Source: Myxococcales bacterium (GTDB lineage: Bacteria; Myxococcota; Myxococcia; Myxococcales; UBA5297). From it: a stretch of DNA of 64,000 bases. The translations under genes were made by a program, and so were the position numbers. The stretch is taken from contig JASGHK010000008.1 of the NCBI GenBank assembly GCA_049841135.1, forward strand, positions 19,272 to 83,271. Reading direction: 5' to 3'. Below, one piece after another: positions 1-64,000 of the stretch. A model generated the notes under the pieces. That model had not been told where the DNA came from, searched no databases, and saw nothing but the letters and a program-made list of their open reading frames with translations. Numbering within the stretch: position 1 is the first letter of the stretch; the number at the start of each line of letters is the position of its first letter.

Positions 1-2
1 CC

Positions 3-74
3 CTCTCGCAGGCCGTGCGCCAGGCTCTGGCGAAGCTGGGCGTGGAGGGCTTGGCGGTGCCGGACCTGGACTGA
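3..74 (+). CDS. 3' end of an upstream gene (partial, ...QALAKLGVEGLAVPDLD*)
   Basis: Coding-like frame enters from the window start and ends at TGA 72-74. No family assignment possible. Confidence 0.3.
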   Translation, partial: LSQAVRQALAKLGVEGLAVPDLD

Positions 75-154
75 GGCGCATCGGAGCGGCGTTTGGGCCG
101 CGAGCCGCTGGTCCAGCCTCTGCGCCTGGTTGATGATGGCCCAGGCCAAGTGGC

Positions 155-853
155 ATGGACCCGCCAACCCGAGGAGGCCTGATGGGCTTTGCTCGCCAGT
201 ACCTGGAAGAGGCTTCCCGCGCCCTCGACGCGCTGGACGACGGGGCCATCGACGCGCTGGCGGCGCTCATCGCGGAGGTGCGCGACCGAGGCGGCCGCCT
301 CTTCGTGGTCGGGGTCGGAGGCGGCGCGGCGCACGCGGCACACGCCGTCGCGGACTTCCGCACGCTCGCCGGCATCGAGGCCTACGCGCCGACCGACAAC
401 GCGCCCGAGCTGACCGCGCGCATCAACGACGGCGGCTGGGCTGGCAGCTTCGCCGCGTGGCTCCGGGGCAGCCGGCTGGGGCGGAAGGACCTCGTGCTGG
501 TGCTCTCGGTGGGCGGCGGCGACCGCGCCCGCCAGGTGAGCCCGAACGTCGTCGAGGCGCTCGCGCTCGCGCGTAAGGTGGGCGCGCGGATCGCGGGGAT
601 CGTCGGCCGCGACGGCGGCTACACCGCCCGCGTCGCCGACGCCTGTGTGGTGGTGCCCACGGTCCACCCGGACCGAGTCACCGCGCACACCGAGGGGCTG
701 CAGTCGGTGGTGCTGCACCTGCTGGTGTCGCATCCGCGCCTGAACGTCGCCACACCGCGGTGGGAGTCTTTGACACGCGACTTCGTCGGCCGCTCCGGTT
801 CCCCTCGGACGAAGTCTCTGGCGGCGCGCGCCAAACGGGCGGGTCGTCGCTAG
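155..853 (+). CDS. SIS-domain sugar isomerase (phosphoheptose isomerase GmhA/DiaA-like)
   Basis: ORF 155-853. Motifs GGRLFVVGVGGGAAHAAHAVADF and LVLVLSVGGG are typical of the SIS fold. The start could be the internal Met at 182. Confidence 0.7.
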   Translation: MDPPTRGGLMGFARQYLEEASRALDALDDGAIDALAALIAEVRDRGGRLFVVGVGGGAAHAAHAVADFRTLAGIEAYAPTDNAPELTARINDGGWAGSFAAWLRGSRLGRKDLVLVLSVGGGDRARQVSPNVVEALALARKVGARIAGIVGRDGGYTARVADACVVVPTVHPDRVTAHTEGLQSVVLHLLVSHPRLNVATPRWESLTRDFVGRSGSPRTKSLAARAKRAGRR

Positions 854-874
854 CCACGAGCCCTTACTGCCAGC

Positions 875-1267
875 TCACTTCCCCTTCTTCGCCTTGACCG
901 CCAGTAGCTGATCGAGCGCGGCCTTGTCGGAGTCGGTGTGCCCGTCCGGACTGTTGGCGGCGCCGGCGGTGACCGGGCCGGGCGCACCCGCCGCGGCGAC
1001 GATTTCCGCGGAGGTCGCTGCGTTGGGCGTCGGGATCGGAGCCCCTGCGGCCGGGGTCGCGCTCGCCTTGCCGCGCGGCGCGGCGCGGGCCAGCGCCTTG
1101 GTGGGCGCAGGACGCTTCGGGGTCGCGGACGGTATGACTGGACCGGTCTGGTAGAGCGCAGCGATCCGCTCGGCGATGGTGTGCCCGCCGATGGGCACGG
1201 TCCCGATGACCACGCCCACGACCACCGCCACGCACGAGTAGAAGAGGAACTTGAGCAACCCGAACAT
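875..1267 (-). CDS. small membrane-anchored Ala/Pro-rich hypothetical protein
   Basis: Internal Met of ORF 875-1342 gives MFGLLKFLFYSCVAVVVGVVIGTVPIGG (a TM helix) followed by a low-complexity tail. Start chosen at 1267. Confidence 0.4.
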   Translation of the reverse strand: MFGLLKFLFYSCVAVVVGVVIGTVPIGGHTIAERIAALYQTGPVIPSATPKRPAPTKALARAAPRGKASATPAAGAPIPTPNAATSAEIVAAAGAPGPVTAGAANSPDGHTDSDKAALDQLLAVKAKKGK

Positions 1268-1630
1268 TCGACCTTTCCTCCTGCGCCCATGGGTAGCATG
1301 CAGACCTACATGGGTCGAATTTCTGGCCGCTTCTGGGGCCAAGACCTCGGAATGACGGGAGTTCCGCCAAGCGTCCCGAGCATCTCATTCGGCGCTCCGG
1401 ATTCGTCCAGTGGGCGGGCTGCTTCGCGCTGCCAGGGCTGGGCCGGCCGGATGGACGGCGATCCGCGAGCAAGGCTGCTGCGCGCTCACGGTGGTGCGCT
1501 CGGGCCGCTGTGTGCTGTCGGTGCTGAGACCGGCGTCGATATCGGCGCGCCCGACGAAAGGTGAAAGGCGTGCCACCCGAGGGCGGCTCGGGCACAATGT
1601 CGTCCTTTCTGGCTGTCGCTGGAGGCTCCC

Positions 1631-2641
1631 ATGCGCCGTCTGCTCTCTGTCGTCGTCCTCGTCGCGGGGCTTGCCGCTGCGCTGGCAGGTTGCCCCGAGC
1701 AGAACGTGGACCCGGCCAAGTACCCCGACGCGTGGTGGCTCCCGGGTGCGGACGCGAGCGTGCCTGACGGCTCGGCGGCGCCGACCGACGCGGCGACGTG
1801 GATCGCCGTGCCGCCGCCCAGCGGCGCCGCCAGCTACAAGCTCCGCGCAATCGCGGCGACCGCCGGCGCCATGCTCGCCGTGGGCGACCAGGGCACCGTC
1901 TTCTCCTACGACCCGGTGACGACGGCATGGACGAACCTGACCTCCACCGTCTCGGCAAACCTGACGGCCGTCGCCAGCGTCTCGACCACCGACTTCTGGA
2001 TCGCCGGGGACGCCAAGACCGTGCTGCACTACGACGGGTCGGGCTTCACCGCCCAGGTGCTCCCCGGCGCGACCAGCCCCGACTTCAAGGCCATCGCCGC
2101 CTCGCCGACCGAGGTCTGGGTCGCGGGGGCGGGCAACGCTCGCTTCAAGTACGACCGGGCGACGACGACCTGGACCGACGAGAGCCCCACCTCGAGCTCG
2201 GCCGACACGATCACCGGCCTGTGGTTCAGCGGCACGAAGTTCTGGCAGGTCGACACCTCCGGCGCGGTGTACAGCCTGGGGACCACGGGCTGGACGCTGG
2301 AGACCACGCTGCCCAGCTCCAAGCTCAACGCCATCTGGGGCTTCTCCGACGACGACTTCTGGCTCGTGGGCAGCCAGGTCGTCTGGCACTACACGCAGCA
2401 GGCGACCTACACGAAAGTGCCCCCCACCGACTCGGCCGTCTGGAGCTCGGTCTGGGGCAGCGGCCCCACCTCGGTCTTCGTCGGCTCGAAGGAGCAGGGC
2501 CTGCTCAAGTGGAACGGCCTCGCCTGGGAGCGCTGCGCCGGCTTCAGCCTCGCCGGCCGCGACCTGTACGGCATCGGCGGGTCGGCGCTGGTCGGGACCT
2601 GGTCGGTCGGCGACAGCATCCTTCAGCGGCTCCAGCCCTGA
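1631..2641 (+). CDS. lipoprotein with tryptophan-rich beta-propeller-like repeats
   Basis: GGAGG RBS 5 nt upstream. Signal peptide plus lipobox MRRLLSVVVLVAGLAAALAGC. Repeated xW(T/V)xG blades (TAWTNLT, DFWIAGD, EVWVAGAG, TTWTDES, DFWLVGS). Confidence 0.6.
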   Translation: MRRLLSVVVLVAGLAAALAGCPEQNVDPAKYPDAWWLPGADASVPDGSAAPTDAATWIAVPPPSGAASYKLRAIAATAGAMLAVGDQGTVFSYDPVTTAWTNLTSTVSANLTAVASVSTTDFWIAGDAKTVLHYDGSGFTAQVLPGATSPDFKAIAASPTEVWVAGAGNARFKYDRATTTWTDESPTSSSADTITGLWFSGTKFWQVDTSGAVYSLGTTGWTLETTLPSSKLNAIWGFSDDDFWLVGSQVVWHYTQQATYTKVPPTDSAVWSSVWGSGPTSVFVGSKEQGLLKWNGLAWERCAGFSLAGRDLYGIGGSALVGTWSVGDSILQRLQP

Positions 2642-2662
2642 CCCTCACCTTGGGAGCTCATC

Positions 2663-3721
2663 GTGTCGCTCGGTGACGAGCTGGTCCTTCGCGCGCGCGC
2701 CGAGGCCGAACAGCTGCAGGCGGTCATCTCGCCTGCGGGACTGGAGTCGCTGCGCGCCGAGGCGATGCAGCTCTTCGAGCAGCTGCCCGAGCCTCCCGCC
2801 TACCGCAAGGCCAACGACCCCGCGCGGGAGAAGGCGTCCCAGCTCGCCCCCAAGGCCACCGAGCTGCTCTCCCGGCTGCTCGCGGCGCGCAAGGCCGTGC
2901 CCGCCGACGCGCGGCTGCCGTCCCTCGAGCGCGCGGTCGAGGCGCACGTCCGGGCGCTCGCCGCCATCTCGGCCGGCGAGATCACGCTCGGCGACCAGCT
3001 GGCGCACGAGGCCTGGGACGCGGCGCGGGCGGCGACCAGCAGCGGCTCGTTCTTCCAGCTGCAGGGCAACGAGGCCCCGGCCGCCATCTACGACCGCGTG
3101 ACGCGCACCTCGCGCTACGACCCGCGCCCCGAGCCGATGCTGACGGTGCAGCTGTTCTGCGCCAACGAGGACTGCCGCAAGCCCGCCGCCTACTCGGTCG
3201 CGCCGCGCTACGCCACGCACCGCTTCACCTGCTCGGTCTGCCGCAAGCCCTTCACCGGCCACTTCGCCGAGCTGCGGCAAGCGGAGTCCAAGAGCACAGG
3301 CAAGGCGACGCACTACACCCTGCACGTCGAGCAGGTGGGCGGCGGCGAGAGCACGCTGGAGTTCGACGACACCTCGGGCGGCGAGCTGGCGGTCGCCCCG
3401 CGCGACCTCGTCGTCCTGCTCTACTCGGGGACCGGCTCGCTGGCCGCGGTCGAGAACCTCACCACCGGGCACGTGCTGTGGATCCTGCCCAAGGGGCCCT
3501 GCTTCCTGGCGACGGCGGTCTACGGCGAGGACGCGCCGGAGCTGGACGACTTCCGGGCCTTCCGCGACCGCGTGCTGCTCCCAAGCCTCTACGGGCGCGC
3601 CTTCGTGGCCGCGTACTACCGGGTCGGGCCGATCGTCGCCCCGGTGGTCGGACGGCGGCCCCTCTTGAGGCGCGCCACCCGCCTGGGGCTGGAGTCGATC
3701 CGCCGCAGGATCCAATCCTGA
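2663..3721 (+). CDS. hypothetical protein with zinc-ribbon (CANEDC...CSVC) and conserved C-terminal CxxATAVYG...FRAFRD...YY motif
   Basis: GTG start with GGGAG RBS 6 nt upstream. Four Cys in CxxxC...CxxC spacing. No family recognised. Confidence 0.5.
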   Translation: MSLGDELVLRARAEAEQLQAVISPAGLESLRAEAMQLFEQLPEPPAYRKANDPAREKASQLAPKATELLSRLLAARKAVPADARLPSLERAVEAHVRALAAISAGEITLGDQLAHEAWDAARAATSSGSFFQLQGNEAPAAIYDRVTRTSRYDPRPEPMLTVQLFCANEDCRKPAAYSVAPRYATHRFTCSVCRKPFTGHFAELRQAESKSTGKATHYTLHVEQVGGGESTLEFDDTSGGELAVAPRDLVVLLYSGTGSLAAVENLTTGHVLWILPKGPCFLATAVYGEDAPELDDFRAFRDRVLLPSLYGRAFVAAYYRVGPIVAPVVGRRPLLRRATRLGLESIRRRIQS

Positions 3722-3764
3722 CTCCAACGGGAGCCCGCCGGCTCTCACCTGTCTGGAGGATCAC

Positions 3765-4308
3765 GTGCAGGTCTCCGACAGAGTCTGGCGCAGCGTCCTC
3801 TATGTCGCCGCCGCGGTGGCCCTCGGCTTCGGCATGGTGGAGGCCATCAACGAGGCCAAGCTCGGCACCGCGCTGTCGGCCGGGACGCCGCCGCCCGCGT
3901 TCAGCGCCCTGCGCGCCGACGACGGCAGGCCGTTCGCGCTCACCGAGCTCAAGGGCAAGGTCACCGTCCTCTCCTTCTGGGCCAGCTGGTGCGGCCCCTG
4001 CCGGCGCGAGCTGCCGGTGCTGCAGAAGCTCGAGGCGCAGTACCGCGACCAGGGCCTGGCGCTGGTGACGGTGAACGTCGACGAGCCGGGCTCGCGTGAG
4101 GACGCGGCGGCCTTCCTCAGGGAGCTCGGCCGGCCCCCGCCGCTGGTGGTCTTCCCGAGCGAGAACACGCAGGCCGACTGGCGCGCCGGCACCCTGCCGA
4201 CGCTCTACGTGCTCGGGCGCGACGGGCAGATCCTGCTCGGGCACAGCGGGGCGTTGCCGGAGGACGCGCTGCGCCGGGAGATTCGAGGCGGCGCTCAAGG
4301 CTCTCTGA
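3765..4308 (+). CDS. TlpA/ResA-like thiol:disulfide oxidoreductase (thioredoxin fold, WCGPC), membrane-anchored; apparent +1 frameshift near 4282
   Basis: GTG start with GGAGGA RBS. N-terminal TM segment, then SFWASWCGPCRRELP. The in-frame ORF runs on to 4523 across the convergent gene. Removing one T at about 4282 restores a natural end ...ALRREIEAALKAL* at TGA 4306-4308. Confidence 0.65.
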
Positions 4309-4795
4309 GCTTGGCGCGGATCAGCTCGAGCTCGCGCAGGGCCTCGCGGTCCTTCTCGCGGTTGAGCGCTCGCTTGGCGTCGATGAGGGCGTCGAGCGAG
4401 ATGACCCGCAACGTCCTGTCCCACATCGGAAACTCGACGCTGCGAGCCTTGACCGCCTCGAAGGCGCCGATGCCGGCGATCTCCTTCAGGACGTCCAGCT
4501 CTCCAAGATCGGTCTCCAGGTAGAGGTTCCGGTATTGCGCCAGGGTCTGCGCCGACTCGGGCAGCGCCAGCCTCTGGGGCCCGTTGAACCGCGGATTCAG
4601 GCCTCGCAGTGCGTTCACCAGCCGGGCCAGGTTCGACTCGTCGAACGCCGCGCAGACGTCGAGGTCTCGGGTCATCCGCGAGGCACCGTGGGCGACGCCG
4701 GCAAACCCGCCAATGAGGACGAAGTCGAACTTCGCGTCGACGAGTCTACGGACGAGTTGCGCCAGGTCGCGCATTGCGTGCCTCCAGTGCTTCAC
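4295..4795 (-). CDS. nucleotidyltransferase-fold protein (AbiEii/MNT-like toxin-antitoxin component)
   Basis: FDFVLIGGFAGVAHGASRMTRDLDV matches the GS...D.D signature of minimal nucleotidyltransferases. Its 5' end overlaps the small upstream ORF. Confidence 0.6.
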   Translation of the reverse strand: MKHWRHAMRDLAQLVRRLVDAKFDFVLIGGFAGVAHGASRMTRDLDVCAAFDESNLARLVNALRGLNPRFNGPQRLALPESAQTLAQYRNLYLETDLGELDVLKEIAGIGAFEAVKARSVEFPMWDRTLRVISLDALIDAKRALNREKDREALRELELIRAKLREP

Positions 4796-4955
4796 GCATC
4801 TCGAGGGCCAACTTCGCGGCGTCTTCGTGCGCCCTCACTCGCTCATCGGGCGTCATGCGCAGCGATGCCTCCAGCAGCCGCAGGTCATACCCGGCTTCCA
4901 CGTACTCGCGCTCCAGGCGCTCGCGTTCGCTCTCGGTCGCCATCTCGCGCTTCAT
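4746..4955 (-). CDS. small (69 aa) helical antitoxin-like protein
   Basis: MKREMATESERERLEREYVEAGYDLRLLEASL... Its ATG overlaps the TAA of the upstream HAD gene (TAATG) and its 3' end overlaps the NTase start. The call is inferred from position only. Confidence 0.4.
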   Translation of the reverse strand: MKREMATESERERLEREYVEAGYDLRLLEASLRMTPDERVRAHEDAAKLALEMREALEARNARPGATRP

Positions 4956-5600
4956 TATAGGAGCCGGGCGCGACGGCACGCCTCCGGCAGCTCGTCCACC
5001 CGCTCGGCGAACACCTTCGCTCCCGCCGCCCCGAGCGTCTCGCGCGTGCCCATTCCCCAGAGCACGCCCACGAAGGCGTAGCCGGCGTTCACCGCCGTCT
5101 GCGCGTCGACCACGCTGTCGCCCACGAAGACGACGCGCTCGACCTCGGGCAGCCTGGTGAGTGCAAGCCGGCACGCTTCCGGGTCCGGCTTGCGGCTGGG
5201 CACGTCCCCTCCGCCAACGACCACCGGGAAGAGCGACGAGAGGCTGAGCGCCTCGACGAGCTTGCGTGCCGCCGGTCCGGGCTTGTTGGTGACCACCGCT
5301 CGCGCCCCCGAGAGCTGCGCGAGCGCCTCGACGATGCCCGGGTACGGCCGGGTGGTGTCCAGGCAGTGGGCCGCGTAGTGCTCGCGCCAGATCTCCATCG
5401 CCTTCGGGAGGAGCCTCGACGTGCTCCGGCCCGAGCGTGCGCTCGAGGAGCCGCTGCGCGCCCTCGCCGACGTACCCGAAGATTTGCTGCTCCGGAAGCT
5501 TGGAGAGCCCCAGGGCCGAGCGGGCGTGGTTCGCGCTGCGGGCGATGTCCACGAAGCTGTCGATGAGCGTGCCGTCGAGGTCGAAGAGGTAAGCGTCCAT
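4955..5600 (-). CDS. HAD-superfamily phosphatase (phosphoglycolate phosphatase Gph/MupP-like); apparent +1 frameshift near 5405-5415
   Basis: The N-terminal half reads MDAYLFDLDGTLIDS... in one frame. The C-terminal half reads ...EIWREHYAAHCLDTTRPYPGIVEAL...VVTNKP...VFVGDSVVD in the +1 frame. Removing one C in the CCC run rejoins them. Confidence 0.7.
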
Positions 5601-5649
5601 GGCAGGCGGCCTTTCTACCAGATGCGCCGATGCTATCGTTCGCTCCGCC

Positions 5650-6864
5650 ATGGACAACCTGGACAACCGCCTGCGCCCCGGCGCTCTCTGCCTGCGCAAG
5701 AACGACCCCGCCACGAGCCTGCTGCTGGTCGAGCTGGACGGGCCCCACTCCCTCGTCGCCCGACTGGCGCCCGACTTGGAGCCCCTGCGAGTCGACGCCT
5801 CGGAGCTCGAGGTGGTGGGCGAGGACGCGGCCGCGCTGCGCGTCGTTCAGCTGCGCTGGCGCACGCAGAGGGCCGCGCTCAAGGCCCCGCCGGGCAAGCC
5901 GGTGCGCACCGCGATGGTCCTGTGCGCCGGCCTGGGGACACGCCTGCGGCCGCTCACCAACGTCTACCCCAAGCCCGCCCTGCCCTTCTTCTCCGGTCCG
6001 CTCGTCCGCTACTCCTTCGCGCTGCTCAAGGGCGCCGGGGTCGAGCGCGTGGTCATCAACACCCACCACCTGCCCCAGGTGATGGAGGCGACCGCCGCGC
6101 GCGAAGCCCAGCGGCTTGGGCTGGAGCTCGCCGTCTCCCACGAGCCGATCATTCAGGGCACCGGCGGCGGCGTGCGCGACGCGCGCAAGCTCCTGGGCGA
6201 CGAGCCCTTCATCCTCCTCAACGGCGACGCCTTCATGTCGCTGGATCTCCGGTCGCTCGTTGGCGCGCACCAGTCGCGTGGCGACGCGGTCACGATGGCG
6301 GTGGTCCCCATGCCGCCGACCGAGAAGTTCCCCGCGGTCGGGGCGACGCCCGAGGGCGAGGTCCAGCGCATCGGCGAGATCGGCGACCCGAAGCTCAAGC
6401 TCGCGCCCTGGCACTTCGTCGGCGTGCACGTCCTCGAGCCCTCGGTCTTCGACTTCATCCCAGCCAACGACGAGCAGGACATCCGCCCGGTCTACCTGGC
6501 GATGGCGAAGGCCGGGCTGAAGGTCCGCGTGTGCCCGGTGGCCCTCGGTGCCTGGGCGGACCTGGGCACCCCGTCGCGCTACCTCGCGGCGTGCGAGGAG
6601 GTGTTGACCGGCCTGTGCGAGCTCTCGGCGCTGGGCGCCTCCAAGCCGGTCGAGCCCAACGCGCCGCGCCGGTTCTGGGCCCACCCGCAGGCCCGGCTCG
6701 AAAGCGCGACGCTGGACCGCAGCGCCGTCTGCGAAGGCGCGCACGTGCGCAACGTCTCGCTGACCCGATCGGCCGTGCTGCCCGGGACCCGGCTCGAAGG
6801 ACCGGCGGCGCTGCACGACGTCATCGTCAGCGGCGAGCTGCGACTTGAAGGCGCCCGAGGGTAG
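5650..6864 (+). CDS. sugar-phosphate nucleotidyltransferase (MurU/GDP-mannose pyrophosphorylase-like)
   Basis: MVLCAGLGTRLRPLT...LLNGDAF signature. The start is uncertain. It is 5650 (MDNLDNRL) if the roughly 90 aa N-terminal extension is real, otherwise 5914 (MVLCAG). Confidence 0.65.
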   Translation: MDNLDNRLRPGALCLRKNDPATSLLLVELDGPHSLVARLAPDLEPLRVDASELEVVGEDAAALRVVQLRWRTQRAALKAPPGKPVRTAMVLCAGLGTRLRPLTNVYPKPALPFFSGPLVRYSFALLKGAGVERVVINTHHLPQVMEATAAREAQRLGLELAVSHEPIIQGTGGGVRDARKLLGDEPFILLNGDAFMSLDLRSLVGAHQSRGDAVTMAVVPMPPTEKFPAVGATPEGEVQRIGEIGDPKLKLAPWHFVGVHVLEPSVFDFIPANDEQDIRPVYLAMAKAGLKVRVCPVALGAWADLGTPSRYLAACEEVLTGLCELSALGASKPVEPNAPRRFWAHPQARLESATLDRSAVCEGAHVRNVSLTRSAVLPGTRLEGPAALHDVIVSGELRLEGARG

Positions 6865-6897
6865 GTCTCGGCTGCCCGCGCGGTTACAGTCGAGCCC

Positions 6898-7680
6898 ATG
6901 AGCATCCCCCTTTTCGCGACGGCCTCCGCCTCTGCCCTCCTCCTGCTCCTCGCGGCTGCCCCGCCGCCGCAGTCCGGTCCGGAGTTTCGCCAGGACCAGA
7001 TGAAGTACGGCCGGGTGAAGCAGGCGGCGGCGAACAAGACCAAAGTCCTCAAGGCGCTCTTCGCGGAGAAGAAGGTCGCCTGGCCGCCCGCGGGGATCCT
7101 CATTCGCAGCTTCAAGGAGGACGCCACCCTCGAGCTGTGGGCGAAGGCCAAGGACGGCAGCTTCGTCCTGGTGAAGGAGTACCCGGTCTGCGCCGGCTCG
7201 GGCGACGTCGGGCCCAAGCGCCGCGAAGGCGATCTGCAGGTGCCCGAGGGCTTCTACGAGGTCAACCACTTCAATCCGTGGAGCCAGTACCACCTCGCCC
7301 TCGGCGTCAGCTACCCGAACTCCAGCGACCGCATCCTCGGCGGCGGCGGCAAGGAGGGCCCCCTGGGCGGACAGATCTACATTCATGGCAAGTGCTGCAC
7401 CATCGGCTGCATCCCCATCCAGGACGACAACATCGAGGAGGTCTACCTGGCCGCCCTCGAGTCGCGCGCCGCCACCGGCGACCCCGTCCGCATCCACGTC
7501 TTCCCCACCAAGTTGACCGACGAGGCGATGAAGCGCCTCACCCAGGACCACGCCGCCGACGAGGCCAGGCTCGCGTTCTGGGCGAACCTCAAGCAGGGCT
7601 GGGACCTCTTCGAGAAAGACCACCGCCTGCCCAAGGTCAGCGTGGACGCCAAGGGGCGCTACCAGTTCTCGGCGAAGTGA
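6898..7680 (+). CDS. L,D-transpeptidase (YkuD-family) catalytic-domain protein, secreted
   Basis: Signal peptide present. IYIHGKCCTIGCIPI resembles the His/Cys active-site block of L,D-transpeptidases. Confidence 0.65.
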   Translation: MSIPLFATASASALLLLLAAAPPPQSGPEFRQDQMKYGRVKQAAANKTKVLKALFAEKKVAWPPAGILIRSFKEDATLELWAKAKDGSFVLVKEYPVCAGSGDVGPKRREGDLQVPEGFYEVNHFNPWSQYHLALGVSYPNSSDRILGGGGKEGPLGGQIYIHGKCCTIGCIPIQDDNIEEVYLAALESRAATGDPVRIHVFPTKLTDEAMKRLTQDHAADEARLAFWANLKQGWDLFEKDHRLPKVSVDAKGRYQFSAK

Positions 7681-7760
7681 TGTCCCCCCGCTGAGGCACC
7701 GCCCGTCGCGGTAGCATGGCCGCGCTGCAACCGAAGACGACGATCGACGGAGGAGCTTCG

Positions 7761-8621
7761 ATGCTCGAGGCGCGACTGCTGGCACTGCTGACCCTGCCCC
7801 TGGCCGCGGCCTGCGCGGGAGTCCAGGTTTCAGGCCCCTCGGCCGAGCAGGAGCGCGCCGCGCTCGTTCAGGAAGCCCAGGCGGGCCTCTCGACGCTCCA
7901 GGCGATCGCCTCGGCGCTTCCGCAAGAGCTCGCTCCGCTGCGCGACCGGGCGGACCGGGGCGAGGCGAGCGTCGCGCTCCAGCACACGCTGATGAGCCTC
8001 GTCGACCGCTGCGTGGGCCTCGCCTCCGAGGCCGAGGCAGTCCTGCTGCCGCTGCGGGAGCTTCACCCGCCGCCCGCAGAGCTCGATCGTCTGGAGGTGG
8101 AGACCGACCGGACCGCAAGCAGCGCCCGCACGGCCGCGGTCCAGGCGCTGGATTTCCTCGACGCCGTGTCCGTCCGCGCCTGCAGGCTCGCTACCTCCGC
8201 TCCGGCGCTTCGAGAGGACCTCACGGCGCCGGCGGACTCGGCTAGCCTTCAGGAACAGCTCGCGGGCGCGGCGCACGAAGCGGCCAGGTCACTTGTCCGC
8301 ACGCTCGCCGGCCGCGCGGTGGCTCGGCTGGTCGTCGTGCCCGCCGCGGTGAGCCTCGAGGGGCCATCGCGGGCGGATTCTGCCGCCATCCACGGTTGGC
8401 AGTTCTCGCGCCTGCTCGCCGCCGCGCTCCGCGACGCGGGGCTTCCGGCCACCTTCAGCGCCGAGCCCACCAGCGCCCAGCAGACCGCCGCGCTGGTCTC
8501 CGCCACGCTGGCGCTGCACAGCTCGGATTCGGTCTTCACCCTCTCGGTCCTCGGCCTCCGCGACCACACCCAGCTCGCCGCCACCAGCGGCGTCTACCCG
8601 CCCTCCAAGCCCACCTTCTAG
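7761..8621 (+). CDS. hypothetical lipoprotein (paralog of the next gene)
   Basis: Internal Met MLEARLLALLTLPLAAAC gives a lipobox. The C-terminal block R..VVVPAA..L.G...FSRLLAAALRDAG.PATFS is shared with the next gene. Confidence 0.5.
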   Translation: MLEARLLALLTLPLAAACAGVQVSGPSAEQERAALVQEAQAGLSTLQAIASALPQELAPLRDRADRGEASVALQHTLMSLVDRCVGLASEAEAVLLPLRELHPPPAELDRLEVETDRTASSARTAAVQALDFLDAVSVRACRLATSAPALREDLTAPADSASLQEQLAGAAHEAARSLVRTLAGRAVARLVVVPAAVSLEGPSRADSAAIHGWQFSRLLAAALRDAGLPATFSAEPTSAQQTAALVSATLALHSSDSVFTLSVLGLRDHTQLAATSGVYPPSKPTF

Positions 8622-8653
8622 ATCAGCCGTTCTTCCTCCCAACCGAACTCTCT

Positions 8654-9586
8654 ATGCGCTCCTTCACCCTCGCCCTCCTGTTGGCCCTCGCGGCCGCAAC
8701 CGCCTGCGCCGCCGCCAAGCCTGCGCCTCCGCAGAAGACCGACTTCGACTGGTTCGACGACGAGCTCCAGCTGGGAGACATCCAGCGCGGGCGGGTCGAG
8801 CGCCTCACGCTTCGCGCGCGCGCTGGCGAATCGGAGCTGGCGCTCGCGGAGGCCCTCTTGCGAGCCGGCCAGGACTGCCAGGCACGAGCCGAAGACGTCG
8901 TCAGCCGCGCCGAGGAGCTGCGCACGAACCATCCCCGCGATGCGCGAGCGCCCGAGGCCTTCCGGCGGGCAGAGGAGGCCGCGACCAAACTGCGCCAGTC
9001 GGCGAGCGAGGCCGCTGCTGCGGCCGACGCCGTCTACCTCGCGAACTCCGCCAAGGAAGCCGAGCAGGCCACGCGCGCGGAGGAGCCCGCTCCGTCGCCA
9101 CCGCCTCCTCCGGCTCCGGCCCCCGAACCTGCGCCGGCGTCCCCCGCGCCGACGGGAGACAGCGACTTGCTCAACGCCGCGGCGGAACAGGCCGGCAGCG
9201 CGCTGGCGGCCAAGCTCGCCCGGCACAAGGCCCGGTCGGTGGTGGTCACGCCCGCAGCCACCTTGATTGGCGACGAGATGCCCAAGCTGGCGCTCGCCTA
9301 CAAGAACAAGGGCGGGCAGGCGGACGTGTATGGACGCGCCTTCGCGCGCGGGCTCGCCGCGGCGCTGGCCAAGGCAGGCTTCAAGGCCACTTTCTCCAGC
9401 GACGTCCGCGGCCAGCTGGCGTCCGCGCCGGGCAAGCCGCAAGCGGACGTGTCGGAGGTGCGCATCCTCGTCTACGGCGCGCTGGCGACCCTGCCGAACG
9501 AGTTCGCGGCGTGGGAGTTGCGCGCGGTGGACCTCAACAACGACGGAATCCTTGGCGAGACCCAGGGCGTTCGCCGCGCGCGCTGA
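8654..9586 (+). CDS. hypothetical lipoprotein with Pro-rich linker (paralog of the previous gene)
   Basis: MRSFTLALLLALAAATAC lipobox at ATG 8654. Conserved C-terminal block ...VVVTPAATLIG...FARGLAAALAKAGFKATFS. Confidence 0.5.
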   Translation: MRSFTLALLLALAAATACAAAKPAPPQKTDFDWFDDELQLGDIQRGRVERLTLRARAGESELALAEALLRAGQDCQARAEDVVSRAEELRTNHPRDARAPEAFRRAEEAATKLRQSASEAAAAADAVYLANSAKEAEQATRAEEPAPSPPPPPAPAPEPAPASPAPTGDSDLLNAAAEQAGSALAAKLARHKARSVVVTPAATLIGDEMPKLALAYKNKGGQADVYGRAFARGLAAALAKAGFKATFSSDVRGQLASAPGKPQADVSEVRILVYGALATLPNEFAAWELRAVDLNNDGILGETQGVRRAR

Positions 9587-9720
9587 GCCCCGTCACCTCG
9601 AGCCCGTCGAGGGGCCAGAGCCCGGCGAGGGGCCAGAGCTTGTCGAGGGCCGGAGTCTGGTCTTTGCTTCACCGTCGGCCAGGCCGGCGCCGACCGTCCA
9701 CGGACAGCAGGGAGGGTGCA

Positions 9721-11304
9721 ATGCGTCTGAGCCTCGTGGGAGCCGACTTCGAGGAGAACCTCGGCCTGGGGATGATCGCCGCGACCGCGCAGCAGGCGGG
9801 CCACTCGGTCGTCGTCCACCCCTTCAACGACGTGCGGCAGGCCCGTGAGGTCGCCCGGCGCATCGCCTCGGCCCGGCCCGAGCTGGTCGGGCTGAGCCTG
9901 CAGTTCCAGCACCGCGGTCACGAGTTCGTGGCCCTGGCGCGGGCGCTGCGCGAGGCGGGCTACCGCGGGCACCTGACCTGCGGCGGCATGCTCGCCTCGG
10001 CGGCCTGGCAGCAGGTCCTGGCCGAGAAGGCGTTCGACTCGGTCGTCCTCTACGAAGGCGAGCAGACGATCGTCGAGCTGGCCGGTGCGCTGGTCGCGGG
10101 GCGGCCGCTGGCGGAGGTCCCGGGCCTGGCGCTGCGCGACGAGCGGGGCGAGGCCGTGCGCACCGCCGACCGGGAGCGGCCGAGCGACCTCGACGCGCTG
10201 CCCTTCCCCACCCGCTACCGGCCGCCGACCCGGCACCTGGGCATCCCCTTCCTGCCCGTCCTCGGCTCGCGGGGCTGCTGGGGGCGCTGCACCTTCTGCT
10301 CCATCAGCTCCTTCCACCTCGAGGCGAGCGCGCACGGCGGCGGGCAGCTCTTCCGCCGGCGCAGCCCGGAGAACATCGCGCAGGAGATGGCGCTGCTCGC
10401 GGGCGACGGCCCTGCCCTCTTCTGCTTCCACGACGACAACTTCCTCCTGCCGAACCCCAAGCACTCGCTGAAGCGCGTGCAGGAGATCCGCGCGGCTTTC
10501 GACGAGCTCGCCCCTGGCCCCCTGGGCATCATCGGCAAGACGCGCCCGGAGTGCCTGACGGCCGAGCTGGCGAAGGAGCTGCGCGAGCTGGGCGTGGTGC
10601 GGCTCTACGTCGGCGTCGAGAACACCTCCGAGACCGGCGCCGAGCACCTGGCGCGCGGCACCCAGACCCGGCACGTGCACTCGGCGCTGGCCGCCTGCCG
10701 CGAGGCGGGCATCTTCGCCTGTTACAACCTGCTCGTCTTCGAGCCCAAGACGACGCTCGCCGACGTGAAACAGAACGTCGCCTTCATGCGCGAGCCTGCC
10801 GCGCCGAGGCCTACACCGGTACCCCGCTGCACCGCTCGCGTGCCTCGCGCGACGCGCTCACCGGCAGCTGGCTGGGCTGGAACTACCGGCTCGAGGACGA
10901 CCGGGCCGAGCTGCTCTTCCGCATCTGCGCGGCCGCCTTCCGCGAGCGCAACTTCGGCGCCGACGGCGTCGCCAACCGGTCGATGGGCCTGGGCTACTGC
11001 GGCCGGATCCTCGAGCACTTCTACCCGGAGGCGTCCGCCGAGGCGGCGAAGCTCTCGCGCCGCGCCGCGGACCTGACCCGGAACATCGTCCTGGAGACCG
11101 CGAGCTTCCTGGAGGAGGCCATCGCGCTCGCTGAGACGACGCCGCTCGCCGAGCGCGACGCCATCGAGCGGCAGACGGCGCTGCTGGGGCTGCGCATCGC
11201 ACAGGCGGACCAGCCCTGGCACGCGGCGATGGACGAGTTCCACGCCGACGCCGACGCGCTCGTCGCCTCACTGCAGGCGAGCCGGCCGAAGCCCGCGTCG
11301 TGGA
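9721..11304 (+). CDS. B12-binding radical SAM protein; apparent -1 frameshift near 10792-10800; stop not found before the next gene
   Basis: N-terminal cobalamin-binding domain (LVGLSLQF...). CxxxCxxC motif LGSRGCWGRCTFCSI. The reading frame changes after ...NVAFMRE and continues HARACRAEAYTGTPL... in frame 0. That frame runs without a stop into the lipoprotein-like ORF at 11305. Confidence 0.65.
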
Positions 11305-11972
11305 TGCGGGTGGCGCGGCGGGTGGCGCTGGGCGCGACCTTGGTGCTCGGCGGCACGTCCTCCTGCGAGTGCTACAGCGTCGACATGGTCCCCTACGATC
11401 CCGACGCGATGGTGGTCGACCCGGTGCCCGGCGACGCTGGGGCGACCGACGCGATGGTCGCCGACCCGCTCCCGCCCGACGCCGGCACCTCCGACGCGAT
11501 GGTTGCCGATCCGCTCCCGCCCGACGCCGGCGCCTCCGATGCGCTGGTCGCCGACCCGCTCCCGCCCGACGCTGGCAGCCCAGATGCGGGCATGGTGGCC
11601 GATCCGGCCCCGGAGGACGCAGGAATGGCGGTCGATCCACTCCCCGAGGACGGCGGCCACGCCGCCCGGGAACCGGCCGGCCAGTGGCGCGACTCCGCCA
11701 CCTACGCCTTGCGCTCGAACGACCTTCCGCTCTTCTGCCCGCCTGCGGTGCGGCTGTGCGCCGTGCGCGACGGCGAGACGGTCCGCGTCACCGTCCAGGG
11801 AGCGCCCGGCCCGCTCAGCACGCGCTGCGAGACCTCGGGCATCGTCGTCGGCGAGGGCCGGGAGCTGACCTGGACTCCGGCGTCGGCGGACGACTCGCTG
11901 CGCGTCGCCGTTCGTTCCGCGGGCGGCGTGGCGGTGGTCTCGCTGCGGGCCTGCGAGGTCAAAGCGAGCTGA
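11305..11972 (+). CDS. lipoprotein-like protein with 5 tandem 13-aa repeats (DAMVADPLPPDAG); possibly fused to the radical SAM gene
   Basis: MRVARRVALGATLVLGGTSSC signal/lipobox. Five 39-bp DNA repeats at 11392-11640. C-terminal Cys-containing domain. It is in-frame with the upstream gene and has no intervening stop. Confidence 0.4.
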
Positions 11973-12203
11973 GGCCCCAGTGCGCCACCGACATTCGGAT
12001 CGCTGAGATGCCCCAGGCGTGGAAGCCCGGCTCTACTCGTGCTATCTCCGCGCGCGACAGTACGAACTCAAGGCCGAAAAACGCAGCCCGGTTGGTAGCC
12101 CGGGCAACCGGCATCCCGCCGGCGCTGTAACCCTTCCTCCTCCGAGGACCGTCCGCGGCCGCGGCGCGCTCGCGATGCACTTCGCGAGCGACTCGGAGGA
12201 GTC

Positions 12204-12617
12204 ATGCGCGTGCGGCTGAGCGTTTTCTTCGATGGCAGTCTGTGGGTCGGCGTCTTCGAGCGTCGCGACGGCGAGTGCCTGAGCGTGGCGCGGGTGGTCT
12301 TCGGCGCGGAGCCTCGCGGCGTCGAGGTGCTGGACTTCATCCTCAAGGGCTACCCGGGTCGGGTCCGCTACGGCCTGGAGGTCGAGGACGCCAAGGGCCT
12401 GCCCGAACGGCCGAAGAATCCCAAGCGGGCACAGCGCGAGGCGCGACGGGCCATGGGCGCCGGCCTGGGCAAGAAGGCCTGGGAGGCGATGCGCATCGCG
12501 CGCGAGGCCGGCAAGGAGGAGCGCCGGGTGCGGAGCAAGGCGGAGAGAGAGGCGGAGGAGCAGCGCAAGTTCGAGCTGCGGCAGGAGAAACGAAAAGAGA
12601 AGCACCGAGGACACTGA
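12204..12617 (+). CDS. DUF2992 (YjdC-like) family protein
   Basis: RLSVFFDGSLWVGVFERRDGECLSVARVVFGAEP matches the DUF2992 N-terminus as I recall it. The C-terminal tail is KE-rich. Confidence 0.55.
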   Translation: MRVRLSVFFDGSLWVGVFERRDGECLSVARVVFGAEPRGVEVLDFILKGYPGRVRYGLEVEDAKGLPERPKNPKRAQREARRAMGAGLGKKAWEAMRIAREAGKEERRVRSKAEREAEEQRKFELRQEKRKEKHRGH

Positions 12618-12638
12618 ACGGAGCTGCCGGCCTCCGCG

Positions 12639-12920
12639 CCGGGGCATCTTTGAGATCCGAGCATCTGAGGCGCGCCGACGTGTAGTACCCGGCCTCTATG
12701 CGCCTCTATGCCGGGGACACCCTTGAGATCCGAGCATCTGAGGCGCGCGAGGACTGCCTGTCCTCGTCGTCAGCGAACCGTCTGGGTTGCTGAAGATAGA
12801 CATGCGTTTGGTGACATGAACTGAGCGCGCCACGGACGGGCAGATCGAGAGGGCGTCCGCGCGCCTCGGATGCTCGGATCTCAAAGGTGCCCCCGGCACG
12901 GAGGCCGGGTACTACACGTC
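12639..12920. repeat. composite intergenic repeat: 38-bp unit (ccggggcatctttgagatccgagcatctgaggcgcgc) in 2 direct and 1 inverted copies, plus a 21-bp inverted pair (cgacgtgtagtacccggcctc)
   Basis: Copies at 12639-12675, 12711-12749 and inverted at 12859-12896. The 21-mer lies at 12676-12696 and inverted at 12900-12920. A 110-bp AT-richer core lies at 12750-12858. Confidence 0.7.
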
Positions 12921-13056
12921 GCCGCGCAATCCATGTTGATGGGTACCGACATATCTTTAGCAGCGGGCGCGCGCGGTACTCCGCGGGTGACCGGTCACGA
13001 ACGGTATGCGACGATGCGCCTCGCATCGTTGCCCGCCCTGAAGGAGTCCAAGTCGC

Positions 13057-14538
13057 ATGGCTGACCGCTTCGACGTCGTGATCATCGGCGGCGGGGTCAT
13101 CGGCTGCGCCATCGCGCGCGAGCTGTCCCGCTACCGGCTGAAGGTCGTCCTGCTGGAGAAGAACGCCGAGGTCGGCTTCGGCACCAGCAAGACCAACAGC
13201 GGCATCATCCACCCCGGCCACGATACGCCGCTCTCCACGCTCAAGGGCCGGCTGGTCGTGCGCGGCAACGCGCTCTTCGACCAGCTCGTCTCGGAGCTGC
13301 ACTTCGGCTTCCGCCGCATCGGCGAGCTGAAGGTGGCGATGCAGCCCGAGGACCTGGAGACCTTGAAGAAGCTCAAGGCCCAGGGCGACGAGAAGGGCGT
13401 GCCGGGCCTGGAGCTGTGGGACGCGCCGCGGCTGCAGCGCGAGGAGCCCAACCTCTCCCGCGCGCTCCTCGGCGCGCTCTACGCGCCCTCGGCCGGCGTC
13501 ATCAACCCCTACGAGTTCGCCTTCGCGCTCATCGAGAACGCCCAGGACAACGGCGTCGAGCTGCGCGTCGACTCGCCCGTGACTGCCCTTGTCCCCGAGG
13601 ACGGCGGCATGGCGGTGCAGGTCGGCGGCAAGCAGGCCGGCACGGTCCACGGCCGCTTCGTCCTCAACTGCGCCGGCGTCGCCTCCGACCGGATCGCCGC
13701 GATGGTCGGCTGCGACACCTTCAAGATCACGCCGCGCAAGGGCGAGGAGTACATGCTCGACAAGCGGCTCAAGGGCCTGGTCCGCCGGCTGGTCTTCCCG
13801 GTGCCGACCAAGACCACCAAGGGCACGCTCGTCATCCCCACCTTCGACGGGACGCTGATGGTGGGGCCGACCGCGCACGACGTCGAGGACCGGGACGACT
13901 TCGCGACCACGCCGCGTGGCGCCGAGGAGGTCTTCTCCTTCGTCAAGAAGCTCTGCCCGGCCATCAGCTCGCGCGACGCCATCACCGCCTTCGCCGGCCT
14001 GCGCGCGGTCAGCGACACCGGAGACTTCGTCATCGGGCCGACCCGCGTGAAGGGCTTCTTCAACGTCGCCGGCGTGCAGTCCCCCGGGCTGACCAGCTCG
14101 CCGGCCATCGCCGAATACGTGCGCGACCTCCTGCGCGAGGCGGGCCTGTCGCTCGACTCCAAGCCGGACTTCGTCCCCACCATCGCCGGCCCGGCGCGCT
14201 TCGCCCAGCTCTCTCCCGAGGAGCAGGACAAGCTCGCCGCCAAGGACCCGGCCTTCGCCAAGGTCGTCTGCCGCTGCGAGATGGTGACCGAGGCGGAGAT
14301 CCACGAGGCCATCGACCACGGCGCGCGCACGCTGGACGGCATCAAGTTCCGCACCCGCGCCGGCATGGGGCGCTGCCAGGGCGGGTTCTGCACCTCGCGC
14401 TGCATGGAGATCCTCTCCAAGCGCCTGCTGATCCCCATCACCGAAGTGACCAAGCGCGGCGGCGACTCGTGGATCGTCCGGCCCATGGAGGACGAGGAGA
14501 CGAGCGCGGGGCAGGTCCGCTCGGCTGCCGGAGGCTGA
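13057..14538 (+). CDS. FAD-dependent oxidoreductase, GlpA-like (anaerobic glycerol-3-phosphate dehydrogenase family) with C-terminal BFD-like [2Fe-2S] domain
   Basis: N-terminal DVVIIGGGVIGCAIAREL dinucleotide-binding fold. C-terminal CRCEMVTEAEIHEAIDHGARTLDGIKFRTRAGMGRCQGGFC. Confidence 0.8.
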   Translation: MADRFDVVIIGGGVIGCAIARELSRYRLKVVLLEKNAEVGFGTSKTNSGIIHPGHDTPLSTLKGRLVVRGNALFDQLVSELHFGFRRIGELKVAMQPEDLETLKKLKAQGDEKGVPGLELWDAPRLQREEPNLSRALLGALYAPSAGVINPYEFAFALIENAQDNGVELRVDSPVTALVPEDGGMAVQVGGKQAGTVHGRFVLNCAGVASDRIAAMVGCDTFKITPRKGEEYMLDKRLKGLVRRLVFPVPTKTTKGTLVIPTFDGTLMVGPTAHDVEDRDDFATTPRGAEEVFSFVKKLCPAISSRDAITAFAGLRAVSDTGDFVIGPTRVKGFFNVAGVQSPGLTSSPAIAEYVRDLLREAGLSLDSKPDFVPTIAGPARFAQLSPEEQDKLAAKDPAFAKVVCRCEMVTEAEIHEAIDHGARTLDGIKFRTRAGMGRCQGGFCTSRCMEILSKRLLIPITEVTKRGGDSWIVRPMEDEETSAGQVRSAAGG

Positions 14539-14648
14539 AGCCTCCGGCTACTCCTGGGGTGGATTGAGCTCGGGTTAAGCCCCTTCGGGGCTGCTCGGTT
14601 CTGTGGCACCTGGAAGTCTTGACCTACGACTTCGTCGAAGAGGCATCG

Positions 14649-15932
14649 ATGCTCGGAAGAATGGAAGGCGATTACGACGTGGTGGTGGTGGGCGGCGGGC
14701 CGGCGGGGTTGGCGGCGGCACTGGGCGCGCGCGACTCGGGGGCCGAGAAGATCCTGGTCGTCGACCGCGAGAGCGAGGCCGGCGGCATCCTCCTGCAGTG
14801 CATCCACTCCGGCTTCGGGCTCCACTACTTCAAGGAGGAGCTGACCGGCCCGGAGTACGCCGAGCGGTTCCTGGAGAAGGCGGTCGACCACGACATCGAC
14901 GTCGTCAGCTCCTCCTACGCCTGCGGCGTGGGCCTGGACAGCGACGGCACCCGCCGCGTGCGCGTCATGCGCGAGGGCCACGGCATCCAGACGCTGCGCT
15001 CGCGCTCGGTGGTGCTGGCCATGGGCTGCCGCGAGCGGACCCGCGGCGCGGTGCGCATCCCCGGCACCCGGCCCTCGGGCGTGCTCACCGCCGGCCTCGC
15101 CCAGAAGTTCGTCAACATGATGGGCGTGCTGCCGGGCAAGCGCGTGGCCATCCTGGGCTCGGGCGACATCGGGCTGATCATGGCCCGCCGGCTGCGGCTG
15201 GAAGGCTGCGAGGTGGTCGGCGTCTTCGAGCTGATGCCCTACTCGAACGGCCTGACGCGCAACGTGGTCCAGTGCCTGGACGACTTCGGCATCCCGCTGC
15301 ACCTGTCGACCACGGTGGTGGAGATCCACGGCAAGGACCGCGTGGAGAAGATCACCGTCGCCCCGGTCGGCAAGGACCTGGTGCCAGACCTGTCGAAGAA
15401 GCGCGACGTGGTCTGCGACACGCTCCTGCTCTCCATCGGCCTCATCCCCGAGAACGAGCTGTCGCAGAGCCTGGGCGTGGACCTCGACGTCGTCACCAGC
15501 GGGCCGCGCGTCTCCTCGACGATGGAGACCAGCCTCCCCGGCGTGTTCGCCTGCGGCAACGTGCTGCACGTCCACGATCTCGTCGACTACGTGAGCGAGG
15601 AGGCGGCGCTCGCGGGACGGTTCGCCGGCGAGTATGCGCAGGGCATCCGCCGGCCGAAGGACAACATCCACCTCGTGCCCGGCAACAACGTGCGCTACTG
15701 CGTGCCGCACACGCTGGCCCCCGGCCGCGAGCACACCGTCTATATGCGCTGCAAGGAGCCGATGCGCCCCTGCGTCATCCAGGTGGGCGACCTGATGCAG
15801 CGCAAGCTCGGCTTCGTCGTCCCCGCCGAGATGATCATGTTCAAGATCAAGCCGGACCTGCTCGAGCGCTTCCACAAGGACACCCTGCGCATCGACATCC
15901 ACCCCGTGGAGAAGGCGGGAGGTGCGTCATGA
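14649..15932 (+). CDS. NAD(P)/FAD-dependent oxidoreductase (pyridine nucleotide-disulfide oxidoreductase family)
   Basis: [15 protein letters not shown] and a second Rossmann motif [14 protein letters not shown]. The start could be 14619 or 14649. Confidence 0.8.
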
Positions 15933-16303
15933 GCGAGCAGAAGAACTTCACCTGCATCGGCTGCCCCATCGGCTGTCCGCTCCAGCTCTCGCACGAGGGC
16001 AAAGAGATCATCGAGATCGAGGGCGCGGCCTGCAACCGCGGCGCGAAGTATGCCCAGCAGGAGTTCACCGACCCGCGGCGCGGCATGTCCACCACGGTCG
16101 CCATCGAGGGCGCGCGCTGGAAGCGGCTGCCGGTGAAGGTGACCAAGGCGATCCCGAAGGACCGCGTGCTCGAGGCCGCGCGCATCATCCACAAGCTGCA
16201 AGTCAAAGCGCCCATCCAGCGCGGCGCCGTGCTCATCGAGGACCTGCTGGGCGAGAAGGGCGTCCAGGTCGTCGCCACCCGCACCCTGCCCCGCGCATCT
16301 TGA
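15929..16303 (+). CDS. DUF1667 domain protein (partner of the two oxidoreductases)
   Basis: ATGA overlap with the upstream stop. [20 protein letters not shown]...AACNRGAKY, the conserved Cys pattern of DUF1667. Confidence 0.75.
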
Positions 16304-16314
16304 TTGGAGATTTG

Positions 16315-17013
16315 ATGAGAGCCCTCAGCGCCGCCGTCCTCACCCTTTCCCTCGCCGTCGGCTTCGTCGCCTGCGGCGGTGGCAGCGGCGCTCCCGAACC
16401 GGATGCCGGCAAGCCCCACGCCTCCGACGCCGTCGTCGCCCTGCCCGACGCGTCCCCGATTTCCGCCGACGCTGCGAGCGTCAGCGGCGACACGGGCTCG
16501 ACGTCGACTCCCGATGGCTCCACGCTCGTGACTGATGCTGGCGCACCGGCGGAGGCCGACGCGGCGACGGAGCCCACGCTCGATGCGGCGACCGTTTCGG
16601 CGGACACGGGTCTGGCGCCGGTCGACGCCTCGGCGCCTGCCACGGTTGACGCCTCAGCGCCCTCCACGACCGACGCTTCGACTCCCGTGCCGTCTGACGC
16701 CGGCACCAGCACCCTCGACCCGTGCACCTTCAACTCCGACTGCATCGCGAGCGAGCGCTGCGAGTGCACGGAGGCGGATGGCTGCATGTGCAAGATCGGC
16801 CCGCGTGGCACGGGCAAGTCGGGCGTGGATTCCTGCGTCGACGGCAACGACTGCGAGACCTCCCTCTGTCTCGAGGGCTGGCCTGCCGGCGCCATGTACT
16901 GCTCGGGCCCATGCGGAGGCGCCGATGCCGGCACCTGTACCGGGAAACTGCCGCTGTGCTCGAACGTCGCCTGGATCGGCAGGATCTGCATCCGCGACCC
17001 GAACGGAGGCTGA
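16315..17013 (+). CDS. secreted Cys-rich lipoprotein with Asp/Ala/Ser/Thr-rich linker
   Basis: MRALSAAVLTLSLAVGFVAC lipobox. Low-complexity linker. C-terminal 16-Cys domain. Confidence 0.5.
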   Translation: MRALSAAVLTLSLAVGFVACGGGSGAPEPDAGKPHASDAVVALPDASPISADAASVSGDTGSTSTPDGSTLVTDAGAPAEADAATEPTLDAATVSADTGLAPVDASAPATVDASAPSTTDASTPVPSDAGTSTLDPCTFNSDCIASERCECTEADGCMCKIGPRGTGKSGVDSCVDGNDCETSLCLEGWPAGAMYCSGPCGGADAGTCTGKLPLCSNVAWIGRICIRDPNGG

Positions 17014-17525
17014 CCCGCCCGTAGGAGCGCCCGCAGGACCCGCGCCGCCGGACTGCGACAGGGGGGTGGCCGTGTGTCACGTCTTCTTGTTCCTGAGCCT
17101 GCTTCTGCCGGCCCTGGACTCTCCGCAGGCGTGCCTGCCCAGCCTGGGTTCTCTCCTCGAGCTCGGAGAATGGGACTTCGCCCGTCACTCACGCCGCGTT
17201 TGCGCTGAACCCGTGGGGGACGCTCGTATCAAGACGATCGTCGGTCTGAATGAGTCCGGTACTCGTGTGAGCGAGGCTGTGGCGATTGAAAGCTCCATGC
17301 CGGTCGAGCAGCTCGAGGCTGCGCTATCGCACGAACTTTGCTGTCGGCTCGACCCGCCTTCGTCGCATGCTCACTTCTGCTTGGTTCCCGAGGGTGTGCT
17401 CGTCACGATCCGCGGCGACCCGTTCGCCCCTAGAGAGTCGGTTCTGGAAATCGAGTCGGCTGGCGACAATGCGATTCCATCGGGTTGCCGGCTTTGACCA
17501 CGCAGGAAGAGCAGGAGGTGCCCGC

Positions 17526-19043
17526 TTGAGCCGCCTTGGACTCGCCTTCGCCGCTGCGGCGGCCGTCCTTGTCGCATCGGCACCGGCCTTCGCTGATTCG
17601 CCGCTGACCTCGATCGACCTCGCCGCCGGGTACGACGACCTCCCGGCGGTGAAGTCGGCGCGCGGCGCGCAGAAGCTCCACGGCTCGGCGCTCGAGTTCC
17701 TGACCTCCGCCAAGGCTCCCATGGACCAGCGCATCGCCGTGGCGTGCGCCTCCGGCTGGGGACGAGGCAACGGCGAGGCGCTCATCGAGGCGCTCGCGCT
17801 CTCGCACCAGAAGGAGCCCATCGCGCTCGAGGCCAAGGACCTGACGGCCGCCGAGAAGGTGCTGCTGGGCTACGTGCTCTCGCTGGACAAGTACCTCGAC
17901 CTCCAGCCGCTGCAGCCGGGGGCGAGCGGCGTGCGCGGCCTGCTACCCAAGAAGCTCCTCGACGAAGGCGCTGCGGCCTTCCCCGACGACTTCGCGGTTC
18001 AGTACGTCCGCGCGCTGGTGAGCGTCCAGGACCTGCCGGTGGAGAAGTGGTGCGACCTCTTCAAGGTGCCGCAGAAGGTGCTCGACCGTTTCCCGGCCGC
18101 CAAGCGCAACCTGCGGCCGGCCGCCATCCAGTCGGCGACCGAGTACCTCGCGCTCTATGAGAAGGAGTGCCCGGGGTCGAAGGCGGCGCTCGACGAGAAG
18201 CGCGCGGAGCTGAACCGAATCTACACGCTCGCCCGCGTCGGGCCGCACCTGGTCGCAGGGACGCAGGGCGGCGTCGTGGTGTGGGATCCCGCCTCGCCGG
18301 CCAAGCCCGTGGCTGTCCATCCCGAGTTCATCTGCAGCGCCGTCGCTTGGGGCGGCGCGGCGTGGGCCGGCTGCGACAAGTCGGTCGTCCGCTGGGACGG
18401 CAAGACCTTCAAGAGCTACCTCGCCAACAAGGCCAACGACGCCGCGTACTACCACCCGATGCAGGGCCCCGGCGGCGCGCTCTGGGTCCGCTACGGCGCG
18501 TCGACCTTCGAGTACGTGTCCTCCTCCGACACCTTCAAGCCAGTGCAGGCGCCGTGGTCGGGCGACGTCTACGACGCGCTGGTGACCCGGCAGGGCGAAG
18601 TCTGGTGGCTCGACTTCATGACGTCGTTCTCGAACCGCCAAAAGACCTTCCAGCTCGGCAGCGACGAGTACCCCGGCAAGGACCCGCGCCGCTTCCGCGA
18701 GGACGCGGCCGGCCGGCTCTGGGTGGAGGACTTCGAGACCGGGCTCTACCGGTTCGATCCGGCGGGCGGAAAGTTCCTGCGCGAGAGCGGCCTGGCGCAG
18801 AAGGGAACGGGCGTCGCCTTCGACCTGAAGACCGAGCGCCTCTGGATGCTGCACTACACCGAGGGGCCGTACCTGATGCTCAACGGGCGCGTGCAGCAGA
18901 CCTTCGACCTGCGCCAGGACGGCTACATGCGCGACCTGCTGCTCGACGAGGACGGCACGCTCTTCGTCGGTAGCCACTCGGGCGTGGTGCGGATGCGGGA
19001 GAAGGCCGGGAACTGGGTGATGGATCGGTTCCGGGTTCGCTAG
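17526..19043 (+). CDS. secreted beta-propeller-like hypothetical protein
   Basis: AGGAGG RBS 7 nt before TTG 17526. Signal peptide MSRLGLAFAAAAAVLVASAPAFA. The C-terminal half has W/Y-rich propeller-like repeats. The long in-frame ORF starts at 17286. Confidence 0.5.
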   Translation: MSRLGLAFAAAAAVLVASAPAFADSPLTSIDLAAGYDDLPAVKSARGAQKLHGSALEFLTSAKAPMDQRIAVACASGWGRGNGEALIEALALSHQKEPIALEAKDLTAAEKVLLGYVLSLDKYLDLQPLQPGASGVRGLLPKKLLDEGAAAFPDDFAVQYVRALVSVQDLPVEKWCDLFKVPQKVLDRFPAAKRNLRPAAIQSATEYLALYEKECPGSKAALDEKRAELNRIYTLARVGPHLVAGTQGGVVVWDPASPAKPVAVHPEFICSAVAWGGAAWAGCDKSVVRWDGKTFKSYLANKANDAAYYHPMQGPGGALWVRYGASTFEYVSSSDTFKPVQAPWSGDVYDALVTRQGEVWWLDFMTSFSNRQKTFQLGSDEYPGKDPRRFREDAAGRLWVEDFETGLYRFDPAGGKFLRESGLAQKGTGVAFDLKTERLWMLHYTEGPYLMLNGRVQQTFDLRQDGYMRDLLLDEDGTLFVGSHSGVVRMREKAGNWVMDRFRVR

Positions 19044-19140
19044 GCGGGCGGGCGGGACGCCCGCAACCACAGGGCCCTCCCGCCTCCTTCACTGGAGGCA
19101 GGGCAGGACAGGAGCTCAAGCCAGGCAAGAGCCGTGGCGG

Positions 19141-19228
19141 CTGAAGAGCTCCAACGTAGATCGCAACGACCAGAGACGAACCCCCTCCCGCAGTTGGGAG
19201 AGTTGGGAGGGGGCAGGGGGGAGGGCTC
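19141..19228. repeat. dispersed intergenic repeat copy (core ccccctcccgcagttggga)
   Basis: Shares a 60-80 bp core with the copies at 38290-38355 and 58025-58120. Confidence 0.6.
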
Positions 19229-21331
19229 CTACTGCAATGCCTTCTCCGTCGCCCTCAGCAGCGCCTCCGCGCCCACCGGCGCTCCCGTGGCGTTCTCCAT
19301 CCACAGGTCGGGCACCACCGTGCCGAACTTCGCCATCCGCTCGAACTCCACGCCCAGCGCCGGCACCGTCTTCATCTTCTCTTCGATTTGGAAGGCGATG
19401 AGGTGGCCCATCGGGTAGTCGGGCGTGTACATCGGGTAGGCGATGAGGTGCGAGTAGATGCCGAGCAGGACCGTGTCCTTGCCGCCCAGCACCGGCGCGT
19501 AGAACTGGTTCCAGACGTCCTTGGAGATCTGCACCACCGCTTCGCGCATCTGCGTCGCGGTCGCGGTCGGGTGGTCGTAGAGCCAGTGCCAGGTCCGCAC
19601 GTCGACCAGCGCCACGCCGGCGATCTCCCAGGTCATCCAGAAGCTGTTGAGCGCCGCCAGCTTCTCGGCCTCGGGGTCCGGCTTGGCCAGCCCCAGCAGC
19701 TCCAGGTCGCGCGCCTGGAAGACGAAGGCGAAGGCCTCGGTGAAGGCGGTGTTGGGCACCCCCTGCAGCAGCGTGTGGTCCACCTCGTAGAGCGAGATGA
19801 CCTGCTCGACGTTGTGGCCCAGCTCGTGGATGGCGATGTTGTAGCCCTTGTAGTCCATCCCGTCCTTGCCGATGCGCGTGCGCAGCCGCGGGAAGTCGCC
19901 GCGCCGCGTCGCCTGCATGGCGTGGCCGGAGCCGCGCGCCGGGTCGACTCGAATATGGTCGGCCAGGAACTGTGCCTTCTCCTTGGGGAAGCCCAGGTCA
20001 GTGAGGATGCGCGGGAGGTCCGCGGCGAACGCCTTGGCGTCCGGGTACTTCTTCTTGGTGATGGCGTCGAGCTCGGCCTCGCTGAACTTCCCACGCGGCT
20101 GGAAGCCGTTGTACCAGAGGTCGAACGGCTCGAGCTTGCGGCCGAGCCGCTTCTCGATGCGCGCGGCGACCTTGCCGGCGAGCGGCGAGGAGGTCACCTG
20201 CGTGAGCATCCCCACCACCCGCTCCTCGGGGATCTCGCGGCCCAGGTCGAAGCGCCGGGCGATGACCGTCGGCGAGACCGGGCAGTATGGGTCCGCCGCC
20301 TTGTTGGCCTGGAACTGCGCCAGCCACTTCGCATAGCGCCGGTCGGGCTCGGGCGTGGCCTCGGCCTTGGGCGCCGCCGTCTTGGGCGCGCCGTCCTCCA
20401 CCTCCGCCGCCGGCGCGAGCGCGACGGTGTTCGCCACCGGGTCCCAGTCGACCCGCGGATCGTTCACCACCGCCGCGGGGATGGTCTGGGTCACGATGCG
20501 CTGCATGACCTGGGCGAGCAGGCGCTGCTTGGCGAGGCCGCTCTTGGCGTCGGCGTAGTCGGCCTTGAGCTGGTCGCGCAGGTTCCAGTGCGAGAGCAGC
20601 CGCAGGCCCTTGGGGAAGAGCCGCTCGCCGGCGGGGTTCACGAGGTGGTGCGCCCAGACGTTGTACTCGGCGATGTAGAGGTCGGCCTCGGCGCCGACCC
20701 GGGAGATCTGCTGCTGCACCTCGCCGGGGATGCGGAAGGCGAAGCCGGCGGTCAGCCGCGCCTCGGCCCACTGGCGGCGCGTCCAGTCCTTGCCCGCCAG
20801 CCGCTCCTTGAGCGTGGTGAGCGGGAAGTTGAGGAGGACGTGGAAGGCGATCTTCGAGTCGAAGAGGTCGTCGGTCAGGTGCGCCGCCGGGTCGAGCGCG
20901 GAGAGCATCGGGTCCACGGAGAGCAGCGGGCCCTCGTCGACGTCGGTGGCCCAGCGCAGCGAGCGGCCGATCTCGTTGAAGGCGCCGCCGACCTGCTCGA
21001 AGGTCGCCTCCAGGCGGTCGAGCGTCGCGTCGAGCTGCTGGGGGTCGGCGATGAAGTTCTCCTGCACGAACGCCTTGAAGTCGCCGTCCTTCTCGCGCCA
21101 CAGCGCCGCCACCTGCTCGACGCCGCGCTCGATGCGCACGCGCTGCGCCTCGCCGTGCTTGGCGACCAGGGCCGCCTTGAGCTCTGCGCACTCCTTCTTG
21201 AGATCCATCGGTCCCTCCACTGCCTGGGCTTGCGGCTTGGCGTCGGACTTCACGCTGGGATTAGTCGAGCAGCAGGCGCCGAGCGAGAGCGCGCACGCCG
21301 AGAGGACGGCCATTCGTCGGGTCGAAGTCAT
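19229..21331 (-). CDS. zinc metallopeptidase-like lipoprotein (HEXXH: IAIHELGHNVEQ)
   Basis: MAVLSACALSLGACC lipobox. A single HELGH motif in a roughly 700 aa protein. The peptidase family is not assigned. Confidence 0.6.
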   Translation of the reverse strand: MTSTRRMAVLSACALSLGACCSTNPSVKSDAKPQAQAVEGPMDLKKECAELKAALVAKHGEAQRVRIERGVEQVAALWREKDGDFKAFVQENFIADPQQLDATLDRLEATFEQVGGAFNEIGRSLRWATDVDEGPLLSVDPMLSALDPAAHLTDDLFDSKIAFHVLLNFPLTTLKERLAGKDWTRRQWAEARLTAGFAFRIPGEVQQQISRVGAEADLYIAEYNVWAHHLVNPAGERLFPKGLRLLSHWNLRDQLKADYADAKSGLAKQRLLAQVMQRIVTQTIPAAVVNDPRVDWDPVANTVALAPAAEVEDGAPKTAAPKAEATPEPDRRYAKWLAQFQANKAADPYCPVSPTVIARRFDLGREIPEERVVGMLTQVTSSPLAGKVAARIEKRLGRKLEPFDLWYNGFQPRGKFSEAELDAITKKKYPDAKAFAADLPRILTDLGFPKEKAQFLADHIRVDPARGSGHAMQATRRGDFPRLRTRIGKDGMDYKGYNIAIHELGHNVEQVISLYEVDHTLLQGVPNTAFTEAFAFVFQARDLELLGLAKPDPEAEKLAALNSFWMTWEIAGVALVDVRTWHWLYDHPTATATQMREAVVQISKDVWNQFYAPVLGGKDTVLLGIYSHLIAYPMYTPDYPMGHLIAFQIEEKMKTVPALGVEFERMAKFGTVVPDLWMENATGAPVGAEALLRATEKALQ

Positions 21332-21421
21332 GGTGGGGTGAGATAGCCCCGACCGTGCGCCGCGGGCAAGCCTGGTTGCGTCGGGAGGGCGCGGTCACGA
21401 TTCGGCGGGCGCGCGGTCGCT

Positions 21422-21627
21422 GCCGGCGGCTGAAGCCGCGCCTGACGTTGCCAAGCCTGCCTTCGCAGGCTGGGTGGTCAACGGATTCGAAAGCACCGGA
21501 AGGGAGACACGGCCCAAGCGCTCCAGCACACCGTTGCCGTTCATCCCGGCTGGCGCCTTCAGGTCCAACTCCCACCCAGCCCGCGAAGGCGGGCTTCGTA
21601 ATGTCAGGCGCGGCTTCAGCCGCCGGC
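21422..21627. repeat. 206-bp inverted-repeat element (56-bp arms, 51/56 identical, about 96-bp spacer), each arm with an internal hairpin
   Basis: Arm 21422-21476 is the reverse complement of arm 21573-21627 with 5 mismatches. Internal hairpins gcctgc-cttc-gcaggc and gcccgc-gaag-gcgggc. It lies about 90-300 nt upstream of the metallopeptidase start. Confidence 0.7.
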
Positions 21628-21659
21628 ACTGCGCGGACCGGGTCGCTTCTCCTCGCCCC

Positions 21660-22119
21660 TCAGAACGACACCCCGAGCCCCAGCGCCCCGCGCACTCCCG
21701 GCCGCGCGACCGTCCCCCGCCCTTCCACCTGCGGCAGGTGCAGCAGCGCCTCGACCGCCGCCGAGGCGAAGAGCGGGTCGACGATCGGGAGACGCACGCC
21801 GCCTCCCACCCCCACCACCGGCACGAGCGCGGTCCGCACGCCCTGCTTCTGCACCTGCTGCCGCCACCACTGCTCGTCGAAGCTCGCCCACGCCCGCAGG
21901 TCCAGCCGCCGCAGGGCCCACTCGGTGCCGAGCGAGGCCCCCAGCCCCACCACCGTGGTGTCGGCCACCGTGTCCACCGTGCGCATCGACTGGTGCTCCA
22001 CCTGCAGGCGCAGCCCCACCTCGACCGGCGCGAAGCGCAACCCGTAGGAGAGCCGCACCAGCGGCGTCGCGCCCATGCCGACCACCGCCGCGCTCTGCAC
22101 GCCGCCCTCCAGCATCAGC
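21660..22119 (-). CDS. small beta-strand-rich ORF ending in Phe (OMP-like C-terminus); separate gene or C-terminal domain of the caspase protein
   Basis: Its ATG overlaps the caspase-frame TGA (TGATG). Alternating hydrophobic pattern, terminal ...GLGVSF. No signal peptide. Confidence 0.3.
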
Positions 22120-23222
22120 CGGTGGCGCCGCAGCAGTCGAAGCTCTTCGCCCCCAGCCGCGCCTCGCCTCCCCAGGGCAGCTCCGCCTGCGCCGCGCCGA
22201 CGCTGGAGTCGGTGCGCAGGTAGACGACGTAGCGCCCCGGCGGCACGGCGAGCCGCAGCGGGCGGCCGGCAGCCTTGTCGGCCTCGGCGATCACCTGGCC
22301 GGCCCCACGCTCGCTCACCACCACCTGCCCCGCGACGCCGTCCTCGATCTCGATCGAGGCCATGGCCTGCGTCAGGTCGCTCACCACCACCTCGCCGCGG
22401 CCCGAGATGTCGAAGTGGAAGGCGGGGTGCTGCAGCGAGCCCGTCCACGCCGCGGTGGCCCGCTCGGTGTTGCGCGCGGCGAAGGCGTGCAGCTCGGCCA
22501 GGCTCACCCGCCGGTCGCCATCGGCGTCGGCGGCGCCGCGCAGCCCGGAGAGAAGGAAGTGCGTGAAGATCGACCCGCCGAGCGAGCCCATCTCCCTGGG
22601 CCTGCTCGGCGACGTCGGCGGAGACCAGCGCCGCGAAGCCCCGGACGCCCGCCGGCGGCTGCGCGGCGACGGCGAACCCCTTGGGCAGGGTGAGCGTCCC
22701 CGCCTGGCAGGCGTCGACGAACGCCACGCGGAGCTCGGCGGGACCCGACTCGAGGCGCGCGCGCAGCTCGTCCCAGGGCAGGCGCGTCGCGCCCAGGTGC
22801 AGCGCCTTCTCGTCCGCGTGGCCCGAGTAGAAGAACAGGAGCACCGCGGGCTCGGCGCTGGTGCGCACCCGCTCCTCGGCCTGCGCCAGGGCCGCCTTCA
22901 GCGCGGCCGCGTCGCCGCCCAGCACCAGGAAGAGGTCGTCCGCCGCCACCCCGCTCAGCTCGCGCAGCGCCTGGGCCATTCGCTGGGCGTCGGCGCGGGC
23001 GAAGCGCAGCTCCACCTCCCCGGGCGCGCCGAGGTCGTTGCCGGCCACTACCGCGACGCGGCGACCGAGCGGAGATGCCGCGGCCGTCGCGCCCCACAGC
23101 GCGACGGCGACGGCGACGGCGATGGCCGGAGCCAGCGCCTCAGCGGCTCTGGTTGCGGAGCAGGCCAAGGCGCGGGATTGCCCGGTGAGTGAGGAGGACG
23201 AGATCGTCGAGGTGGTCTCCAT
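22115..23222 (-). CDS. caspase-like (peptidase C14) domain protein; apparent +1 frameshift near 22595-22600
   Basis: His/Cys dyad contexts FFYSGHA and FVDACQAG. After ...AEQAQG the frame shifts to MGSLGGSIFTHFLLSGLRGAADADGDRRVSLAEL. The 5' end overlaps the stop of the upstream lipoprotein, so the start is uncertain. Confidence 0.6.
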
Positions 23223-25677
23223 CGAGGTCCCAGGGTACGACGGCTCTGAGGTAGCCGGCGGTGTCGGTGGAGTGCACGTCGAGGCTGGCCGCGCTCAGGA
23301 AGCGGCCCCCGCGAGCGACGAACGCCTTCACCTGCGTCCCGTCCTGCGCCCACGCCACCACGTCCCTCAGGCCGTCGCCGTCCACGTCCCCCACCTCCAT
23401 CGCCTTGCAGTCCTCGAGGTCCACCGGGCCCGACTGTCGGACGACCTCGAGCTCGTTCGCGGATGTCAGCCGGAGGGAGGCGACGCTGCCAGGACTGGCG
23501 GAGTCGACGAGGAACAGCTCGGCAGCTCCGTCGAGCCCGCGGCGGACCTTGCTGCTCCAGGGCTCCAGGTAGCTGCCGCCGAGCTGCGCGGGCAGCCGGG
23601 CAAGCAGGTGTCGCGAGGCCCCGCCCTGCCCATCGGAGAACCAGATCTCCAGCCGGCCGTGGTGATCCGCCGGGTCCTCGGTGATGGCGAAGAAGTCGTC
23701 ACGGCCGTCGCGGTCGAAGTCGAACATCCGCGGCGCCGACCACGAGTCCTTGAACACCTCGGCTGGCAGCGTGACCGGCTGGAGCTCTCCGGAGACGTCG
23801 CGATAGAGCCTGAGCTCGGCCCGGTCGAGGTGACGCAACCAGACCAGGATGGCGCAGTGTCCGGAGTCGAAGGGCCGCCCCGCCTCCAGCGCCTGGCCGA
23901 AGAAGTCCTCGGTGTCGTTCAGCACCAGGCTCGCCCGACGCTCCAGGCCGCTCTTGCCAGCCCCGAACACCATCGCGCCGTCCTTCAAGGCCCTGGTCCG
24001 ATAGTGGATCACCAGCTCGTCGACGCCGTCGCCGTCGAGGTCGCACGCCTTCGCGTCCCCGATGCCGTTCCTCGGCTCGTCCGGGCTGTTCGCGGGCCAC
24101 TCGGCCGCGTAGTTGACCGAGGCCGTCTGCCGGGCCGCGTCCTTGACCTCGAAGAATGCGACGGAGGGCCCTGCCCCCACCGCCACGGTTCCCAGGGCGC
24201 CAAAGTTCCCGGACGCCAGGTGCCAATTGCCGACCGTCTCCGGGTCCGTGCCGGGCGCGAGGGCAGGCCAGCCGGCGGAGAGCCCGTAGGAGTCGCCGAA
24301 CCTGGCGCGGAGGACGCCCGCGTCGCGCAGCACGAGGTCGCCGCCCTCGATGCCGTCGAGCTCGGCCATGCCCAGGAAGGCGGACTCGGTGCTGCCCACG
24401 AGCGTCTGGGCGCCGTTCAGCCACCGGTAGACGCAGGTGCCGGCCGCGCAGCCCCAGACGGTCTGGCCCTTCGCGCCGAACGGCGAGTAGTGGGCCGCGT
24501 ACGAGGCGGCGGACTGCAGCTGCTCCCCGAAGACGCGCCCCTGGTTCGTGTAGAGGACCGAGCCGTCGATCACCAGGTCGAGCTGCGGCGGCGCGGTCAC
24601 GGCCGCGGGCTGCAGGCCCGTCGCGTGGCCCGTGCCCACCCACTCCTCGGTGAAGGTCGGCCCGTAGCGCACGTGGACCCGGGCCTCCGGGCCGATCCAG
24701 GCGAGATCCGCGTGGCCGTCCCGGTCGAAGTCCTGGTAGGCCAGCTGCGTGCGCCACTCCGCGGTCCACTGGTCCATCAGCAGCTCGACGCCCTCCACCG
24801 GGTCCAGGACCGTCACCGCGCCCGAGTCCGAGAGGCGTGCCTCGCGCAGCGTCGGGTGGTGCTTCAGGGTCTCGGAGCAGCCAGCCCAGTCGGCCTGAAC
24901 GACCAGCACCATGAGGCGCTGCTCGTAGTGCTCGTCGAGCTCTCCTGGCAGCACGGCGAGCACGCTCTCCTCCGGTCCCACCGGCAGGTCGATGGGCGCC
25001 CCGAGCCGGCCCTGGGCGTCGCTCAGCCTGAGCATGGAGCCGAGGAGCAGGTCGGCCTGGCCGTCGCGATTGGCGTCGACGACCTGGTGCGTGCAGCTGT
25101 TCGTCTCGAAGCGCTGCGAGAAGACGAAGCGCGCCCCGCTCTCGCGGTTGAGGAAGACCACGGCTTCCCAGGTCGGGGCTGTGGAGAAGACGAGGTCGTC
25201 GAGGCCGTCGCCGTCGAGGTCGCCCAGCTGCGGGCGGTCGAGCTGGGCCAGGTCGAGGGGCTCGCCGGCGGGATCGAGGACGAGCCCGGGGCGGTTGAAG
25301 AGGACGGTGTCCGCGTAGTAGCGCAGCCCCGGGGTCCAGCGGGCCTGCTGCCCGTTGGCCGCGCGCACGACGAGATCGGCGATGCCCGGCGTCCCCTTCG
25401 GCGCGAGGAAGCTCAGCTGCTCGCTGTCGCGCCGCGCCACCAGCGAGACCGGTTGGCCTGCGACGAGCACCTCGACGCCCTCGGCGAAGTGCGTGCCCAG
25501 CACGGTCACCTCGACGCCTCCGGCCGCGGGCACCGCGTCGGGGAGCACGTCGGTGAGGGTGAGGTCGACGGACAGCGAGCCGTCGACGACCGAGTCCAGG
25601 CACCCGGTGGCACCGACGAGGAGCAGCGAGGCGAGGCAAGACGCGAGGCGGGCAGGAGCGATGCGGGGGCGACGCAT
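23140..25677 (-). CDS. large lipoprotein with N-terminal IPT/TIG-like domain and FG-GAP/VCBS (DxDGDGxxD) repeats
   Basis: MRRPRIAPARLASCLASLLLVGATGC lipobox at ATG 25677. Repeated DLDGDGLDDLV, DFDRDGHADL, DLDGDGVDELV and DVDGDGLRDVV calcium-binding-like loops. Confidence 0.7.
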   Translation of the reverse strand: MRRPRIAPARLASCLASLLLVGATGCLDSVVDGSLSVDLTLTDVLPDAVPAAGGVEVTVLGTHFAEGVEVLVAGQPVSLVARRDSEQLSFLAPKGTPGIADLVVRAANGQQARWTPGLRYYADTVLFNRPGLVLDPAGEPLDLAQLDRPQLGDLDGDGLDDLVFSTAPTWEAVVFLNRESGARFVFSQRFETNSCTHQVVDANRDGQADLLLGSMLRLSDAQGRLGAPIDLPVGPEESVLAVLPGELDEHYEQRLMVLVVQADWAGCSETLKHHPTLREARLSDSGAVTVLDPVEGVELLMDQWTAEWRTQLAYQDFDRDGHADLAWIGPEARVHVRYGPTFTEEWVGTGHATGLQPAAVTAPPQLDLVIDGSVLYTNQGRVFGEQLQSAASYAAHYSPFGAKGQTVWGCAAGTCVYRWLNGAQTLVGSTESAFLGMAELDGIEGGDLVLRDAGVLRARFGDSYGLSAGWPALAPGTDPETVGNWHLASGNFGALGTVAVGAGPSVAFFEVKDAARQTASVNYAAEWPANSPDEPRNGIGDAKACDLDGDGVDELVIHYRTRALKDGAMVFGAGKSGLERRASLVLNDTEDFFGQALEAGRPFDSGHCAILVWLRHLDRAELRLYRDVSGELQPVTLPAEVFKDSWSAPRMFDFDRDGRDDFFAITEDPADHHGRLEIWFSDGQGGASRHLLARLPAQLGGSYLEPWSSKVRRGLDGAAELFLVDSASPGSVASLRLTSANELEVVRQSGPVDLEDCKAMEVGDVDGDGLRDVVAWAQDGTQVKAFVARGGRFLSAASLDVHSTDTAGYLRAVVPWDLDGDHLDDLVLLTHRAIPRLGLLRNQSR

Positions 25678-25821
25678 GAAGGTCTCCTTTCGACCGGGTT
25701 GCCCTAAGGACGTCCGGCGCCGGAAAAGTGGGAAGGCCGGGCTTCGGGCTGCGGGCTTCGAGCTTCGCGTCAAGCACGTCGGGCTTCGGGCTTCGCCGGC
25801 CTGCCGTGTCCGAAGCCTTCC

Positions 25822-26586
25822 CTACCTCCGCTCCGCCTCGATGAGCAGGCTCGTGACCTGGGCCTGCACGCCCTTCGCCAGCGCCAGCGCGTCGACCTTC
25901 GACGGCTCCCCCCCGGCGGCGCGCAGCGCTTCTCGCAGGCGAGCCTCCAGGCTCTGGGGATTGAGGGGCTGCATGGAGGTGAAGAGCAGCAGGCGCTGCG
26001 ACGGGTTCGCCGCGTCGAGCGTGAGCCTGGGCGGCGCCGACGGAGCCTCCGGGCCGCCGGCGCCGAGAGGCTGGACGGTCTCCGGCGCGGAGAGCACCAG
26101 GAGCAGCCACTGCGCCTGCGGCCCCGAGGGCACCTTGGGATCAACCGCGTCTCCCGCCTGCAGCGCCTCCGTTCCTGCCGCGACCCAGCTCCTGTCGCCG
26201 CGATGGATGACGAAGACCCCTGCCCCGCCGCCCTTGGCCAGGACATCCGGGCGCTGCGGGTCCGCGCCGAACCTCGGCCCCAGCATCAGCACCACCAGCG
26301 CCGTCGCGGCCAGCGGCGGCAGCGCCAAGGCCGGCCACCTCCACCAACGCCTGCGAGGCTCGTTCGGGCCTTCCCTCGCCAGAGTCCGGAGCCGCGCCGC
26401 CGCGGCCGCCGGTGGATGGCGCAGCAGGAACGCCTCGCGCTCGGCGCGGGCGGTCTGGAGCTTGGACGCGCAGGCCGCACAGGCCTCCAGGTGACGGCGG
26501 GCGAGGCTCGCTTCGTCCTCGGTCACGGCCTCGGCCAGGAGGCGATCGACGAGGTGGTTGGGCAGGTGGTCGCCTAGCGGTTCCAT
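25822..26586 (-). CDS. anti-sigma factor (zf-HC2 type)
   Basis: MEPLGDHLPNHLVDRLLAEAVTEDEASLARRHLEACAACASKL, then a TM segment. Overlaps the sigma gene by 13 nt. Confidence 0.65.
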   Translation of the reverse strand: MEPLGDHLPNHLVDRLLAEAVTEDEASLARRHLEACAACASKLQTARAEREAFLLRHPPAAAAARLRTLAREGPNEPRRRWWRWPALALPPLAATALVVLMLGPRFGADPQRPDVLAKGGGAGVFVIHRGDRSWVAAGTEALQAGDAVDPKVPSGPQAQWLLLVLSAPETVQPLGAGGPEAPSAPPRLTLDAANPSQRLLLFTSMQPLNPQSLEARLREALRAAGGEPSKVDALALAKGVQAQVTSLLIEAERR

Positions 26587-27059
26587 CGTGTCAGGACCTC
26601 CCGGGCCCGCTCCTCGAGCCTGCGGAGCCGGTTGCCGATCGTCTTGCGCGAGACGCCCAGGGCGCTCGCGGCCTCCTCCTGGCTCATCTCCTCGACGTGC
26701 ACCAGCACCGCCACCTGCTGCGAGTCGAGGTCCAGCGCCGACAGCAGCCGCCCGCAGGTGTCCTGGCGCTGCAGCGCGGCTTCGAGGTCCGCCGGGGCGC
26801 CGCCTGCGGCGCGGTCGCGAAGCTCGCCTTCCCATGCCGATCCGCGCCGCGCCCGGAAGCGCAGCCGATCCAGGCTGAGGTTGACCGCGCTGGTCGTCAG
26901 CCAGTCCACCAGCGCCTTCGGGTCCGCGGGACCGCCCTTGAGGTAGCGAAGGAACACCTCCTGCACCACGTCGTCGGCCTCGGCCTCGCCCACGATGCGT
27001 CGGGCCTTGGCATGGACCAGCGGCGCGAACCTTCGGTAGAGCTCCTCGAGCGTGTCCAT
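26574..27059 (-). CDS. ECF (sigma-70 family, group 4) RNA polymerase sigma factor
   Basis: Region 2 (DDVVQEVFLRYL) and region 4 HTH (EEMSQEEAASALGVSRKTIGNRLRR). Confidence 0.85.
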   Translation of the reverse strand: MDTLEELYRRFAPLVHAKARRIVGEAEADDVVQEVFLRYLKGGPADPKALVDWLTTSAVNLSLDRLRFRARRGSAWEGELRDRAAGGAPADLEAALQRQDTCGRLLSALDLDSQQVAVLVHVEEMSQEEAASALGVSRKTIGNRLRRLEERAREVLTRWNR

Positions 27060-27179
27060 GCGGTTGTCGGGGCCGCTGACTTCAAGGACGTCCGGGCCTG
27101 CTTTTCTGGGAAGGTGGCGTGGCTCGAACTACCTTCTGGCGGGCTGGGGCGCAAGGGCAGGCCGGCGAGGGCCGCCCTC

Positions 27180-27300
27180 GGGGCCAGGTTCCGAATCCGA
27201 AAACTCGTCCGGTGGGGCGAGGCGGGGCCAGGTTCCGAATCCGAAAACTCATCCGGTGGCTCGAGGCGGGGCCAGGTTCCGAATCCGAAAACTCGTGGTC
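27180..27300. repeat. 3 x about 45-bp tandem repeat (ggggccaggttccgaatccgaaaactcRtccggtggNNcgaggc) in the divergent promoter region
   Basis: Direct visual repeat at 27180-27300, between the ECF sigma start (27059, minus) and the secreted-protein gene (27443, plus). Confidence 0.75.
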
Positions 27301-27442
27301 GAGCGCGTCCAGGCGCCCATCCCGAGCGGCCAACTGGCCGCACCTGACGGGCAGCCCCGCGCACGTTCCGGGCGCGGAACCCTTGGAGAATTTGCCCGGC
27401 ACCGACCGTGCAACGGGCGCTGGCACCTCACCGGAGCCGAAC

Positions 27443-28528
27443 ATGCGCGCCCTGACCGTCCTCGCCTTCGCCCTTCTGGCCGTCCACCCCAACGTCGCCT
27501 CCGCCGTCGACTGCGGCAAGGCCAAGACCCGCCCCGAGAAGCTCGTCTGCGCCAGCGACGAAGCCTCGAGCCTGGACCGGGAGCTGGCAGCGACGTACCG
27601 CGACGCGCTCGAGAGCCAGCACGGCAGAGCCCGCGAGCGGCTCGAGATGTTCCAGGACCGGTGGGGCGATGCCGTGTTGAAGGGATCGGGAGCCGGCGCC
27701 AACTCGATGCAGGAAGACGAGCTCGCGTCCTACTACCGCCTGCGCATCGACCTGCTCCGGGTGGTGGCGGGCCGGACCGCGCTGTCCGAGGTGCCCGGTC
27801 CCGAGCAGTTCGGCGACGACACCCTCGGCTGGCGATGGGTCGACGTCCGCTTGGGCGATCGCGAAGTCCTGCGCTACCCGCAGCTCACGCGCTCCCGCTC
27901 CGCCCACCTGGAGACCGTCAACACCCGTATCCGCGAGGATGCCCAGGAGCTGGTCGACAGCTACGTGGAGTGCTCCACCGGCAGCGGCTTCGGCACCTTC
28001 ACCTACTCCGTGAAGAAGGCGAAGCAGGGGTTCTTCGAGGTGGAGCTCGCCGACTCGTCGTGGGGCTGCTTCTGTGGCTGCGCCCACCCGTCCACGAGCG
28101 AGACCGTGACGACGCTCTTCGACCTCGAGACGGGGAACGACGCGGTGCCAGTGCTGCGCCGGCTGGTCGTGCAGAAGGAAGGCGCCCGCGAAGCGCTGCT
28201 CGAGCTCGCCTACGCCCACGAGCCCGCCAATCCCTTCGGATTTCGGGCGAACCCGGCGGACGGCTCCGAGACCGGCGGCGGCGAGCTCGGCTGGCTCTCC
28301 TTCGATCCCGCGACGGGAGCGGTCCTGATCGGGGTGATGCACTGCTACGCCATGCGCGCCTTCGACTTCGTGGCGGCAGTGAGGCCAGAGCAAGTCGTGA
28401 CGCTGGTCGAGCTCGACTCGCACGCGCTCTCGGAGGTGCCGCGCTTCCGGCGCGCGGGGTACCTCTCGGACGCGGACGTCGTCGCCGTCTCCGACCTCGC
28501 CCGCCGGCTCGGCCACCGGGCGAGATAG
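27443..28528 (+). CDS. secreted hypothetical protein with LprI/DUF1311-like N-terminal module
   Basis: Signal peptide MRALTVLAFALLAVHPNVASA. DCGKAKTRPEKLVCASDEASSLDRELAATYRDALE resembles the lysozyme-inhibitor LprI fold. Confidence 0.5.
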   Translation: MRALTVLAFALLAVHPNVASAVDCGKAKTRPEKLVCASDEASSLDRELAATYRDALESQHGRARERLEMFQDRWGDAVLKGSGAGANSMQEDELASYYRLRIDLLRVVAGRTALSEVPGPEQFGDDTLGWRWVDVRLGDREVLRYPQLTRSRSAHLETVNTRIREDAQELVDSYVECSTGSGFGTFTYSVKKAKQGFFEVELADSSWGCFCGCAHPSTSETVTTLFDLETGNDAVPVLRRLVVQKEGAREALLELAYAHEPANPFGFRANPADGSETGGGELGWLSFDPATGAVLIGVMHCYAMRAFDFVAAVRPEQVVTLVELDSHALSEVPRFRRAGYLSDADVVAVSDLARRLGHRAR

Positions 28529-28741
28529 CCAGCGCGAGGCGCCCGACACCTCGAGCTTGTCGAGGAGCCCTCTCGGTCTGCGCCGTTTGTCGGGAAGGAG
28601 CGATCCCAGTTTTAGCGAGCCGCTCCCCTTCCGACGCCGTCCGAAGTCGGCGAAGAAGCAGCTGAAGAAGAGTTCGGGGGTGAGCCGTCGACCGAGCGAG
28701 CACTGCTTGCCCGGCCCCGACGCGGTTGGTAGAGACCCGCC

Positions 28742-30427
28742 GTGGCTCCCATCACCGAACACGCCGCGGCGCACGCAGCGCCCCCGGCTGCCGACCTCGC
28801 CCAGGTAACCCACCGCCCGGGCGGCAGCACCGTCCGCCTCCCGCCCGAGTTCTCCCGAGCGACGGTGGTCGGATACTTCGAGCGGATGGGCATCCCCGGT
28901 CGCGTCGTCATGGGGCCCGCGGACATCGACGGGGTGGGCAGCATCGGCCCCGAGCAGTGGGCAGTCATTGCCGATGGCCGGTCCCCGCGCTTCCTCTCCG
29001 ACCGCGCGCCCGTCACCTTCCCCAGCGACCCGAGGCTCCGGGTCTTCGTCTTCCCCAAACACACCGTGGTGGTGCCAGCCGGGCAGGTCTGGTGGCTGCA
29101 GGTGGCCCTGGAGCGCGTCAAGCCCGAGCGGTTCGAAGCCGACGGGCGGCCCGCTTCCTGGGTGCCACCGGTCCCCCGGTCTGCCGCGCCGGCCCTGGAC
29201 CCGAATCGGGACGGCGACGCGACCATCGGCGAGGCCGGCTCGCTCCCGGAGGCCGAGCCGCTCGAGGCCGAGGCGCCGGGCACGCCCGTCCCCTCGTCCG
29301 CCATCCGGGACTGGTTCGCTGCGCTGTGCGCGAGCCTCGGCCTTCCGGAGATACCGCTGGTGGTCCGGCGTGGGCAGGAAGACGCGCGCGGCCAGGTCCG
29401 CGGGAGCGTGGTGATGACGGCGGACTTCGCGCCCCTGCGCGTCTGCGTCACCACCTGCCCCAACTCCGACCAGGCGGAGGTCCTGGCGACCCTGGTCCAC
29501 GAGCTCGCCCACCCGCTCTCCCGCTCCACCGACCACGGCTCTGCGTTCCGCAGCACGCTGGTGGATCTCGCGGCCCGCCTCTGGGGCGAGCCGCACCTCG
29601 CCGGCGCCCGGGCCCACGTCGACGGCGCCTACCCGCTGCTGGACCGCTGGGTCACCTGCGGCATCCGGGCGGCGTTGGCCGGCCGCGAGCCACCTGCCTC
29701 CAAGGTCTGCGACGACGGCCACGCCGCGAGGGTCGTCGGCAAGGTGGCCAAGCTCTGGGCGCTGGCCGCGGACCAGCTCGGAAAGCCCGAAGGCGTCGGC
29801 GCCGCGGCCATGGCCAACGACCTCGTCACCGTCTACGGCCTCGACCAGTCCCAGGTCTTCACCACCCCGAGCTTCGACGACGGGCTCGTGGACCGCTATG
29901 TCCTGCTCCAGCCGCGCAAGCCCTGGCAGCGCACGCTCGCGCACGAGGTGGCCTACTTCAGCAACGTGTACTCGCTCTCCATGGACAGCGAGGCGCGGAT
30001 GCACTTCTTCGGGCGCTACTCGGACGTCGTCGCCGCCGAGTACCTGTGTGGCGTCAGCATCGGGCGGATCGAGCGCGAGTGCGCGGCCTACCTCGAGCGA
30101 TGCCGCGCGAGCCTGGCCAAGGGCGAGCTGCGCCGGGCCGGCCTGGCCTTCTGCGAGTCGGCGGCGCACGAGTTCGGGCGCAAGCTCCACCGGATCCTGG
30201 AGGAGGAGGCGCGCGCTGCCGGCCGCGCCGTCCAGAGCGCGGCGCTGAACGAGGCCACGGACTTCGCGGAGCACCAGCTCGAGCTGCGCGGCTTCAGGGT
30301 GGGCAAGGCTCGCGCGCGCGAGGTCCGGTACAGCGCCGTCGGCGCCGAGCTGGGCAAGCGGATGGAGGTCGTGCGCGGGCTCGACTCGCAGGGCGCCGCA
30401 CCTCGCTCGCTGCCCGGGCGCAAGTAG
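28742..30427 (+). CDS. hypothetical protein with SprT-like HEXXH motif (VHELAHP) and DUF2786-like helical C-terminal region
   Basis: HELAH zinc-binding motif. VVGKVAKLWALAADQLGKPEGVGAAAMANDLVTVYGLD resembles DUF2786. Confidence 0.45.
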   Translation: MAPITEHAAAHAAPPAADLAQVTHRPGGSTVRLPPEFSRATVVGYFERMGIPGRVVMGPADIDGVGSIGPEQWAVIADGRSPRFLSDRAPVTFPSDPRLRVFVFPKHTVVVPAGQVWWLQVALERVKPERFEADGRPASWVPPVPRSAAPALDPNRDGDATIGEAGSLPEAEPLEAEAPGTPVPSSAIRDWFAALCASLGLPEIPLVVRRGQEDARGQVRGSVVMTADFAPLRVCVTTCPNSDQAEVLATLVHELAHPLSRSTDHGSAFRSTLVDLAARLWGEPHLAGARAHVDGAYPLLDRWVTCGIRAALAGREPPASKVCDDGHAARVVGKVAKLWALAADQLGKPEGVGAAAMANDLVTVYGLDQSQVFTTPSFDDGLVDRYVLLQPRKPWQRTLAHEVAYFSNVYSLSMDSEARMHFFGRYSDVVAAEYLCGVSIGRIERECAAYLERCRASLAKGELRRAGLAFCESAAHEFGRKLHRILEEEARAAGRAVQSAALNEATDFAEHQLELRGFRVGKARAREVRYSAVGAELGKRMEVVRGLDSQGAAPRSLPGRK

Positions 30428-30536
30428 GCAGCAGGCAGCAAGGCCGGCCCCTGGTCTTCGCCCTGACCACAGCGGTGAACACGGCGCTTGCCGCCCGATC
30501 CGCACGAACCTTATCCTCCGCGCCCGCCAGGAGGAC

Positions 30537-32129
30537 TTGCCCATGACCTCGTCGAACCTCGCCGCCAACGTCCCCGCCGTCGACCCCGTCACCGGCCGCT
30601 CGCCGCGCGTCTGCCCGCTCGATCTGCGACCGCTGGAGGAGGTCCCCGACGCCAAGCCGGAGGACGTCCGCCGCGCCGTCGAGCTCGCCCGCCGCGCCGC
30701 CGAGGGCTGGGCCGGCCGCTCGATCGCCGACCGTGCCGCCGCGCTGCGCAAGGCCGCCAAGGCCATGCTCGCCCGCACCGACGAGGTGCTGGCGCTGGTC
30801 AAGGACGAGATGGGCAAGCTGGAGTGCGAGGGCCTGTTCAACGAGGCCCTCGGCCACCTGGACATGCTCGAGGCCTGGGTGGGCGTCGTGGAGAAGGGCG
30901 CCGGCCGCGAGAAGATCCGGATGAACCCGCTCAAGTTCCTGGGCAAGAGCGCGCACATCGACCTCGTGCCCCGCGGCGTCATCGGAATCATCGCGCCCTG
31001 GAACTTCCCCATCGCCGGACTCTACCGCTCCATCTACCCCGCCCTGCTCACCGGCAACGGCGTCGTCCTCAAGCCCAGCGAGCACACGCCGCGCTCCTCC
31101 CAGTGGTTCGCCGACGCGCTCGCCCAGGAGCTGCCCGACGGGCTGATCTCGGTCGTCCACGGTGCCGGCGGCGTGGGCCAGGCGCTCATCGAGGCCGGCA
31201 TCGACGCCTGCGTCTTCACGGGCTCGACGACCGCCGGCAAGCTCGTGCAGGTGCGCTGCGCCGAGCGCGGCATCCCGTGCAGCGTGGAGATGGGCGGCAA
31301 GGACATGGCCATCGTCCTGGCCGACTGCGACTTGGACCGCACCTGCGCCGGCCTGACGCACTGGGCGCTGGCGAACGTCGGGCAGTCGTGTGGCGCGCTC
31401 GAGGTGGCGCTGGTCGAGGAGACCATCGCCGACGAGCTGGTCAGCCGGCTCCAGCGCGCGTGGGAGCACCTCAAGATCGGGCCCGCGGAGCACGCGGATT
31501 TGTCGCCGCTCGCCAACCGCAAGCAGTTCGAGGTGGTGGTCGCGCAGGTCGAGGACGCCCGGCAGAAGGGCGCGCGCATCCTGTGTGGCGGCAAGCCCAC
31601 CGGCGTCGGCTTCTTCTATCCAGCCACTCTCATCGACCGCTGCACCGAGGAAATGGCGGTGGTGAAGGACGAGACCTTCGGGCCGGTGCTGGCCATCGTG
31701 CGCGTCGCGTCGGCGGCGGAGGCGGTGCGGGTCATCAAGCGCTGCCGGTACGGGCTGGGCGCCTCCATCTGGACGAAGGATGTGGAGCGCGCGGCGAAGC
31801 TGGCGGAGCAGGTCGATGCGGGCGTGGTGGTGGTCAACAACCACTCGTTCACCGGAGCCGTGCCGGAGCTGCCGTGGAGCGGCACCAAGGACACGGGCTT
31901 CGGCATCGCCAACAGCCACCACGCGCTGCTGACCTTCTGCCGCCCACGCGCGGTGGTCGTCGACAAGTCCAGTGGGCCCGAGCCGTTCTGGATGCCGTTC
32001 GATCGCGACCTGGCGGAGATGGGGCGACTGCTGATTGACGCCCAGCTCTTCAAGGTCGAGCGGGCGTGGAAGCTGCCGCTGCTCATGCGGCGCCGGGCGA
32101 AGACGATCAAGGAGTTCTTCCGGCGGTAG
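30537..32129 (+). CDS. aldehyde dehydrogenase family protein
   Basis: ALDH core motifs FTGSTTAGKLV and the catalytic Cys context GQSCGALE, plus ELGGK-like MGGKD. About 60 aa C-terminal extension. Confidence 0.85.
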   Translation: MPMTSSNLAANVPAVDPVTGRSPRVCPLDLRPLEEVPDAKPEDVRRAVELARRAAEGWAGRSIADRAAALRKAAKAMLARTDEVLALVKDEMGKLECEGLFNEALGHLDMLEAWVGVVEKGAGREKIRMNPLKFLGKSAHIDLVPRGVIGIIAPWNFPIAGLYRSIYPALLTGNGVVLKPSEHTPRSSQWFADALAQELPDGLISVVHGAGGVGQALIEAGIDACVFTGSTTAGKLVQVRCAERGIPCSVEMGGKDMAIVLADCDLDRTCAGLTHWALANVGQSCGALEVALVEETIADELVSRLQRAWEHLKIGPAEHADLSPLANRKQFEVVVAQVEDARQKGARILCGGKPTGVGFFYPATLIDRCTEEMAVVKDETFGPVLAIVRVASAAEAVRVIKRCRYGLGASIWTKDVERAAKLAEQVDAGVVVVNNHSFTGAVPELPWSGTKDTGFGIANSHHALLTFCRPRAVVVDKSSGPEPFWMPFDRDLAEMGRLLIDAQLFKVERAWKLPLLMRRRAKTIKEFFRR

Positions 32130-32564
32130 GCAGAGTCCGATCGATCGGACTTGGAGTCCGCCGCGCGCGCGGGCGACCCGACACCCCGAGCTTGTCGGGG
32201 GCCAGGCTTTGTGCCTGGGAGGTCTTCTCCTACATCGCGTACTCGCACACACGGGCCGCCGCGACCACGGAGCGGCTCCCGCTAGTGGCGGTGCGATCCC
32301 TCGGCTCATCCCCGCGCCCGCGGGGAACCCGCCTGGACCGTTACGAAGAGCTGGTCGGCGTTCGGCTCATCCCTGCGCCCGCGGGGACACTGGTCGCGGA
32401 GCTGGTGGACCTTGACCGCGCACGGCTCTGCAACACACCGGGTGGAGTGCGTTCCCTCCGTTCCCGCCATCTCCATGCGAGCAGGCGCCCCCAACCAGAG
32501 TCCGCGGCCGTCGGCCATCGCCGGGCATGGCCTTCGATGGGACGCTCGTGCGAAGGTCCGGCGC

Positions 32565-34115
32565 ATGGCCCTGTTCAACTTCTTCAAGAAGAAGCCGGCA
32601 CCCTCGACGCCACGCTCCACCCCCGAGCGCGAGCCGCCTGCGGTTCCCTTCACCCCTCCTCCCGGCGTGGAGTTCGGCGGCGCCGCCGCTCCTCCGCCGG
32701 CGCCGCGCCCGCCCTTGGCGCTGCCCGAGCTGGACGAGCCGGTGCCCGAGGGCCAGCGGCGAATTCTGACGCTGCGCTTCGAGGGCGAGCGGAAGTCCGA
32801 GGTCCTCTCCCGCGAGCTGACGCTCGACGGCGGCCGGGTCCGGGTGTTCGACGCGAAGGCCGATGCTCGAGACCCGCGCAAGCCCACGGAGGTCTTCGAT
32901 GACCATCGCGAGCGCTTCGCCCGCCCCGAGGATGCCCGCAAGCACTTCCAGGAGCTGGCGAAGGAGGCCTGGCAGGGCTTCATGAAGATGACGCGCGAGG
33001 TGCGCCTGGCTCCGGCGGAGCCCTCGCCGGCCCTCGTCCCGGTCGCCGTGAACCCGGAGCTGGAGGCCGCCTTCGAGAACGCGAGCGAGTCCGAGGCGCC
33101 CAAGGTGGCCCGGGTGCTCGCCGACTGGCTGCAGGAGCGGGGCGACCCGCGCGGCGTCTGTGCGGCGCAGCTCCAGCAGGGCCAGCACGAGGCCGCGCGC
33201 GAGCTCTTCGAGGCGCGGCTCTTGGGCGAGCTGGAGACCGCGGTGGGCGTCGAACTGTACGACCTCAAGTGGCGCGAGGGGTTCCTGGTCGGCGCGAGCT
33301 TGAAGCGCCGCCGCCGCGACCCGCGCGCCCAACTCGCGGCGCTGACCCGCGACTTCCTGAAGCTGCCGGTAGCCCGCTTCGTCACGGCGCTGCGCTTCGG
33401 ACTGGCGAGCTACGACAGCGACAACTCCTGGACGGAGACGCTGCGCGCGGTGGCCGAGTCGCCGCGGGGGCCGTTCGTGCGCGAGCTGCGCTTCGACGAC
33501 TACGGCAGCAAGGACTGCGAGCTGTCGTGGACTCCCTTCGGCGATTTTTCGGCTTGCTGGAAGAAGCTGCCGTCGCTCGAGCTCGTACACCTCCGCTCCG
33601 GCGCCGGCGGGACCCTGGGCGAGCTCGACCTCCCCAACCTCAAGACGTTCGTGCGCGAATCGACCGGGCTCTCCGCGGAGGAGATCGGCAGCGTGCTCGC
33701 GGCCCGCTGGCCGAGGCTCGAGAAGCTCGAGCTGTGGCTGGGCACCGAGGAATACGGCACGGGCTGCTCGGTCGAGCTGCTTCGGCCGCTGCTCGACGGC
33801 AAGGTCCCGCCGAGCCTCAAGCACCTGGGGCTCGTCAACTGCGAGTTCGCGCCGGAGGAGCTCACGGCGCTGCTGCGCTCCAAGGTGCTCCGGCAGCTCG
33901 AGGTGCTCGACCTGTCGAAGGGCGTGCTGATGGACCAGGACGTGGAGATCCTTCTCGCGAACCAGGGCGCGGTCCGGCACCTGAGGCGCCTGGACCTTTC
34001 GGAGAACCTGCTCGACGAGTCGGTCGCGCGGCTCAAGGAAGCGCTGCCCAACCTCGAGGTGGGCGAGCAGCGCTCCGAGGAGGATGAGGGCCGGTTCACG
34101 GCCGTCGGGGAGTGA
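32565..34115 (+). CDS. TIGR02996-domain / leucine-rich-repeat protein
   Basis: VARVLADWLQERGDPRGV is the hallmark TIGR02996 motif. C-terminal LRR-like LxxLxLxxN repeats. Confidence 0.55.
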   Translation: MALFNFFKKKPAPSTPRSTPEREPPAVPFTPPPGVEFGGAAAPPPAPRPPLALPELDEPVPEGQRRILTLRFEGERKSEVLSRELTLDGGRVRVFDAKADARDPRKPTEVFDDHRERFARPEDARKHFQELAKEAWQGFMKMTREVRLAPAEPSPALVPVAVNPELEAAFENASESEAPKVARVLADWLQERGDPRGVCAAQLQQGQHEAARELFEARLLGELETAVGVELYDLKWREGFLVGASLKRRRRDPRAQLAALTRDFLKLPVARFVTALRFGLASYDSDNSWTETLRAVAESPRGPFVRELRFDDYGSKDCELSWTPFGDFSACWKKLPSLELVHLRSGAGGTLGELDLPNLKTFVRESTGLSAEEIGSVLAARWPRLEKLELWLGTEEYGTGCSVELLRPLLDGKVPPSLKHLGLVNCEFAPEELTALLRSKVLRQLEVLDLSKGVLMDQDVEILLANQGAVRHLRRLDLSENLLDESVARLKEALPNLEVGEQRSEEDEGRFTAVGE

Positions 34116-34187
34116 CCCGCATCCGTCGAGGAGCCCCACCGAGAACTGAAGTGCCGCCCGGGGCGCGCTGCTCTACAGTGCGCAGCC

Positions 34188-37100
34188 ATGGAAAACCTCC
34201 TCGACCACCTCCGGCACCACGGCCTCGGCGACGCCTTCCCTCCTGACGCCCTCGACAGCGGCGCCGCCGCCGTCGGCCAGGGCCGGGTCAGCCGCCCGCG
34301 GGTCACGGGCCCCCGCGCCGCCGCCTACGTGGCCGACGACCGCCTGGGCCGCTGCCGAGCCGAGCTTCGCGTGGGCCCGGACGGCCTCGCCGGCGAGTGC
34401 AGCTGCGGCCGGCTCCACTGCCACCACCTCGCCGCGCTCTCGCTGATGCTCACCGGCGGGGCCCTCCCGGGAGCCAACGCGGACGACGGCAGCCGCGGCG
34501 CGGCCACGGACCCCAAGCACGGGGAGCGGCAGCGCCGGGCGGAGCGCGCGCGCTCGGGGCTCTTCGAAGTGGCGCCTCTCGACCGCGACGCGGCCCCCTA
34601 CGGCCGCTACCAGGTCAGCTCTCCTTCAGGCCGCACCTACCTCGTGACGCTGCGCGCGTTCGACCAGGCCCACAACAGCTGCACCTGCCAGGACTTCGCG
34701 CTCAACCTCCTGGGCACCTGCAAGCACGTCGAGGCGGTGATCGCCTCGCTCGAGTCCCGGCGCTCGACCCGCAAGCTGCTCCTGGCGGCGCGAGAGAACG
34801 GGCCCCGCCGCAGCTACCTCTACCTGGCCCATGAGCCGACGCAGCAGGTGCGCCTGCGCAGCCGGGGCCGCTCGCTCGCCGCCGCCCGCTTCGCGCGCCG
34901 CTGGTTCGACGGCGACGGGGAGCCCAAGGTCGCCTCGCCGGACGACTGGCCCGAGGTGCTGGCCGAGGCCCGCCAGGCGCAGGTCGAGGTGCCCGACGAG
35001 GTCGACCGCCACGTCTCGCGCTCGCTGCAGCAGGCCGCGCAGCAGCGGCGAGTCACCGCGCTGGAGGCGCGGGCCCGCCGCGACGGCGCCGGGCAGCCGG
35101 GCTTCGCGGGCAAGCTCTACCCGTACCAGGTCGAGGGGACCGCCTTCCTGCTCAGCCGCGGCCGCGCGCTGCTCGCCGACGACATGGGACTCGGCAAGAC
35201 CGCGCAGGCCATCGCCGCCATGTCGCGCCTCTTCTGGTCCAAGGAGATCGCCCGGGCGCTGGTGGTCTGCCCCGCCTCGCTCAAGCACCAGTGGGCCCAG
35301 GAGATCTCCCGCTTCTGCGCCGTGCCCGGCGTGGGCACCACGGTCATCGGCGGCTCGCGCGAGCAGCGCCTGACCGCCTACGCCCAGGCCCGGGAGATCG
35401 TGGTGACGAGCTACGAGCTGATGCGCGCCGACGAGGAGGAGATCGGCAAGCTCGCCCCGGACCTGCTCGTGCTCGACGAGGCCCAGCGCATCAAGAACTG
35501 GCGCACCCGCACCTCGGACGTCGTCAAGCGCTTCCCGACACGGCTGGCCTACGTGCTCACCGGTACGCCGCTCGAGAACCGGCTCGACGACCTCTACAGC
35601 CTGATGCAGGTCGTGGACCCCCACGTCTTCGGGCCGCTGTGGCGCTTCAACCAGGACTTCACCTCGCTCGACGAGCGCGGGCGGGTGCAGGGCTACCGCA
35701 ACCTGATCGAGCTGCGCGCCCGCATCGCGCCGCACTTCCTGCGGCGCCGGAAGGAGGAGGTGCTGCTGCAGCTCCCCGAGCGCCTGGTCAGCCGGCTCAC
35801 CGTGCCGCTCGACGAGGAGCAGCGCGCCATCCACGACGAGGCCGAGTCGGTGGTGGCGCGCATCCTGGCCGTCCTCAGGCGTCGGCCGCTCTCGCCCATC
35901 GAGGAGAAGCGGCTGATGGCCGCCTTCCAGCGCATGCGCATGTCCTGCGACGCCGCGCGGCTGGTGGACGACGAGGCGCACGCCAAGGGCTCGGCCAAGC
36001 TCGACGAGCTGGAGCGGCTCTTGGAGGAGATTCTGCCTGCAGGGCGGCCACAAGGTGGTGGTCTTCAGCGAGTGGGAGAAGATGCAGGCCCTGGCGGCCC
36101 GCGTCGCCACGCGCCTGAAGGTGGGCCACGTGCGGCTGCACGGCGGGGTCCCCACCGAGCAGCGCGGCGCGCTCATCGAGCGCTTCCGCAACGACCCGGC
36201 CTGCCAGGTCTTCTTCTCCACCGACGCCGGCGGCGTGGGCCTCAACCTGCAGGCGGCCGATCACCTGATCAACCTCGACCTGCCCTGGAACCCGGCGGTG
36301 CTCGCCCAGCGCATCGGCCGCGTCCACCGGCTGGGCCAGAAGAGCACCGTGAACGTGGTGCTGCTGGTCGCCGAGGAGAGCTTCGAGAGCCGCATGGAGC
36401 TGACCCTGGAGGCCAAGCGCGGGCTCTTCGAGGCGACCGTCGGCGCGGACACCGAGACTGACTCGATGGAGCGCTCGACGCTGGCGCGGCGCATCGCCAC
36501 GCTGCTCAACGAGAGCTTCGCTGCGACGACCGCCAAGCTGCCCGTCGAGCCCGCCGAGCCGACCGCCGCAATCGCCGAGGCGGCTCCCGGCACGCCGCCC
36601 GACCCGGTCGCCGAGGCGCGCAAGCGGCTGGGCGAGCAGACGCTCGACAGGCTGATGCGGACGCGGGACGGAAGGCTCGTGGGCATCGTCGCCGAGGGTG
36701 CGGCGCTGCCGCCCCCGGAGGCGGCCGGCCCTGTGATGCTGCTGCCGGCGCAGGCGGCGACCGCGCTGGGGGCCTTCGGCGAGGCCTCCCCGCTCTCCGG
36801 CGCGGAGGTGCTCTTCGAGCGCGCCACCGCCCCGGCGCTCTCCCCCGAGCACGAGCGTCGCTCCGGCCAGCTCGCCGCCGCGCAGCGCAAGCTCGCCGGC
36901 GCCCGCGCGCTGGCGGCTCAGGATTTGGGCGGCGAGGCGCTCGGCCTGCTGCGCGATGGCCTCGCGCTCCTCTGCCGTGCAGCCGCGGCGACCGATCCCG
37001 GAGAGGCCACGCCGGCGCTGCTGGCGACGGTCTTCGGGGAGCTGGTGCCGAGCTCGGCGCTGACCGCGTCGGAGGCGGCGGCCTTGGCCCGCGCCGGCGA

Positions 37101-37233
37101 GCTGGCCCGAGCCTTCGGCTCCAGCCCGGCACGGCCTCCGGCTCCGCTCGTGGAGGATCTCGCCAAGGAAGCCAGCGCGCTCCACGCGCGGCTGAGCCAG
37201 AGCCTGGTGGCCGGCACGCAAGCGGTGGCCTGA
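34188..37233 (+). CDS. SWIM zinc-finger SNF2-family helicase; apparent +1 frameshift near 36037
   Basis: SWIM CxC...CxH (ECSCGRLHCHH, SCTCQDF...CKH). SNF2 motifs DDMGLGKT, DEAQRIKN and TGTPLENR. After ...LEEIL the frame shifts to ...QGGHKVVVFSEWEKM with helicase-C QRIGRVHRLGQ. Removing one C restores EEILLQGGHKVVVF. Confidence 0.8.
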
Positions 37234-37476
37234 GGGAGGGCTCAGGCTTTCTGCCATGCCTTCGGCGGCAGCAACCGTTTCCGTTGTGGAAACCGTTGCT
37301 GCGGCGCCCGGGGAGACGGTCGAGACCGCGCCGGTCGAGGCGCGGTCGAAGAAGGCCGCGGAGCGCGGTCCGAGAAGCTGGTCTCGATGCGGCGCGAGCG
37401 CGGGTTCCAGCAGGTCTGAAGATGGGAATCCAGGCCGCGCCCGCGTTACCCTTCCGCCACTTCACAAGGGGGCACC

Positions 37477-38214
37477 ATGGCACGGCCCGGAGAGTGGAAG
37501 CAGGTCGGCAGCGAGAACGCCTTCGCCAACACCATCGCCGCCACGACCAACGGCAAGGCGATGTACAGCGTCGAGCAGAACGGACAGCTCTTCCGGACCG
37601 ACCTGGCGACCGGTGACTGGCAGGAGCTCGGCGCGGGCGGCTTCGCCGAGACCCGCTGGATGGGCTTCTCGAACGGCCACCTCTACACCCTGGAGAAGAG
37701 CGGCTCGATCTACCGCGTCAGCCCGCAAGACGGGAGCTACGCGCAGGTGGGCGACGACTACGCCTGGAAGGAGTCCATCGCCGCCACCGCGCTCGACGGC
37801 CGCCTGTACTCCGTCGAGCGCAACGGCCAGCTCTTCCGGACCGACCTCGCCAGCGGCGCCTGGGAGGAGATCGGCAACGGCGATTTCGCCAACACCCGGT
37901 TCCTGACCGCCACGGCCGGAAAGCTCTACAGCATCGAGAGCAACGGGCAGCTCTTCGAGATCAGCCCGGCCGACGGCAGCTACCTCGAGGTCGGCGACGG
38001 CGGCTTCGCCGAGACGATGCTCGCCGAAGGCGTGGACGGGGTGCTCGTCAGCATCGAGAAGAACGGCCAGCTCTTCCGCACCAACCTCGCCAGCGGGGAG
38101 TGGCAGGAGCTGGGCGACGGCGGCTTCGCCGAGAGCCGGATCCTGCTGCCGGCCGGCAGCGGCCGCGTCTTCACGCTCGAGCGCAGCGGCGCGCTCTACG
38201 AGGTCGCCATCTGA
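37477..38214 (+). CDS. five-bladed beta-propeller lectin-like protein (tachylectin-2-like, 5 x about 47 aa repeats)
   Basis: Five repeats of ...W.E.G.GGFA......G.LYS.E.NGQLFRT.LA.G.... The 245 aa length and 47-aa period match tachylectin-2 architecture. Confidence 0.55.
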   Translation: MARPGEWKQVGSENAFANTIAATTNGKAMYSVEQNGQLFRTDLATGDWQELGAGGFAETRWMGFSNGHLYTLEKSGSIYRVSPQDGSYAQVGDDYAWKESIAATALDGRLYSVERNGQLFRTDLASGAWEEIGNGDFANTRFLTATAGKLYSIESNGQLFEISPADGSYLEVGDGGFAETMLAEGVDGVLVSIEKNGQLFRTNLASGEWQELGDGGFAESRILLPAGSGRVFTLERSGALYEVAI

Positions 38215-38289
38215 CGCCCGGCGCGGGCGTCGCGCCCGCGACCCGCCCTTGCCCCTCGCTTGGCACCCTCGGCGCTCCAGCAGCGATGG

Positions 38290-38355
38290 TGGCGGCCGAA
38301 GAGCTTCGCCCAGGGTGGCCGAAGCCGACGAACGAACCCCCTCGGGGAGGGCCCG
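38290..38355. repeat. dispersed intergenic repeat copy (ggcggccgaagagcttcgcccagggtggccgaag...accccctc)
   Basis: About 80% identical to 58025-58095. Partial match to 19141-19228. Confidence 0.6.
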
Positions 38356-38472
38356 CCGCCGCTTGCCCTGCCCTTTCGATCTTCGCTGCCCATGACGAAG
38401 CGGCCCCCCGCTCCACGGAGGGAGCGGGGGGCCGCGAAGGTCAGGCGGGCCTCGGTGGACCCGCGAGCGGGC

Positions 38473-41400
38473 CTACTGCACCCGGATGGTGAAGGACCCG
38501 GTCAGGGTCGAGGAGTAGGAGTCCACGTAGAGGTAGTACGTGGTGCCCGCCGCGCCGTTGATGGTGAGCGTCTCGGCGCCGCTGTACGAGGCATCCGAAG
38601 CGTTGACGCAGGTCGAGCCGGTGCCGCCGCAGGTGGTGGTGGTGTACCAGACGGCCACGTCCCAGGAGGCCGGCGTCACCGTCACCGTGAAGTTGCCGGC
38701 GGCGGTCGGCGTGTAGCTGTAGACGACCTCCTTACCCGGCGCGTTGTAGTCGCCCATGCCCGCGTAGCACGTGCTCGACAGGCTCGAGCCGTAGTCCGCG
38801 ACCGCCAGCGCGGTGTCTCCGGACACCGTGGTGCCCAGCGTGAGCGGGATGGCGTTGGCGCCGTCGGTGCCGCAGGCGTCGTTGGCCGGCGGGTCCATGG
38901 TCACGAGATCCAGCTTGTACGCACCGGCGGAGCTCGAGTACCCGTCGACCCACACGTAGTAGGTGGTGTTGGCCGTCGGGGCGGTGAGCGTCACGGAGGC
39001 GATGGTGCCCGCCGCGTTGCTTGTGCCGGCGCTGGAGTTGTACGTGCAGGCGACCTGCGCGGCGGCGGCAGTGTCCGAGCAGGCCGAGCGCACGTAGACC
39101 AGCGGCTTGAGCGAGCCGGTGTTCGACGCGGTCAGGGTCACCTTCACCGGCTTCGGCGTCGCGCCGGAGTTGAAGGAGTAGACGACGTCCCCGCCCGTCG
39201 TGCTCGACGTGCAGCCGCTGGTGGGCAGCGTGGTGGCGTCGGCGCCCAGCGTGTTCCCCGTCACGGAGATGGGGCCGGCGGTGACGTCGCCCAGGTCCTG
39301 GGCGCTCGTGCACGCGTCGTTGGCCGGGGCGTCGACCGGGATCAGGTCCAGCTTGTAGCCACCGATCGCCGAGCTGTAGCCGTCCACCCACACGTAGTAC
39401 GGCGTGTTGGCGGTCATCCCGGTCACGGGGATGCCCACCGTCCCGCCTGCGGTGCTCGAGTAGTCGCAGGCGACCTGGGCGGTGGCGGTCTCGTCGGCGC
39501 AGGCCTTGCGGACATACACCAGCGGCTTGAAGTCCTGCGTGGTGCTGCTGAGCAGGACCTGCACGCCCTTCGGCGTCGCTCCGGAGTTGAAGGAGTAGAC
39601 GACGTCCGCGCCGGTGGTGCTCGAGGTGCAGCTGGTGGTCGGCAGCGTCGAGGCGTTGGCGAGGTAGGTGTACCCCGACGCCGTCAGCGGCCCGGCGCTC
39701 ACGTCGCCCAGGTCCTGGGCGGTGGCGCACACGTCGTTGGTGGGCGGCAGGATTGGCGCCCCCGTCTTCAGCTCCAGCGTGAACTTGCCGTAGCTGCTGG
39801 CCAGGCCGTCGACGACCACGAAGTACTGGCCGGCGGCGAGGTTGTAGGCGGTGGCGGCGACCGCCACCGTGCTGCTGCTCTTGGCGCACGCCTTCTCGTC
39901 CGCCGAAGCCGGACTGGCGCAGTTGCTGCGCAGGTAGACCGCCGGCTGCCAGCCCGTCGCCGACGCGTCTGGCGTCACCTTGGCCACCACGGAGGCCGCC
40001 GCGGAGAGGCTGAAGGTGTAGACCACGTCGCTGCCGGTCATGGTCACGCCGGTGCCGCCGCAGGTGCCGCTGTAGTCGTCGAAGGCGGCCGAGGTGTCCC
40101 CAATCACCGTGGCCTGTCCCGAGCCGGCGGTCAGCGCCGCGGTCAGGTCGTGGACACCGCCGGAGGTGACCGCCGAGCAGAGGTCGTTGGCGGGCGGAGC
40201 CGGGGGATCGGCCAGGGTCACGGTGAGGGTGAACGGCCCCTTGGAGGTGCTGTACCCGTCGGCCCAGAGGTAGTAGGTGCCCGCGGGGAGGCGCCGGTAG
40301 CTGAAGGCCGCGGGGGTTGCCCCGCTGCTCTCCTTGCAGGCCAGCTCGTCGGCGGCGGCGACGGTGGTGCACTGGCCCTTGCGCAGGTAGACCACCGCGG
40401 TGTTGGTGGTGGTGGCGAAGGCCATGCTCACCTGCAGGTCCTTCACGGCGCTGGTCGTCAGCTCGTAGACGAGGTCGTTGCCCAGGCCGGTCCCGCAGCT
40501 GCCGACGCTGCCGCCGTTGGTCTTGGCGCTGGTGGTGTCGCCGTTGAGGACCACCGTGCCGTTGCCGGCGGCGTCAAACCCGGCGATGGCGCTGGGGTTG
40601 CTGCAGTCCTCGTTGGTGATCGTCCCCACCGCGGCGCCGGTGACCTCCAGCTTGAAGGCGCCGGTGGTGCCGCCGGTGCCGTCGACCAGCACGAAGTAGG
40701 TGCCGGCCGGCAGGTACTCGGCGGTGGCGGTGACCGCGGTCCCGGCGGTGGTGGTGGAGGCGCAGGCGCGCTCGCCGTTGCCGGTGCCCGGGCAGCTGGC
40801 GCGGATGTAGACGCCGGGGGCCAGGGTGGTCGGCGCCACCGGGGTCACCTTGGCGGTCACCTTCTGCGGCGCGGCCAGGGTGAAGGAGTAGACGAGGTCC
40901 GCCCCGGTCATCGCCGCGCAGGCGCCGGTGAGGTCGTCGGTGGCGTACCAGGTCTCGGCCTCGGCGGTGGCGGTGGTGCCGTCGACCGCGCCCAGGTCGA
41001 AGGTCCCGGAGGCGCCGGCGCAGACGTCGTTGGCCGGAGCCGCCGGGCTGTCGGTGACGGTCACCTCCAGCGCCACCGGCCCCCGGTCCGTGCTGGAGAA
41101 GGCGTCGACGTAGACGTAGTAGCGGCCGGCGGGCTGCTTGCGCGCGGTGGCCGTGGCGGTGGTGAGGCCCGTGCCGGCCAGGGCGCAGGCCACCTCGTTG
41201 GCGTTGTCCGTCACTCCGCTGTTGCAGGCCTTGCGGATGTAGACGTTGGGGCGCCAGGTGCCGCTGGCCAGGGTGACCTTGGCCGCGAGGTCCTTGTAGC
41301 CGCCGGCCGGCAGGTCCACGGCGTAGACCAGAATCCGGACCCGAGGAGGTGTTGCAGGAGCCGTTGGTGTCGCCGACGGCCAAGGCGGTGTCGGCGTTGA

Positions 41401-44400
41401 CCGTCACCGTCCCGTTGCCGTCGGGGCCGAAGCCGGTGAGGGCCTTGGCCATGGCGCAGGTCTCGGGCAGCGTGTCCTGCGCGCTCAGATCGAGCTTGAA
41501 GGCGCCGGAGGTGGCGGCGTTGCCGTCCACCACGAGGAAGTAGGTGCCGGCAGGCAGGGCCGCGGCGATGGCCGTGGCGGTGCTCGGGGTGCCCGAGCCG
41601 CTGGCGCAGGCGCGCTCCTCGGCGGCCAGGCCCGGGCAGGCGCCGCGCAGGTAGACGTTGGGCACCAGGGTGGAGCCGGTGTCGGCCGCCACCTTGGCCA
41701 CCACGAGCTGGGTCTTGGTGGTGGTGAACTGGAAGACCACGTCACCGCCGGTGCCGGTGCCGCAGCTGCCCACGGAGTCGCTGGCCGCGCCGACCGTGGT
41801 CGCCGAGACCGTCGGAACGGCCACGCCGTCCACGGTGCCCAGGTCCACGGCCGCGGTGCACTGGTCGTTGGCCGGCACGGGCGGCAGGGCCGCCGAGTCG
41901 GTCACCGTGACCACGAGGCTGAAGGGACCGGAGTGCGAGGTGCTGTAGCCGTCGACCCAGATGAAGTAGCGGCCGGCGGGCAGCCGGGTCGCCGCGGCCG
42001 TGACGTTGTAGACGCCCGTGCCGGCAACCGCGCAGGCCAGCTGGTCCGCCGCCGCCGCCGAGGCGCAGCTCTTGCGGATGTAGACGTTGGGCCGGTAGCT
42101 GCCGGTGAAGGTCATCTTCGCGGAGACGTCCTTGGTCTTGCCCGCCGGAACGTCCAGCGCGTAGACGAGGTCGTAGCCCGAGGCGGAATTGCAGGTGCCG
42201 TCGCCCGAGCCGGTGGCGGTCGCGGTGGTGTCGTTGACGGTCACCGCGCCATTGCCCTCGGCGTCGAAGCCGGTCAGCGCCAGCGGCGAGGCGCAGTCGT
42301 CGCCCGTGCGGCCCACGGCCGAGCCGGTGACGGTGAGGCTGAACTTGCCCGCGGTCTTGGAGCGGCCGTCGACGATCACGTAGTAGGTCCCGGCCGGGAG
42401 CGTCTGCAGGGTGGCCGTCGCCGCGCCGCCGCCCGTGGTGGCCGTGGCGCAGCCGAGGTCCTCGGCGGTGGTGCCGGGGCAGGCGGTCCGGACGTACACC
42501 GAGGGGTAGTACGTCGTCTGGCCGCTGTCCGGGGTGACCTTGGCCACCACCTTCTGCGCGCTGTTGAGGGTGAAGGTGTAGACCAGGTCGCCGCCGTCGT
42601 GCGGGTAGGTCGCCGTGGCGCAGCCGCCCGCGGTGTCGTTGAGGGCGTTGGTCGTGTCCTGAGCAGCCTGGGTCAGCGTCACGCCGTCGGCGATGCCCAG
42701 GTCGATGGCGCCGGCGCACGCGTCGTTCGCGGGCGGCGGGACGATCACCGTGTCGGCCAGCGTGACCGTGAGCGTGAAGGCCCCCTTGTGCGAGGTGCTG
42801 TACGAGTCGGCGTACACGTAGTAGCGGCCCGCCGGCAGCTTCTTGGGCGAGACGGTGATGGTGTTGACGCCGGAGGCCGCAGAGCCGCAGCCGACCTCGT
42901 TGGCCGAGTCGGTCACGACCGCCGTGCAGGCCTTGCGGACGTACAGGACGGGCCGGTTGGTGGTGGAGGTGAAGGCCATCACCGCCGTGACGTCCTTGGT
43001 CATCCCCGCCGGGACGTCGAAGGAGTAGACGAGGTCGGGGCCGGTGGCGCTCTCGCACGAGCCGTCGGTCTCGGTGGTGTTGCTGGTGGTGTCGCCGTTG
43101 GCGGTGGCGGTGCCGTTGCCGCTGGCGTCGAAGCCGGTCAGGGGAAGGGCTGCCATGCAGGTCTCGCCCGCGGTGAGCGTGACGGCGGTCAGGTCGAGCT
43201 TGAAGGCGCCGGCGGTGCCGGCGAAGCCGTCGACCACGGCGTAGTAGGTCCCGGCCGGCAGGACCGCCGAGGTGGTGGCGGTGCCGCCGACGGCGGTGGC
43301 GGCCTTGCAGGAGGCCTCATCGGCGGCGAGCGGGCTGGCGCACGCCTTTCGCAGGTAGACCACCGGGCGGAAGGTCGAAGTGGTGGTGCTCAGCGCCGCG
43401 GTGACGGTGGCCGGCGCGGTGAGGGTGAAGGCGTAGACGAAGTCGGGGCTCGAGTCGCCGCCGCAGCTGCCGACCGAGTCGTTGGCCGCGCCGACGAGCG
43501 TGCCGCTGACGCTGGCCGCACCGGCGGTGAAGGCCAGCTCGAGCGCGGGCGAGCAGGTGTCGGCATTGCCGCAGGCGCTGCCGGCGCCGCACACGCCGCT
43601 CTTGCAGTCGCTGGCGGCCAGGCACTCGACGCAGGCCTGGGACGGGTTGCACAGGTGCTTGGCCCCGGCCGTGCAGTCGGCGTCCGCCAGGCACTCCACG
43701 CAGGTCTGGGCGGTGTTGCACTTGGGCGCCCCGGCGGCGGTGCAGTGGGCGTCGGTGACGCAGTTCACGCAGCCGTGGGCGGCCACGTCGCAGACCGGCT
43801 TGCCGGCGACGGTGGCGCAGCCGCTGTCGGAATCGCAGCCGCTCTTGCAGGTCGACACCACCGTGTCGCAGTACTCGAGCGCGCCGCAGTCGGCGGTCGC
43901 CAGACACTGGACGCAGCTCTTGCTGGGGTTGTCGCAGCGGGTGAGCCCGGGCGTCGTGCAGTCGGTGTCGGCGAGGCAGCCCACGCAGGTGTGGACCGGC
44001 ACTTCGCACACCGGCAGGGCGGCGGTGCAGCCGGCGTTGTCGTCGCAGCCGGCGTGGCAGGTCTTGGCCGCCGTGTCGCACCAGCTGTCCGCGGCGCAGT
44101 CGGCGGTGCTCAGGCAGGCGACGCAGGCCTTGGCCGCGGTGTCGCACTTCTTGTCGGCGCCGGTGCAGTCGAGGTCGGCGAGGCAGCCCACGCAGGTGTG
44201 GGTCGGGATCTCGCAGACGGGCTTGCCGGTCACCGTGGCGCAGCCGGCGTTGGCGTCGCAGCCCGGCTGGCAGGCCTTGGCCGCCGTGTCACACCAGTTG
44301 CCCGCGCCGCAGTCGGAGGTGGCCAGGCACCCCACGCAGCTGTTGGTGGCCGAGTCGCACTTCTTCGCCGTCCCGGTGCACTGCGTGTCGTTGAGGCAGG

Positions 44401-45436
44401 CGACGCAGGCGTGGGCCGCGACGTCGCACACCGGCTTGCCGCTCACGCCGGCGCAGTCGGCGCTCTCGCCGCACCCGGGCTGGCAGAGGTGGACCGCGGT
44501 GTCGCAGTAGTGGCCCGCGGCGCAGTCGGCGGTGGCCAGGCACGCCACGCAGACCTTGTTGGCGGGGTCGCACTTCTTGTCGGCGCCGGTGCAGTTGGCG
44601 TCGGACAGGCAGGTGACGCAGGTGCCGGCGGCGGTGTCGCACAGCGGCTTGCCCGCCACGTTGGCGCAGTCGGCGTCGCCGGCGCAGCCCGCCTTGCAGC
44701 GGTGGTCGGTGCTGTCGCAGTAGGCGCCCTGGCCGCAGTCGGCCTTGGCCAGGCACTCGACGCAGACCTTGGCGGCCGCGTTGCACTTGGGCGTCGTCCC
44801 GCCGCAGTCGCCGTCGGCGAGGCAGGCCACGCAGGCGTGGGCCGCGGTGTCACAGACCGGCTTGCCGGCGACACCGGCACAGTCGTCGCTCTCGTTGCAG
44901 CCCGGCTTGCACGCCCTGGCGTCGCAGTAGTTGCCCGCGGCGCAGTCGCTGGTCGCAAGGCACGCCACGCAGGCCTTGGCGTCGGGGTCGCAGCGCTTGG
45001 TGTCGCCGGTGCAGTCGCCGTCGAGCAGGCAGCCCACGCAGGTGTTGGTGGTGGTGTCGCACAGCGGCTTGCCGGTGACCGTGGCGCAGCCGGCGTTGTC
45101 CTGGCAGCCCGCCTTGCAGTGGAAGCTCGAGTCGCAGAAGGTGCCGTCGCCGCAGGTGGCGCACGGGGTTCCGCACCCGTTGTCGCCGCACTCCTTGCCG
45201 AAGCACTGGGGAACGCAGGTGTCGGTGCAGGTGTTGTTGGTGGTGTCGCAGGTCTGGTTGGCGCCGCAGCACGTCGTGCCGCAGGGCTTGGCGCAGCCGG
45301 CGTCGGGTTTCACCGCGGCGTCGGGTTTCACCGAAGCGTCCTGCGCGACGTTGGCGTCGGGGGTGAGTTCGATCTCTTCGGGACAACCAGCGAGGAGCAA
45401 GGCGGCCAGGAGGCCGATGCGAGTCAGCAGTTTCAT
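38473..45436 (-). CDS. giant (about 2,320 aa) cell-surface lipoprotein: about 12 Cys-rich 45-aa repeats followed by about 14 repeated beta-sandwich (PPC-like) domains; apparent +1 frameshift near 41331
   Basis: GGAGG RBS. MKLLTRIGLLAALLLAGC lipobox at 45436. Repeats of ...CD.A...CV.CL...DC......CD......C..GC. The repeated module is roughly 145 aa. After ...NTSSGPD the frame shifts and continues LVYAVDLPAGGYKDL. An extra T in gatt explains the shift. Confidence 0.75.
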
Positions 45437-45960
45437 TCGTCCCCTCCAGAGGGAGACAGGTTTTAGGTTCGCGCCAGCATACGGCACTGTCGTTCCAGCA
45501 CAAACCCCAGCCGCGAACATCGGCCTGCGAGACCGGATCGGCGGCGTGGACGGGCGCCCCGAGTGGATCCCCGGCGAAGGGCTGGAAGTGGAGCTCACCT
45601 ATACGGTGACGGTCCGCCCGCGACCGCCATCACGACCCGAATGGGGAAGCAGAACGGGCGTTGCGCCCGCGAGCCGGTGGTGGTCTCACCGGCCGCCGGT
45701 ACCGCTCGCGCAACGCGGCGAAGCCGGCCCCTACGGATGAGCGTGGATGCGTTCAGCCGCACGGTTGGCCGTCGCCGCGATGGGCAGCAGCGGGTTGACG
45801 CTGTGCTGCCGTCGACGATGACTAGCCAGCCAAAGCGCCACCGACGGCATGGCGCCCATGGCCTACGGCAAACCGTCCGCCTGGGCGACCACGACGTGAA
45901 CCTCACCGCGCTCGTCCTTAAGAGCCGCTCGAAGCCGAAGCTCGCGGGCGTGGCATCGGC

Positions 45961-46300
45961 ACCCCGTCCACCATGTCCACTCCGTCCACCCGGTCCACTC
46001 CGTCCGCCCACGTGCTCTTACTCGGCCCCATTCGTGGCGTGCGTGGCGTGCGTGGCGTGCGTGGCGTGCGTGGCGGTGCGTGGCGGTGCGTGGCGTGCGT
46101 GGCGTGCGTGGCGTTGCGGTGCGGGCGGTGCGCGCGCGCGCGCGGGCGCGCGGCAGTCGCGGCAGTCGCGGCAGTCGCGAAAGGAATGTCGGCCCCAGAC
46201 GCTAGAGTGCCCGACAGTGGTGGACGGTGTGGACGGTGTGGACGGTGTGGACGGTGTCGACGGTGTGGACCTTTGACGGGGTCCCCGAGGGGATCCCACG
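45961..46300. repeat. cluster of 9-bp-period microsatellites: (tccac[tc]c[cg]g)x4, (gtggcgtgc)x9, (gc)n, (gcggcagtc)x3, (gtggacggt)x6
   Basis: Direct reading of 45971-46010, 46034-46115, 46126-46150, 46151-46178 and 46217-46270. The first and last blocks are roughly inverted relative to each other. Confidence 0.75.
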
Positions 46301-46309
46301 GGAGGGGAC

Positions 46310-46921
46310 ATGGACGAGCTGATTCAGAAGAGTGGTGGTTTCCGCAAGTTGGTAAGTTTTCGGGTGGCGGTGCTGACGTACGACGTGACGCTTCGCTTCT
46401 GCGACCAGTTCATTCGCAGGGGCAGCCGCACCCACGACCAGATGGTCCAAGCGGCACGCAGCGGCGCACAGAACATCGCCGAGGGCAGCCTGGCCTCGGC
46501 CACCTCCAAGAAGACCGAGCTCAAGCTCACCGGCGTCGCACGCGCGAGCCTGGGCGAGCTCATCCGCGACTACGAAGACTTCCTGCGGCAGAACCGCCTC
46601 TCGCTCTGGGTCGGCGAGGACGGCAGACGCCAAGGACTCCTCGACCGGCGCTTCAAGACCGTCGACCAGGTCGAGCGCTGGGCGACCGAGTTCGCCGCCA
46701 TCTCCACGCCGTCCACCCAGTCCACTCCGTCGACTCCGTCCAGCCAACCGAGCTCACTCCCCGAATGCTGGGCGAATGCAGGCCACGCGCTCTCCTGCGT
46801 CGCCTTCGGCCTACTGAGCCGCCAGCTCAAGTCGCTGGCCAGGGCCTTCCAGGAGAACGGCGGTTTCACCGAGCGCCTCTACCGCACGCGCAAGCAACAG
46901 CAACAGTCCTGGCGCAGCTGA
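46310..46921 (+). CDS. four-helix-bundle protein (TIGR02436 family) with internal STPSTQSTPSTPSS repeat
   Basis: FRKLVSFRVAVLTYDVTLRF...AQNIAEGSLASATSKKTELKLTGVARASLGEL pattern. The gene is about 55-60% GC, lower than its flanks. It contains tccacgccgtccacccagtccactccgtcgactccgtcc at about 46700-46745, related to the upstream satellite. Confidence 0.6.
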   Translation: MDELIQKSGGFRKLVSFRVAVLTYDVTLRFCDQFIRRGSRTHDQMVQAARSGAQNIAEGSLASATSKKTELKLTGVARASLGELIRDYEDFLRQNRLSLWVGEDGRRQGLLDRRFKTVDQVERWATEFAAISTPSTQSTPSTPSSQPSSLPECWANAGHALSCVAFGLLSRQLKSLARAFQENGGFTERLYRTRKQQQQSWRS

Positions 46922-46992
46922 AGCGCAGGGCGCAAGGAGGGTGGCCAGGCCCGCGACGCAGGCGAGCCTGGCAGCGCTCGGGCGCGGCACGC

Positions 46993-48882
46993 CTACAGGT
47001 GGTCGTGAATCCGCTCCGCCGCGCGGTTGGCCATCGCCATGATGGTCAGCTGCGGGTTGACGCCCAACGCGCTCGGCACGGTGCTGCCGTCGACGATGAA
47101 CAGCCTCCGGACGTCGTGCGCCTGGTGGTCCAGTCCGACCACGCTCTTCTTCGGGTCGCGGCCCATCTTGCAGGTGCCCAGCGGGTGGTAGCTGACGAGC
47201 GAGAGGTCCGCCGCGGCCGGGACGTTCTTGCGGTACTGGTCCAGGTCGGCGAGCTCGACCACCGGCGTGGAGTTGCGCGTGGGGAAGAAGCGGCGGGCGC
47301 CGGCGGCGCGCAGCATCTCCATGCAGCGCAGCATGCCGGTGTGGAGCTGCTCGCAGTCCTTGCGGGTGAACCAGTAGGTGATGACCGGCTTGCCGCCGAC
47401 CTCGCGCCACACCCGCCCGTTGGCGGTGGCGTCGTGCTCGAGCACCGCCACCGAGGCGATCTTCGGCAAGAGCTCCAGGGTCTGCATCAGGCTGCGCCCG
47501 GCCACCGGGAACAGCTCGGCGGCCACGTTCACGTCCGGCTGCGAGGCGACGATCATGATGCCGTCGCGCTGGAACTGGTCGCAGGCGTAGCCCTGCGGGA
47601 TGTAGTGGAAGCCCTTGATCTCCTCGTCGAAGAGCCCGGAGACGCCGGTCGACGGGTGCAGGGTGAGGTTCCTGCCCACCTGGCCGCTGCGGTTGCACAG
47701 GTCCTGCTGCAGCAGGAGCAGCGGGGTCGGCACCGCGCCGCCGGCGAGCACCACCACCCGCGCGCGCACCTTGAGCCGCACGCCGCCCGCCGTCGCCGCC
47801 TCCACCCCCACCGCCCGGCCGTTCTCCACGAGCACCTTGTCGACGCTCGCCCCGGTGAAGAGCTGCGCGCCCGAGTTGAGCGCCGCGGGGATGTAGCTGA
47901 GGTTCATGCTGCGCCGCGCGTCGGAGGGGCAGCCGAAGTCGCAGAAGCTCGACCCGGTGCACCCCTCGACGTTGCGGCGGATGGCGAAGTGGTGCCAGCC
48001 CAGGGCGTCGCAGCCGCGGGCCATCACGTTGCGGATGGGCCCCACCTCGGGCTGGTCCGCCGGCGCCACGCCGATGTTCCCCTCCACCTTCTGGAAGTGG
48101 GGCTCCATCGCCAGCTCGCTGAACTCGTCGGTGCCCAGGCTCTCGCACCAGCGGTCGAGGATCCACGACGGGGTGCGGAAGCAGGTGGCGCCGTTGACCG
48201 CGGTCGAGCCGCCCACCAGCTGGCCGATGTAGATGGGCATCACCGCGTTCCCGACGGACGCGGCGCCCCGGTAGAAGTTCTGGTGGGCGTGGATGGCGCT
48301 GCCGGTGAACGAGTCGCGCCGGTAGTGCTCGCCCTTCTCCAGGAAGACCACCGCGTGCCCGCGCTCCGCCAGCTCGCGGCCGACGATCGCTCCGCCGGCG
48401 CCGGTGCCCACCACCACCACGTCGCACTCGACCTCGCCCTCGGTCCACTCCGCCGCCTTGTGGATCTGCTCGAGCCAGCGGGGCTGCTCCAGCGCCTTGG
48501 GCGTCTCGCGCACCCGGGCGCCCATGCAGCGCTGCACCTCCGGGTCGTCGAAGTGCACCAGCTTGTAGACGACGGAGGGCAGGGTCAGCGGCAGGCGCAT
48601 CGCGCCCGACAGCCAGGAGCGCACGAGGTTCTCGCGCTCGAGGTCGGAGAGGTCCTGGAGCCGCTTGCCGGTGCGCGGCAGCGCCGCCAGGTCCAGCACA
48701 CGCTGCAGCAGGCCCCAGGGCTTGACCAGCAGCGGCGAGAACTCGGCCACCACCTCTTCGGCGCGCGTGACGTCGGCGGGCCCGGCGGCGGGGATGCGCG
48801 CCGTACCGGGGATGAGGGCCTGCGCCAGGGCGGCGGCGGCCTTGCGTTCGGAGGCAGTCAGGGAGGGCTGGGATGACTTCAT
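46993..48882 (-). CDS. GMC-family FAD oxidoreductase
   Basis: VVVVGTGAGGAIVGRELAERG FAD fold. GMC C-terminal motifs including HPLGTCKMG. The start is 48882 (MKSS...) or 48954. Confidence 0.8.
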   Translation of the reverse strand: MKSSQPSLTASERKAAAALAQALIPGTARIPAAGPADVTRAEEVVAEFSPLLVKPWGLLQRVLDLAALPRTGKRLQDLSDLERENLVRSWLSGAMRLPLTLPSVVYKLVHFDDPEVQRCMGARVRETPKALEQPRWLEQIHKAAEWTEGEVECDVVVVGTGAGGAIVGRELAERGHAVVFLEKGEHYRRDSFTGSAIHAHQNFYRGAASVGNAVMPIYIGQLVGGSTAVNGATCFRTPSWILDRWCESLGTDEFSELAMEPHFQKVEGNIGVAPADQPEVGPIRNVMARGCDALGWHHFAIRRNVEGCTGSSFCDFGCPSDARRSMNLSYIPAALNSGAQLFTGASVDKVLVENGRAVGVEAATAGGVRLKVRARVVVLAGGAVPTPLLLLQQDLCNRSGQVGRNLTLHPSTGVSGLFDEEIKGFHYIPQGYACDQFQRDGIMIVASQPDVNVAAELFPVAGRSLMQTLELLPKIASVAVLEHDATANGRVWREVGGKPVITYWFTRKDCEQLHTGMLRCMEMLRAAGARRFFPTRNSTPVVELADLDQYRKNVPAAADLSLVSYHPLGTCKMGRDPKKSVVGLDHQAHDVRRLFIVDGSTVPSALGVNPQLTIMAMANRAAERIHDHL

Positions 48883-49078
48883 TTGGGGGGTGCTCACTCT
48901 CGAACAATCCAGGCTGCGCGGCACCATAAGAGAGGGCCTTGGGGAATTCAACAAAGTGCTTCCGTCCCGCCCCGGGCGCGACTATCGTTCGCCCCTTCGT
49001 TTTGCCGGCCTCGTGCCGGCCTTGGATCGCCGGCCGCGTGCCGGCAGCGCTGCTCCCAGCACCGACGAGGTCGTTCGC

Positions 49079-50635
49079 GTGAAGTCCATCCCCGGTTCCA
49101 GCATCACCGGCCGCGCCCTGTGGGCCGCGGCGCAGCTTCGCGTCGCCATGTGGGACCGCCTGGCGGCCTCGCCGGACGCGGTCGAACGCGTCCAGCGCCA
49201 GACGCTGCTCGACTACTGCAACAAGGCCAAGGACACCGAGTTCGGCCGGGCCAACGGCCTGGGCGAGGTCCGCACCCCCGAGGACTTCCGCCGCAAGGTG
49301 CCGGTGCGCAACTACGGCGACTTCGAGCCCTACCTCGTCCGCATGCGCCAGGGCGAGCACAGCGTGCTCTGGCCGGGCCTCATCCCCTTCTACGGCTGCT
49401 CGTCGGGCACCTCGCACACCGCGTCGCTCAACAAGTACCTGCCCATCAGCCGCGAGCAGATCGGCTGGCAGCAGAAGGCCGGCGCCGACGTCGTCTTCCG
49501 CTACCTGTCGCTCACCGGCGACAGCAAGCTGACCGGCGGCTACCTGCTGGGCCTGTTCCCGCCCGGCACCGTCAAGCGCGAGGGCCCGGTCGGCGTGGCC
49601 AGCAACCCGGGCATCATGCAGCTGTTCCTGCCGTCGTTCTCCAAGCTGATGACGCTGCCCAAGCCGGCGGTGCGCGACATCGAGAACTACTCGCAGAAGC
49701 TGGACGCCATCGCCAGCGCCTACCTCGACTACGACGTGCGCGGCATCAGCGGCACCACCTGCTGGTTCCCCATCTTCTTCGAGCGGCTCATCAAGGCCGC
49801 CCGCGCGCGCGGCCGCGACGTCTCCACCGTCAACCAGATCTGGCCGAACCTGCACGCGCTCTTCGGCGGCGGGGTCACCGCCGAGCCGTACCGCCCGGTC
49901 ATCACCGAGCGCCTGGGCCACCCGGGCGTGGTGATGGACAACTACAACGCCACCGAGGGCGGCATCTTCGCGGCCACCTGGAGCCTCAACGACGACTCGC
50001 TGCTGATGATCCCCGACCGCGGCGTCTACTTCGAGTTCGTGCGCCGCGACCGCCCCGAGGCGGGCCGCGTGGGCCTGTGCGAGGTCGAGCGCGACGTCGA
50101 CTACTCGGTGGTCCTCACCACCTCCAGCGGCCTCTTCGCCTACGAGATCGGCGACTACATCCGCTTCACCTCGCTCTTCCCGCACCGGATGCGGTTCTCC
50201 GGGCGCAAGAGCGGCGTGCTCTCGCTGACGCAGGAGCTGATGACCCAGGGCGAGATCGAGCGGGCCGTCGGCGCCGCCGCCGCCGGGGCCCACGTGCCCA
50301 TCGTCGAGTTCGCCGCCGGCCCGGACGTGGGCGTGGGCGGGACGGCCAAGGGCCGCTACACCCTCTTCGTCGAGTTCGAGCGCTCCCCCGCCGACCTCGC
50401 CGCGTTCGCGCTCTCCTTCGACCAGAGCCTGCGCGAGCAGAACCGTGTCTACCGCGAGCATCGCGCCAACGACGTGGCGATCCTCGCCCCCGAGGTCGTC
50501 CCGCTCCCGAGGGGCGCGACCCGGCGCTTCATGGAGGAGTTGGGCCAGCACAGCGTGCAGCAGAAGTTCCCCCGCATCATCGATACGTCCCGGAGCAAGC
50601 TGCTGCGGTCCCTGGCAGCGACTTCGGACAAGTGA
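49079..50635 (+). CDS. GH3-family acyl-acid amido synthetase-like adenylating enzyme
   Basis: GH3 motifs YGCSSGTSHTAS and YNATEGG. The GTG start at 49079 with a GAGG RBS is chosen. An upstream in-frame start cannot be excluded. Confidence 0.7.
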   Translation: MKSIPGSSITGRALWAAAQLRVAMWDRLAASPDAVERVQRQTLLDYCNKAKDTEFGRANGLGEVRTPEDFRRKVPVRNYGDFEPYLVRMRQGEHSVLWPGLIPFYGCSSGTSHTASLNKYLPISREQIGWQQKAGADVVFRYLSLTGDSKLTGGYLLGLFPPGTVKREGPVGVASNPGIMQLFLPSFSKLMTLPKPAVRDIENYSQKLDAIASAYLDYDVRGISGTTCWFPIFFERLIKAARARGRDVSTVNQIWPNLHALFGGGVTAEPYRPVITERLGHPGVVMDNYNATEGGIFAATWSLNDDSLLMIPDRGVYFEFVRRDRPEAGRVGLCEVERDVDYSVVLTTSSGLFAYEIGDYIRFTSLFPHRMRFSGRKSGVLSLTQELMTQGEIERAVGAAAAGAHVPIVEFAAGPDVGVGGTAKGRYTLFVEFERSPADLAAFALSFDQSLREQNRVYREHRANDVAILAPEVVPLPRGATRRFMEELGQHSVQQKFPRIIDTSRSKLLRSLAATSDK

Positions 50636-50643
50636 GAGATACC

Positions 50644-51840
50644 GTGAGCAATCGTCTGGGCATCTGCATTGTCGGTCTGAATGGCGCCGTGGCCACCACG
50701 GTCGTTGCCGGCCAGCTTCTGATGAAGAAGAAGCTCACCGAGCGCAACGGCATGATCACCGAGACCAAGGACTTCGAGAAGCTGGGCCTGGCCCCGGTCG
50801 ACGACATCGTCTTCGGCGGCTGGGACCTGCTCCCCGGCTCCACCTACGAGTGGGCGCAGCACCACCACGTGCTCAAGCCCCACGTCGTGGACCAGGTCAA
50901 GGCCGAGCTCCAGGAGGTCAAGGCCTGGCCGGGCGTCGTGTCCGAGAAGTTCATGAACGCGATGGCCAAGGACAAGATCAAGAACGTGGTCAGCGCGCCC
51001 ACGTTCCGCAAGGAGCTGGAGATCCTCCAGGGCCACATCGAGGGCTTCAAGAAGCAGCACCAGCTCGACAACGTGGTCATCGTCAACCTGACCTCCACCG
51101 AGAAGTACACCGAGGTCAGCGACGTCCACCGCACCATCGAGGCCTTCGAGAAGGGCCTGGACGCCAACGACGAGCGGATCAGCCCGGCGATGAAGTTCCT
51201 CTACCTGGCCTGCAAGATGGGCATCCCGCACGCCAACTTCACGCCCAGCCTCTCCAAGATCCCCGCGCTCGAGAAGCTGTCCGACCAGACCATCCCCATC
51301 TGCGGCGAGGACGGCAAGACCGGCCAGACGCTGCTCAAGACCGTGCTCGCGCCGATGTTCGTCGTCCGCCAGCTCAAGGTGCGCGGCTGGTTCTCGACCA
51401 ACATCCTGGGCAACAACGACGGCCTGGTCCTCAACGACCCCGCCGCCAACAAGACCAAGGTCACCAGCAAGATGAGCGTGCTCGACAGCGTGCTCGGCTA
51501 CAAGGTGCCCTTCCACCAGGTGCACATCCACTACTACGAGCCCCGCGGCGACGACAAGGAAGCCTGGGACAACATCGACATCGAGGGCTGGGCCGGCGAG
51601 AACATGCAGCTGAAGATGAACTTCCTCTGCAAGGACTCCATCCTGGCCGCGCCGCTGGTCATCGACATGGCCCGCATCCTCGCCTTCGCCAAGGCCAAGG
51701 GCGAGAAGGGCATCCAGCGCCAGATGTCCGTCTTCTTCAAGTCGCCCTACCACACCGAGGGCGAGACCCCGGTCCACGACCTGTTCCGCCAGTACACGCT
51801 GCTCGAGAACTGGTCGGCCAAGCACGGCGGCAAGGCGTAG
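50644..51840 (+). CDS. ino1: myo-inositol-1-phosphate synthase (inositol-3-phosphate synthase)
   Basis: LGICIVGLNGAVATTVVAG NAD fold. HANFTPSLSKIPALEKL...GEDGKTGQTLLKTVLAPMF...GWFSTNILGNNDG...KSP closely parallels archaeal and bacterial MIPS. Confidence 0.85.
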   Translation: MSNRLGICIVGLNGAVATTVVAGQLLMKKKLTERNGMITETKDFEKLGLAPVDDIVFGGWDLLPGSTYEWAQHHHVLKPHVVDQVKAELQEVKAWPGVVSEKFMNAMAKDKIKNVVSAPTFRKELEILQGHIEGFKKQHQLDNVVIVNLTSTEKYTEVSDVHRTIEAFEKGLDANDERISPAMKFLYLACKMGIPHANFTPSLSKIPALEKLSDQTIPICGEDGKTGQTLLKTVLAPMFVVRQLKVRGWFSTNILGNNDGLVLNDPAANKTKVTSKMSVLDSVLGYKVPFHQVHIHYYEPRGDDKEAWDNIDIEGWAGENMQLKMNFLCKDSILAAPLVIDMARILAFAKAKGEKGIQRQMSVFFKSPYHTEGETPVHDLFRQYTLLENWSAKHGGKA

Positions 51841-52009
51841 CCGGGCTTCGGGCTTCGGGCCTCGGGCTTCGGACTATTCCTTCCCGCCTGAGGCCCCCAG
51901 CCTAGACACGCGGGATCGGCAAGGCCCGCAACAGCAACCAACACGCACCTGAGAGAGCGCGGTCCACATAGGGACCGCGCTCTTTCCCTTCACACCAGGA
52001 GAGTCGGTC

Positions 52010-53323
52010 ATGACGGAGCTCGCGATCTTTGGGGGCAAGCCTGCAGTGCGCGCAGAGGACCACGTGCGCTGGCCGGTCCTCGGTCAGGAGGATCGCGAGG
52101 CGGTCCTGCGCGTCCTCGACCGCGGCGTGCTCTCCGGCCCGTTCGCACCCGAGGTCCGCGCGCTCGAGTCCGAGTGGGCCAAGTACCTGGGCAGCAAGTG
52201 GTGCCTGGCCACCAACAGCGGCACCGCCGCCATCCACATGGCCATGGCCGCCGCCGGCATCGGCCCGGGCGACGAGGTGATCGTCCCGGCGTTCACCTTC
52301 GTGGCCACCGCCCTCGCCGTGCTCCACCAGGGCGCGGTGCCGGTCTTCGTCGACGTCGAAGAGAAGACCTTCGGCATGGACCCCGCGCAGGTCGAGAAGG
52401 CCATCACCCGGAGGACCAAGGCGGTGATGCCGGTGCACCTGCACGGCACGCCCTGCGACATCGACGCCATCGCCGCGCTCTGCAAGAAGCACAACCTGCT
52501 GCTCATCGAGGACGCGGCGCAGGCGCACGGCAGCACGCACGCCGGCAAGAAGGTGGGCACCATCGGCGCCATCGGCTGCTTCAGCGTGCAGTCGTCCAAG
52601 AGCCTCGCCGCGGGCGAAGGCGGCCTGTTGGTCACCGACAGCGAGGCTCTGTGGGAGCAGGCCAACCGCACCCGCATGTTCGGCGAGAACGTGAAGGCGG
52701 GCGACGAGTCCGGCTACAACCTCCAGCGCGCCCTCGACGGCAACCGCGCCTACGACTCGCTGGGCATGGGCTGGATGTACCGGACCACCGAGCTGTCCGC
52801 CGCCGTCTGCCGCGCGCAGCTCGGCAAGCTCGACAAGTTCAACGCCCAGGCGCAGGCCAACGCCGCGCTCCTGAACAAGCACCTGAAGGAGCTGCCCGGC
52901 GTCACCCCGCCCGAGCCGCGAGCCGGCGACACCAGCTGCTACCACAAGTACCGCGTGGTCCTGGACCCGAAGAAGGCGGGCGTCGACGCGCCGCCCAAGA
53001 AGGTCCGCGACGCGCTCAAGGCGGCGCTCGTCGCCGAGGGCTTGGAGGCGGTGCTCTGGCAGACCCAGCCCGTGCCGGGCCAGGGCCTGTTCAAGAACAA
53101 GGCGGGCTTCGGTGGCCGGGCGTTCCCGTTCGACCAGTCGCCGCAGGTCAACTACGACCTGGGCCAGTTCCCGACGACCACGCGGCTGCTCGACTCGTCG
53201 ATCGTGCTCTTCTCGCACACCTGCCCCATCGCGCCGCAGCCGACGAAGCTGGTCGAGGCCTACGCCGAGACCTTCACCCGCGTCTGGAAGCGCCTGGGCG
53301 ACGTGGTGGCCAAGGCGAAGTAG
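52010..53323 (+). CDS. DegT/DnrJ/EryC1/StrS-family PLP-dependent aminotransferase
   Basis: GPFAPEVRALESEWAKYLGSKWCLATNSGTAAIHMA...FSVQSSKSLAAGEGG with the family PLP-Lys context. Confidence 0.85.
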   Translation: MTELAIFGGKPAVRAEDHVRWPVLGQEDREAVLRVLDRGVLSGPFAPEVRALESEWAKYLGSKWCLATNSGTAAIHMAMAAAGIGPGDEVIVPAFTFVATALAVLHQGAVPVFVDVEEKTFGMDPAQVEKAITRRTKAVMPVHLHGTPCDIDAIAALCKKHNLLLIEDAAQAHGSTHAGKKVGTIGAIGCFSVQSSKSLAAGEGGLLVTDSEALWEQANRTRMFGENVKAGDESGYNLQRALDGNRAYDSLGMGWMYRTTELSAAVCRAQLGKLDKFNAQAQANAALLNKHLKELPGVTPPEPRAGDTSCYHKYRVVLDPKKAGVDAPPKKVRDALKAALVAEGLEAVLWQTQPVPGQGLFKNKAGFGGRAFPFDQSPQVNYDLGQFPTTTRLLDSSIVLFSHTCPIAPQPTKLVEAYAETFTRVWKRLGDVVAKAK

Positions 53324-53339
53324 CGGCCCTCCCCCTACT

Positions 53340-53460
53340 CCTCCCCCCTCCCCGACCTTCAACCTGCGGGAGGGGCGTTCGTCCCGCGGCTTCGGCTGTC
53401 TTGGTCGGAGCTGCTCGGACTCCTCGGATCGCCGGCCTTGTGCCGGAAAGCACTCTGAGC
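53340..53460. repeat. dispersed intergenic repeat copy (caacctgcgggaggggcgttcgtcccgcggcttcggc...ggtcggagctgctc)
   Basis: About 85% identical over about 75 bp to 57765-57840. Confidence 0.65.
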
Positions 53461-53589
53461 GACCACCGACGGGCTGTCTGTCCTGCCCTATCCAGTGGAT
53501 GGAGGAGGACCCTGTGGTTGCGGGCGTCCCGCCCGCGCGCCCGCGCACGGGGCCGCCTCGGCTCTCGCAACGCCTCGGGAGATGCACTC

Positions 53590-54385
53590 ATGACCCCCCG
53601 TCCCGCCAACTTGCTCGACAGCGCCATCGCCGCTGCCCGCGCTGCCGGCGCCATCCAGCTCGAGCGCCGCAAGGCCGGCTTCAAGGTCGAGGACAAGGGC
53701 GCGGCGGACATCGTCACCGAGGTCGATGGCGAGTGCGAGCGGGCCATCACCGAGCTCGTCGCCGCACGCCTTCCCGGGCACGCGGTGCTGGGCGAAGAAG
53801 GAACCGGAGAGGTCGACACTCAGGCCGAGTTCCTGTGGATCGTCGAATCCGCTCGACGGGACCAAGAACTACGCCCACGGGTACGCGCGCTCGGCCGTGT
53901 CCATCGCGGTCGCTCACCACGGCAAGGTCGTGGTCGGCGTCATCCTCAACCCGGCGACCGACGAGCTCTTCGCCGCCGAAGAGGGCAAGGGCGCGACGCT
54001 CAACGGCCAGGCCATCCACGTCTCGGCGACCGAGCGCATCTCGCGGGCCATGGTCGCCAGCGCGCTCGCCTACGACCCAACCCCCGGCGTGCGCCGCGCC
54101 GACCGCGCCCAGCTCGAGCGCTTGGCGCGAGTGCTCGCCGCCGCCGAGGCCGTCCGCTCCGACGGCTGCTGCGCCCTCGACCTGTGCGACGTGGCCCGCG
54201 GCCGTTTCGACGCGTACTTCGAGCACGGCCTGAAGAGCTGGGACACCGCCGCGGGCACGCTGATCGTCCGCGAAGCGGGAGGCACCGTCACCACCTATGC
54301 CGGCGGCCCGCACGATCCGAACTCGCCCGACATGGTGGCGTCCAACGGGCGCTTCCACGCGGAGCTGGTCAAGCTGATGGAGTGA
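53590..54385 (+). CDS. inositol monophosphatase family protein; apparent +1 frameshift near 53846
   Basis: EEG...EFLWIV then a shift to DPLDGTKNYAHG (the IMPase DPIDGT motif) and WDTAAG later. Removing one A in gaa restores the frame. Confidence 0.8.
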
Positions 54386-54480
54386 GGCCCGCTGGGGAGG
54401 GCCCGGGATGGCTGTCTCCGCGGCCGGTGTTGGAGCCGTGACGCGGGAGGCGGGCTGAGACCGCCTTCCTCGGCTCTCTC

Positions 54481-57027
54481 ATGACCTTGCCCCCTGGCTC
54501 CCCCTCGGCGAAGCACAGACTCTTGCGCGTCCCCGGCAGCCTCTACCGCCGCTATGTGGCCGCCGTCTGCCGCAAGCCCCGGCTCGCCGCCCTGCTGCTC
54601 GCGCTCTTCAGCCTGCCCGCCCTGGCGCTGACCGCCGCCTACTTCGCCGACGTCCGCGCCGGGCTCCAGGAGCTGCTGCCCTCCTCCGCCCCCAGCGTGA
54701 CGGCCCTGAAGGAGCTGCACGCTCGCCTGGGCGGGCAAGCGCACCTGAACGTGCTCGTGCAGTCGGACGACCCGGCGGCCAATCGACGCTTCGTCGACGA
54801 GCTCGCCGGCCGGCTGCGCGAGCGCAATCTCCCCGAAGCCAGGTCCATCCAGTCCACGGTGATGCCCGAGCGGCTCTGGGCCGAGAAGCGTGCCCCGCTC
54901 CTCTTGCCGCGCGCCGAGTTCGACCGGGCGATGGACGAGGTCGACCGGGCCATCGAAGAAGCCACCGTCCAGGCGAGCCCGTTCGCGCTGGGCCTCGAGG
55001 ACGAAGCGCCGTCGGAACAGGCCGGCTCGCAGCTCCAGGAGCGGCTCCAGGCGCGCATCGCCGAGCAGGACCGGTTCCCCACCGGCACCCTGCAGACCCG
55101 CGACGGCAAGACCGCGGTCGTCGTCATCAAGCTTCAAGGCTCGGAGGTGGACATCGAGCCCTCTTCGCGGCTGCTCGCCTCGGTGCAGCGCGAGGTCGAC
55201 GCGCTGCGGCCCGGCTTCCCGCCGGAGCTGACCGTCGCCTACAACGGCGAGGTCGCCAACCTGGTCGAGGAGCACTCCGCGATCCTCTCGGACATGTCGC
55301 TGTCGACCTTGCTCGTCTTCGCGCTGGTCACCGCGCTCATCGCCGCCTACTTCCGGTCCTGGCGCGCGATCCTCGCGGTGGGCATCGGCTTGCTGCCGGG
55401 CCTGTTCGCGACCTTCGCACTGGGCCGTCTGCTCGCCGGCAGCCTCAACTCCAACACCGCCTTCCTGGGCTCGATCATCGCGGGCAACGGCATCAACTAC
55501 CCGCTCATCCTGCTCGCCTACTTCCGGGCCACCGAGTCGCACCTGCCCCTGCCCGAGGCCATCGTCCGCGCCGCGCGCCGCGCGCTGCCGGGGACCCTGG
55601 GCGCGGCCGCCACCGCTTCGGCCGCCTATGCCGGCCTCGCCTCCTCCTCGTTCAAGGGCTTCTCGCAGTTCGGCTGGCTCGGTGGCGCCGGGATGATCTG
55701 CACCTGGGCCGTCACCTTCCTGGCCATGCCCGTGGCCATCGCGCTGCTCGATCCGCCTCGCCAGGTCGAGAGGATCACCCGCCCCCAGCGGTGGCTCGAG
55801 CGCTACTTCTCCCATCCCCGAACCCCTCGCCTCGTAGCGGCCGCGGCGCTCGTCCTGGTCCTCGGCGGATTGCTCTTCGGAGTCGTGCGCGCGGCGCGGA
55901 CGGGCCTCTACGAGTGGGACCTGCGCCACCTGCGCAACTCGGACTCGCTCGAGTCCGGCAGCGCCTCGTGGGACCCGAAGATGAACGAGATCTTCGGCGT
56001 CTGGCTCAACCCCATCGTGGCGATGGCGCCCACGGCCGACGCACGCGAAGAGGTCGCGGAGGGTCTGCGACGCGCGCTCGTGACCGGTGCCGAGCCACTG
56101 GCGGAGCGGGTTCAGACCATCCAGGACTTCGTGCCCCCGCTCGCCGACCAGCAGCAGCGCCTGCAGCGCATCGCCCGGCTGGGCGCACAGGCCCAGAAGC
56201 TGCGCGAGGTCGCGCCCGAGAAGCTCTCGGCCGACGCCTGGCGCCGGCTCGACCTGTGGACGGCCCCTGCGCAGCTCGCGCCCATCACCGTCTCCGAGGT
56301 CCCGAGCACGCTCCTCAACGGCCTCGCGGAGGTCTCCGGCCGTACCGACGCCGCGGTGCTGCTCTTCCCGTCGCTCAAGGTGGACTTCGACGACGGACGC
56401 AACGTCCTGCGGTTCGCCGATCAGCTGGCGACGGCGAAGCTCCCGCCGGGCACCGTGGTGGGCGGCGGCTTCCTCTTCATGGCGGAGATCATCCGGCGGG
56501 TGCACGACGAGGCCCCGGTGGTGGTCCTGACCGTGGCGGCGCTGGTGGCGCTGCTGCTCGTGCCGCTCTTCGGGCGCAAGCCGTCGCGCGTGCTGGTGAC
56601 GGTGGTGACGGTGGGCGCCGTGGCGCTCGCCTCGCAAGCGCTGATGGTGGCCCTGGGCGTGCGGGTGAACATGCTAAACTTCGCCGCGGTGCCCATCACC
56701 ATCGGCGTCGGCGCGGACTATGTGGTGAACCTGTTCGGCGCCATGGACGCGCTCGGCTCCGACGCGCGCCGGGCGTGCTCCCGCATGGGCGGCGCCATCC
56801 TGCTCTGCTCGCTGACCACCATCGTCGGCTACCTCTCTCTGGTGATGGCGCAGTCCGGCGCGCTGCGAAGCTTCGGCTGGGCCGCCGTGGTCGGAGAGGT
56901 CCTGGCGGTGGGCACGGTCCTGGGCGTCTTGCCGGTCGTGCTCCCACGCCGGAAGACGGCTGCGGCTCCCGAGACCCTCGCAGCACCGCCGCCGCCCACC
57001 GAGGCCGCTGAGGAGGCTGCAGCCTAA
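54481..57027 (+). CDS. MMPL/RND-superfamily exporter (HpnN-like lipid transporter)
   Basis: 848 aa. Two hydrophobic 6-TM bundles, each after a large soluble loop. Typical RND/MMPL topology. Confidence 0.75.
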   Translation: MTLPPGSPSAKHRLLRVPGSLYRRYVAAVCRKPRLAALLLALFSLPALALTAAYFADVRAGLQELLPSSAPSVTALKELHARLGGQAHLNVLVQSDDPAANRRFVDELAGRLRERNLPEARSIQSTVMPERLWAEKRAPLLLPRAEFDRAMDEVDRAIEEATVQASPFALGLEDEAPSEQAGSQLQERLQARIAEQDRFPTGTLQTRDGKTAVVVIKLQGSEVDIEPSSRLLASVQREVDALRPGFPPELTVAYNGEVANLVEEHSAILSDMSLSTLLVFALVTALIAAYFRSWRAILAVGIGLLPGLFATFALGRLLAGSLNSNTAFLGSIIAGNGINYPLILLAYFRATESHLPLPEAIVRAARRALPGTLGAAATASAAYAGLASSSFKGFSQFGWLGGAGMICTWAVTFLAMPVAIALLDPPRQVERITRPQRWLERYFSHPRTPRLVAAAALVLVLGGLLFGVVRAARTGLYEWDLRHLRNSDSLESGSASWDPKMNEIFGVWLNPIVAMAPTADAREEVAEGLRRALVTGAEPLAERVQTIQDFVPPLADQQQRLQRIARLGAQAQKLREVAPEKLSADAWRRLDLWTAPAQLAPITVSEVPSTLLNGLAEVSGRTDAAVLLFPSLKVDFDDGRNVLRFADQLATAKLPPGTVVGGGFLFMAEIIRRVHDEAPVVVLTVAALVALLLVPLFGRKPSRVLVTVVTVGAVALASQALMVALGVRVNMLNFAAVPITIGVGADYVVNLFGAMDALGSDARRACSRMGGAILLCSLTTIVGYLSLVMAQSGALRSFGWAAVVGEVLAVGTVLGVLPVVLPRRKTAAAPETLAAPPPPTEAAEEAAA

Positions 57028-57074
57028 GCGCCGGGAAGGACGCTCCTTTTCAACACGGGCTGCGAACGGGTGGC

Positions 57075-57094
57075 GCCCGCCCTTGAAGGCGGGC
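57075..57094 (+). terminator. GC-rich hairpin (gcccgcc-cttgaa-ggcgggc) 48 nt after the MMPL stop; possible terminator without a U-tract
   Basis: Perfect 7-bp stem seen directly. No T-run follows. Confidence 0.25.
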
Positions 57095-57209
57095 AGGCTT
57101 GAGGGCGTCAAAGCGCCAGCTTGATTGCCCTGCGTCACCCGAGCGTGGTAGGTCCGAGCCCGTGAACAAGCTCAGCACCCGAGACGGTCGCTTCGCTGCC
57201 CTGCGTCGG

Positions 57210-57738
57210 ATGGCGCTGGCGGGGATCGCCCTGGTGCTCTGTGGCGCGGAGGCCGCGATGGAGCCGAAGTTCGGCCCGAACGACATCGAGACGCTCTTCT
57301 TCATCAACAAGAGCGACGACAAGAACCGCGTGGACTACGGCCTTCGGCTGGACGCCAACTGCCAGCCGGTGGGCAGCGACCCGGTCTTCCCGTACTGGCG
57401 CGAGTTCGAGAACGCCCCGCCGGTGAAGACGCACACGCTCAAGTTCTTCGAGTACGCGGGCTACGGCGTGGTCGGCGTGAAGGTCACCAAGAACGAAGGC
57501 GGCGCCGACATCTCGCTCAAGCTCAAGCCGCTCTCCCGGGAGCTCGTCATCTCCACCGGCAAGGGCCCGGACGGCAAGTGCATGGCCGTGGTGCGCAGCA
57601 CCATCGCCGACGTGCAGGGGGCCGAGCTCAAGAGCGCGTACATCAAGCTCAAGTACGGCTGGACGGTCGACTACGTCGACGTGTTCGGCAAGCACCCCAT
57701 CACCGGGGCGGAGCTCGACCGAGCGGCTCAAGCAGTAG
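57210..57738 (+). CDS. secreted hypothetical protein; 3' end uncertain
   Basis: Signal peptide MALAGIALVLCGAEA. The in-frame ORF continues to 57932 through a dispersed repeat. A +1 error in gggg at 57706-57709 would end the protein ...HPITGRSSTERLKQ* at TAG 57736-57738. Confidence 0.45.
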
Positions 57739-57744
57739 GCAGCC

Positions 57745-57900
57745 CTGCCCTCGCAGCCCTCCCTCCCAACTGCGGGAGGGGTTCGTCCCGTGGCTTCGGC
57801 GATCCTGGTCGGAGCTGCTCCAACTCCCTTGGCTTCCTGCGACGCACAATTTCGGTGCGAGCAGGAGCGCTAGCGCTCCAAGGCCTCGGCGTCGCATCCC
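57745..57900. repeat. dispersed intergenic repeat copy (tcccaactgcgggaggggttcgtcccgtggcttcggc...)
   Basis: Matches 53340-53460. The core is the reverse complement of ccctcccgcagttggga. Confidence 0.65.
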
Positions 57901-58024
57901 TTCAGACCCGCACCGGTGTCGGCGAACGCTGACATACCTTGCGCGGGGTCATGTCAGCGTACCCATACCGTCTGCCCCGGGACGCCCATGCCGAGACTGG
58001 CTTCATGAGTAGTCGCCGGCCGAT

Positions 58025-58120
58025 CGCGGCGGCAGAAGAGCTCCGACCTGGGTGGCCGAAGGCAACCTACGGACCCCCTCCCGCAGTTGGGAAGGGGCAG
58101 GGGGACGGCCCGCAAACGCG
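58025..58120. repeat. dispersed intergenic repeat copy (ggcggcagaagagctccgacctgggtggccgaag...ccccctcccgcagttgggaaggggcaggggg)
   Basis: Matches 38290-38355 and 19141-19228. Confidence 0.65.
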
Positions 58121-58181
58121 AAGCCGGCGAGATCTCTCGATCGCGCCGGCCTCGTGAACTGACCTCAGCGACCCGCTCGAA

Positions 58182-59516
58182 CTAGGCGTTCGCCTCGCTC
58201 TTGCGGCTGCCCTTGGAGGGCCGCTCGGGCTTCTCGGCCTTCTCCGGAGCCTTCTCGCCGTTACCCTTGGCCTCGCCGGCCGGCTTGGCGGCCTGGCCGC
58301 CGCAGCGCGGAGCCGCGTTCAGGAAGCAGCCGTAGCGCAGGCGCTCGTCCAGGCGGCAGGACCAGACCAGCTCGCCGTTGTGCACGGTCATGTCCGGGCA
58401 GCCGTCGCACATGTTGGCTTCGCCGTCCGCCATGAAGTCGATGGGCTGGATGATGGCGATGGACTGGAAGTACTGCTTCTTGAGCGCCTTCATCGGGTTG
58501 CTGACCAGGCTCTTGGCCCAGCCCATGGCCGCCTTGCGCAGGCTGGGGTCGACCAGCGCGCCGCCGGCCAGGAGCGACCGGCCCATCTTCAGCGCCGCCG
58601 GGTCGGAGTAGGCGACGTACTTGTTGAAGAGCAGGTGGTGGCTGGACTGCATCAGCTCCATGAACTTGGGGCCGACGTAGCCGGAGATGCTCTCCTTGTC
58701 GCCCACGCGGCCGGTCACCAGCCACTTGAAGCTCTGCGGGTCCTTGGTGCCGCCCAGGTACGCGCAGGGCTCGAAGGCCGGGTCCTCTTCGCGGATCTTG
58801 GCGACGAGGTCGTTCGCGGTGAGCGGCTGGGGGAGCTTGCTCTCGTCGTAGTACACGAGCTCCTTCGGGTCCACCGGCTTGCCCTGCGCGTAGTAGTCGA
58901 AGTCGGTGGTGCGGCTGGTGCGGAAGAGGATGAGCACCATGGAGTGGACGATGTCCATGTGCTCCTTGGCCCACTTCAGCATCCCGGGGATCTGGTCCAG
59001 GGTGTGCGGGTAGACGGTGGAGTTGAACGCCACCGACATGCCGCCCACGTCCGCGACCATCTGCGCGTACTTCAGGCGCAGCTCGCACAGCTCGATCTCG
59101 CTCTTGCCGGTCCAGCCGCCCGGGCGGTGCTGGCCGGAGTCGATGTGGAAGGTGAAGCCGAAGACGCCGGCCTTCTTCAGGTCGCGCACCAGCTCGGGGG
59201 TCAGCGCCAACGCGTTGGAGTTGACGATCGGCTTGAGGCCGTACTCCTGCTTGATGATGCGGACGATCTCGACGATGTCCGGGTGGATCAGCGGGTCGCC
59301 GCCGGTGATGGACACGGAGTCGAAGCGGCGGTTCTTGCGGAACACCTCGAGATCCGCGCGGATCTGGTCGAGCGTCTTGTCGGAGTTCTTCTCGTTCCGG
59401 CTGTAGCAGCCCTCGCAGTACAGGTTGCAGCGCTTGGTCGGCTCGAGCCACACCAGCACGTTGTCGTTGAGGGACCAGGGAAGTCGGTAATAGCGGCTGG
59501 GGTCAAGCGTAGCCAT
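58182..59516 (-). CDS. radical SAM protein, HpnH-like (CNLYCEGC cluster plus C-terminal Cys-rich DUF3463-like region)
   Basis: GGAG RBS. LVWLEPTKRCNLYCEGCY CxxxCxxC motif. GGDPLIH. C-terminal MCDGCPDMTVHNGELVWSCRLDERLRYGC. It is the 3' part of an antisense-spanning 1,882-aa artefact ORF. Confidence 0.7.
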   Translation of the reverse strand: MATLDPSRYYRLPWSLNDNVLVWLEPTKRCNLYCEGCYSRNEKNSDKTLDQIRADLEVFRKNRRFDSVSITGGDPLIHPDIVEIVRIIKQEYGLKPIVNSNALALTPELVRDLKKAGVFGFTFHIDSGQHRPGGWTGKSEIELCELRLKYAQMVADVGGMSVAFNSTVYPHTLDQIPGMLKWAKEHMDIVHSMVLILFRTSRTTDFDYYAQGKPVDPKELVYYDESKLPQPLTANDLVAKIREEDPAFEPCAYLGGTKDPQSFKWLVTGRVGDKESISGYVGPKFMELMQSSHHLLFNKYVAYSDPAALKMGRSLLAGGALVDPSLRKAAMGWAKSLVSNPMKALKKQYFQSIAIIQPIDFMADGEANMCDGCPDMTVHNGELVWSCRLDERLRYGCFLNAAPRCGGQAAKPAGEAKGNGEKAPEKAEKPERPSKGSRKSEANA

Positions 59517-59675
59517 TGCGTGTTCTCTCCATCCAGGGTTAAGCGAGCCCGGCACCATAGCCGAAAACCAGACGTTCGGCACCTCCCCCGGTGGGCCCCC
59601 AGGTTCAAAGGGCTTCCCCGGGCGCGCGTCAACGGCTAGAAAGTGCCTTTTCGTCCGAGAGTCCGAGAGGTTGCG

Positions 59676-60420
59676 ATGTCTTCCATCGTCGCGGTTCGCA
59701 GCGTCGTCAAGGAGTACCGGCTGGGCAAGGTGGTGGTCCCGGCCCTGCGCGAGGTCAGCCTGGAGGTCCCGGCCGGCGAGTTCCTGTCCATCGCCGGCCC
59801 CTCGGGCAGCGGCAAGACCACGCTGCTCAACCTCATCGGCTGCGTCGACACGCCCACCGCCGGCACCGTGGAGGTCGCCGGCAAGAACACCTCCAGCCTC
59901 TCCGAGCGCGAGCTGACCGATCTGCGCCTTCACCACCTGGGCTTCATCTTCCAGAGCTTCAACCTGGTGAACGTGCTGACGGTCTTCCAGAACGTCGAGT
60001 TCCCGCTGCTGCTCCAGGGCAAGACCACCGCCGCCGAGCGCAGCGCCCGGGTCCACGAGCTGCTCGAGGCGGTGGGCCTGAAGGACTACGTCCGGCACCG
60101 GCCCAACGAGCTTCTCCGGCGGCCAGCGGCAGCGTGTGGCGGTGGCCCGCGCCCTGGTCACCCGCCCGCAGATCGTCCTCGCCGACGAGCCGACGGCGAA
60201 CCTCGACTCGCAGACCGGAAGCAACATCATCGACCTGATGCGCGAGATGAACCGCAAGCAGGGCACCACCTTCATCTTCTCCACCCACGACGCCAAGGTC
60301 ATGGCCCACGCCAGCGCCGTGGTGAAGCTCGCCGACGGCCGGATCGTCGAAAGGGCCTCAGGGGTGGGCAGCGGCGTGGCGGTGGCCCCGGTGGCCGCCG
60401 TCTCGGCGGGAGCACACTGA
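59676..60420 (+). CDS. ABC transporter ATP-binding protein (MacB/LolD-type); apparent +1 frameshift near 60120
   Basis: Walker A GPSGSGKTT and Q-loop. After ...RPNEL the frame shifts to give SGGQRQRVAVARAL...LADEPTANLD...STHD. Removing one T restores ELSGGQRQRV. Confidence 0.8.
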
Positions 60421-62525
60421 TGCGCCGTTGGCTCGAGATGCTGGGGATCCTCGTCCAGATCGCCCTGCGCAACCTGTTCGCCAGCCGCCTCAAGACGCTC
60501 ATCGTCGGCGGCATCGTCGGCTCGCTGGCCTTCTTCGCCGTGCTGCTCACCAGCCTGCTCTTCTCCATCGTCGACGGCATGAGCCAGTCCATCGTCGGCT
60601 CCATCGCTGGCGACCTGCACGTCTACAACTCCGAGTCCAAGGACGACGTCGCGCTCTACGGCGGCATGGCGCGCGAGGCCGACCTGCGGCCCTGGGAGGA
60701 CTTCTCCAAGATCAAGCAGTCGCTGCTCACCGTGCCCAACGTGAAGTCGGTGGTGCCCATGGGCGTCGAGCAGGCCATGCCCTCCAGCGGCAACGCCCTG
60801 GACCTGGCGCTGGAGCGGCTGCGCGGCGCGGTGAAGAAGCGAGCCTCGGGCGAGGCGGTCTCCGACGAGGAGTACGCGGCGCTCAAGGACCACGTGCGCG
60901 CCAACATCGCGCTCCTCAAGAAGGACCTCTCCAGCCTGACCGTCATGGTCGACGAGAAGACGCTCGACCCGGCCATGCTCGAGGGGCTGCAGACCGCCGC
61001 GACCGACGCCTTCTGGGCCGACTTCGAGAAGGACCCGCTCTCCTCGCTCGAGTTCCTGGAGAACAAGATCGCCCCGCTCTCCGTGGACGGCGACTTCATC
61101 TTCGTGCGCTACGTCGCCACCGACCTCGACGCCTACCAGCAGGCCTTCGGCCGCATGCAGATCCTCGAGGGCCAGAGGGTGCCCAAGGGCCAGCGCGGCA
61201 TCCTCTTCCCCAAGCTCTATTACGAGGAGTGGGTGAAGCTGAAGACCGCCCTGCGCCTGGACAAGATCAAGGAGGCGCGCGAGGTCAACCACCGGCTCAT
61301 CGCGACCGACGAGGAGCTGGGCCGCTTCGTGAAGGAGAACGTCAAGCAGGTCCGCGAGATCGTCGTCCAGCTCGACTCGCTCAAGACCCGCGAGATGGTC
61401 GCGCGGCTGCAGAAGGGCCTGGGCTCCGCGGAGACCGACGTCAGCAAGCTGCTCGAGCAGCTGCTCTCGACCACCGACGAGAACTTCGACGCGCGCTACC
61501 AGCTCTACTACGAGCAGGTGGCGCCGCTGGTGAAGCTCTACCTGATGCGCCCCGGCGACACGATCAACATCAAGGCCTTCTCCAAGTCCGGCTACCTCAA
61601 GTCGGTCAACGTGAAGCTCTACGGCATCTACGCCTTCAAGGGCCTGGAGAAGTCCGGCTTCGCGGGGATGGTCAGCCTGCTCGACCTGATGACCTTCCGC
61701 GACCTGTACGGCTACCTGGGCGCCGACCAGCGCGCCGAGATCAAGAAGCTGCAGGAGGCCGCGGGCTCCAAGGCCATCGACCGCGACCGCGCCGAGGAGG
61801 AGCTGTTCGGGGGCGGCGGCGGCCTGGTCCAGGAGGCCAAGCTGGTCGGCTCCGACGACCCTGCCGCGGCGCTCGCCGGCACCGTGGCCCGCCAGGACAA
61901 CGAGAGGCGCGTCTATTCCAAGGAGGAGATCGAGCAGGGCGTCGCCATCAGCGCCGCCGTGCAGCTCGTGGATCCGTCCCAGGCGCCGGCGACGATGCTC
62001 GAGATCCGGAAGGCGGCCGAGCGCGACGGGCTCAAGCTCAAGGTGGTCGGCTGGAAGCAGGCCGCGGGCATGGTCGGGCAGATCATCACCATGCTCACCT
62101 GGGCGGTCGCGGCCATCCTCGGCATCATCTTCATCATCGCCGTCATCATCATCGCCAACGCGATGGTCATGGCCACGCTCCAGCGCGTGAAGGAAGTGGG
62201 CACGATGCGCGCCATCGGCGGGCAGAAGCGGTTCGTGCTGGGCATGGTCGCGGTGGAGACCCTGGCCATCGGCCTGTTCTTCGGGCTCATCGGCGCGGTG
62301 CTCGGCTCGCTGGGCGTGCTGCTCCTGGGCGTCCTGGGCATCCCCGCCATCGGGCAGGAGATGCAGTTCGTCTTCTCCGGGCCGCGGCTGTTCCCCTCCC
62401 TCTCCGGCATCGCGCTCCTGGTCGCCCTGGGGACCGTGCTCCTCGTCAGCTTCCTCGCCTGCCTCTACCCCGCCCTCGTCGCCACCCGCATCACGCCGCT
62501 CGAGGCGATGCAGTCGGAGGACTGA
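60420..62525 (+). CDS. ABC transporter permease, FtsX/MacB-type with large periplasmic domain
   Basis: TGATG coupling to the ATPase. N-terminal TM segment, a soluble domain of roughly 400 aa, and C-terminal 3-TM FtsX-like bundle (TMRAIGGQKRFV). Confidence 0.75.
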   Translation: MRRWLEMLGILVQIALRNLFASRLKTLIVGGIVGSLAFFAVLLTSLLFSIVDGMSQSIVGSIAGDLHVYNSESKDDVALYGGMAREADLRPWEDFSKIKQSLLTVPNVKSVVPMGVEQAMPSSGNALDLALERLRGAVKKRASGEAVSDEEYAALKDHVRANIALLKKDLSSLTVMVDEKTLDPAMLEGLQTAATDAFWADFEKDPLSSLEFLENKIAPLSVDGDFIFVRYVATDLDAYQQAFGRMQILEGQRVPKGQRGILFPKLYYEEWVKLKTALRLDKIKEAREVNHRLIATDEELGRFVKENVKQVREIVVQLDSLKTREMVARLQKGLGSAETDVSKLLEQLLSTTDENFDARYQLYYEQVAPLVKLYLMRPGDTINIKAFSKSGYLKSVNVKLYGIYAFKGLEKSGFAGMVSLLDLMTFRDLYGYLGADQRAEIKKLQEAAGSKAIDRDRAEEELFGGGGGLVQEAKLVGSDDPAAALAGTVARQDNERRVYSKEEIEQGVAISAAVQLVDPSQAPATMLEIRKAAERDGLKLKVVGWKQAAGMVGQIITMLTWAVAAILGIIFIIAVIIIANAMVMATLQRVKEVGTMRAIGGQKRFVLGMVAVETLAIGLFFGLIGAVLGSLGVLLLGVLGIPAIGQEMQFVFSGPRLFPSLSGIALLVALGTVLLVSFLACLYPALVATRITPLEAMQSED

Positions 62526-62531
62526 CGCTCC

Positions 62532-63839
62532 ATGGCCCTCATCGACTTCCAGATCGCCGCGCGCAACCTGGCCCAGCACCGCAAGCGCACCCTGCTGCTG
62601 GGCGGCGCCACCGCGCTCATCACCATGCTCATGGTGCAGCTGATGGCGCTCACCGACGGCATGCAGGAGACCATCCTCCACGCCGGCGCGACGCTGATGA
62701 CCGGGCACGTCAACGTCGGCGGGTTCTACAAGATCACCGCCGGCTCGGCGGCGCCGCTGGTCACCGAGTACCAGAAGGTGGTCGACGCGGTGCGCGCCGA
62801 CCTGCCCGACGCCGACCTCATCGTCGGGCGCGGGCGGGGCTACGCCACCGTCGTCTCCCCCACCTCCTCGATGAAGCTGGTGCTCGGCGGCCTGGACTTC
62901 GACAAGGACCGCCGCTTCAGCGACGTGGTGGCCCTCGAGGACGGCTCGTTCGAGGAGCTGAAGAAGCCCAACACCATCCTCGTCTTCCACACCGTGGCCC
63001 AGCGGATGGGCGTCAAGGTCGGCGACACGCTGACCCTCTCGGCGCCCACCTTCAAGGGCATGGCCAACACCGCCGACGTGCGCGTCGCCGCCGTCGCCAA
63101 GGACATGGGTGCGATGAGCTTCTTCAACGCCTACCTGCCCTTCGGCACCCTGGCCACGCTCTACCAGATGCGCCCGGACGCCACCGGCGCCGTCCACATC
63201 TACCTCAAGGACCCGTACCAGGCGCCGGCCGTCGCCGAGAAGCTGCGCACGAGCCTGGCCGCAAAGGGCTGGCGCGTGATGGAGCCCGACGCCTCGCCCT
63301 ACTACCTCAAGCTCTACACCAAGGTGACCAAGGAGGACTGGACCGGCCAGAAGCTGGACGTCAGCACCTGGGCCGACGAGATGGCCATCATGAACCAGAT
63401 CGTCATGACCATCCGCGGGCTCAACCTCATGATGCTGGTCATCCTCTCGCTCATCGTCGGCGCCGGCGTCATGAGCACCCTGTGGATCGCCATCCGCGAG
63501 CGCACCCGGGAGATCGGCACCCTGCGCGCCATCGGCATGCACCGCCGGCGCGTGATGGCGATGTTCCTCGTCGAGGCGTTCCTGCTCGGCCTGAGCGGCA
63601 CCACCGTGGGCGCGCTCCTGGGCGCAGGCTCGGCGCTCTTCGTCAACGCCCTGAGCATCCCCACCCCCGAGGCCATCCACGCCATCCTCATGGCCGACAA
63701 GGTGGTCCTCGCCCCGCACCTCTCCGCGGCGCTGGCCTCCATCGCCGGCATCACGCTGTGGACGACCCTCGTCGCGCTGATCCCCGCCTTCTTCGCGGCC
63801 CGCCTCAAGCCGGTGACCGCCATGCACCACATCGGATGA
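62532..63839 (+). CDS. ABC transporter permease, FtsX-type (second permease)
   Basis: FtsX-like C-terminal motif LRAIGMHRRRV. Four predicted TM segments. Confidence 0.75.
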   Translation: MALIDFQIAARNLAQHRKRTLLLGGATALITMLMVQLMALTDGMQETILHAGATLMTGHVNVGGFYKITAGSAAPLVTEYQKVVDAVRADLPDADLIVGRGRGYATVVSPTSSMKLVLGGLDFDKDRRFSDVVALEDGSFEELKKPNTILVFHTVAQRMGVKVGDTLTLSAPTFKGMANTADVRVAAVAKDMGAMSFFNAYLPFGTLATLYQMRPDATGAVHIYLKDPYQAPAVAEKLRTSLAAKGWRVMEPDASPYYLKLYTKVTKEDWTGQKLDVSTWADEMAIMNQIVMTIRGLNLMMLVILSLIVGAGVMSTLWIAIRERTREIGTLRAIGMHRRRVMAMFLVEAFLLGLSGTTVGALLGAGSALFVNALSIPTPEAIHAILMADKVVLAPHLSAALASIAGITLWTTLVALIPAFFAARLKPVTAMHHIG

Positions 63840-64000
63840 CCGCCATGCGCCTGCTCACCGCCCTGACCGTCCTCGCTCTCGCCGTCCCGGCCGCCGCTGC
63901 CGAGCCGGCGCCGTCCGCTGCCGCCCCTGGAGTCCCCGCCGCCGCAGCTCCCGCTCCCGCTCCCGCGGCTGCCGGGGGCCTGACGCAGGAGCAGTCGGTG
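63836..64000 (+). CDS. secreted Ala/Pro-rich protein, N-terminus only (partial)
   Basis: ATGA overlap with the permease stop. MTAMRLLTALTVLALAVPAAAA signal peptide. Truncated by the window end. Confidence 0.35.
   Translation, partial: MTAMRLLTALTVLALAVPAAAAEPAPSAAAPGVPAAAAPAPAPAAAGGLTQEQSV

Follow-up and report, generated by a model that had tools for sequence, protein, structure and literature searches.

Frame breaks in nine genes of a deposited Myxococcales MAG are probably, for the most part, consensus errors, with single-base insertions linked to short palindromic motifs

Nine of the approximately 43 genes (about 21%) in the window, meaning the whole 64-kb stretch of DNA analysed here, are broken in frame, conserved enzymes and transporter subunits among them. 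We found ten lesions in these nine genes: eight one-base insertions (+1), one 22-nt deletion and one 43-nt deletion. These lesions are likely to belong to the deposited consensus and mostly not to the organism, the insertions being linked to motifs, a reading for which we infer platform and methylation indirectly. The window was taken from a MAG deposited at NCBI ("Myxococcales bacterium", locus_tag QM765_, contig of 1,652,613 bp), and its uncorrected ORFs are found verbatim among the NCBI MAG protein records, which carry the broken products. An earlier note on this DNA had warned that gene callers would over-call pseudogenes here; this holds in part, several broken products having instead been entered as normal proteins whose ends are wrong, or as fragments (MGC4121967.1, MGC4121969.1, MGC4121974.1, MGC4121985.1, MGC4121994.1 and MGC4122003.1). 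Faulty proteins from the nine broken genes already sit in public databases, and this is the main reason why the finding matters; frame breaks as such are an ordinary finding, and the worth of those described here is that of a data-quality warning.

Frame switches were located with an HMM of codon usage, for which the long ORFs of the window itself served as training set and which gave gap-free same-strand switches at 5412, 10792, 22593, 36034, 41339, 53843 and 60109, and an end of coding at 57717, in the DUF4833 gene. HMM switches at 4794, 4958 and 60400 were considered as further lesions and rejected, being ordinary gene boundaries (e.g. the TGATG at 60418-60422, where the stop of the ABC ATPase gene overlaps the FtsX start). 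Pfam searches showed single domains split over two frames, and removing one base rejoined the domain (HAD_2, Inositol_P and ABC_tran). When aligned with the DNA of relatives, the window has one extra base at 4282, 5413, 53848 and 57717. HMM switches, split domains and relatives' DNA together bear out the statement of the earlier note that nine genes are interrupted in frame: all nine that it named are broken, at or near the places it gave, and its count of eight +1 insertions out of nine is correct for the lesions it listed. Once one base is removed per insertion site, the proteins become full-length, with orthologue-like lengths and termini and complete Pfam domains, and joining the frames restores the alignments of the caspase and radical-SAM genes to their homologues. 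The lesions had been described as single-nucleotide indels, each junction being restored by a one-base correction; both statements stand for the eight insertions, the former failing for the two lesions of 22 and 43 nt.

The true extent of the TlpA-family thiol-disulfide reductase gene (Pfam Redoxin/AhpC-TSA) is 3765..4308 on the plus strand, and it was deposited as an ORF to 4523 (252 aa, MGC4121967.1). An extra T lies within GATC at 4282..4283 (GAGATTCGAGG), where the sister-species contig L023 reads GGGAGA-TCGAGGCGGCGC, with 12 identical bases on either side. Seven orthologues of 180-181 aa end in ...LRREIEAAL[KR][AS]L, as does the corrected reading (180 aa). The HAD-IA hydrolase gene (4955..5600, minus strand), deposited as a 147-aa fragment (MGC4121969.1), carries an extra coding-strand G within GAGCTC at 5414..5415 (GAG(G)CTC), and the insertion at ~5413-5415 is the only uncompensated indel in its alignment to L023. 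The corrected protein of 214 aa equals in length the intact orthologues of L023 and L024 (214 aa each) and reads ...PEHVELLPKAME across the insertion; the HAD_2 profile, split as 2-57 and 61-178 in two frames, then runs over 2-178. The inositol monophosphatase-family gene (IMPase; 53590..54385, plus strand; 264 aa corrected) was deposited as a 219-aa fragment (MGC4122003.1), and its orthologues are intact, at 264-265 aa, in L001, L026 and as P0280/P0281. Correction merges Inositol_P matches of 5-89 and 91-264 in two frames into one of 5-264 (239 bits). Its +1 lesion at 53846..53848 reads GTCGAATCCG vs GTCGACCCG in L001 and L026, and may be either an extra A in GAT-C or AT replacing C. The catalytic motif WIVDPLDGT is restored only by removing an A; reading the site as GATC requires an extra synonymous difference, and L001 and L026, both close relatives, have GAC-CCG.

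The SWIM-SNF2 helicase gene (34188..37233, plus strand), of 1014 aa once corrected, was deposited at 757 aa with an out-of-frame tail (MGC4121994.1). SNF2-rel_dom (1-283) is matched in the upstream frame and Helicase_C (13-110) in the downstream frame from 36040; the extra C is at 36036..36037, on the 5' edge of CTGCAG (CTG(C)CTGCAG), the HMM switches at 36034/36035, and the corrected reading is ...KLDELERLLEEILLQGGHKVVVFSEWEKM. A giant Cys-rich repetitive surface-protein gene (38473..45436, minus strand; 2320 aa corrected; delimited by ORFs and HMM segments) has internal 213/426-nt repeats and an extra coding-strand T at 41332..41333 (GGAT(T)CTGG). GATC is present in its corrected sequence, and five paralogous modules within this protein align with the corrected one, ...GSCNTSSGPDLVYAVDLPAGGYKDL...RPNVYIRKAC. 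The lesion of the DUF4833 secreted-protein gene (57162..57738, plus strand, with GTG 57162 or ATG 57210 as start; uncorrected ORF to 57932) had been placed in a gggg run at 57706; alignment with L026 puts it instead at 57717, as an inserted G unlike its neighbour and directly 3' of GAGCTC (GAGCTC(G)ACC), the other differences being synonymous. The L026 orthologue (192 aa, PF16117) ends in TGADLTERLKQ and that of L007 in ...DERL, each followed by the stop. In the ABC-transporter ATPase gene (59676..60420, plus strand; 247 aa corrected) the lesion had rightly been recognized as real and as a TT, and was placed 7 nt off, at ~60120; the extra T lies within GAGCTC at 60112..60113 (GAGCT(T)C). The uncorrected ORF of 59676-62525 is a spurious 949-aa ABC-FtsX fusion (ABC_tran 1-102 plus FtsX). 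Correction joins ABC_tran, seen as 1-102 and 104-137 in two frames, into 1-137; the L005 orthologue reads ...HRPDQLSGGQRQRVAIARAL in a single frame, and the corrected window ...HRPNELSGGQRQRVAVARAL.

Two lesions are found in the caspase-family (Peptidase_C14) gene with a C-terminal domain (21660..23222, minus strand). At 22594..22596 an insertion turns coding-strand GG into GGG (CAG(G)GAG); homologues read ...AEQAQEMGSLGGSIFTH... at this place, and the window changes frame between AEQAQ and EMGSLGG. The junction of a 43-nt deletion lies, within a few nt, at 22134..22135, with loss of a conserved segment of about TSHSYQSVAQKGTL: the site has 8 nt in the window vs 51 nt in homologues, the DNA alignment with L025 has a gap of 43 nt, and all 14 homologues keep the segment, its nearly invariant Lys included. 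This deletion was absent from the earlier list of lesions. A three-piece reconstruction matches intact 495-aa homologues over 93% of the length (P0001, 65%; P0002, 59%), and Peptidase_C14 coverage grows from 1-137 to 1-212; the middle piece was deposited as the 158-aa 'hypothetical protein QM765_46875' (MGC4121985.1). The +1 and the -43 sum to in-frame, a coincidence with a chance of 1 in 3, and this would not rescue function, because the 157 codons between both lesions remain out of frame. The B12-binding radical SAM gene (9721..11972, plus strand; ~757 aa expected, homologues intact at 738-775 aa) was deposited at 451 aa with an out-of-frame tail (P0061, MGC4121974.1, the uncorrected ORF 9721-11076). 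What had been taken for a -1 case at 10795 proves to be a clean 22-nt deletion with its junction at 10795..10796: codons QATHPVNF are lost, homologues read FMRE-QATHPVNF-CRAEAYTGTPL, and DNA alignment to L022 has a single 22-nt gap with flanks about 89% identical. Past this deletion, the frame remains open for about 390 codons, with 82% identity to P0059. Both deletions, removing conserved residues, are atypical of basecalling errors.

The breaks had previously been attributed to homopolymer indels from homopolymer-prone read chemistry, that is, to miscounted runs of identical bases, and at seven of the eight uncorrected sites the inserted base does stand in a doublet or triplet. However, the doublet exists only through that base: without it, seven sites have a run length of 1 and the remaining one has 2, and all 362 coding runs of at least 4 nt (60 of at least 5 nt, 3 of at least 6 nt) are intact. 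The G at 57717 copies no neighbour, and single-base deletions are absent among the window's lesions, so that classical homopolymer-length error is very improbable and the attribution does not stand. We found instead GAGCTC in or against three of the eight insertions, where 0.73% would be expected at each site (binomial tail 2e-5; family-wise p ~1e-4 when all 80 palindromes of 4 or 6 nt are counted), and GATC at two or three, the IMPase site being less certain (3/8 vs 2.05% expected, tail 4.5e-4), in a test of only eight sites with motifs noticed after the fact, for which it corrects; one insertion lies at the CTGCAG edge in the SNF2 gene. The affected copies are 3/221 for GATC and 3/59 for GAGCTC, about 1-5%. 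The insertions are probably consensus errors linked to GAGCTC/GATC through a presumed methylation; none of the window's genes was identified as coding for a methyltransferase. Programmed recoding, in which +1 ribosomal frameshifting or transcriptional slippage reads through the sites, has in its favour that +1 sites exist, and nothing else. Orthologues lack the extra base, the eight genes concerned are unrelated to one another, and the contexts of the sites have no common slippery heptamer, in-frame stop or hungry codon and only palindromes as common motifs; its probability is negligible.

That the eight single-base insertions are errors and not pseudogenes is by far the likeliest reading and is indirectly well supported from sequence comparison, because relatives are intact, decay is not seen and nine of ~43 genes are hit by indels only, and also because the source is a long-contig MAG and the insertions cluster at motifs. 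Across ~24 kb of alignment to the contig of the sister species (L001/L023), every coding indel except the window's added bases at 4282, 5413 and 53848 is compensated. The comparison with orthologues of related genomes, which the earlier note had proposed, gave intact genes wherever comparable: L001, L023, L024, L026, L005, L007, L022 and L025, all independent assemblies, are intact at all comparable sites, these relatives being other species or strains at 65-93% identity and the SNF2 and giant-protein genes having no orthologous locus. The organism would then carry intact alleles of the broken genes. Genuine ongoing decay, with all or most lesions as real mutations fixed in the lineage, could point to their true presence in the deposited sequence, to an exact look-up of six corrected proteins that found no same-strain copy, and to two multi-nucleotide deletions. 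Against it, the lesions affect 21% of genes, among them ones for conserved enzymes and transporter subunits, and are indels only; no nonsense codon was seen, the true frames past the lesions being open to natural stops (e.g. ~950 codons in the giant protein). Relaxed selection downstream of the lesions was not found by dN/dS (0.22 and 0.32 downstream; 0.31 and 0.21 upstream; intact control 0.22-0.24), and codon bias past each break is undisturbed. All one-base events are insertions clustered at GAGCTC and GATC, and the genome, GC-rich and large, with locus-tag numbers >46,000, would not seem to have the profile of a decaying one. Decay is thus unlikely. A mixed origin, with the eight insertions as artefacts and one or both deletions as real strain alleles and recent pseudogenes, is a possibility, though clearly less probable than the main reading: each deletion is clean, spans several codons and is non-repetitive, with no motif association seen, the removed segments are conserved in every homologue, and such deletions are not a product of basecalling noise. 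Yet both genes are otherwise perfectly preserved, the caspase gene also has an artefact-type +1 whose in-frame sum with the deletion may be coincidence, and short stretches can be dropped by low-coverage long-read consensus. The earlier choice of errors over pseudogenes thus stands for the insertions, while the deletions may be either errors of assembly or variants that truly exist.

Under the preferred reading of consensus error, the source, being a long-contig MAG of a Myxococcota bacterium, was almost certainly sequenced with long reads. Residual errors, about 1.6 per 10 kb, would add one spurious base at eight coding places, hitting lone bases and usually copying the neighbour, with no dependence on homopolymer length. 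GAGCTC and GATC may be methylated by the organism's restriction-modification methyltransferases, and the modified bases would disturb basecalling or consensus at ~1-5% of motif copies. Each spurious base would throw its gene out of frame, from which callers would predict products that are cut short, overlong, in pieces or falsely fused, and the reads would be expected to contradict the consensus. The methylation mechanism does not account for the 22-nt and 43-nt deletions, which may come from low coverage in assembly or consensus, or be genuine strain variants.

Homopolymer errors of 454, Ion Torrent and early nanopore data also produce single-base indels that break frames, but they increase with the length of the run and include losses as well as gains, whereas in the window long runs are untouched and only insertions occur. 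Real decay, as in Mycobacterium leprae, mixes nonsense mutations, large deletions, IS insertions and relaxed selection. This pseudogene-rich genome shares with the window a high fraction of disrupted genes, but that mix is not seen here. A likeness is also found in nanopore assemblies whose residual errors are located within GATC, a short and probably methylated motif, with most copies called correctly (PMC12392509). Methylation-linked nanopore errors are described mainly as substitutions in the papers found (10.64898/2026.01.14.699587), and in this the +1 insertions of the window differ from those papers. Many of the frameshift 'pseudogenes' recorded in public genomes come from faulty assembly, with an influence of platform, assembler and coverage (Cooley & Wright 2024, PMC11017572). 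The window differs from that system in being part of a MAG without a ground-truth genome, in a one-base class made up entirely of insertions clustered at two palindromes, and in its 22-nt and 43-nt deletions. In both, frame breaks split or truncate otherwise intact genes, and a raised count of them marks assembly quality and not biology.

Nine of the approximately 43 genes in the window carry, among them, ten frame-breaking lesions: eight +1 insertions and two deletions. Because a G+C content of 71% leaves long open frames by chance in all six frames, genes were located by GC3 frame plot and by a codon-usage HMM trained on the window's own long ORFs. Gap-free frame switches on the same strand were found at 5412, 10792, 22593, 36034, 41339, 53843 and 60109, and coding ends abruptly at 57717. 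Together with divided Pfam domains and the DNA of relatives, these switches bear out the earlier note for all nine genes that it had named as changing frame, and its count of eight +1 insertions also stands, the other lesions being the two deletions. HMM switches at 4794, 4958 and 60400, considered as additional frameshifts, proved to be ordinary gene boundaries, explained by an antitoxin-like ORF followed by a nucleotidyltransferase and by an ATPase stop overlapping an FtsX start. The closest species-representative genome (GCA_036504155.1, here L001 and L023) belongs to a different species with about 80-90% nucleotide identity; L026, a Logan assembly fragment, is somewhat closer. Exact look-up of six corrected proteins gave no same-strain intact copy in the collections searched, and a metagenome scan anchored on the nucleotidyltransferase gene (5599-6861) returned only distant relatives (23-28% identity), useless for junction checks.

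At the insertion sites, single Pfam domains are divided between frames and removal of one base rejoins them. HAD_2 (insertion at 5414/5) is split into profile positions 2-57 and 61-178 and becomes 2-178; Inositol_P of the IMPase (53846-8) is split into 5-89 and 91-264 and becomes 5-264 with 239 bits; ABC_tran (60112/3) is split into 1-102 and 104-137 and becomes 1-137. In the SNF2 gene (36036/7), Helicase_C begins at profile position 13, right at the junction, and is contiguous with SNF2-rel_dom after correction. Seven TlpA orthologues of 180-181 aa end in ...LRREIEAAL[KR][AS]L, exactly the corrected reading, while the deposited protein continues 71 junk residues past this true end. After correction, the junction in the giant surface protein (41332/3) can be aligned with five of that protein's own paralogous modules, and the Q-loop/signature region of the ABC ATPase lies in a single frame in the orthologue at the related locus L005. 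The extra base is directly visible against relatives' DNA at 4282, 5413, 53848 and 57717. The last of these is the lesion of the secreted DUF4833 protein, previously assigned to a GGGG run at 57706; it is instead an inserted G directly 3' of GAGCTC, and the L026 orthologue ends in TGADLTERLKQ followed by the stop. A duplicated C at 57720, read from the distant locus L007, was discarded since the closer L026 puts the G at 57717.

The remaining two lesions are of another type. The B12 radical-SAM gene, formerly described as a -1 case, has a clean 22-nt deletion at 10795/6: its alignment with the related locus L022 contains a single 22-nt gap with flanks about 89% identical, and homologues read FMRE-QATHPVNF-CRAEAYTGTPL across it. 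The caspase gene, besides its insertion at 22594-6, has a second lesion that had escaped attention, a 43-nt deletion at 22134/5, where the window retains 8 nt of a segment that measures 51 nt in 14 homologues, is conserved and encodes a nearly invariant Lys. Since the wrong frame is open by chance in DNA of 71% G+C, tblastn with intact caspase homologues gave a single-frame alignment throughout, and the junction was settled by direct reading and DNA alignment instead. The three-piece reconstruction is 93% covered by intact 495-aa homologues. The +1 and the -43 jointly restore the outer frame, which has a chance of one in three of being a coincidence and would bring no functional rescue, as 157 intervening codons are out of frame. 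These deletions are not basecalling-type errors; no motif or repeat was seen at their ends in the DNA alignments, and either consensus drop-outs at low coverage or real variants of the strain could account for them.

Homopolymer-prone chemistry, proposed before as the cause of the insertions, fails as an explanation, since they strike lone bases and leave long runs unbroken. Seven of the sites had a run length of 1 prior to insertion and the eighth a run length of 2; the doublets previously noted were created by the insertion itself, and the G at 57717 copies neither neighbour. None of the coding runs in the window is broken (362 of at least 4 nt, 60 of at least 5 nt and 3 of at least 6 nt). 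What the corrected junctions do share is a position inside or against short palindromes: GAGCTC at 5414/5, 60112/3 and, immediately 5' of the inserted base, 57717; GATC at 4282/3 (confirmed by L023), 41332/3 and, less securely, 53846/7; and the edge of CTGCAG at 36036/7. The IMPase assignment to GATC was downgraded because L001 and L026 both read GAC-CCG. Association was evaluated with an insertion-point model allowing for the positional ambiguity of duplicated bases, with min-p family-wise correction; it replaced a maximum-count test that very common GC-rich palindromes dominate. GAGCTC is touched by three of the eight sites against 0.73% expected per site (binomial tail 2e-5), giving a family-wise probability of about 1e-4 for any of 80 palindromic 4- and 6-mers, and GATC also by three, against 2.05% expected (tail 4.5e-4). 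A motif-linked consensus error is better supported than homopolymer chemistry.

Whether the insertions are errors or mutations was addressed by the comparison with orthologues that the earlier note had proposed as a check, and every comparable site was intact in independent assemblies. Over about 24 kb aligned to the sister species, the sole uncompensated coding indels are three extra bases of the window; other non-triplet gaps are intergenic or local alignment noise netting to zero. Downstream of each break the true frame remains open to its natural stop with normal codon bias, and no nonsense codons were found. For the IMPase and HAD genes, respectively, dN/dS is 0.22 and 0.32 past the lesion and 0.31 and 0.21 upstream of it, with 0.22-0.24 in an intact control gene. 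A hit rate of 21%, with conserved enzymes among the affected genes, indels as the only lesions and insertions as the only one-base events, does not look like natural decay. Published work documents that frameshift "pseudogenes" in public genomes are in many cases artefacts of assembly (PMC11017572). On a further reading, which we consider very improbable, the +1 insertions would be genuine in vivo mutations targeted to GAGCTC and GATC, for example scars of self-restriction breaks left by error-prone end joining in a myxobacterium, with the 22-nt and 43-nt deletions as deletion-type outcomes of the same repair. The host's genes would then be undergoing active pseudogenisation by a restriction-modification system. 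Several independent lines, namely intact relatives, absence of decay, hit rate and literature, favour an artefact for the insertions. The view that these are errors rather than pseudogenes is probably right for the eight insertions, and stays open for the two deletions. The broken genes are almost certainly intact in the organism, and the finding is most likely an artefact of the assembly as deposited, of an ordinary kind and with little biological interest.

Several other features of the window were recorded. In L001 and seven other relatives, the aldehyde-dehydrogenase gene (30.5-32.1 kb) directly adjoins the GMC-oxidoreductase-like gene (47.0-48.9 kb), so that the approximately 15 kb at 32130-47000 constitute a lineage-specific insertion. 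It carries a SWIM-SNF2 helicase, a repeat-propeller-like protein, a 2320-aa Cys-rich surface protein and a four-helix-bundle protein, and a tRNA scan found no tRNA gene at either end. Near its right end, just upstream of the four-helix-bundle gene, are three adjacent 9-nt tandem-repeat arrays (46033-46270; CGTGGCGTG x8.9, CGCGGCAGT x3.4 and GTGGACGGT x5.7). An intergenic 44-nt tandem repeat (27179-27296; 2.7 copies, 94% identity) lies upstream of the 27.4-kb gene, beside a divergent sigma/anti-sigma pair. Between TlpA and HAD there are an antitoxin-like ORF (4955 to 4746, minus strand) and an AbiEii/DUF6036-type nucleotidyltransferase (4774 to 4295, minus strand); L023 has only about 300 nt there, aligning to 4655-4950, and by this alignment seems to keep a remnant of the pair. 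A perfect 9-nt tandem duplication (TGGACAACC x2, 5651-5668) at the likely start of the other nucleotidyltransferase gene adds three codons relative to L023 (MDNLDNR vs MDNR). Where L023 has a single 329-aa gene, the window has two neighbouring lipoprotein-like paralogues (7716-8621 and about 8750-9586); the L023 locus lacks the radical-SAM gene (9721-11972) and the small 12.2-kb gene. Within the C-terminal extension of that radical-SAM protein, a 45-nt repeat (3.9 copies, 11401-11576) encodes the (D/S)AMVADPLPPDAG motif, and these repeats recur, in varying copy number, in its homologues P0059 and P0060. A conserved cluster at 49059-63839, common to L001, L026 and L007, comprises a GH3-like enzyme, myo-inositol-1-phosphate synthase, a DegT-type aminotransferase, IMPase, an MMPL/RND-type membrane protein, DUF4833, a radical SAM enzyme (58182-59469, minus strand), the ABC ATPase and two FtsX permeases. 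The cluster resembles a pathway that makes an envelope component derived from inositol; in L026 the MMPL gene is missing between IMPase and DUF4833, which are direct neighbours there.

The weight of the finding lies in data quality more than in biology. Exact protein look-ups identified several uncorrected ORFs as verbatim NCBI records of one MAG (locus-tag prefix QM765_), whose contig bearing the window measures 1,652,613 bp, a length that would imply a long-read assembly. At least six aberrant products from 64 kb, cut, extended or fragmented, stand in these records as ordinary proteins: TlpA (MGC4121967.1, 252 aa vs about 180 expected), a HAD fragment (MGC4121969.1, 147 aa), radical SAM (MGC4121974.1, 451 aa, junk tail), the caspase middle piece (MGC4121985.1, annotated as hypothetical protein), SNF2 (MGC4121994.1, 757 aa, junk tail) and an IMPase fragment (MGC4122003.1, 219 aa). 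The uncorrected ORF 59676-62525 encodes a false 949-aa ABC-FtsX fusion, and an exact look-up did not find this product in the protein collection. If ten lesions per 64 kb held genome-wide (locus-tag numbers exceed 46,000), the number of affected genes would be of the order of a thousand or more, which would skew counts of pseudogenes, pangenomes, surveys of domain architecture and the clustering of proteins. For targeted polishing of this MAG and similar assemblies, the concentration of insertions at GAGCTC and GATC offers a checkable handle.

We infer that GAGCTC and GATC may be methylated in the organism, upsetting basecalling or consensus. The +1 signature would be unusual for such a cause, because methylation-linked errors are described mostly as substitutions in the papers found (10.64898/2026.01.14.699587). 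Beside the 218 GATC and 56 GAGCTC copies that are intact in the window, the affected ones amount to only a few per cent. Residual nanopore assembly errors have been located within GATC motifs, with most methylated sites still called correctly (PMC12392509), and the few-per-cent involvement of GATC and GAGCTC found here matches that report.

Follow-up and report, generated by a model that had tools for sequence, protein, structure and literature searches.

A cobalamin-dependent radical SAM enzyme joined in one gene to a predicted exported tail with a lipobox-like cysteine in Myxococcota

Architecture of the locus

Positions 9721-11972 on the forward strand of the window (the whole 64,000-nt stretch of DNA analysed here) are read, with a probability of roughly 0.7, as one gene of a conserved fused family in which a cytoplasmic enzyme is followed by an exported tail; all features below lie on this strand. 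The start codon is the ATG at 9721, which matches the N-termini of the homologues (MRxxLVGADFEENLG) in the alignment, and a Shine-Dalgarno-like GGGAGGG, read from the sequence at 9710-9716, lies 4 nt 5' of it. Part 1 of the radical SAM enzyme extends in frame 1 from 9721 to 10794 and contains a B12-binding Rossmann domain (~9754-10080) and a radical SAM barrel (~10267-10773). The CX3CX2C motif for binding of the [4Fe-4S] cluster and SAM, CWGRCTFC, occupies 10276-10299, and its residues C186, C190 and C193 are invariant in alignments A1 and A3. At 10795-10796, the protein and DNA alignments reveal a lesion, in which the dinucleotide CC replaces 24 nt encoding QATHPVNF. The enzyme then continues in frame 3 as part 2 (10797-11303), which comprises the conserved region CRAEAYTGTPL...FRERNF and a long hairpin of helices. 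AF2 models the equivalent residues of P0001 as helices 443-480 and 486-528, with pLDDT values above 90.

The tail begins with an internal segment resembling a signal peptide or signal anchor (11304-11366), which ends in a lipobox-like cysteine (MRVARRVALGATLVLGGTSS-C). This segment is followed by an acidic, proline-rich disordered stalk (11367-11663), recognised by TRF and by regular expression, and by a conserved C-terminal module (11664-11969) that consists of a linear motif and an Ig/PKD-like β-sandwich; the stop codon of the fused gene is at 11970-11972. As the preliminary description had stated, no stop codon separates the radical SAM frame from the in-frame Met, and the frame-3 ORF (10551-11972) is open ahead of the ATG at 11304 (MRVARRVALGATLVLGGTSSC). 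With the closest relative as the tblastn query, two HSPs are obtained, one in frame 1 (9721-10836) and one in frame 3 (10797-11966).

The domain content identifies the N-terminal ~530 residues as a cobalamin-dependent (class B) radical SAM enzyme that lacks an N-terminal signal and for which catalysis and cobalamin binding are predicted. Both domains named in the preliminary description were matched by Pfam within 9721-10797, namely B12-binding (PF02310, E=2.8e-15) and Radical_SAM (PF04055, E=5e-17). Structural matches of the enzyme in Foldseek are OxsB, MgmA, TsrM, AprD4, CysS and TokK (E=1e-14 to 1e-19), and the profile match to OxsB in the PDB sequence search has an E-value of 1e-12. These six proteins possess the same Rossmann B12 domain, CX3CX2C partial TIM barrel and helical C-terminal extension, whereas the hydrophobic segment, the lipobox-like Cys, the Pro-rich stalk and the Ig-like domain are absent from them, and the identity of the solved class B enzymes to the window enzyme is only 14-20%. 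None of the NCBIfam equivalogs reached its curated cut-off, the best scores being 55-90 bits against cut-offs of 250-750. The named class B subfamilies found below the cut-offs are ApyD, HpnR, HpnJ, BchE, the MCR Gln methyltransferase and the RiPP C-methyltransferase TIGR03975. A specific functional assignment was dropped because NCBIfam and the PDB sequence search give similarity at the superfamily level only.

The exported module and its signal

Lipoprotein precursors carry their signal peptide at the N-terminus; here an N-terminal signal is absent, and the candidate segment lies at residues ~528-548 of ~750. Across the family, the 15 residues before the hydrophobic segment carry a net charge of +4, the uncharged run has a median length of 17, and the motif VALGASLA in the h-region is conserved. 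The hydropathy of the segment is moderate (Kyte-Doolittle 15-residue mean of ~1.45-1.9), and the helix that AF2 assigns to it is of low confidence. The lipobox-position Cys is present in 167 of 168 sequences and is preceded by G, A or S in 160/164. Where the classical box has L-[AS], A, V, T or S predominate at -3, and the residue at -2 varies, with E, D, Q and N among those seen; two N-terminal lipoprotein-like ORFs elsewhere in the window have equally relaxed boxes, LAAAC and AATAC. The basic n-region, the uncharged h-region and the invariant Cys that follows a small residue are the features expected of a lipoprotein precursor. The preliminary description had proposed a canonical signal peptide and lipobox beginning at the in-frame Met. 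The Cys and position -1 agree with a lipobox; the canonical start does not hold, since no more than 12 of the 168 sequences have Met in that column. Twin-arginine export was ruled out because the family does not conserve the RR seen in this copy.

The stalk had been described as five tandem repeats of 13 aa. The array is real, but its period is 15 aa, a 13-aa core with a 2-aa spacer, and it comprises four regular and two degenerate copies: TRF reports a 45-nt unit in 3.9 copies at 11401-11576 (score 238), and the expression [MV][VA]DPxPxD[AG]G finds these six copies at 11406-11657. In the family, the linker is ~100 aa long (57-191), with a net charge of -16 and 17% Pro, and at least two DPxPxD[AGS]G motifs are found in 124 of 152 members; the AF2 pLDDT of the stalk is below 40. 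In some paralogues, other Pro- or Gly-rich linkers replace the DAG-type repeats, and the Cys and the C-terminal domain are kept.

In the C-terminal module, the linear motif (D/E)(Q/H)W.D..P....R..DLPL..PP, with low or medium pLDDT, precedes a seven-stranded Ig/PKD-like sandwich of ~85 aa (~11751-11948). The tail has no match in Pfam or NCBIfam, including the Ig/PKD models, and weak profile links connect it to PKD/Big_9 repeat proteins. The C-terminal domain had been described as Cys-containing; the domain exists, but its internal Cys residues are not conserved in the family. The alignments contain no second conserved Cys in the tail, and the residue at the lipobox position is the only one.

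The fusion in related genomes

More than 500 homologue matches were obtained, and almost all of the best 120 measure 730-840 aa and cover 99-100% of the stitched protein. The entire architecture is found in more than 160 non-redundant homologues of ~730-840 aa, all from Myxococcota MAGs, and of 167 non-redundant sequences, six are truncated and lack the C-terminal domain, which the remaining 161 retain. The family is restricted to Myxococcota (Polyangiales-type MAGs), and its members are single polypeptides of ~750 aa. Several paralogues occur per MAG, each with its own tail. In an exhaustive search of 1.84 billion representatives, the tail domain turned up nowhere but at the C-terminal end of proteins of this radical SAM clade; no other N-terminal partner was found, and the mid-length matches of this search carry partial Radical_SAM/B12 domains or nothing.

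These results bear on the three explanations raised in the preliminary description, a genuine fusion, a stop lost through an indel between two genes, and internal translation initiation. The first is strongly supported by the full-length homologues that retain the C-terminal domain. That an enzyme gene and a lipoprotein gene were merged by a lost stop, or that the tail is initiated at the ATG at 11304, is very improbable. The in-frame Met ahead of the signal-like sequence in this copy is the only feature that would suit a separate tail, but more than 160 homologues have an unbroken frame, Met is rare at that column, and no Shine-Dalgarno-like sequence is seen upstream of 11304. No two-gene orthologue was found, and the short matches are fragments. 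The tail profile search for stand-alone tail genes gave only proteins of 54-198 aa that start inside the repeats. Two stand-alone tails on long contigs sit downstream of frameshifted radical SAM pieces, and two tails that begin at the signal segment start 32-45 nt from a contig end; every apparent stand-alone tail is a fragment, cut by a frameshift or a contig end.

The surroundings of the gene are variable. The neighbours differ among the three annotated loci, where no conserved operon partner is found, and none of the flanking ORF families recurs in more than 9 of ~83 loci. A RiPP-system neighbourhood, with precursor, protease or transporter genes, is not conserved in either set of loci.

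The interrupted reading frame

The change of frame within the enzyme, which had been taken for a -1 junction, is not a single-base slip. In the DNA alignment to the nearest relative (L086), there is one clean 22-nt gap at 10795/10796, and all other gaps are multiples of 3. The deletion removes the eight conserved codons of QATHPVNF, in which P, N and F are at least 95% conserved. As judged from its sequence, the copy as assembled is non-functional. The other deviations from 153 conserved columns are all common to the closest relative, which leaves no further decay in these columns, and dN/dS is 0.34 before and 0.41 after the lesion. Long-term pseudogenisation was rejected, as neither the conserved columns nor dN/dS bear signs of it. 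Since the rest of the copy shows no decay, two explanations stand: a pseudogene of very recent origin, or an error in assembly or consensus.

An artefact at 10795/10796 that conceals an intact gene is given slightly less than an even chance. The sequence comes from a 1.65 Mb MAG contig, an SNF2 helicase gene in the same window is likewise frame-split, related genes on other very long MAG contigs are also broken, and the remainder of the gene lacks decay. However, a clean 22-nt deletion is, in our experience, not the usual type of consensus error. A GC3-phase scan for frameshifts across the window was noisy and confirmed the SNF2 case alone.

Discussion

In the preferred reading, the enzyme domain would remain cytoplasmic, and the hydrophobic segment would serve as an internal N-in/C-out export signal, so that the stalk would lie beyond the cytoplasmic membrane together with the Ig-like domain. 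The charge asymmetry about the segment, +4 before and -16 after, was counted in favour of this topology, and the Ig/PKD-like fold together with the weak PKD/Big_9 links points to an extracytoplasmic location. That the Cys is invariant and stands in lipobox syntax would be most simply accounted for by diacylglyceryl modification by Lgt. Cleavage ahead of it by signal peptidase II may follow, and one translation product would then yield a membrane-proximal enzyme and a tethered lipoprotein. We infer from these sequence features that the tail is exported, probably lipidated at the Cys and perhaps cleaved there.

The VALGASLA stretch, with its small-xxx-small spacing, is more conserved than is usual for disposable signal peptides, a hint that the helix is kept in the membrane and perhaps dimerises. 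The protein may accordingly be an uncleaved bitopic (type II) membrane enzyme with a permanent dimerising helix and a membrane-proximal substrate such as a lipid, in which the stalk and the Ig-like domain merely localise or regulate and the Cys is used otherwise, for example in a disulfide. The long helical hairpin that the AF2 model places directly upstream would suit such an enzyme, as would the occurrence of HpnR, HpnJ, BchE and 'lipid biosynthesis B12/rSAM' among the best, though sub-threshold, family matches, and single-pass proteins of the PknB or ToxR type have an analogous architecture. This arrangement is nevertheless considered unlikely: the hydrophobicity and length of the segment are marginal for a stable transmembrane helix, a plain anchor needs no invariant Cys preceded by G, A or S, and the tail offers no second conserved Cys as a disulfide partner. 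An enzyme that acts on its own tail is likewise thought unlikely, and somewhat more doubtful. Modification by the radical SAM domain would take place in the cytoplasm, either in cis or between the partners of a dimer, before the tail is exported and released at the lipobox, and the enzyme would in effect be a giant 'leader', with the linear motif or the repeats as candidate targets. In favour of this idea, the tail domain and the radical SAM clade are never found apart, each of the several paralogues per MAG retains its own tail, and the gene looks self-contained because partner genes are not conserved. The low or medium pLDDT of the linear motif is common for binding or modification sites, and the nearest structural and HMM relatives include the protein- or peptide-modifying MgmA, TsrM, ApyD and TIGR03975. 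However, the tail motif has low confidence in the full-length AF2 model, and a 530-aa cofactor enzyme used for a single turnover would be costly. The repeats in particular, which the preliminary description had proposed as a RiPP-style substrate, have become weaker candidates, since conserved RiPP-type neighbours are missing, the scores of the RiPP radical SAM models fall well short of the cut-offs and other linkers can stand in for the repeats; modification in cis of another part of the tail is possible. The full sequence of events, in which a residue of the linear motif is modified, for example by C-methylation, the tail is exported through the internal signal, lipidated by Lgt and released by LspA, and a spent membrane-associated enzyme is left behind, is speculative and would seem quite improbable.

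For such self-modification, there are precedents in concept. AtsB/anSME, which act on sulfatases, and QhpD, which acts on QhpC, are cytoplasmic radical SAM enzymes that work before export, and the borosin OphMA is fused to its own substrate. AtsB and QhpD thus provide the pre-export radical modification, but they are SPASM-type rather than B12-type and are encoded apart from their substrates; OphMA provides the substrate-enzyme fusion, but it belongs to the SAM N-methyltransferases and is no radical SAM enzyme.

For a cytoplasmic enzyme with an exported tail, the closest analogies are architectural. The PknB-type Ser/Thr kinases and ToxR/CadC are single-pass N-in/C-out proteins, and TonB-type proteins have Pro-rich periplasmic spacers. 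The window protein resembles them in its predicted layout, with a cytoplasmic domain (here catalytic), a single hydrophobic segment, an extracytoplasmic module and a Pro-rich spacer of sufficient length to bridge the periplasm; it differs in having a radical SAM enzyme for its catalytic domain and an acidic, DAG-rich spacer, and there is no sequence relationship. With bacterial lipoproteins, the substrates of Lgt and LspA, it shares a basic n-region, an Ala/Gly/Leu-rich h-region and a small residue before the Cys, followed by a disordered linker and a small globular domain; long disordered tethers are also known in LpoB-type lipoproteins. Classical lipoprotein signals are N-terminal, whereas the signal here follows a folded cofactor enzyme, near residue 530, with relaxed residues at -3 and -2, and its processing is predicted.

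To our knowledge, radical SAM enzymes are soluble cytoplasmic proteins, and we know of no bacterial lipoprotein signal behind a 530-aa domain. The literature searched contained no description of such a signal, and a fusion of a radical SAM enzyme to an exported tail was described neither there nor in Pfam or NCBIfam. The family is large and strictly conserved, and it covalently joins a radical SAM enzyme to a module that is predicted to be exported and apparently lipid-anchored. If the internal lipobox is used, the rules of lipoprotein biogenesis would extend to signals behind a 530-aa folded domain, and the product would be a natural 'polyprotein' reaching across the inner membrane. Self-modification of the tail, if it occurs, would represent a new logic for the post-translational modification of envelope proteins. 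The full sequence of modification, export, lipidation and release, if true, would provide two firsts: a lipoprotein signal peptide at an internal position, and a radical SAM enzyme in one polypeptide with the exported substrate that it modifies.

The locus also carries a lesson for annotation, as frameshifted assemblies split such genes into a 'radical SAM protein' and a 'hypothetical protein'. The case in the window is MGC4121974.1 (P0019, 451 aa), which is the part-1 ORF running on in the wrong frame to 11076.

Organization of the radical SAM gene

The gene under study lies at 9721-11972 on the forward strand of the window, which has a G+C content of 70.9%, and begins with an ATG at 9721 with GGGAGGG just upstream. 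The first 358 codons encode B12-binding and Radical_SAM domains (Pfam PF02310, E=2.8e-15; PF04055, E=5e-17), and the CX3CX2C motif (CWGRCTFC) is located at 10276-10299. A comparison with homologues reveals that the homology in the first frame ends at 10794 (...VKQNVAFMRE) and resumes at 10797 in a different frame (CRAEAYTGTPL...). When P0001, the closest relative, is used as a tblastn query, the match falls into a frame-1 HSP (9721-10836) and a frame-3 HSP (10797-11966). The ORF in the second frame (10551-11972), which is stop-free until 11972, contains the signal-like segment MRVARRVALGATLVLGGTSSC at 11304-11366, followed by Asp/Pro-rich repeats and a C-terminal region of approximately 100 aa. 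TRF identifies a 45-nt unit in 3.9 copies at 11401-11576 (score 238), and at the protein level there are four regular and two degenerate 15-aa units, all with the core [MV][VA]DPxPxD[AG]G. The preliminary description of an enzyme that reads into a repeat-containing lipoprotein-like module is correct overall, except that the repeats have a period of 15 aa instead of 13 and the junction is larger than a single-base slip.

Conservation of the enzyme-tail fusion

A protein search with a stitched 749-aa query, in which both frames are joined, yields 553 matches. The best 120 of these are nearly all 730-840 aa in length, with 99-100% query coverage and 48-78% identity. The sole exception, P0019 (451 aa; MGC4121974.1, "MAG: radical SAM protein [Myxococcales bacterium]", from a 1.65-Mb contig), is exactly the window ORF 9721-11076 continued in the wrong frame. 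In alignments of 18 and 53 full-length members the order of the parts is uniform: the enzyme leads into a basic stretch and then a hydrophobic segment (consensus VALGASLA), and after a Cys come three to eight VVDPxPxDAG-like units and a conserved C-terminal module, made up of IDQWRD..PRR..R..DLPL..PP and then ...RL.A.R.G..VRV...RWEA.G.VEGEG.EV.W.P...D.LRVAVRS.GGVAVVSLRA. Among 167 non-redundant sequences, assembled from the protein matches and the ORFs of 80 loci in GTDB species representatives, 161 contain the C-terminal domain, and the remaining six are truncated at a contig end or by a frameshift. In 167 of 168 rows the Cys is retained, and the preceding position is G, A or S in 160/164. 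The sequences thus identify the enzyme-tail fusion as genuine and conserved, the first of three explanations originally offered for the missing stop.

The other two, a stop lost between two genes and internal initiation at the Met that opens the "lipoprotein", are unsupported, because no two-gene version is present in the data (a C-terminal-domain profile search and a HMMER pass over 1.84 billion representatives) and the stand-alone tails are explained as fragments. In the word-indexed database, the profile retrieves only short proteins, which start among the repeats (MVVDP...); for two, both from Mb-scale contigs, radical SAM pieces in another frame lie just 5'. The exhaustive HMMER search for the C-terminal domain returns only 157 proteins, with the domain always C-terminal. 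The mid-length matches start in the helical part of the radical SAM enzyme or in the linker and carry partial Radical_SAM or B12 domains, with no other enzyme fused to the tail, and for the two matches that start exactly at the signal-like segment, the contig ends 32 and 45 nt away. The Met itself is found in just 12 of 168 rows. The enzyme superfamily is well known; the fusion architecture is absent from Pfam and NCBIfam, and nothing on it was found in the literature searched.

The frame break in the window

The interval between FMRE and CRAE comprises eight residues in all relatives, QATHPVNF in P0001 and HAxHPVNF in the family consensus. DNA alignment with the P0001 locus (L086), which is 84% identical across the gene, reveals a single clean 22-nt gap at 10796 in the window, where L086 has AGGCGACGCACCCGGTCAACTT; the only other gaps (3, 42 and 15 nt) all fall within the repeat region. 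Of the missing residues, P, N and F each reach 95% conservation or more. Because the window copy otherwise deviates at only two of 153 highly conserved columns, both in common with P0001, and dN/dS against L086 is 0.34 upstream and 0.41 downstream of the deletion, the lesion is either very recent or unreal.

A second frame-disrupted gene within the 64 kb encodes an SNF2-family helicase (34116-37233, forward strand), which is split over two frames, with SNF2-rel_dom in the frame of 34116-36461, Helicase_C in that of 35917-37233 and a GC3 phase switch at approximately 35990-36060. The same kind of break affects the radical SAM homologues of other very long MAG contigs. Together with the split helicase gene, this makes an assembly error a serious possibility. 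The homologous genes at L004 (3272-5582) and L005 (3082-5360), on Mb-scale MAG contigs, are each annotated as two or three fragments in separate frames, so that public annotation of the family is often fragmented into "radical SAM/B12-binding" and "hypothetical protein" entries. The copy in the window is itself broken; what makes the finding valuable is the family. Additionally, two very long overlapping stop-free stretches occupy different frames of the reverse strand at 38473-45598 (40574-45598 and 38473-41403), with weak PPC and GBD_T9SS_assoc matches and a GC3 phase switch near 41400; another frameshift may here have split a single giant gene for a secreted protein.

Predicted structure and enzyme class

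An AlphaFold2 model of P0001, based on the 53-sequence alignment, has a mean pLDDT of 83. Residues 1-530 form the enzyme (pLDDT mostly >90), which ends in a long helical hairpin (443-480 and 486-528). The hydrophobic segment is a low-confidence helix (535-548), residues 549-651 are disordered (pLDDT <40), and residues 652-738 form a high-confidence seven-strand beta-sandwich. Foldseek against the PDB matches the enzyme with the cobalamin-dependent radical SAM enzymes OxsB, MgmA, TsrM, CysS and TokK, in addition to AprD4, at 14-20% identity; a sequence search detects none of them except OxsB (E=1e-12) and AprD4. Scores against NCBIfam equivalogs stay well short of the cut-offs, the highest being those for ApyD, HpnR, HpnJ and BchE (55-90 bits versus cut-offs of 480-750). 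The tail has no model in Pfam or NCBIfam, and the weakest matches of its profile are PKD/Big_9 repeat proteins. In the window copy and its nearest relatives, the Ig-like domain (within 11664-11969) has acquired several Cys residues (FCPP, RLCAV, TRCET and RACEV) that are absent from the family consensus, one of which replaces the nearly invariant Trp of RWEA.

Proposed topology and processing of the tail

Radical SAM enzymes need cytoplasmic cofactors, and the enzyme carries no N-terminal signal. Ig/PKD-like folds such as that of the C-terminal domain typically belong to extracytoplasmic proteins. Family-wide, the net charge over the 15 residues that lead up to the hydrophobic segment has a median of +4, uncharged residues run for a median of 17 positions up to the Cys, and the linker after the Cys is approximately 100 aa long (57-191), with a net charge of -16 and 17% Pro. 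We infer from this pattern the syntax of an N-in/C-out export signal, through which the tail would leave the cytoplasm. With its moderate hydropathy (KD-15 about 1.45-1.9), the segment resembles a signal-peptide h-region more than a robust transmembrane helix. A Cys with a small residue before it is the requirement of Lgt and signal peptidase II; a plain anchor has no need of an invariant Cys, and no second conserved Cys is present in the family for a disulfide. The best reading is therefore that the tail would be exported and lipidated at the invariant Cys, where it may also be cleaved.

Three features count against this reading. Positions -3 and -2 are relaxed, and the signal lies at approximately residue 530, which to our knowledge is unprecedented. 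In addition, the h-region, (V/L)ALGASLA (equivalent to 11322-11345 in the window) with small-xxx-small spacing, is better conserved than is usual for signal peptides, which hints at helix-helix packing and suggests a retained, possibly pairing helix.

Distribution and possible function

The 80 loci are all from Myxococcota MAGs (Sandaracinaceae, Polyangiaceae, Polyangiales, Nannocystaceae and one labelled Bradymonadia). The family is expanded inside genomes, with three or four complete fusion paralogues spread over different contigs of some MAGs (SJ883: L018, L048, L067 and L072; M_MetaBat.197: L016, L036 and L068; HKST-UBA02: L029, L061 and L080). Comparison of the homologous loci reveals no conserved neighbouring genes.

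The repeats appear to behave as a length-variable stalk rather than an obligatory substrate, because some paralogues (L074, L076 and several fragments) have poly-Pro or Gly-rich linkers instead of DAG-type repeats without losing the Cys, linear motif or Ig-like domain. The repeat region of the window is also 57 nt longer than that of L086, all in frame. Action of the enzyme on its own tail prior to export is conceivable but unlikely; it would fit the strict co-occurrence of the two, the lack of conserved partner genes and the conservation of the disordered tail motif, with its invariant W, R and PP. Alternatively, the enzyme may be tethered to the membrane and act on a substrate close to it.

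Directly 5' of the radical SAM gene, the forward-strand ORFs 7716-8621 and 8396-9586 have classical N-terminal lipoprotein signals (…LPLAAAC and …LAAATAC), no Pfam match and no detectable similarity to each other (BLAST E=3.1); they are preceded by a YkuD L,D-transpeptidase gene (6898-7680). An intergenic 18-nt tandem repeat, GAGCCCGTCGAGGGGCCA (2.8 copies, 87% matches), occupies 9600-9649, just 5' of the radical SAM start codon.

Follow-up and report, generated by a model that had tools for sequence, protein, structure and literature searches.

A foldback repeat element, possibly MITE-like, between yjdF and an oxidoreductase operon in an uncultured Myxococcales bacterium

Main finding

The intergenic region between a yjdF (DUF2992) gene and a downstream FAD oxidoreductase operon carries a long imperfect inverted repeat within a 64 kb stretch of Myxococcales DNA (the whole of this stretch is referred to below as the window). 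In our judgement, held with confidence that is about evenly balanced, the repeat is a lineage-specific, MITE-like, non-coding foldback element, that is, selfish or neutral DNA, probably from a small family. The element consists of arms of 70-80 nt around a 108-nt spacer, with a partial tandem copy of the arm adjoining it and an older, diverged copy lying across yjdF. The features referred to in the text are the following (coordinates of the window).

11973-12036, minus strand: U0, diverged fourth copy of the repeat unit (nhmmer with a profile of the three other units, E = 4.7e-5)
12065-12172, plus strand: yjdF (azaaromatic) riboswitch aptamer (Rfam RF01764, 40.2 bits with a gathering score of 45, E = 1.1e-5)
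12204-12617, plus strand: yjdF / DUF2992 gene (Pfam PF11208, E = 3.3e-39)
12627-12680, plus strand: U1, partial direct copy of the unit, lacking the outer GTGTAGTAC part (repeat search and profile alignment)
12670-12749, plus strand: U2, left arm, comprising the 21-mer, a 10-nt tandem duplication and the 38-mer (arm-to-arm alignment)
12750-12857, no strand assigned: spacer or core, with no notable ORF, promoter match or RNA-family match
12858-12927, minus strand: U3, right arm (inverted pairs with U1 and U2; arm-to-arm alignment)
13057-14538: FAD oxidoreductase gene, downstream flank of the element

Results

Repeat anatomy

A repeat search of the window bore out the initial annotation in its description of a 38-bp unit that is present twice directly (12641-12675 and 12714-12748, 91% identity) and once inverted (12854-12893); three overlapping inverted pairs were recovered together with the direct pair. 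Allowing one mismatch, three occurrences of the 26-nt core of this unit, TTGAGATCCGAGCATCYGAGGCGCGC, were counted, the number expected from 100 shuffles being 0.00. The second unit that had been described, a 21-mer (CGACGTGTAGTACCCGGCCTC), was likewise located once directly (12676-12696) and once inverted (12901-12921). When the arms were aligned with each other, the 21-mer and the 38-mer were found to adjoin as parts of one arm of 70-80 nt, and the architecture formerly called composite collapses to a single long imperfect inverted repeat of 258 bp (12670-12927). The "swapped order" of the two units is thus present, but it is nothing special, since any inverted repeat shows it for adjacent parts of an arm.

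The arms (12670-12749 and 12858-12927) are about 90% complementary, leaving aside one 10-nt indel; besides this indel they differ by seven substitutions, all of which are transitions. The left arm contains a 10-nt tandem duplication (GCCTCTATGC at 12692-12701 and again at 12702-12711). Read directly from the alignment, the substitutions give rise to G-U pairs and to mismatches about equally on either strand, and this absence of strand bias is what would be expected from neutral drift, not from selection on an RNA. The spacer (12750-12857) measures 108 nt, close to the core of roughly 110 bp first reported, and its GC content is indeed lower than that of the window, but only moderately so (0.60 overall and 0.54 in the central 57 nt, 12773-12829, compared with 0.71). 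Its edges (the outer 20-25 nt or so on each side) pair imperfectly, and the central part, 12773-12829, is unpaired.

U1 and U2 form a head-to-tail tandem with a start-to-start spacing of 73 nt, and U1 can take the place of U2 as the pairing partner of U3, so that two mutually exclusive pairings are available (U1 with U3, 93%; U2 with U3, 90%). The first six nucleotides of the right arm (GCGCGG) match those at the tail of the unit before U2. Because the terminal GCGCGC is self-complementary, it may belong to the arm or represent a target-site duplication. Folding of the region, which had been proposed as a check, gave a very stable structure for 12618-12935 on the plus strand (-200.6 kcal/mol, z = -12.4) and on the minus strand (-197.9 kcal/mol, z = -11.4). 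Such extreme folding on both strands follows from the inverted repeat at the DNA level and is uninformative as to which strand, if any, matters. Outside the repeat, between its right end and the conserved leader of the operon, lies the most AT-rich piece of the region (12928-12962, GC 0.40, aatccatgttgatgggtaccgacatatctttagca).

Fourth copy of the unit and bracketing of yjdF

The diverged copy U0, detected with the profile of the other three units, was recovered independently by the repeat search as a 33-nt inverted pair (11982-12014 with 12641-12673, 76% complementary). Its identity to the other three units amounts to 58-67% (about 65%). U0 begins directly past the stop codon of a radical-SAM gene, the C-terminus of which is conserved with its homologue in the related locus L133 to the last residues, and it ends 3 nt short of a -10-like box, TGCTATCT, with which the sequence common to other yjdF loci opens. 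From left to right, the features are thus U0 (minus), the yjdF cassette, U1 (plus), U2 (plus), the core and U3 (minus), the yjdF riboswitch and the DUF2992 gene being bracketed by the repeat units U0 (minus) and U1 (plus).

The riboswitch scores just under the gathering score of its family, so that it would be missed by a standard annotation run. It is homologous to the leaders of the DUF2992 genes in L081, L082, L083 and L085, and the L085 leader, at 48.9 bits, lies above the gathering score. The protein encoded by the gene differs from MGC4121976.1 (YjdF family protein, Myxococcales MAG) only in the choice of start codon. Both flanking genes are those named in the initial annotation, the DUF2992 gene at 12204-12617 and the FAD oxidoreductase gene at 13057-14538. 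A genomic-island signal was sought and rejected, the GC and GC3 values of the flanking genes being typical of the window.

The B12-binding radical-SAM gene upstream of U0 (9511-11972, plus strand) is interrupted, giving two ORFs that overlap and differ in frame, with the break near 10797-10840; both halves align end to end with a single protein of 747 amino acids in L133. Either the frameshift is real, which would make the gene a pseudogene, or the metagenome-assembled genome (MAG) contains a sequencing error. Three to four tandem 45-bp (15-codon) repeats encoding a motif of the DAMVADPLPPDAG type are present in the C-terminal half of the gene (11401-11580, plus strand).

Coding, RNA and regulatory signals

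The element is neither a known RNA nor coding. A search of 12618-12960 against Rfam 15 returned zero matches even at E = 10, and a scan of the whole window gave no match at gathering score. The ORFs that cross the element gave no Pfam match even at E = 1, in agreement with the earlier statement that no CDS accounts for it. These ORFs merely mirror the repeats in translation and are artefacts; the peptide LRSEHLRRA, previously assigned to both strands, is read on the plus strand, and the minus strand gives the nearly identical LRSEHPRRA.

A consensus scan of 11900-13100 revealed no sigma-70-like promoter on either strand, and no terminator-like site was detected within the element. The stem is followed by AATCCATGTTGATGG and not by a U tract, and the element is not an intrinsic terminator. 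The same scan found no other terminator between yjdF and the downstream gene on the same strand. With no Rfam, promoter-like or terminator-like match in the element, the small-RNA gene that had been put forward as one possible identity finds no support.

Relatives and the variable slot

Four related loci have the same oxidoreductase operon with neither the element nor yjdF upstream of it: L001 (92%), L131 (90%), L133 (85%) and L002 (82%), the values being identities of the oxidoreductase protein. Nucleotide homology upstream of the operon begins at about 12988 or later, and the relatives keep only this proximal leader; by eye, a weaker similarity to L001 may extend back to about 12960. No comparable palindrome was found at the same position in these relatives, nor do they offer a clean empty site by which the ends of the element could be defined, the whole block including yjdF being missing. 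The regulatory cruciform considered in the initial annotation is accordingly left without support as a conserved regulatory element. That annotation had also named a unique, untranscribed and unconserved element as the outcome that would speak against it; of these points, the lack of conservation was shown in the relatives examined.

Relatives differ in what occupies the slot that separates the radical-SAM gene from the oxidoreductase operon. In L133 the radical-SAM gene is followed by a gene with an fn3 domain instead of yjdF, and in L001, the closest relative, a deletion has reduced the radical-SAM gene to a 63-bp remnant (L001 5818-5880, corresponding to 11082-11145 of the window) in an intergenic stretch of 116 bp. 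The slot upstream of the operon is a hotspot of gain and loss. At yjdF loci with 69% and 58% identity the riboswitch is kept, and neither the units nor any flanking inverted repeats are present; a link of the repeat to yjdF itself was rejected on this ground. Missing from the relatives and from the other yjdF loci, the element is not a conserved leader of the oxidoreductase operon, and it does not belong integrally to the yjdF module.

A small hairpin, GCGACGATGC-GCCTC-GCATCGTTGC, at 13008-13032 (plus strand) closely precedes the ribosome-binding site of the oxidoreductase gene. L001 and L131 retain it with changes that for the most part leave pairing intact, and it may serve the operon as an operator or a leader structure.

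Searches for further copies

No further copy of the unit, the arm or the core was found elsewhere in the 64-kb window, and the element was not detected in about 1 Mb of sequence (133 loci) from relatives and metagenomes. An exact 23-mer of the conserved core gave 0 matches in 185,579 species-representative genomes and 0 matches in the JGI metagenomes. A degenerate 28-nt pattern made of the positions that are invariant in all four copies had 44 metagenome matches; in each of them nhmmer covers only the pattern itself, and all were rejected as chance matches. A closely related degenerate pattern gave 0 matches in viral contigs, and blastn with the complete element found none in plasmids or phages. 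These searches exclude a widespread, well-conserved family and are compatible with a family that is confined to the source species.

No transposase, integrase, recombinase or RAYT-type (HUH/Y1) domain was identified among the 38 window ORFs scanned, 10 of which are without a Pfam match. No target-site duplication is visible, the flanks (...CATCTGAG and AATCCATG...) showing no direct repeat. The GGGGWSAS motif of terminal inverted repeats that flank tyrosine transposase genes fits U2 only and was treated as a coincidence. In the searchable literature, no description of REP- or MITE-type repeats in uncultured Myxococcales was found.

Other repeats in the window

A dispersed intergenic repeat family occupies four sites (19043-19233, 53316-53545, 57743-57827 and 58025-58092), with about 70-220 bp per copy and with the common sequences GGCGGGACGCCCGCAACCACAGGG and CCCCTCCCGCAGTTGGGA..GGGG. 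The two longer copies directly follow gene stops, and the last two sites form an inverted pair around roughly 200 bp; the family is absent from the loci of the relatives. An imperfect palindrome of about 208 bp (21421-21628), with 93-nt arms (77% complementary), a 22-nt loop and GCCGGCGGCTGAAGCCGCGCCTGAC ends, is flanked by two minus-strand genes. One or two very large ORFs with many internal repeats (periods of about 213 and 844 bp) span 38473-45598 on the minus strand, where Pfam detects only a weak galactose-binding-like (T9SS-associated) domain; short 9-bp tandem arrays of the CCGTCCACN and GTGCGTGGC types are found at 45954-46132, upstream of the giant repeat-protein gene.

Discussion

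Origin of the element

The MITE-like reading draws on the presence of an old copy (U0) next to young ones (U1-U3) and on the other repeat families of the window. A copy of about 65% identity in the neighbouring intergenic region points to copies of different ages, as in a repeat family, and the other intergenic families within the same 64 kb indicate that the genome does carry such elements. Of the likeness to MITEs suggested in the initial annotation, the long terminal inverted repeats, the length of 258 bp and the non-coding character were found, whereas a target-site duplication, dispersed copies and a transposase in the window were not seen. Against the MITE-like reading stands the result that no second locus is known from the window, the 133 loci, the representative genomes or the JGI metagenomes. 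If the reading holds, the units would have spread by transposition or by recombination between copies instead of arising on the spot, and the element would have no dedicated function.

The main rival is a purely local origin, which we regard as possible but distinctly less probable. It would start from a tandem duplication after yjdF (U1-U2, 73-nt period, with the 10-nt slip added later), followed by the formation of an inverted copy through template switching during replication, and the resulting quasi-palindrome would be neither mobile nor functional. Every high-identity copy lies within 300 bp, no copy was found elsewhere in the collections searched (window, 133 loci, representative genomes and JGI metagenomes), no target-site duplication is visible, and the 10-nt tandem duplication shows that the region is prone to slippage. 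The GCGCGG at the start of the right arm is expected if 12670-12749 was copied as a block, and these six nucleotides of the preceding unit's tail make a local inverted duplication of the tandem simpler than an insertion. However, U0 is located 600 bp away, inverted and across a gene, and would call for a further, much older event; the other dispersed repeat families of the same window also speak against a local origin. A third account, that the units are ends of foldback MITEs which carried the yjdF cassette (riboswitch and gene) into the slot, is given a low probability. In that case the left element (U0) would be truncated and the right one (U1-U2-core-U3) complete, and they would enclose a minimal cassette that opens with the -10 box and closes with the stop codon. 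Also weighed was the proposal that the repeat is a foldback chimera made during assembly; the window does come from a MAG, and the adjacent radical-SAM gene has an apparent frameshift. Artefactual foldbacks are near-identical, whereas these arms are separated by seven substitutions as well as the 10-nt indel, and U0 has an identity of only about 65%, a divergence that argues against an assembly foldback and makes this the least credible of the explanations.

Among the accounts that assign the repeat a function or a dedicated mobility, a functional structured RNA appears unlikely. It could be a stabiliser or terminator in the 3' untranslated region of yjdF, an insulator or attenuator of the oxidoreductase operon, or a small RNA from the core, with U1 and U2 competing for U3. 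The extremely stable fold on either strand, the two mutually exclusive pairings (93% for U1-U3 and 90% for U2-U3) and the position between two same-strand genes with no other terminator are in keeping with such a role, but the relatives run the same operon without the element and keep only the leader from about 12988, other yjdF loci also lack it, and it shows no U tract after the stem, no Rfam match and no strand bias in the substitutions of its arms. Somewhat less probable again is a REP or REPIN, in which each unit would present a GTAG-tagged GC hairpin to a RAYT (REP-associated tyrosine) transposase and the head-to-head U2-U3 dimer would move as one unit. GTAG, two nucleotides and a 6-bp GC stem closed by a loop of 6 nt are indeed found in U0 and U3, the loop is enlarged in U2, U1 is without the GTAG tag, and the stem persists in U0 through a change from C-G to G-T. 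The format and the dimer nomenclature are as for GTAG repeats (PMC3733652), and the position downstream of a gene and between same-strand genes is typical. Nevertheless, GTAG- or GTGG-tagged hairpins occur at chance frequency in this window of 71% GC (115 observed, shuffle mean 94), the small hairpins are no better than those of shuffles (z = -1.16, +0.22, +0.19 and -0.07), and the predicted minimum-energy fold omits them in U0 and U1. In addition, the 63-nt unit is mostly non-palindromic, the hairpins stand about 170 bp apart instead of the usual 20-100 bp (PMC3733652), and no RAYT domain was found among the window ORFs scanned; REP membership was rejected on the shuffle control and the test of hairpin stability. 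Very little probability is attached to an inverton, in which the inverted repeats would act as recombination sites and flipping of a promoter in the spacer would switch the oxidoreductase operon. The repeats do surround a short AT-richer segment just upstream of the operon, and a weak TTCATG-N16-TATCTT motif can be picked out by eye on the minus strand of the core; the consensus scan nevertheless finds no promoter, no invertase or recombinase domain was found in the window, the relatives are without the element, and an invertible segment of 108 nt would be very short.

Consequences and significance

The element is probably transcribed as the 3' tail of yjdF because no terminator lies between the two. 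As a very stable RNA hairpin it could stop 3' exonucleases or hamper read-through into the operon that follows, effects that have been described for REP/ERIC-type repeats. Any such effect on the host would be incidental, whether the origin is MITE-like or local.

Taken alone, the element is of little importance, being one more small palindromic repeat in the poorly studied uncultured Myxococcales. It does mark a place in the chromosome where genes come and go between close relatives, and for annotation the ORFs called over it should be treated as artefacts. Should the units prove to have carried the yjdF cassette, the block would be a composite element without a transposase that moves a ligand-sensing detoxification module between myxobacterial genomes. 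If the units also flanked other cargo in the full genome, they would show how a riboswitch-controlled gene moves without a linked transposase.

Comparison with known systems

Like invertons, the element has a short AT-richer segment that is enclosed by inverted repeats and precedes an operon. It differs from them in that no promoter was found in the spacer and no recombinase in the window, and in its far longer arms, those of known invertons being much shorter than 70-80 nt. MITE-composite transposons are pairs of MITEs that mobilise a passenger gene, as exemplified by the Tn3-derived TIME-COMP elements and by MITE-flanked integrons. The tight bracketing of a minimal yjdF cassette by the inverted units U0 and U1 and the absence of the whole block from relatives are reminiscent of such transposons; on the other hand, identity between the flanking copies reaches only about 65%, one of the flanks has just a single arm, the block was not found a second time in the collections searched, and the nearest yjdF homologues (69% identity) are without such flanks.

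GTAG-tagged REPs carry an unpaired GTAG beside a stem, and their inverted dimers, 20-100 bp apart, form a larger hairpin (Di Nocera et al. 2013, PMC3733652). The outer ends of the arms, with GTAG, a dinucleotide and a 6-bp GC stem, resemble those dimers or REPINs (PMC3733652), as do the head-to-head arrangement of U2 and U3 into one large hairpin and the location downstream of an ORF between same-strand genes. In contrast to REPINs, the tagged hairpin is neither enriched nor more stable than chance, the 63-nt unit is mostly non-palindromic, and the hairpins are about 170 bp apart.

With respect to MITEs, the element is set apart by its unusually long arms (70-80 nt), by the tandem duplication of one arm, and by the want of a visible target-site duplication and of a second full copy or parent insertion sequence in the window and the collections searched. 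MITEs and other intergenic repeats built as imperfect palindromes include the Correia/NEMIS repeats of Neisseria and the ERIC/IRU repeats of enterobacteria. Like these, the element is small (258 bp, with an upper limit of about 500 bp for the class), non-coding and intergenic within a probable transcript; its terminal inverted repeats can fold the whole of it into one hairpin, and its presence varies between relatives.

Follow-up and report, generated by a model that had tools for sequence, protein, structure and literature searches.

A 206-bp palindrome in the genome of a Myxococcales bacterium is likely to be an inverted doublet of a REP-like repeat unit, that is, a REPIN-like, non-autonomous mobile element. 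It is most likely a passenger of mobile DNA that carries no transposase of its own, rather than a regulator of the neighboring peptidase gene. The meaningful unit is each arm of about 55 nt, not the whole palindrome, and it is close to certain that the arms are homologous to units that flank Y1 transposase genes. The arrangement in the window, by which is meant the whole 64-kb stretch of DNA that was analyzed (G+C content about 71%), is that of a REPtron bracket without its gene, with a forward unit, a 94-nt spacer, and a reverse unit facing it; it is this bracket without a gene that leads to the reading as a REPIN/REPtron-like non-autonomous element.

Structure and Position of the Palindrome

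The element at 21422-21627 is a long imperfect palindrome whose outer arms (21422-21477 and 21572-21627) are complementary at 51 of 56 positions, as the first-pass annotation had reported. In a repeat search, the inverted repeat could be extended to arms of 93 nt with 77% complementarity (21421-21513 and 21536-21628). Arm 25-mers occur at just these two sites in the 64 kb, with a chance expectation of 0.00-0.01. RNA folding yielded z-scores of -13.5 and -14.4 for the two strands, with no dinucleotide shuffle as stable, and DNA folding a z-score of -10.3, again without a shuffle that equaled the element. Both strands fold equally well, which is expected of a DNA palindrome. A covariance model built on the unit, R1, was run over the whole window without filters. 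The features are as follows.

21422-21477, plus strand: left repeat unit (R1 67.3 bits, E 8e-18; nhmmer 7e-19)
21426-21439: left unit, hairpin 1, GCGGC-TGAA-GCCGC
21442-21446: left unit, foot CTGAC, followed by the linker and hairpin 2
21454-21471: left unit, hairpin 2, AGCCTGC-CTTC-GCAGGCT
21478-21571, no strand: spacer, 94 nt, non-coding and non-conserved
21572-21627, minus strand: right repeat unit (R1 70.3 bits, E 1e-18)
21578-21595: right unit, hairpin 2', AGCCCGC-GAAG-GCGGGCT (plus-strand reading)
21603-21607: right unit, foot GTCAG (plus-strand reading)
21610-21623: right unit, hairpin 1', GCGGC-TTCA-GCCGC (plus-strand reading)
19229-21331, minus strand: lipoprotein of 700 aa with an HEXXH motif; downstream neighbor, outside the element
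21660-23222, minus strand: caspase-domain (Peptidase_C14) ORF of 520 aa; upstream neighbor, outside the element
14527-14592, plus strand: probable third, divergent singlet unit (R1 16.8 bits, E 0.003), 6.9 kb from the element

Each arm thus contains two local hairpins, not the single 6-bp hairpin first described. The spacer measures 94 nt instead of roughly 96, and the inner caacgg/ccgttg pair noted within it is real but a trivial 6-mer; self-complementarity of the spacer is weak (z about 2), and a search of the spacer for a remnant of Y1 coding sequence found none.

The element lies inside a 328-bp intergenic gap between two minus-strand genes. Its position upstream of the metallopeptidase lipoprotein gene, whose homologs are named M3 family oligoendopeptidase by their sources, holds up, with 90 bp separating the element from the ATG at 21331. 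On the other side, the stop codon of the caspase-domain ORF (21660) precedes the element by 32 bp in the direction of the gene. Across the element, four of the six reading frames remain open, GLRNVRRGFSRR among them, and these open frames explain the artefact ORFs that had been seen on both strands. A protein search with the concatenated four open translations of the unit returned nothing that scored. In the 520-aa ORF itself, Peptidase_C14 is confined to residues 54-178, and the Arg/Gly/Ala-rich stretch that follows resembles an out-of-frame translation; the ORF may represent a frameshift, a pseudogene, or a mis-joined reading frame.

The element is flanked by ...GGTCGCT on the left and ACTGCGCGG... 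on the right. No target-site duplication was found at its ends, and no direct repeat abuts both of them, an absence that is expected for Y1 elements. The 7-mer GGTCGCT that abuts the left end (21415-21421) recurs 13 nt past the right end (21641-21647), a coincidence that is probably due to chance and not a proper target-site duplication. BLAST of the element against plasmids and phages and a degenerate-arm scan of viral contigs gave no match. Rfam searched at E values up to 1 produced only sub-threshold hits (CRISPR-DR28, with 24.7 of 35 bits, and MIR1151), and promoter and terminator consensus scans around the element detected nothing, including no U-tract terminator.

The best relatives of the peptidase are from Myxococcota. 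The closest, P0001 (89% amino acid identity), is encoded at locus L020 in the Myxococcales MAG GCA_036504155.1. DNA homology between the window and L020 begins within the gene, extends 75 nt beyond the ATG on its upstream side (21332-21406 conserved), and ends at window position 21406, 15 nt from the edge of the element. The element is absent upstream of this ortholog and also absent at the more distant ortholog locus L021, and because it is missing at both, the comparison indicates that the peptidase locus does not include it as a conserved component. No empty site could be identified, the upstream region of the relative showing no overall homology to that of the window. Window 21406-30484 and L020 1046-9802, which are bounded by conserved sequence on the aldehyde dehydrogenase side and at the peptidase, each contain about 9 kb of unrelated genes. 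The window-specific segment of about 9 kb was considered as a mobile island and dropped, given that its Pfam content comprises caspase and FG-GAP/TIG domains and no integrase or transposase. The L020 locus has a perfect 20-nt palindrome of its own at 9740-9759, CATGTCCCACGTGGGACATG, about 115 nt upstream of the ortholog ATG and missing in the window, which may be an operator. At L021, the peptidase ortholog adjoins an FtsX/ABC transporter operon (L021 3-3991), a homolog of which is located about 40 kb away in the window (59667-63617), so that the neighborhood is rearranged among relatives.

Distribution and Covariation of the Repeat Unit

The unit consists of hairpin 1 (GCGGC-TGAA-GCCGC), the foot CTGAC, a short linker, and hairpin 2 (AGCCNGC-CTTC-GCNGGCT), with the consensus GCCGGCG[A/G]CTGAAG[T/C]CGCGCCTGAC, a linker of 6-10 nt, and G.C.GC-CT[T/G]C-GC.G.C. 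The element is one member of a dispersed family of non-coding repeats, others of which occur in further genomes and at loci unrelated to this one. When 185,579 species-representative genomes were scanned for exact 20-mers, 19 loci were identified, among which a full double-hairpin doublet like that of the window occurs only at L006 (5152-5351). This copy is from GCA_036504155.1, the closest available relative, in which the exact scan matched just one arm. It sits between two unrelated convergent genes, has no target-site duplication, and folds with a z-score of -5.6. Its arms are 87-90% identical to those of the window, whereas the spacers (88 nt in L006) share no significant similarity (z 0.1 and 1.4). 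Two further loci, L013 and L038, contain divergent unit-like matches (R1 38-40 bits). Three others (L003, L010, and L019) were discarded as family members, as their matches represent one common coding sequence, and the remaining 20-mer loci consist for the most part of coding matches or of short matches to hairpin 1 alone.

In metagenomes, a scan with the degenerate arm and subsequent searches with nhmmer and a regular expression located units on at least nine contigs, with dispersed copies on five contigs within one metagenome. The L006 copy and, where neighboring ORFs could be judged, most metagenome copies lie outside ORFs with high GC3, and several metagenome units are positioned just past ORF ends. 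Units are arranged as singlets, as tandem copies, and as inverted doublets. Inverted doublets are present in the window, L006, L026, L037, L041, L043, L055, and L057, always with hairpin 1 outermost. Their spacers measure 6, 12-13, 29, 75, 88-89, or 94 nt, with lengths of about 90 nt recurring (88 nt in L006 and 94 nt in L057; that of L043 is 75 nt). Copy number appears low. Over the 64-kb window, R1 recovered the two arms and one weak third candidate (14523-14557), with nothing apart from the arms above 17 bits, which amounts to one doublet and one doubtful singlet; R1 and nhmmer found no units over 32 kb of L020 and L021. A literature search for the core sequence of the unit found no paper containing it, and another found no paper linking REP or RAYT elements to myxobacteria.

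The weak candidate is tentatively assigned to the family. At 14527-14592, it comprises GCCGGAGGC-TGAA-GCCTCCGGC, a CTAC foot (14548-14551), a 25-nt linker, and AGCCCC-TTC-GGGGCT (14578-14592), and the TGA of its loop is the stop codon of the ORF at 13057-14538. Hairpins with a T[GAC]AA loop and a stem of at least 5 bp number three in the 64 kb, this one among them, compared to 0.7 in shuffles. Its hairpin 1 is kept at the orthologous site in L020 (about 21260-21310) with a compensatory change, GGAGGC to GGGGGC.

Covariation, which had been proposed as a check, revealed compensatory changes in both local hairpins. In an alignment of 24 distinct units, the left arm of the window among them, with two local helices and 11 pairs (A2), 97.2% of cells form a standard pair, and six of the 11 pairs have changed on both sides (25 cells); none of 500 shuffles reached the observed values, and slid controls, in which partners were moved by 1-3 columns, were 21-51% paired. 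Across subfamilies, the stem of hairpin 1 varies freely in sequence (GCGGC, GCGAC, GCGAT, GCGAA, CCGAT, or GGACAAT) around a near-constant loop, T[GAC]AA and mostly TGAA. The 3' foot occurs as CTGAC, CTAC, or CTAG, and the loop of hairpin 2 as CTTC or CTGC. The two arms of one and the same doublet carry different compensated stems in L006, L026, L037, and L041. Because the arms of several doublets differ in this manner, the pattern of substitutions indicates that selection acts on the local hairpins and not on arm-to-arm complementarity.

Y1 Transposase Genes and Known Repeat Systems

A metagenome contig retrieved through its units alone, L043, encodes two Y1_Tnp ORFs, each of them flanked by units. 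The L043 Y1 protein matches PF01797 (E 8e-20) and the IS200/IS605 model NF033573 (66 bits; cut-off 55); with the NCBIfam RAYT model NF047646 it scores 20 bits, below the cut-off of 80. The nearest solved structures are the IS200/IS605 TnpAs 2F4F, 2XM3, and 2A6M. The second L043 Y1 gene (3656-4111, minus strand) is 65% identical to the first, and in its product the first histidine of the HUH motif is replaced (EDRVHV), so that it is probably inactive. Units nevertheless flank this copy as well, and it has a syntenic counterpart in L047. A tandem array of hairpin 1 alone, with a 36-nt period (GCTGGCGACTGAAGTCGCGCCTGGCAGGACAGCTCG), adjoins the Y1 locus at L043 806-903 and L047 8440-8537.

Further loci of the Y1 clade were fetched by protein homology alone (45-68% amino acid identity) and only then searched for units with nhmmer and R1.

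L047: Chthonomonadaceae MAG, syntenic with the second Y1 gene of L043
L048-50: metagenome contigs, one locus
L051: metagenome contig
L052/53: Chloroflexia MAG
L054: metagenome contig, 223 kb
L055: metagenome contig
L056: metagenome contig, 3.0 Mb
L057: contig, 1.04 Mb

All nine Y1 genes, at eight distinct loci, are flanked by units. Six of the nine show the order forward unit, gene, reverse unit, and four of the Y1 genes with this order are flanked by inverted repeats of 54-73 nt at 84-98%. In L054 and L057, dispersed units or doublets also occur 4.5-8.7 kb from the Y1 gene. Y1 genes are the sole kind found repeatedly between or beside units; a DDE enzyme was never found there. The named hosts are Armatimonadota (Chthonomonadaceae) and Chloroflexia MAGs, the others being unassigned soil contigs. 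No Y1 gene was detected in the 64-kb window by tblastn, and none of the cognate Y1 loci found could be placed in a Myxococcota genome. The clade, represented by 15 members in alignment A3, is characterized by the motifs DH[IV]H, FFKWQG, and Y[IV]xxQxxHH and a length of about 140-150 aa. In L057, the downstream unit (10414-10480) overlaps the last 14 or so Y1 codons, such that the repeat encodes the C terminus. In L056, units at 11963-12181 fall inside a called MmeI-like gene, reflecting either an insertion or a wrong gene call.

REP/RAYT systems, reportedly treated by Nunvar in 2010, and REPIN-RAYT systems are documented mainly in Proteobacteria and Cyanobacteria, and classical REPs number more than 100 per genome. 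The present family resembles them in its short, GC-rich, extragenic hairpin units, in their occurrence as singlets and clusters, and in the absence of target duplication. REPINs are inverted REP doublets in which the spacer is conserved in length and hairpin capacity, not in sequence (Bertels & Rainey 2011, PMC3116915); likewise, the doublets described here are able to form a long hairpin, and those of the window and L006 have spacers of similar length (89 and 88 nt in this comparison) and unrelated sequence. REPtrons and inverted REP pairs have been described, and REPINs are moved in trans by a Y1 transposase whose substrate is single-stranded DNA (Ton-Hoang 2012, PMC3333891; PMC6006769); units of the present family flank a small Y1 HUH gene at loci in other organisms.

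Several properties set the family apart. Its units contain two hairpins, in contrast to the one of a REP. Canonical REPs possess a conserved 5' GT[AG]G tetranucleotide at the hairpin foot (PMC6006769), whereas the foot is GTCAG in the arms of the window, in L006 and L043, and in the units of L022-L045; L052 and L054 do have homologous units with a GTAG (CTAC) foot, which is also that of the doubtful singlet at 14548-14551. Class 2 TnpA-REP proteins are defined by the motif Y...NP (PMC6006769 Table 1), whereas the associated Y1 protein has the class 1 signature Y..Q..HH and falls below the RAYT cut-off. Finally, copy number appears low in the Myxococcota sequences seen. For these reasons (no Y1 seen in Myxococcota, no empty site found, an apparently low copy number, the GTCAG foot, and a Y1 outside class 2), the element is not filed as a canonical REP and is described instead as working like a REPIN.

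The closest published category for the transposase is TnpAY1 subclass 1.2, characterized by DH[IV]H, WQ, and Y...Q..HH motifs, a length of about 148 aa, and low copy number (Quentin et al. 2018, PMC6006769). The Y1 clade matches in motifs and length, the assignment being one made by motifs, and its paralogs are similarly few and diverged (65% identity in L043). However, subclass 1.2 is listed as "REP: no" and as mostly from Cyanobacteria and Bacteroidetes (Quentin et al., PMC6006769), whereas units flank every Y1 locus in this study, and those hosts that have a name belong to Armatimonadota and Chloroflexia. For IS200 Group 3, abundant flanking 16-mers are on record, with no duplicates reported (PMC5581495).

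IS200/IS605 elements, compared here together with their MITE-like derivatives (PATEs), provide the solved structures nearest to this clade, which reaches the NCBIfam IS200 cut-off, and they, too, use subterminal hairpins as recognition elements. In those elements, however, the hairpins at the ends lie on the same strand, and the entire IS transposes and is present in many identical copies. Units of the present family are for the most part in inverted orientation, and the Y1 copies of L043 are just 65% identical, one with a broken HUH motif. ERIC/IRU, Correia, and similar elements are likewise imperfect palindromes of 100-200 bp in transcribed intergenic regions that can fold in mRNA. They bear no sequence relation to the present family and have either TIRs and target-site duplications (Correia) or no known transposase, in contrast to the modular unit tied to a Y1 gene.

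Proposed Mobilization Mechanism and Competing Explanations

By analogy with what is known biochemically of the IS608/ISDra2 TnpA enzymes and of TnpA-REP from E. coli, a fairly probable mechanism is that a Y1 enzyme encoded elsewhere in the genome would read the hairpin and foot on single-stranded DNA at the replication fork. Cutting and rejoining of one strand, without duplication of the target, would then excise or copy the doublet. The copy at this locus would probably be a passive passenger, with any effect on its neighbors a by-product. In transcripts of the caspase-like gene, the 3' UTR might gain a very stable hairpin that serves as an RNA 3' end or an exonuclease barrier; alternatively, the element might be an insulator just upstream of the conserved promoter region of the peptidase gene.

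Two other readings also invoke mobile DNA. The MITE-like insertion suggested by the first-pass annotation came closest of its options, since the element does belong to a dispersed family. A classical MITE would be a deletion derivative of a DDE insertion sequence, with arms that act as TIRs bound as double-stranded DNA and with insertion that generates a target-site duplication. A size of about 200 bp, long inverted ends, a non-coding center, and an intergenic position agree with this description, but it is made highly unlikely by the lack of a direct repeat abutting both ends, the existence of the arms as singlets and tandem copies, compensatory changes that keep the intra-arm hairpins while breaking arm-to-arm identity, and a recurrent partner gene that is Y1 and never DDE. 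About equally improbable is a degraded REPtron, in which a Y1 gene once resided between the units at this site and was deleted, the doublet never having transposed as such. The order of forward and reverse units with hairpin 1 outside does match that at six of the nine Y1 genes; however, the spacer retains no trace of Y1 coding sequence, and similar doublets with spacers of about 90 nt elsewhere favor a form that propagates as a doublet. The proposal of a recombination site applies solely in the sense that such hairpins are cut by transposases of the single-strand type; the element showed neither an integrase nor an att context.

A locus-specific cis-regulatory RNA, with the element forming the structured 5' leader of the peptidase transcript or else an RNA dedicated to regulating that gene, had also been proposed; this reading, prompted by a very stable fold on the transcribed strand 90 nt upstream of the ATG, is now hardly credible. 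The element is missing upstream of the orthologs at L020 (89% identity) and L021, although L020 keeps the ATG-proximal 75 nt; homologous copies reside at unrelated loci, including that of L006 between unrelated genes, and flank transposase genes; both strands fold equally well; and no significant Rfam family was matched. Unlikely, yet deserving more weight, is a structural element that ends or stabilizes the caspase-like mRNA or binds a nucleoid protein, its mobility being past or irrelevant. Roles of this kind have been described for some E. coli REPs, and several positions are in keeping with such a function: the element begins 32 nt past a stop codon, two convergent genes have their 3' ends on either side of the L006 copy, several metagenome units follow ORF ends directly, and a stop codon falls within the singlet at 14527, which the relative retains with a compensatory change. 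On the other hand, no U-tract terminator was detected, and the doublet is not conserved at the orthologous locus. A host function would, moreover, account for retention and not for origin, and it is compatible with the preferred reading of a REPIN-like mobile doublet, to which it could be added as a secondary role.

With respect to annotation, the palindrome as a riboswitch or leader of the peptidase gene was a false lead that is now removed. The four open frames across the element are artefacts that annotation should mask, and R1 could serve for masking or annotating such repeats when they occur in metagenome assemblies of high G+C content. More generally, a two-hairpin unit with stem covariation tracks an IS200-like Y1 clade across phyla, with representatives of the unit also in Myxococcota. 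It offers a compact model for how a Y1 enzyme reads hairpin, loop, and foot, and a counter-example to the published statement of a Y1 subclass without REPs. Somewhat more speculatively, and at odds just short of even, the element may represent, within Myxococcota, a REPtron system that spans phyla and has so far gone undescribed, in which a Y1 transposase with the subclass 1.2 signature co-evolves with a two-hairpin REP that spreads as doublets with spacers of about 90 nt. If true, the "domestication" that produced REPs would not be confined to the class 2 RAYTs but would also have taken place within the IS200 branch, and recognition would follow a simple code of a constant loop and foot combined with a freely covarying stem.
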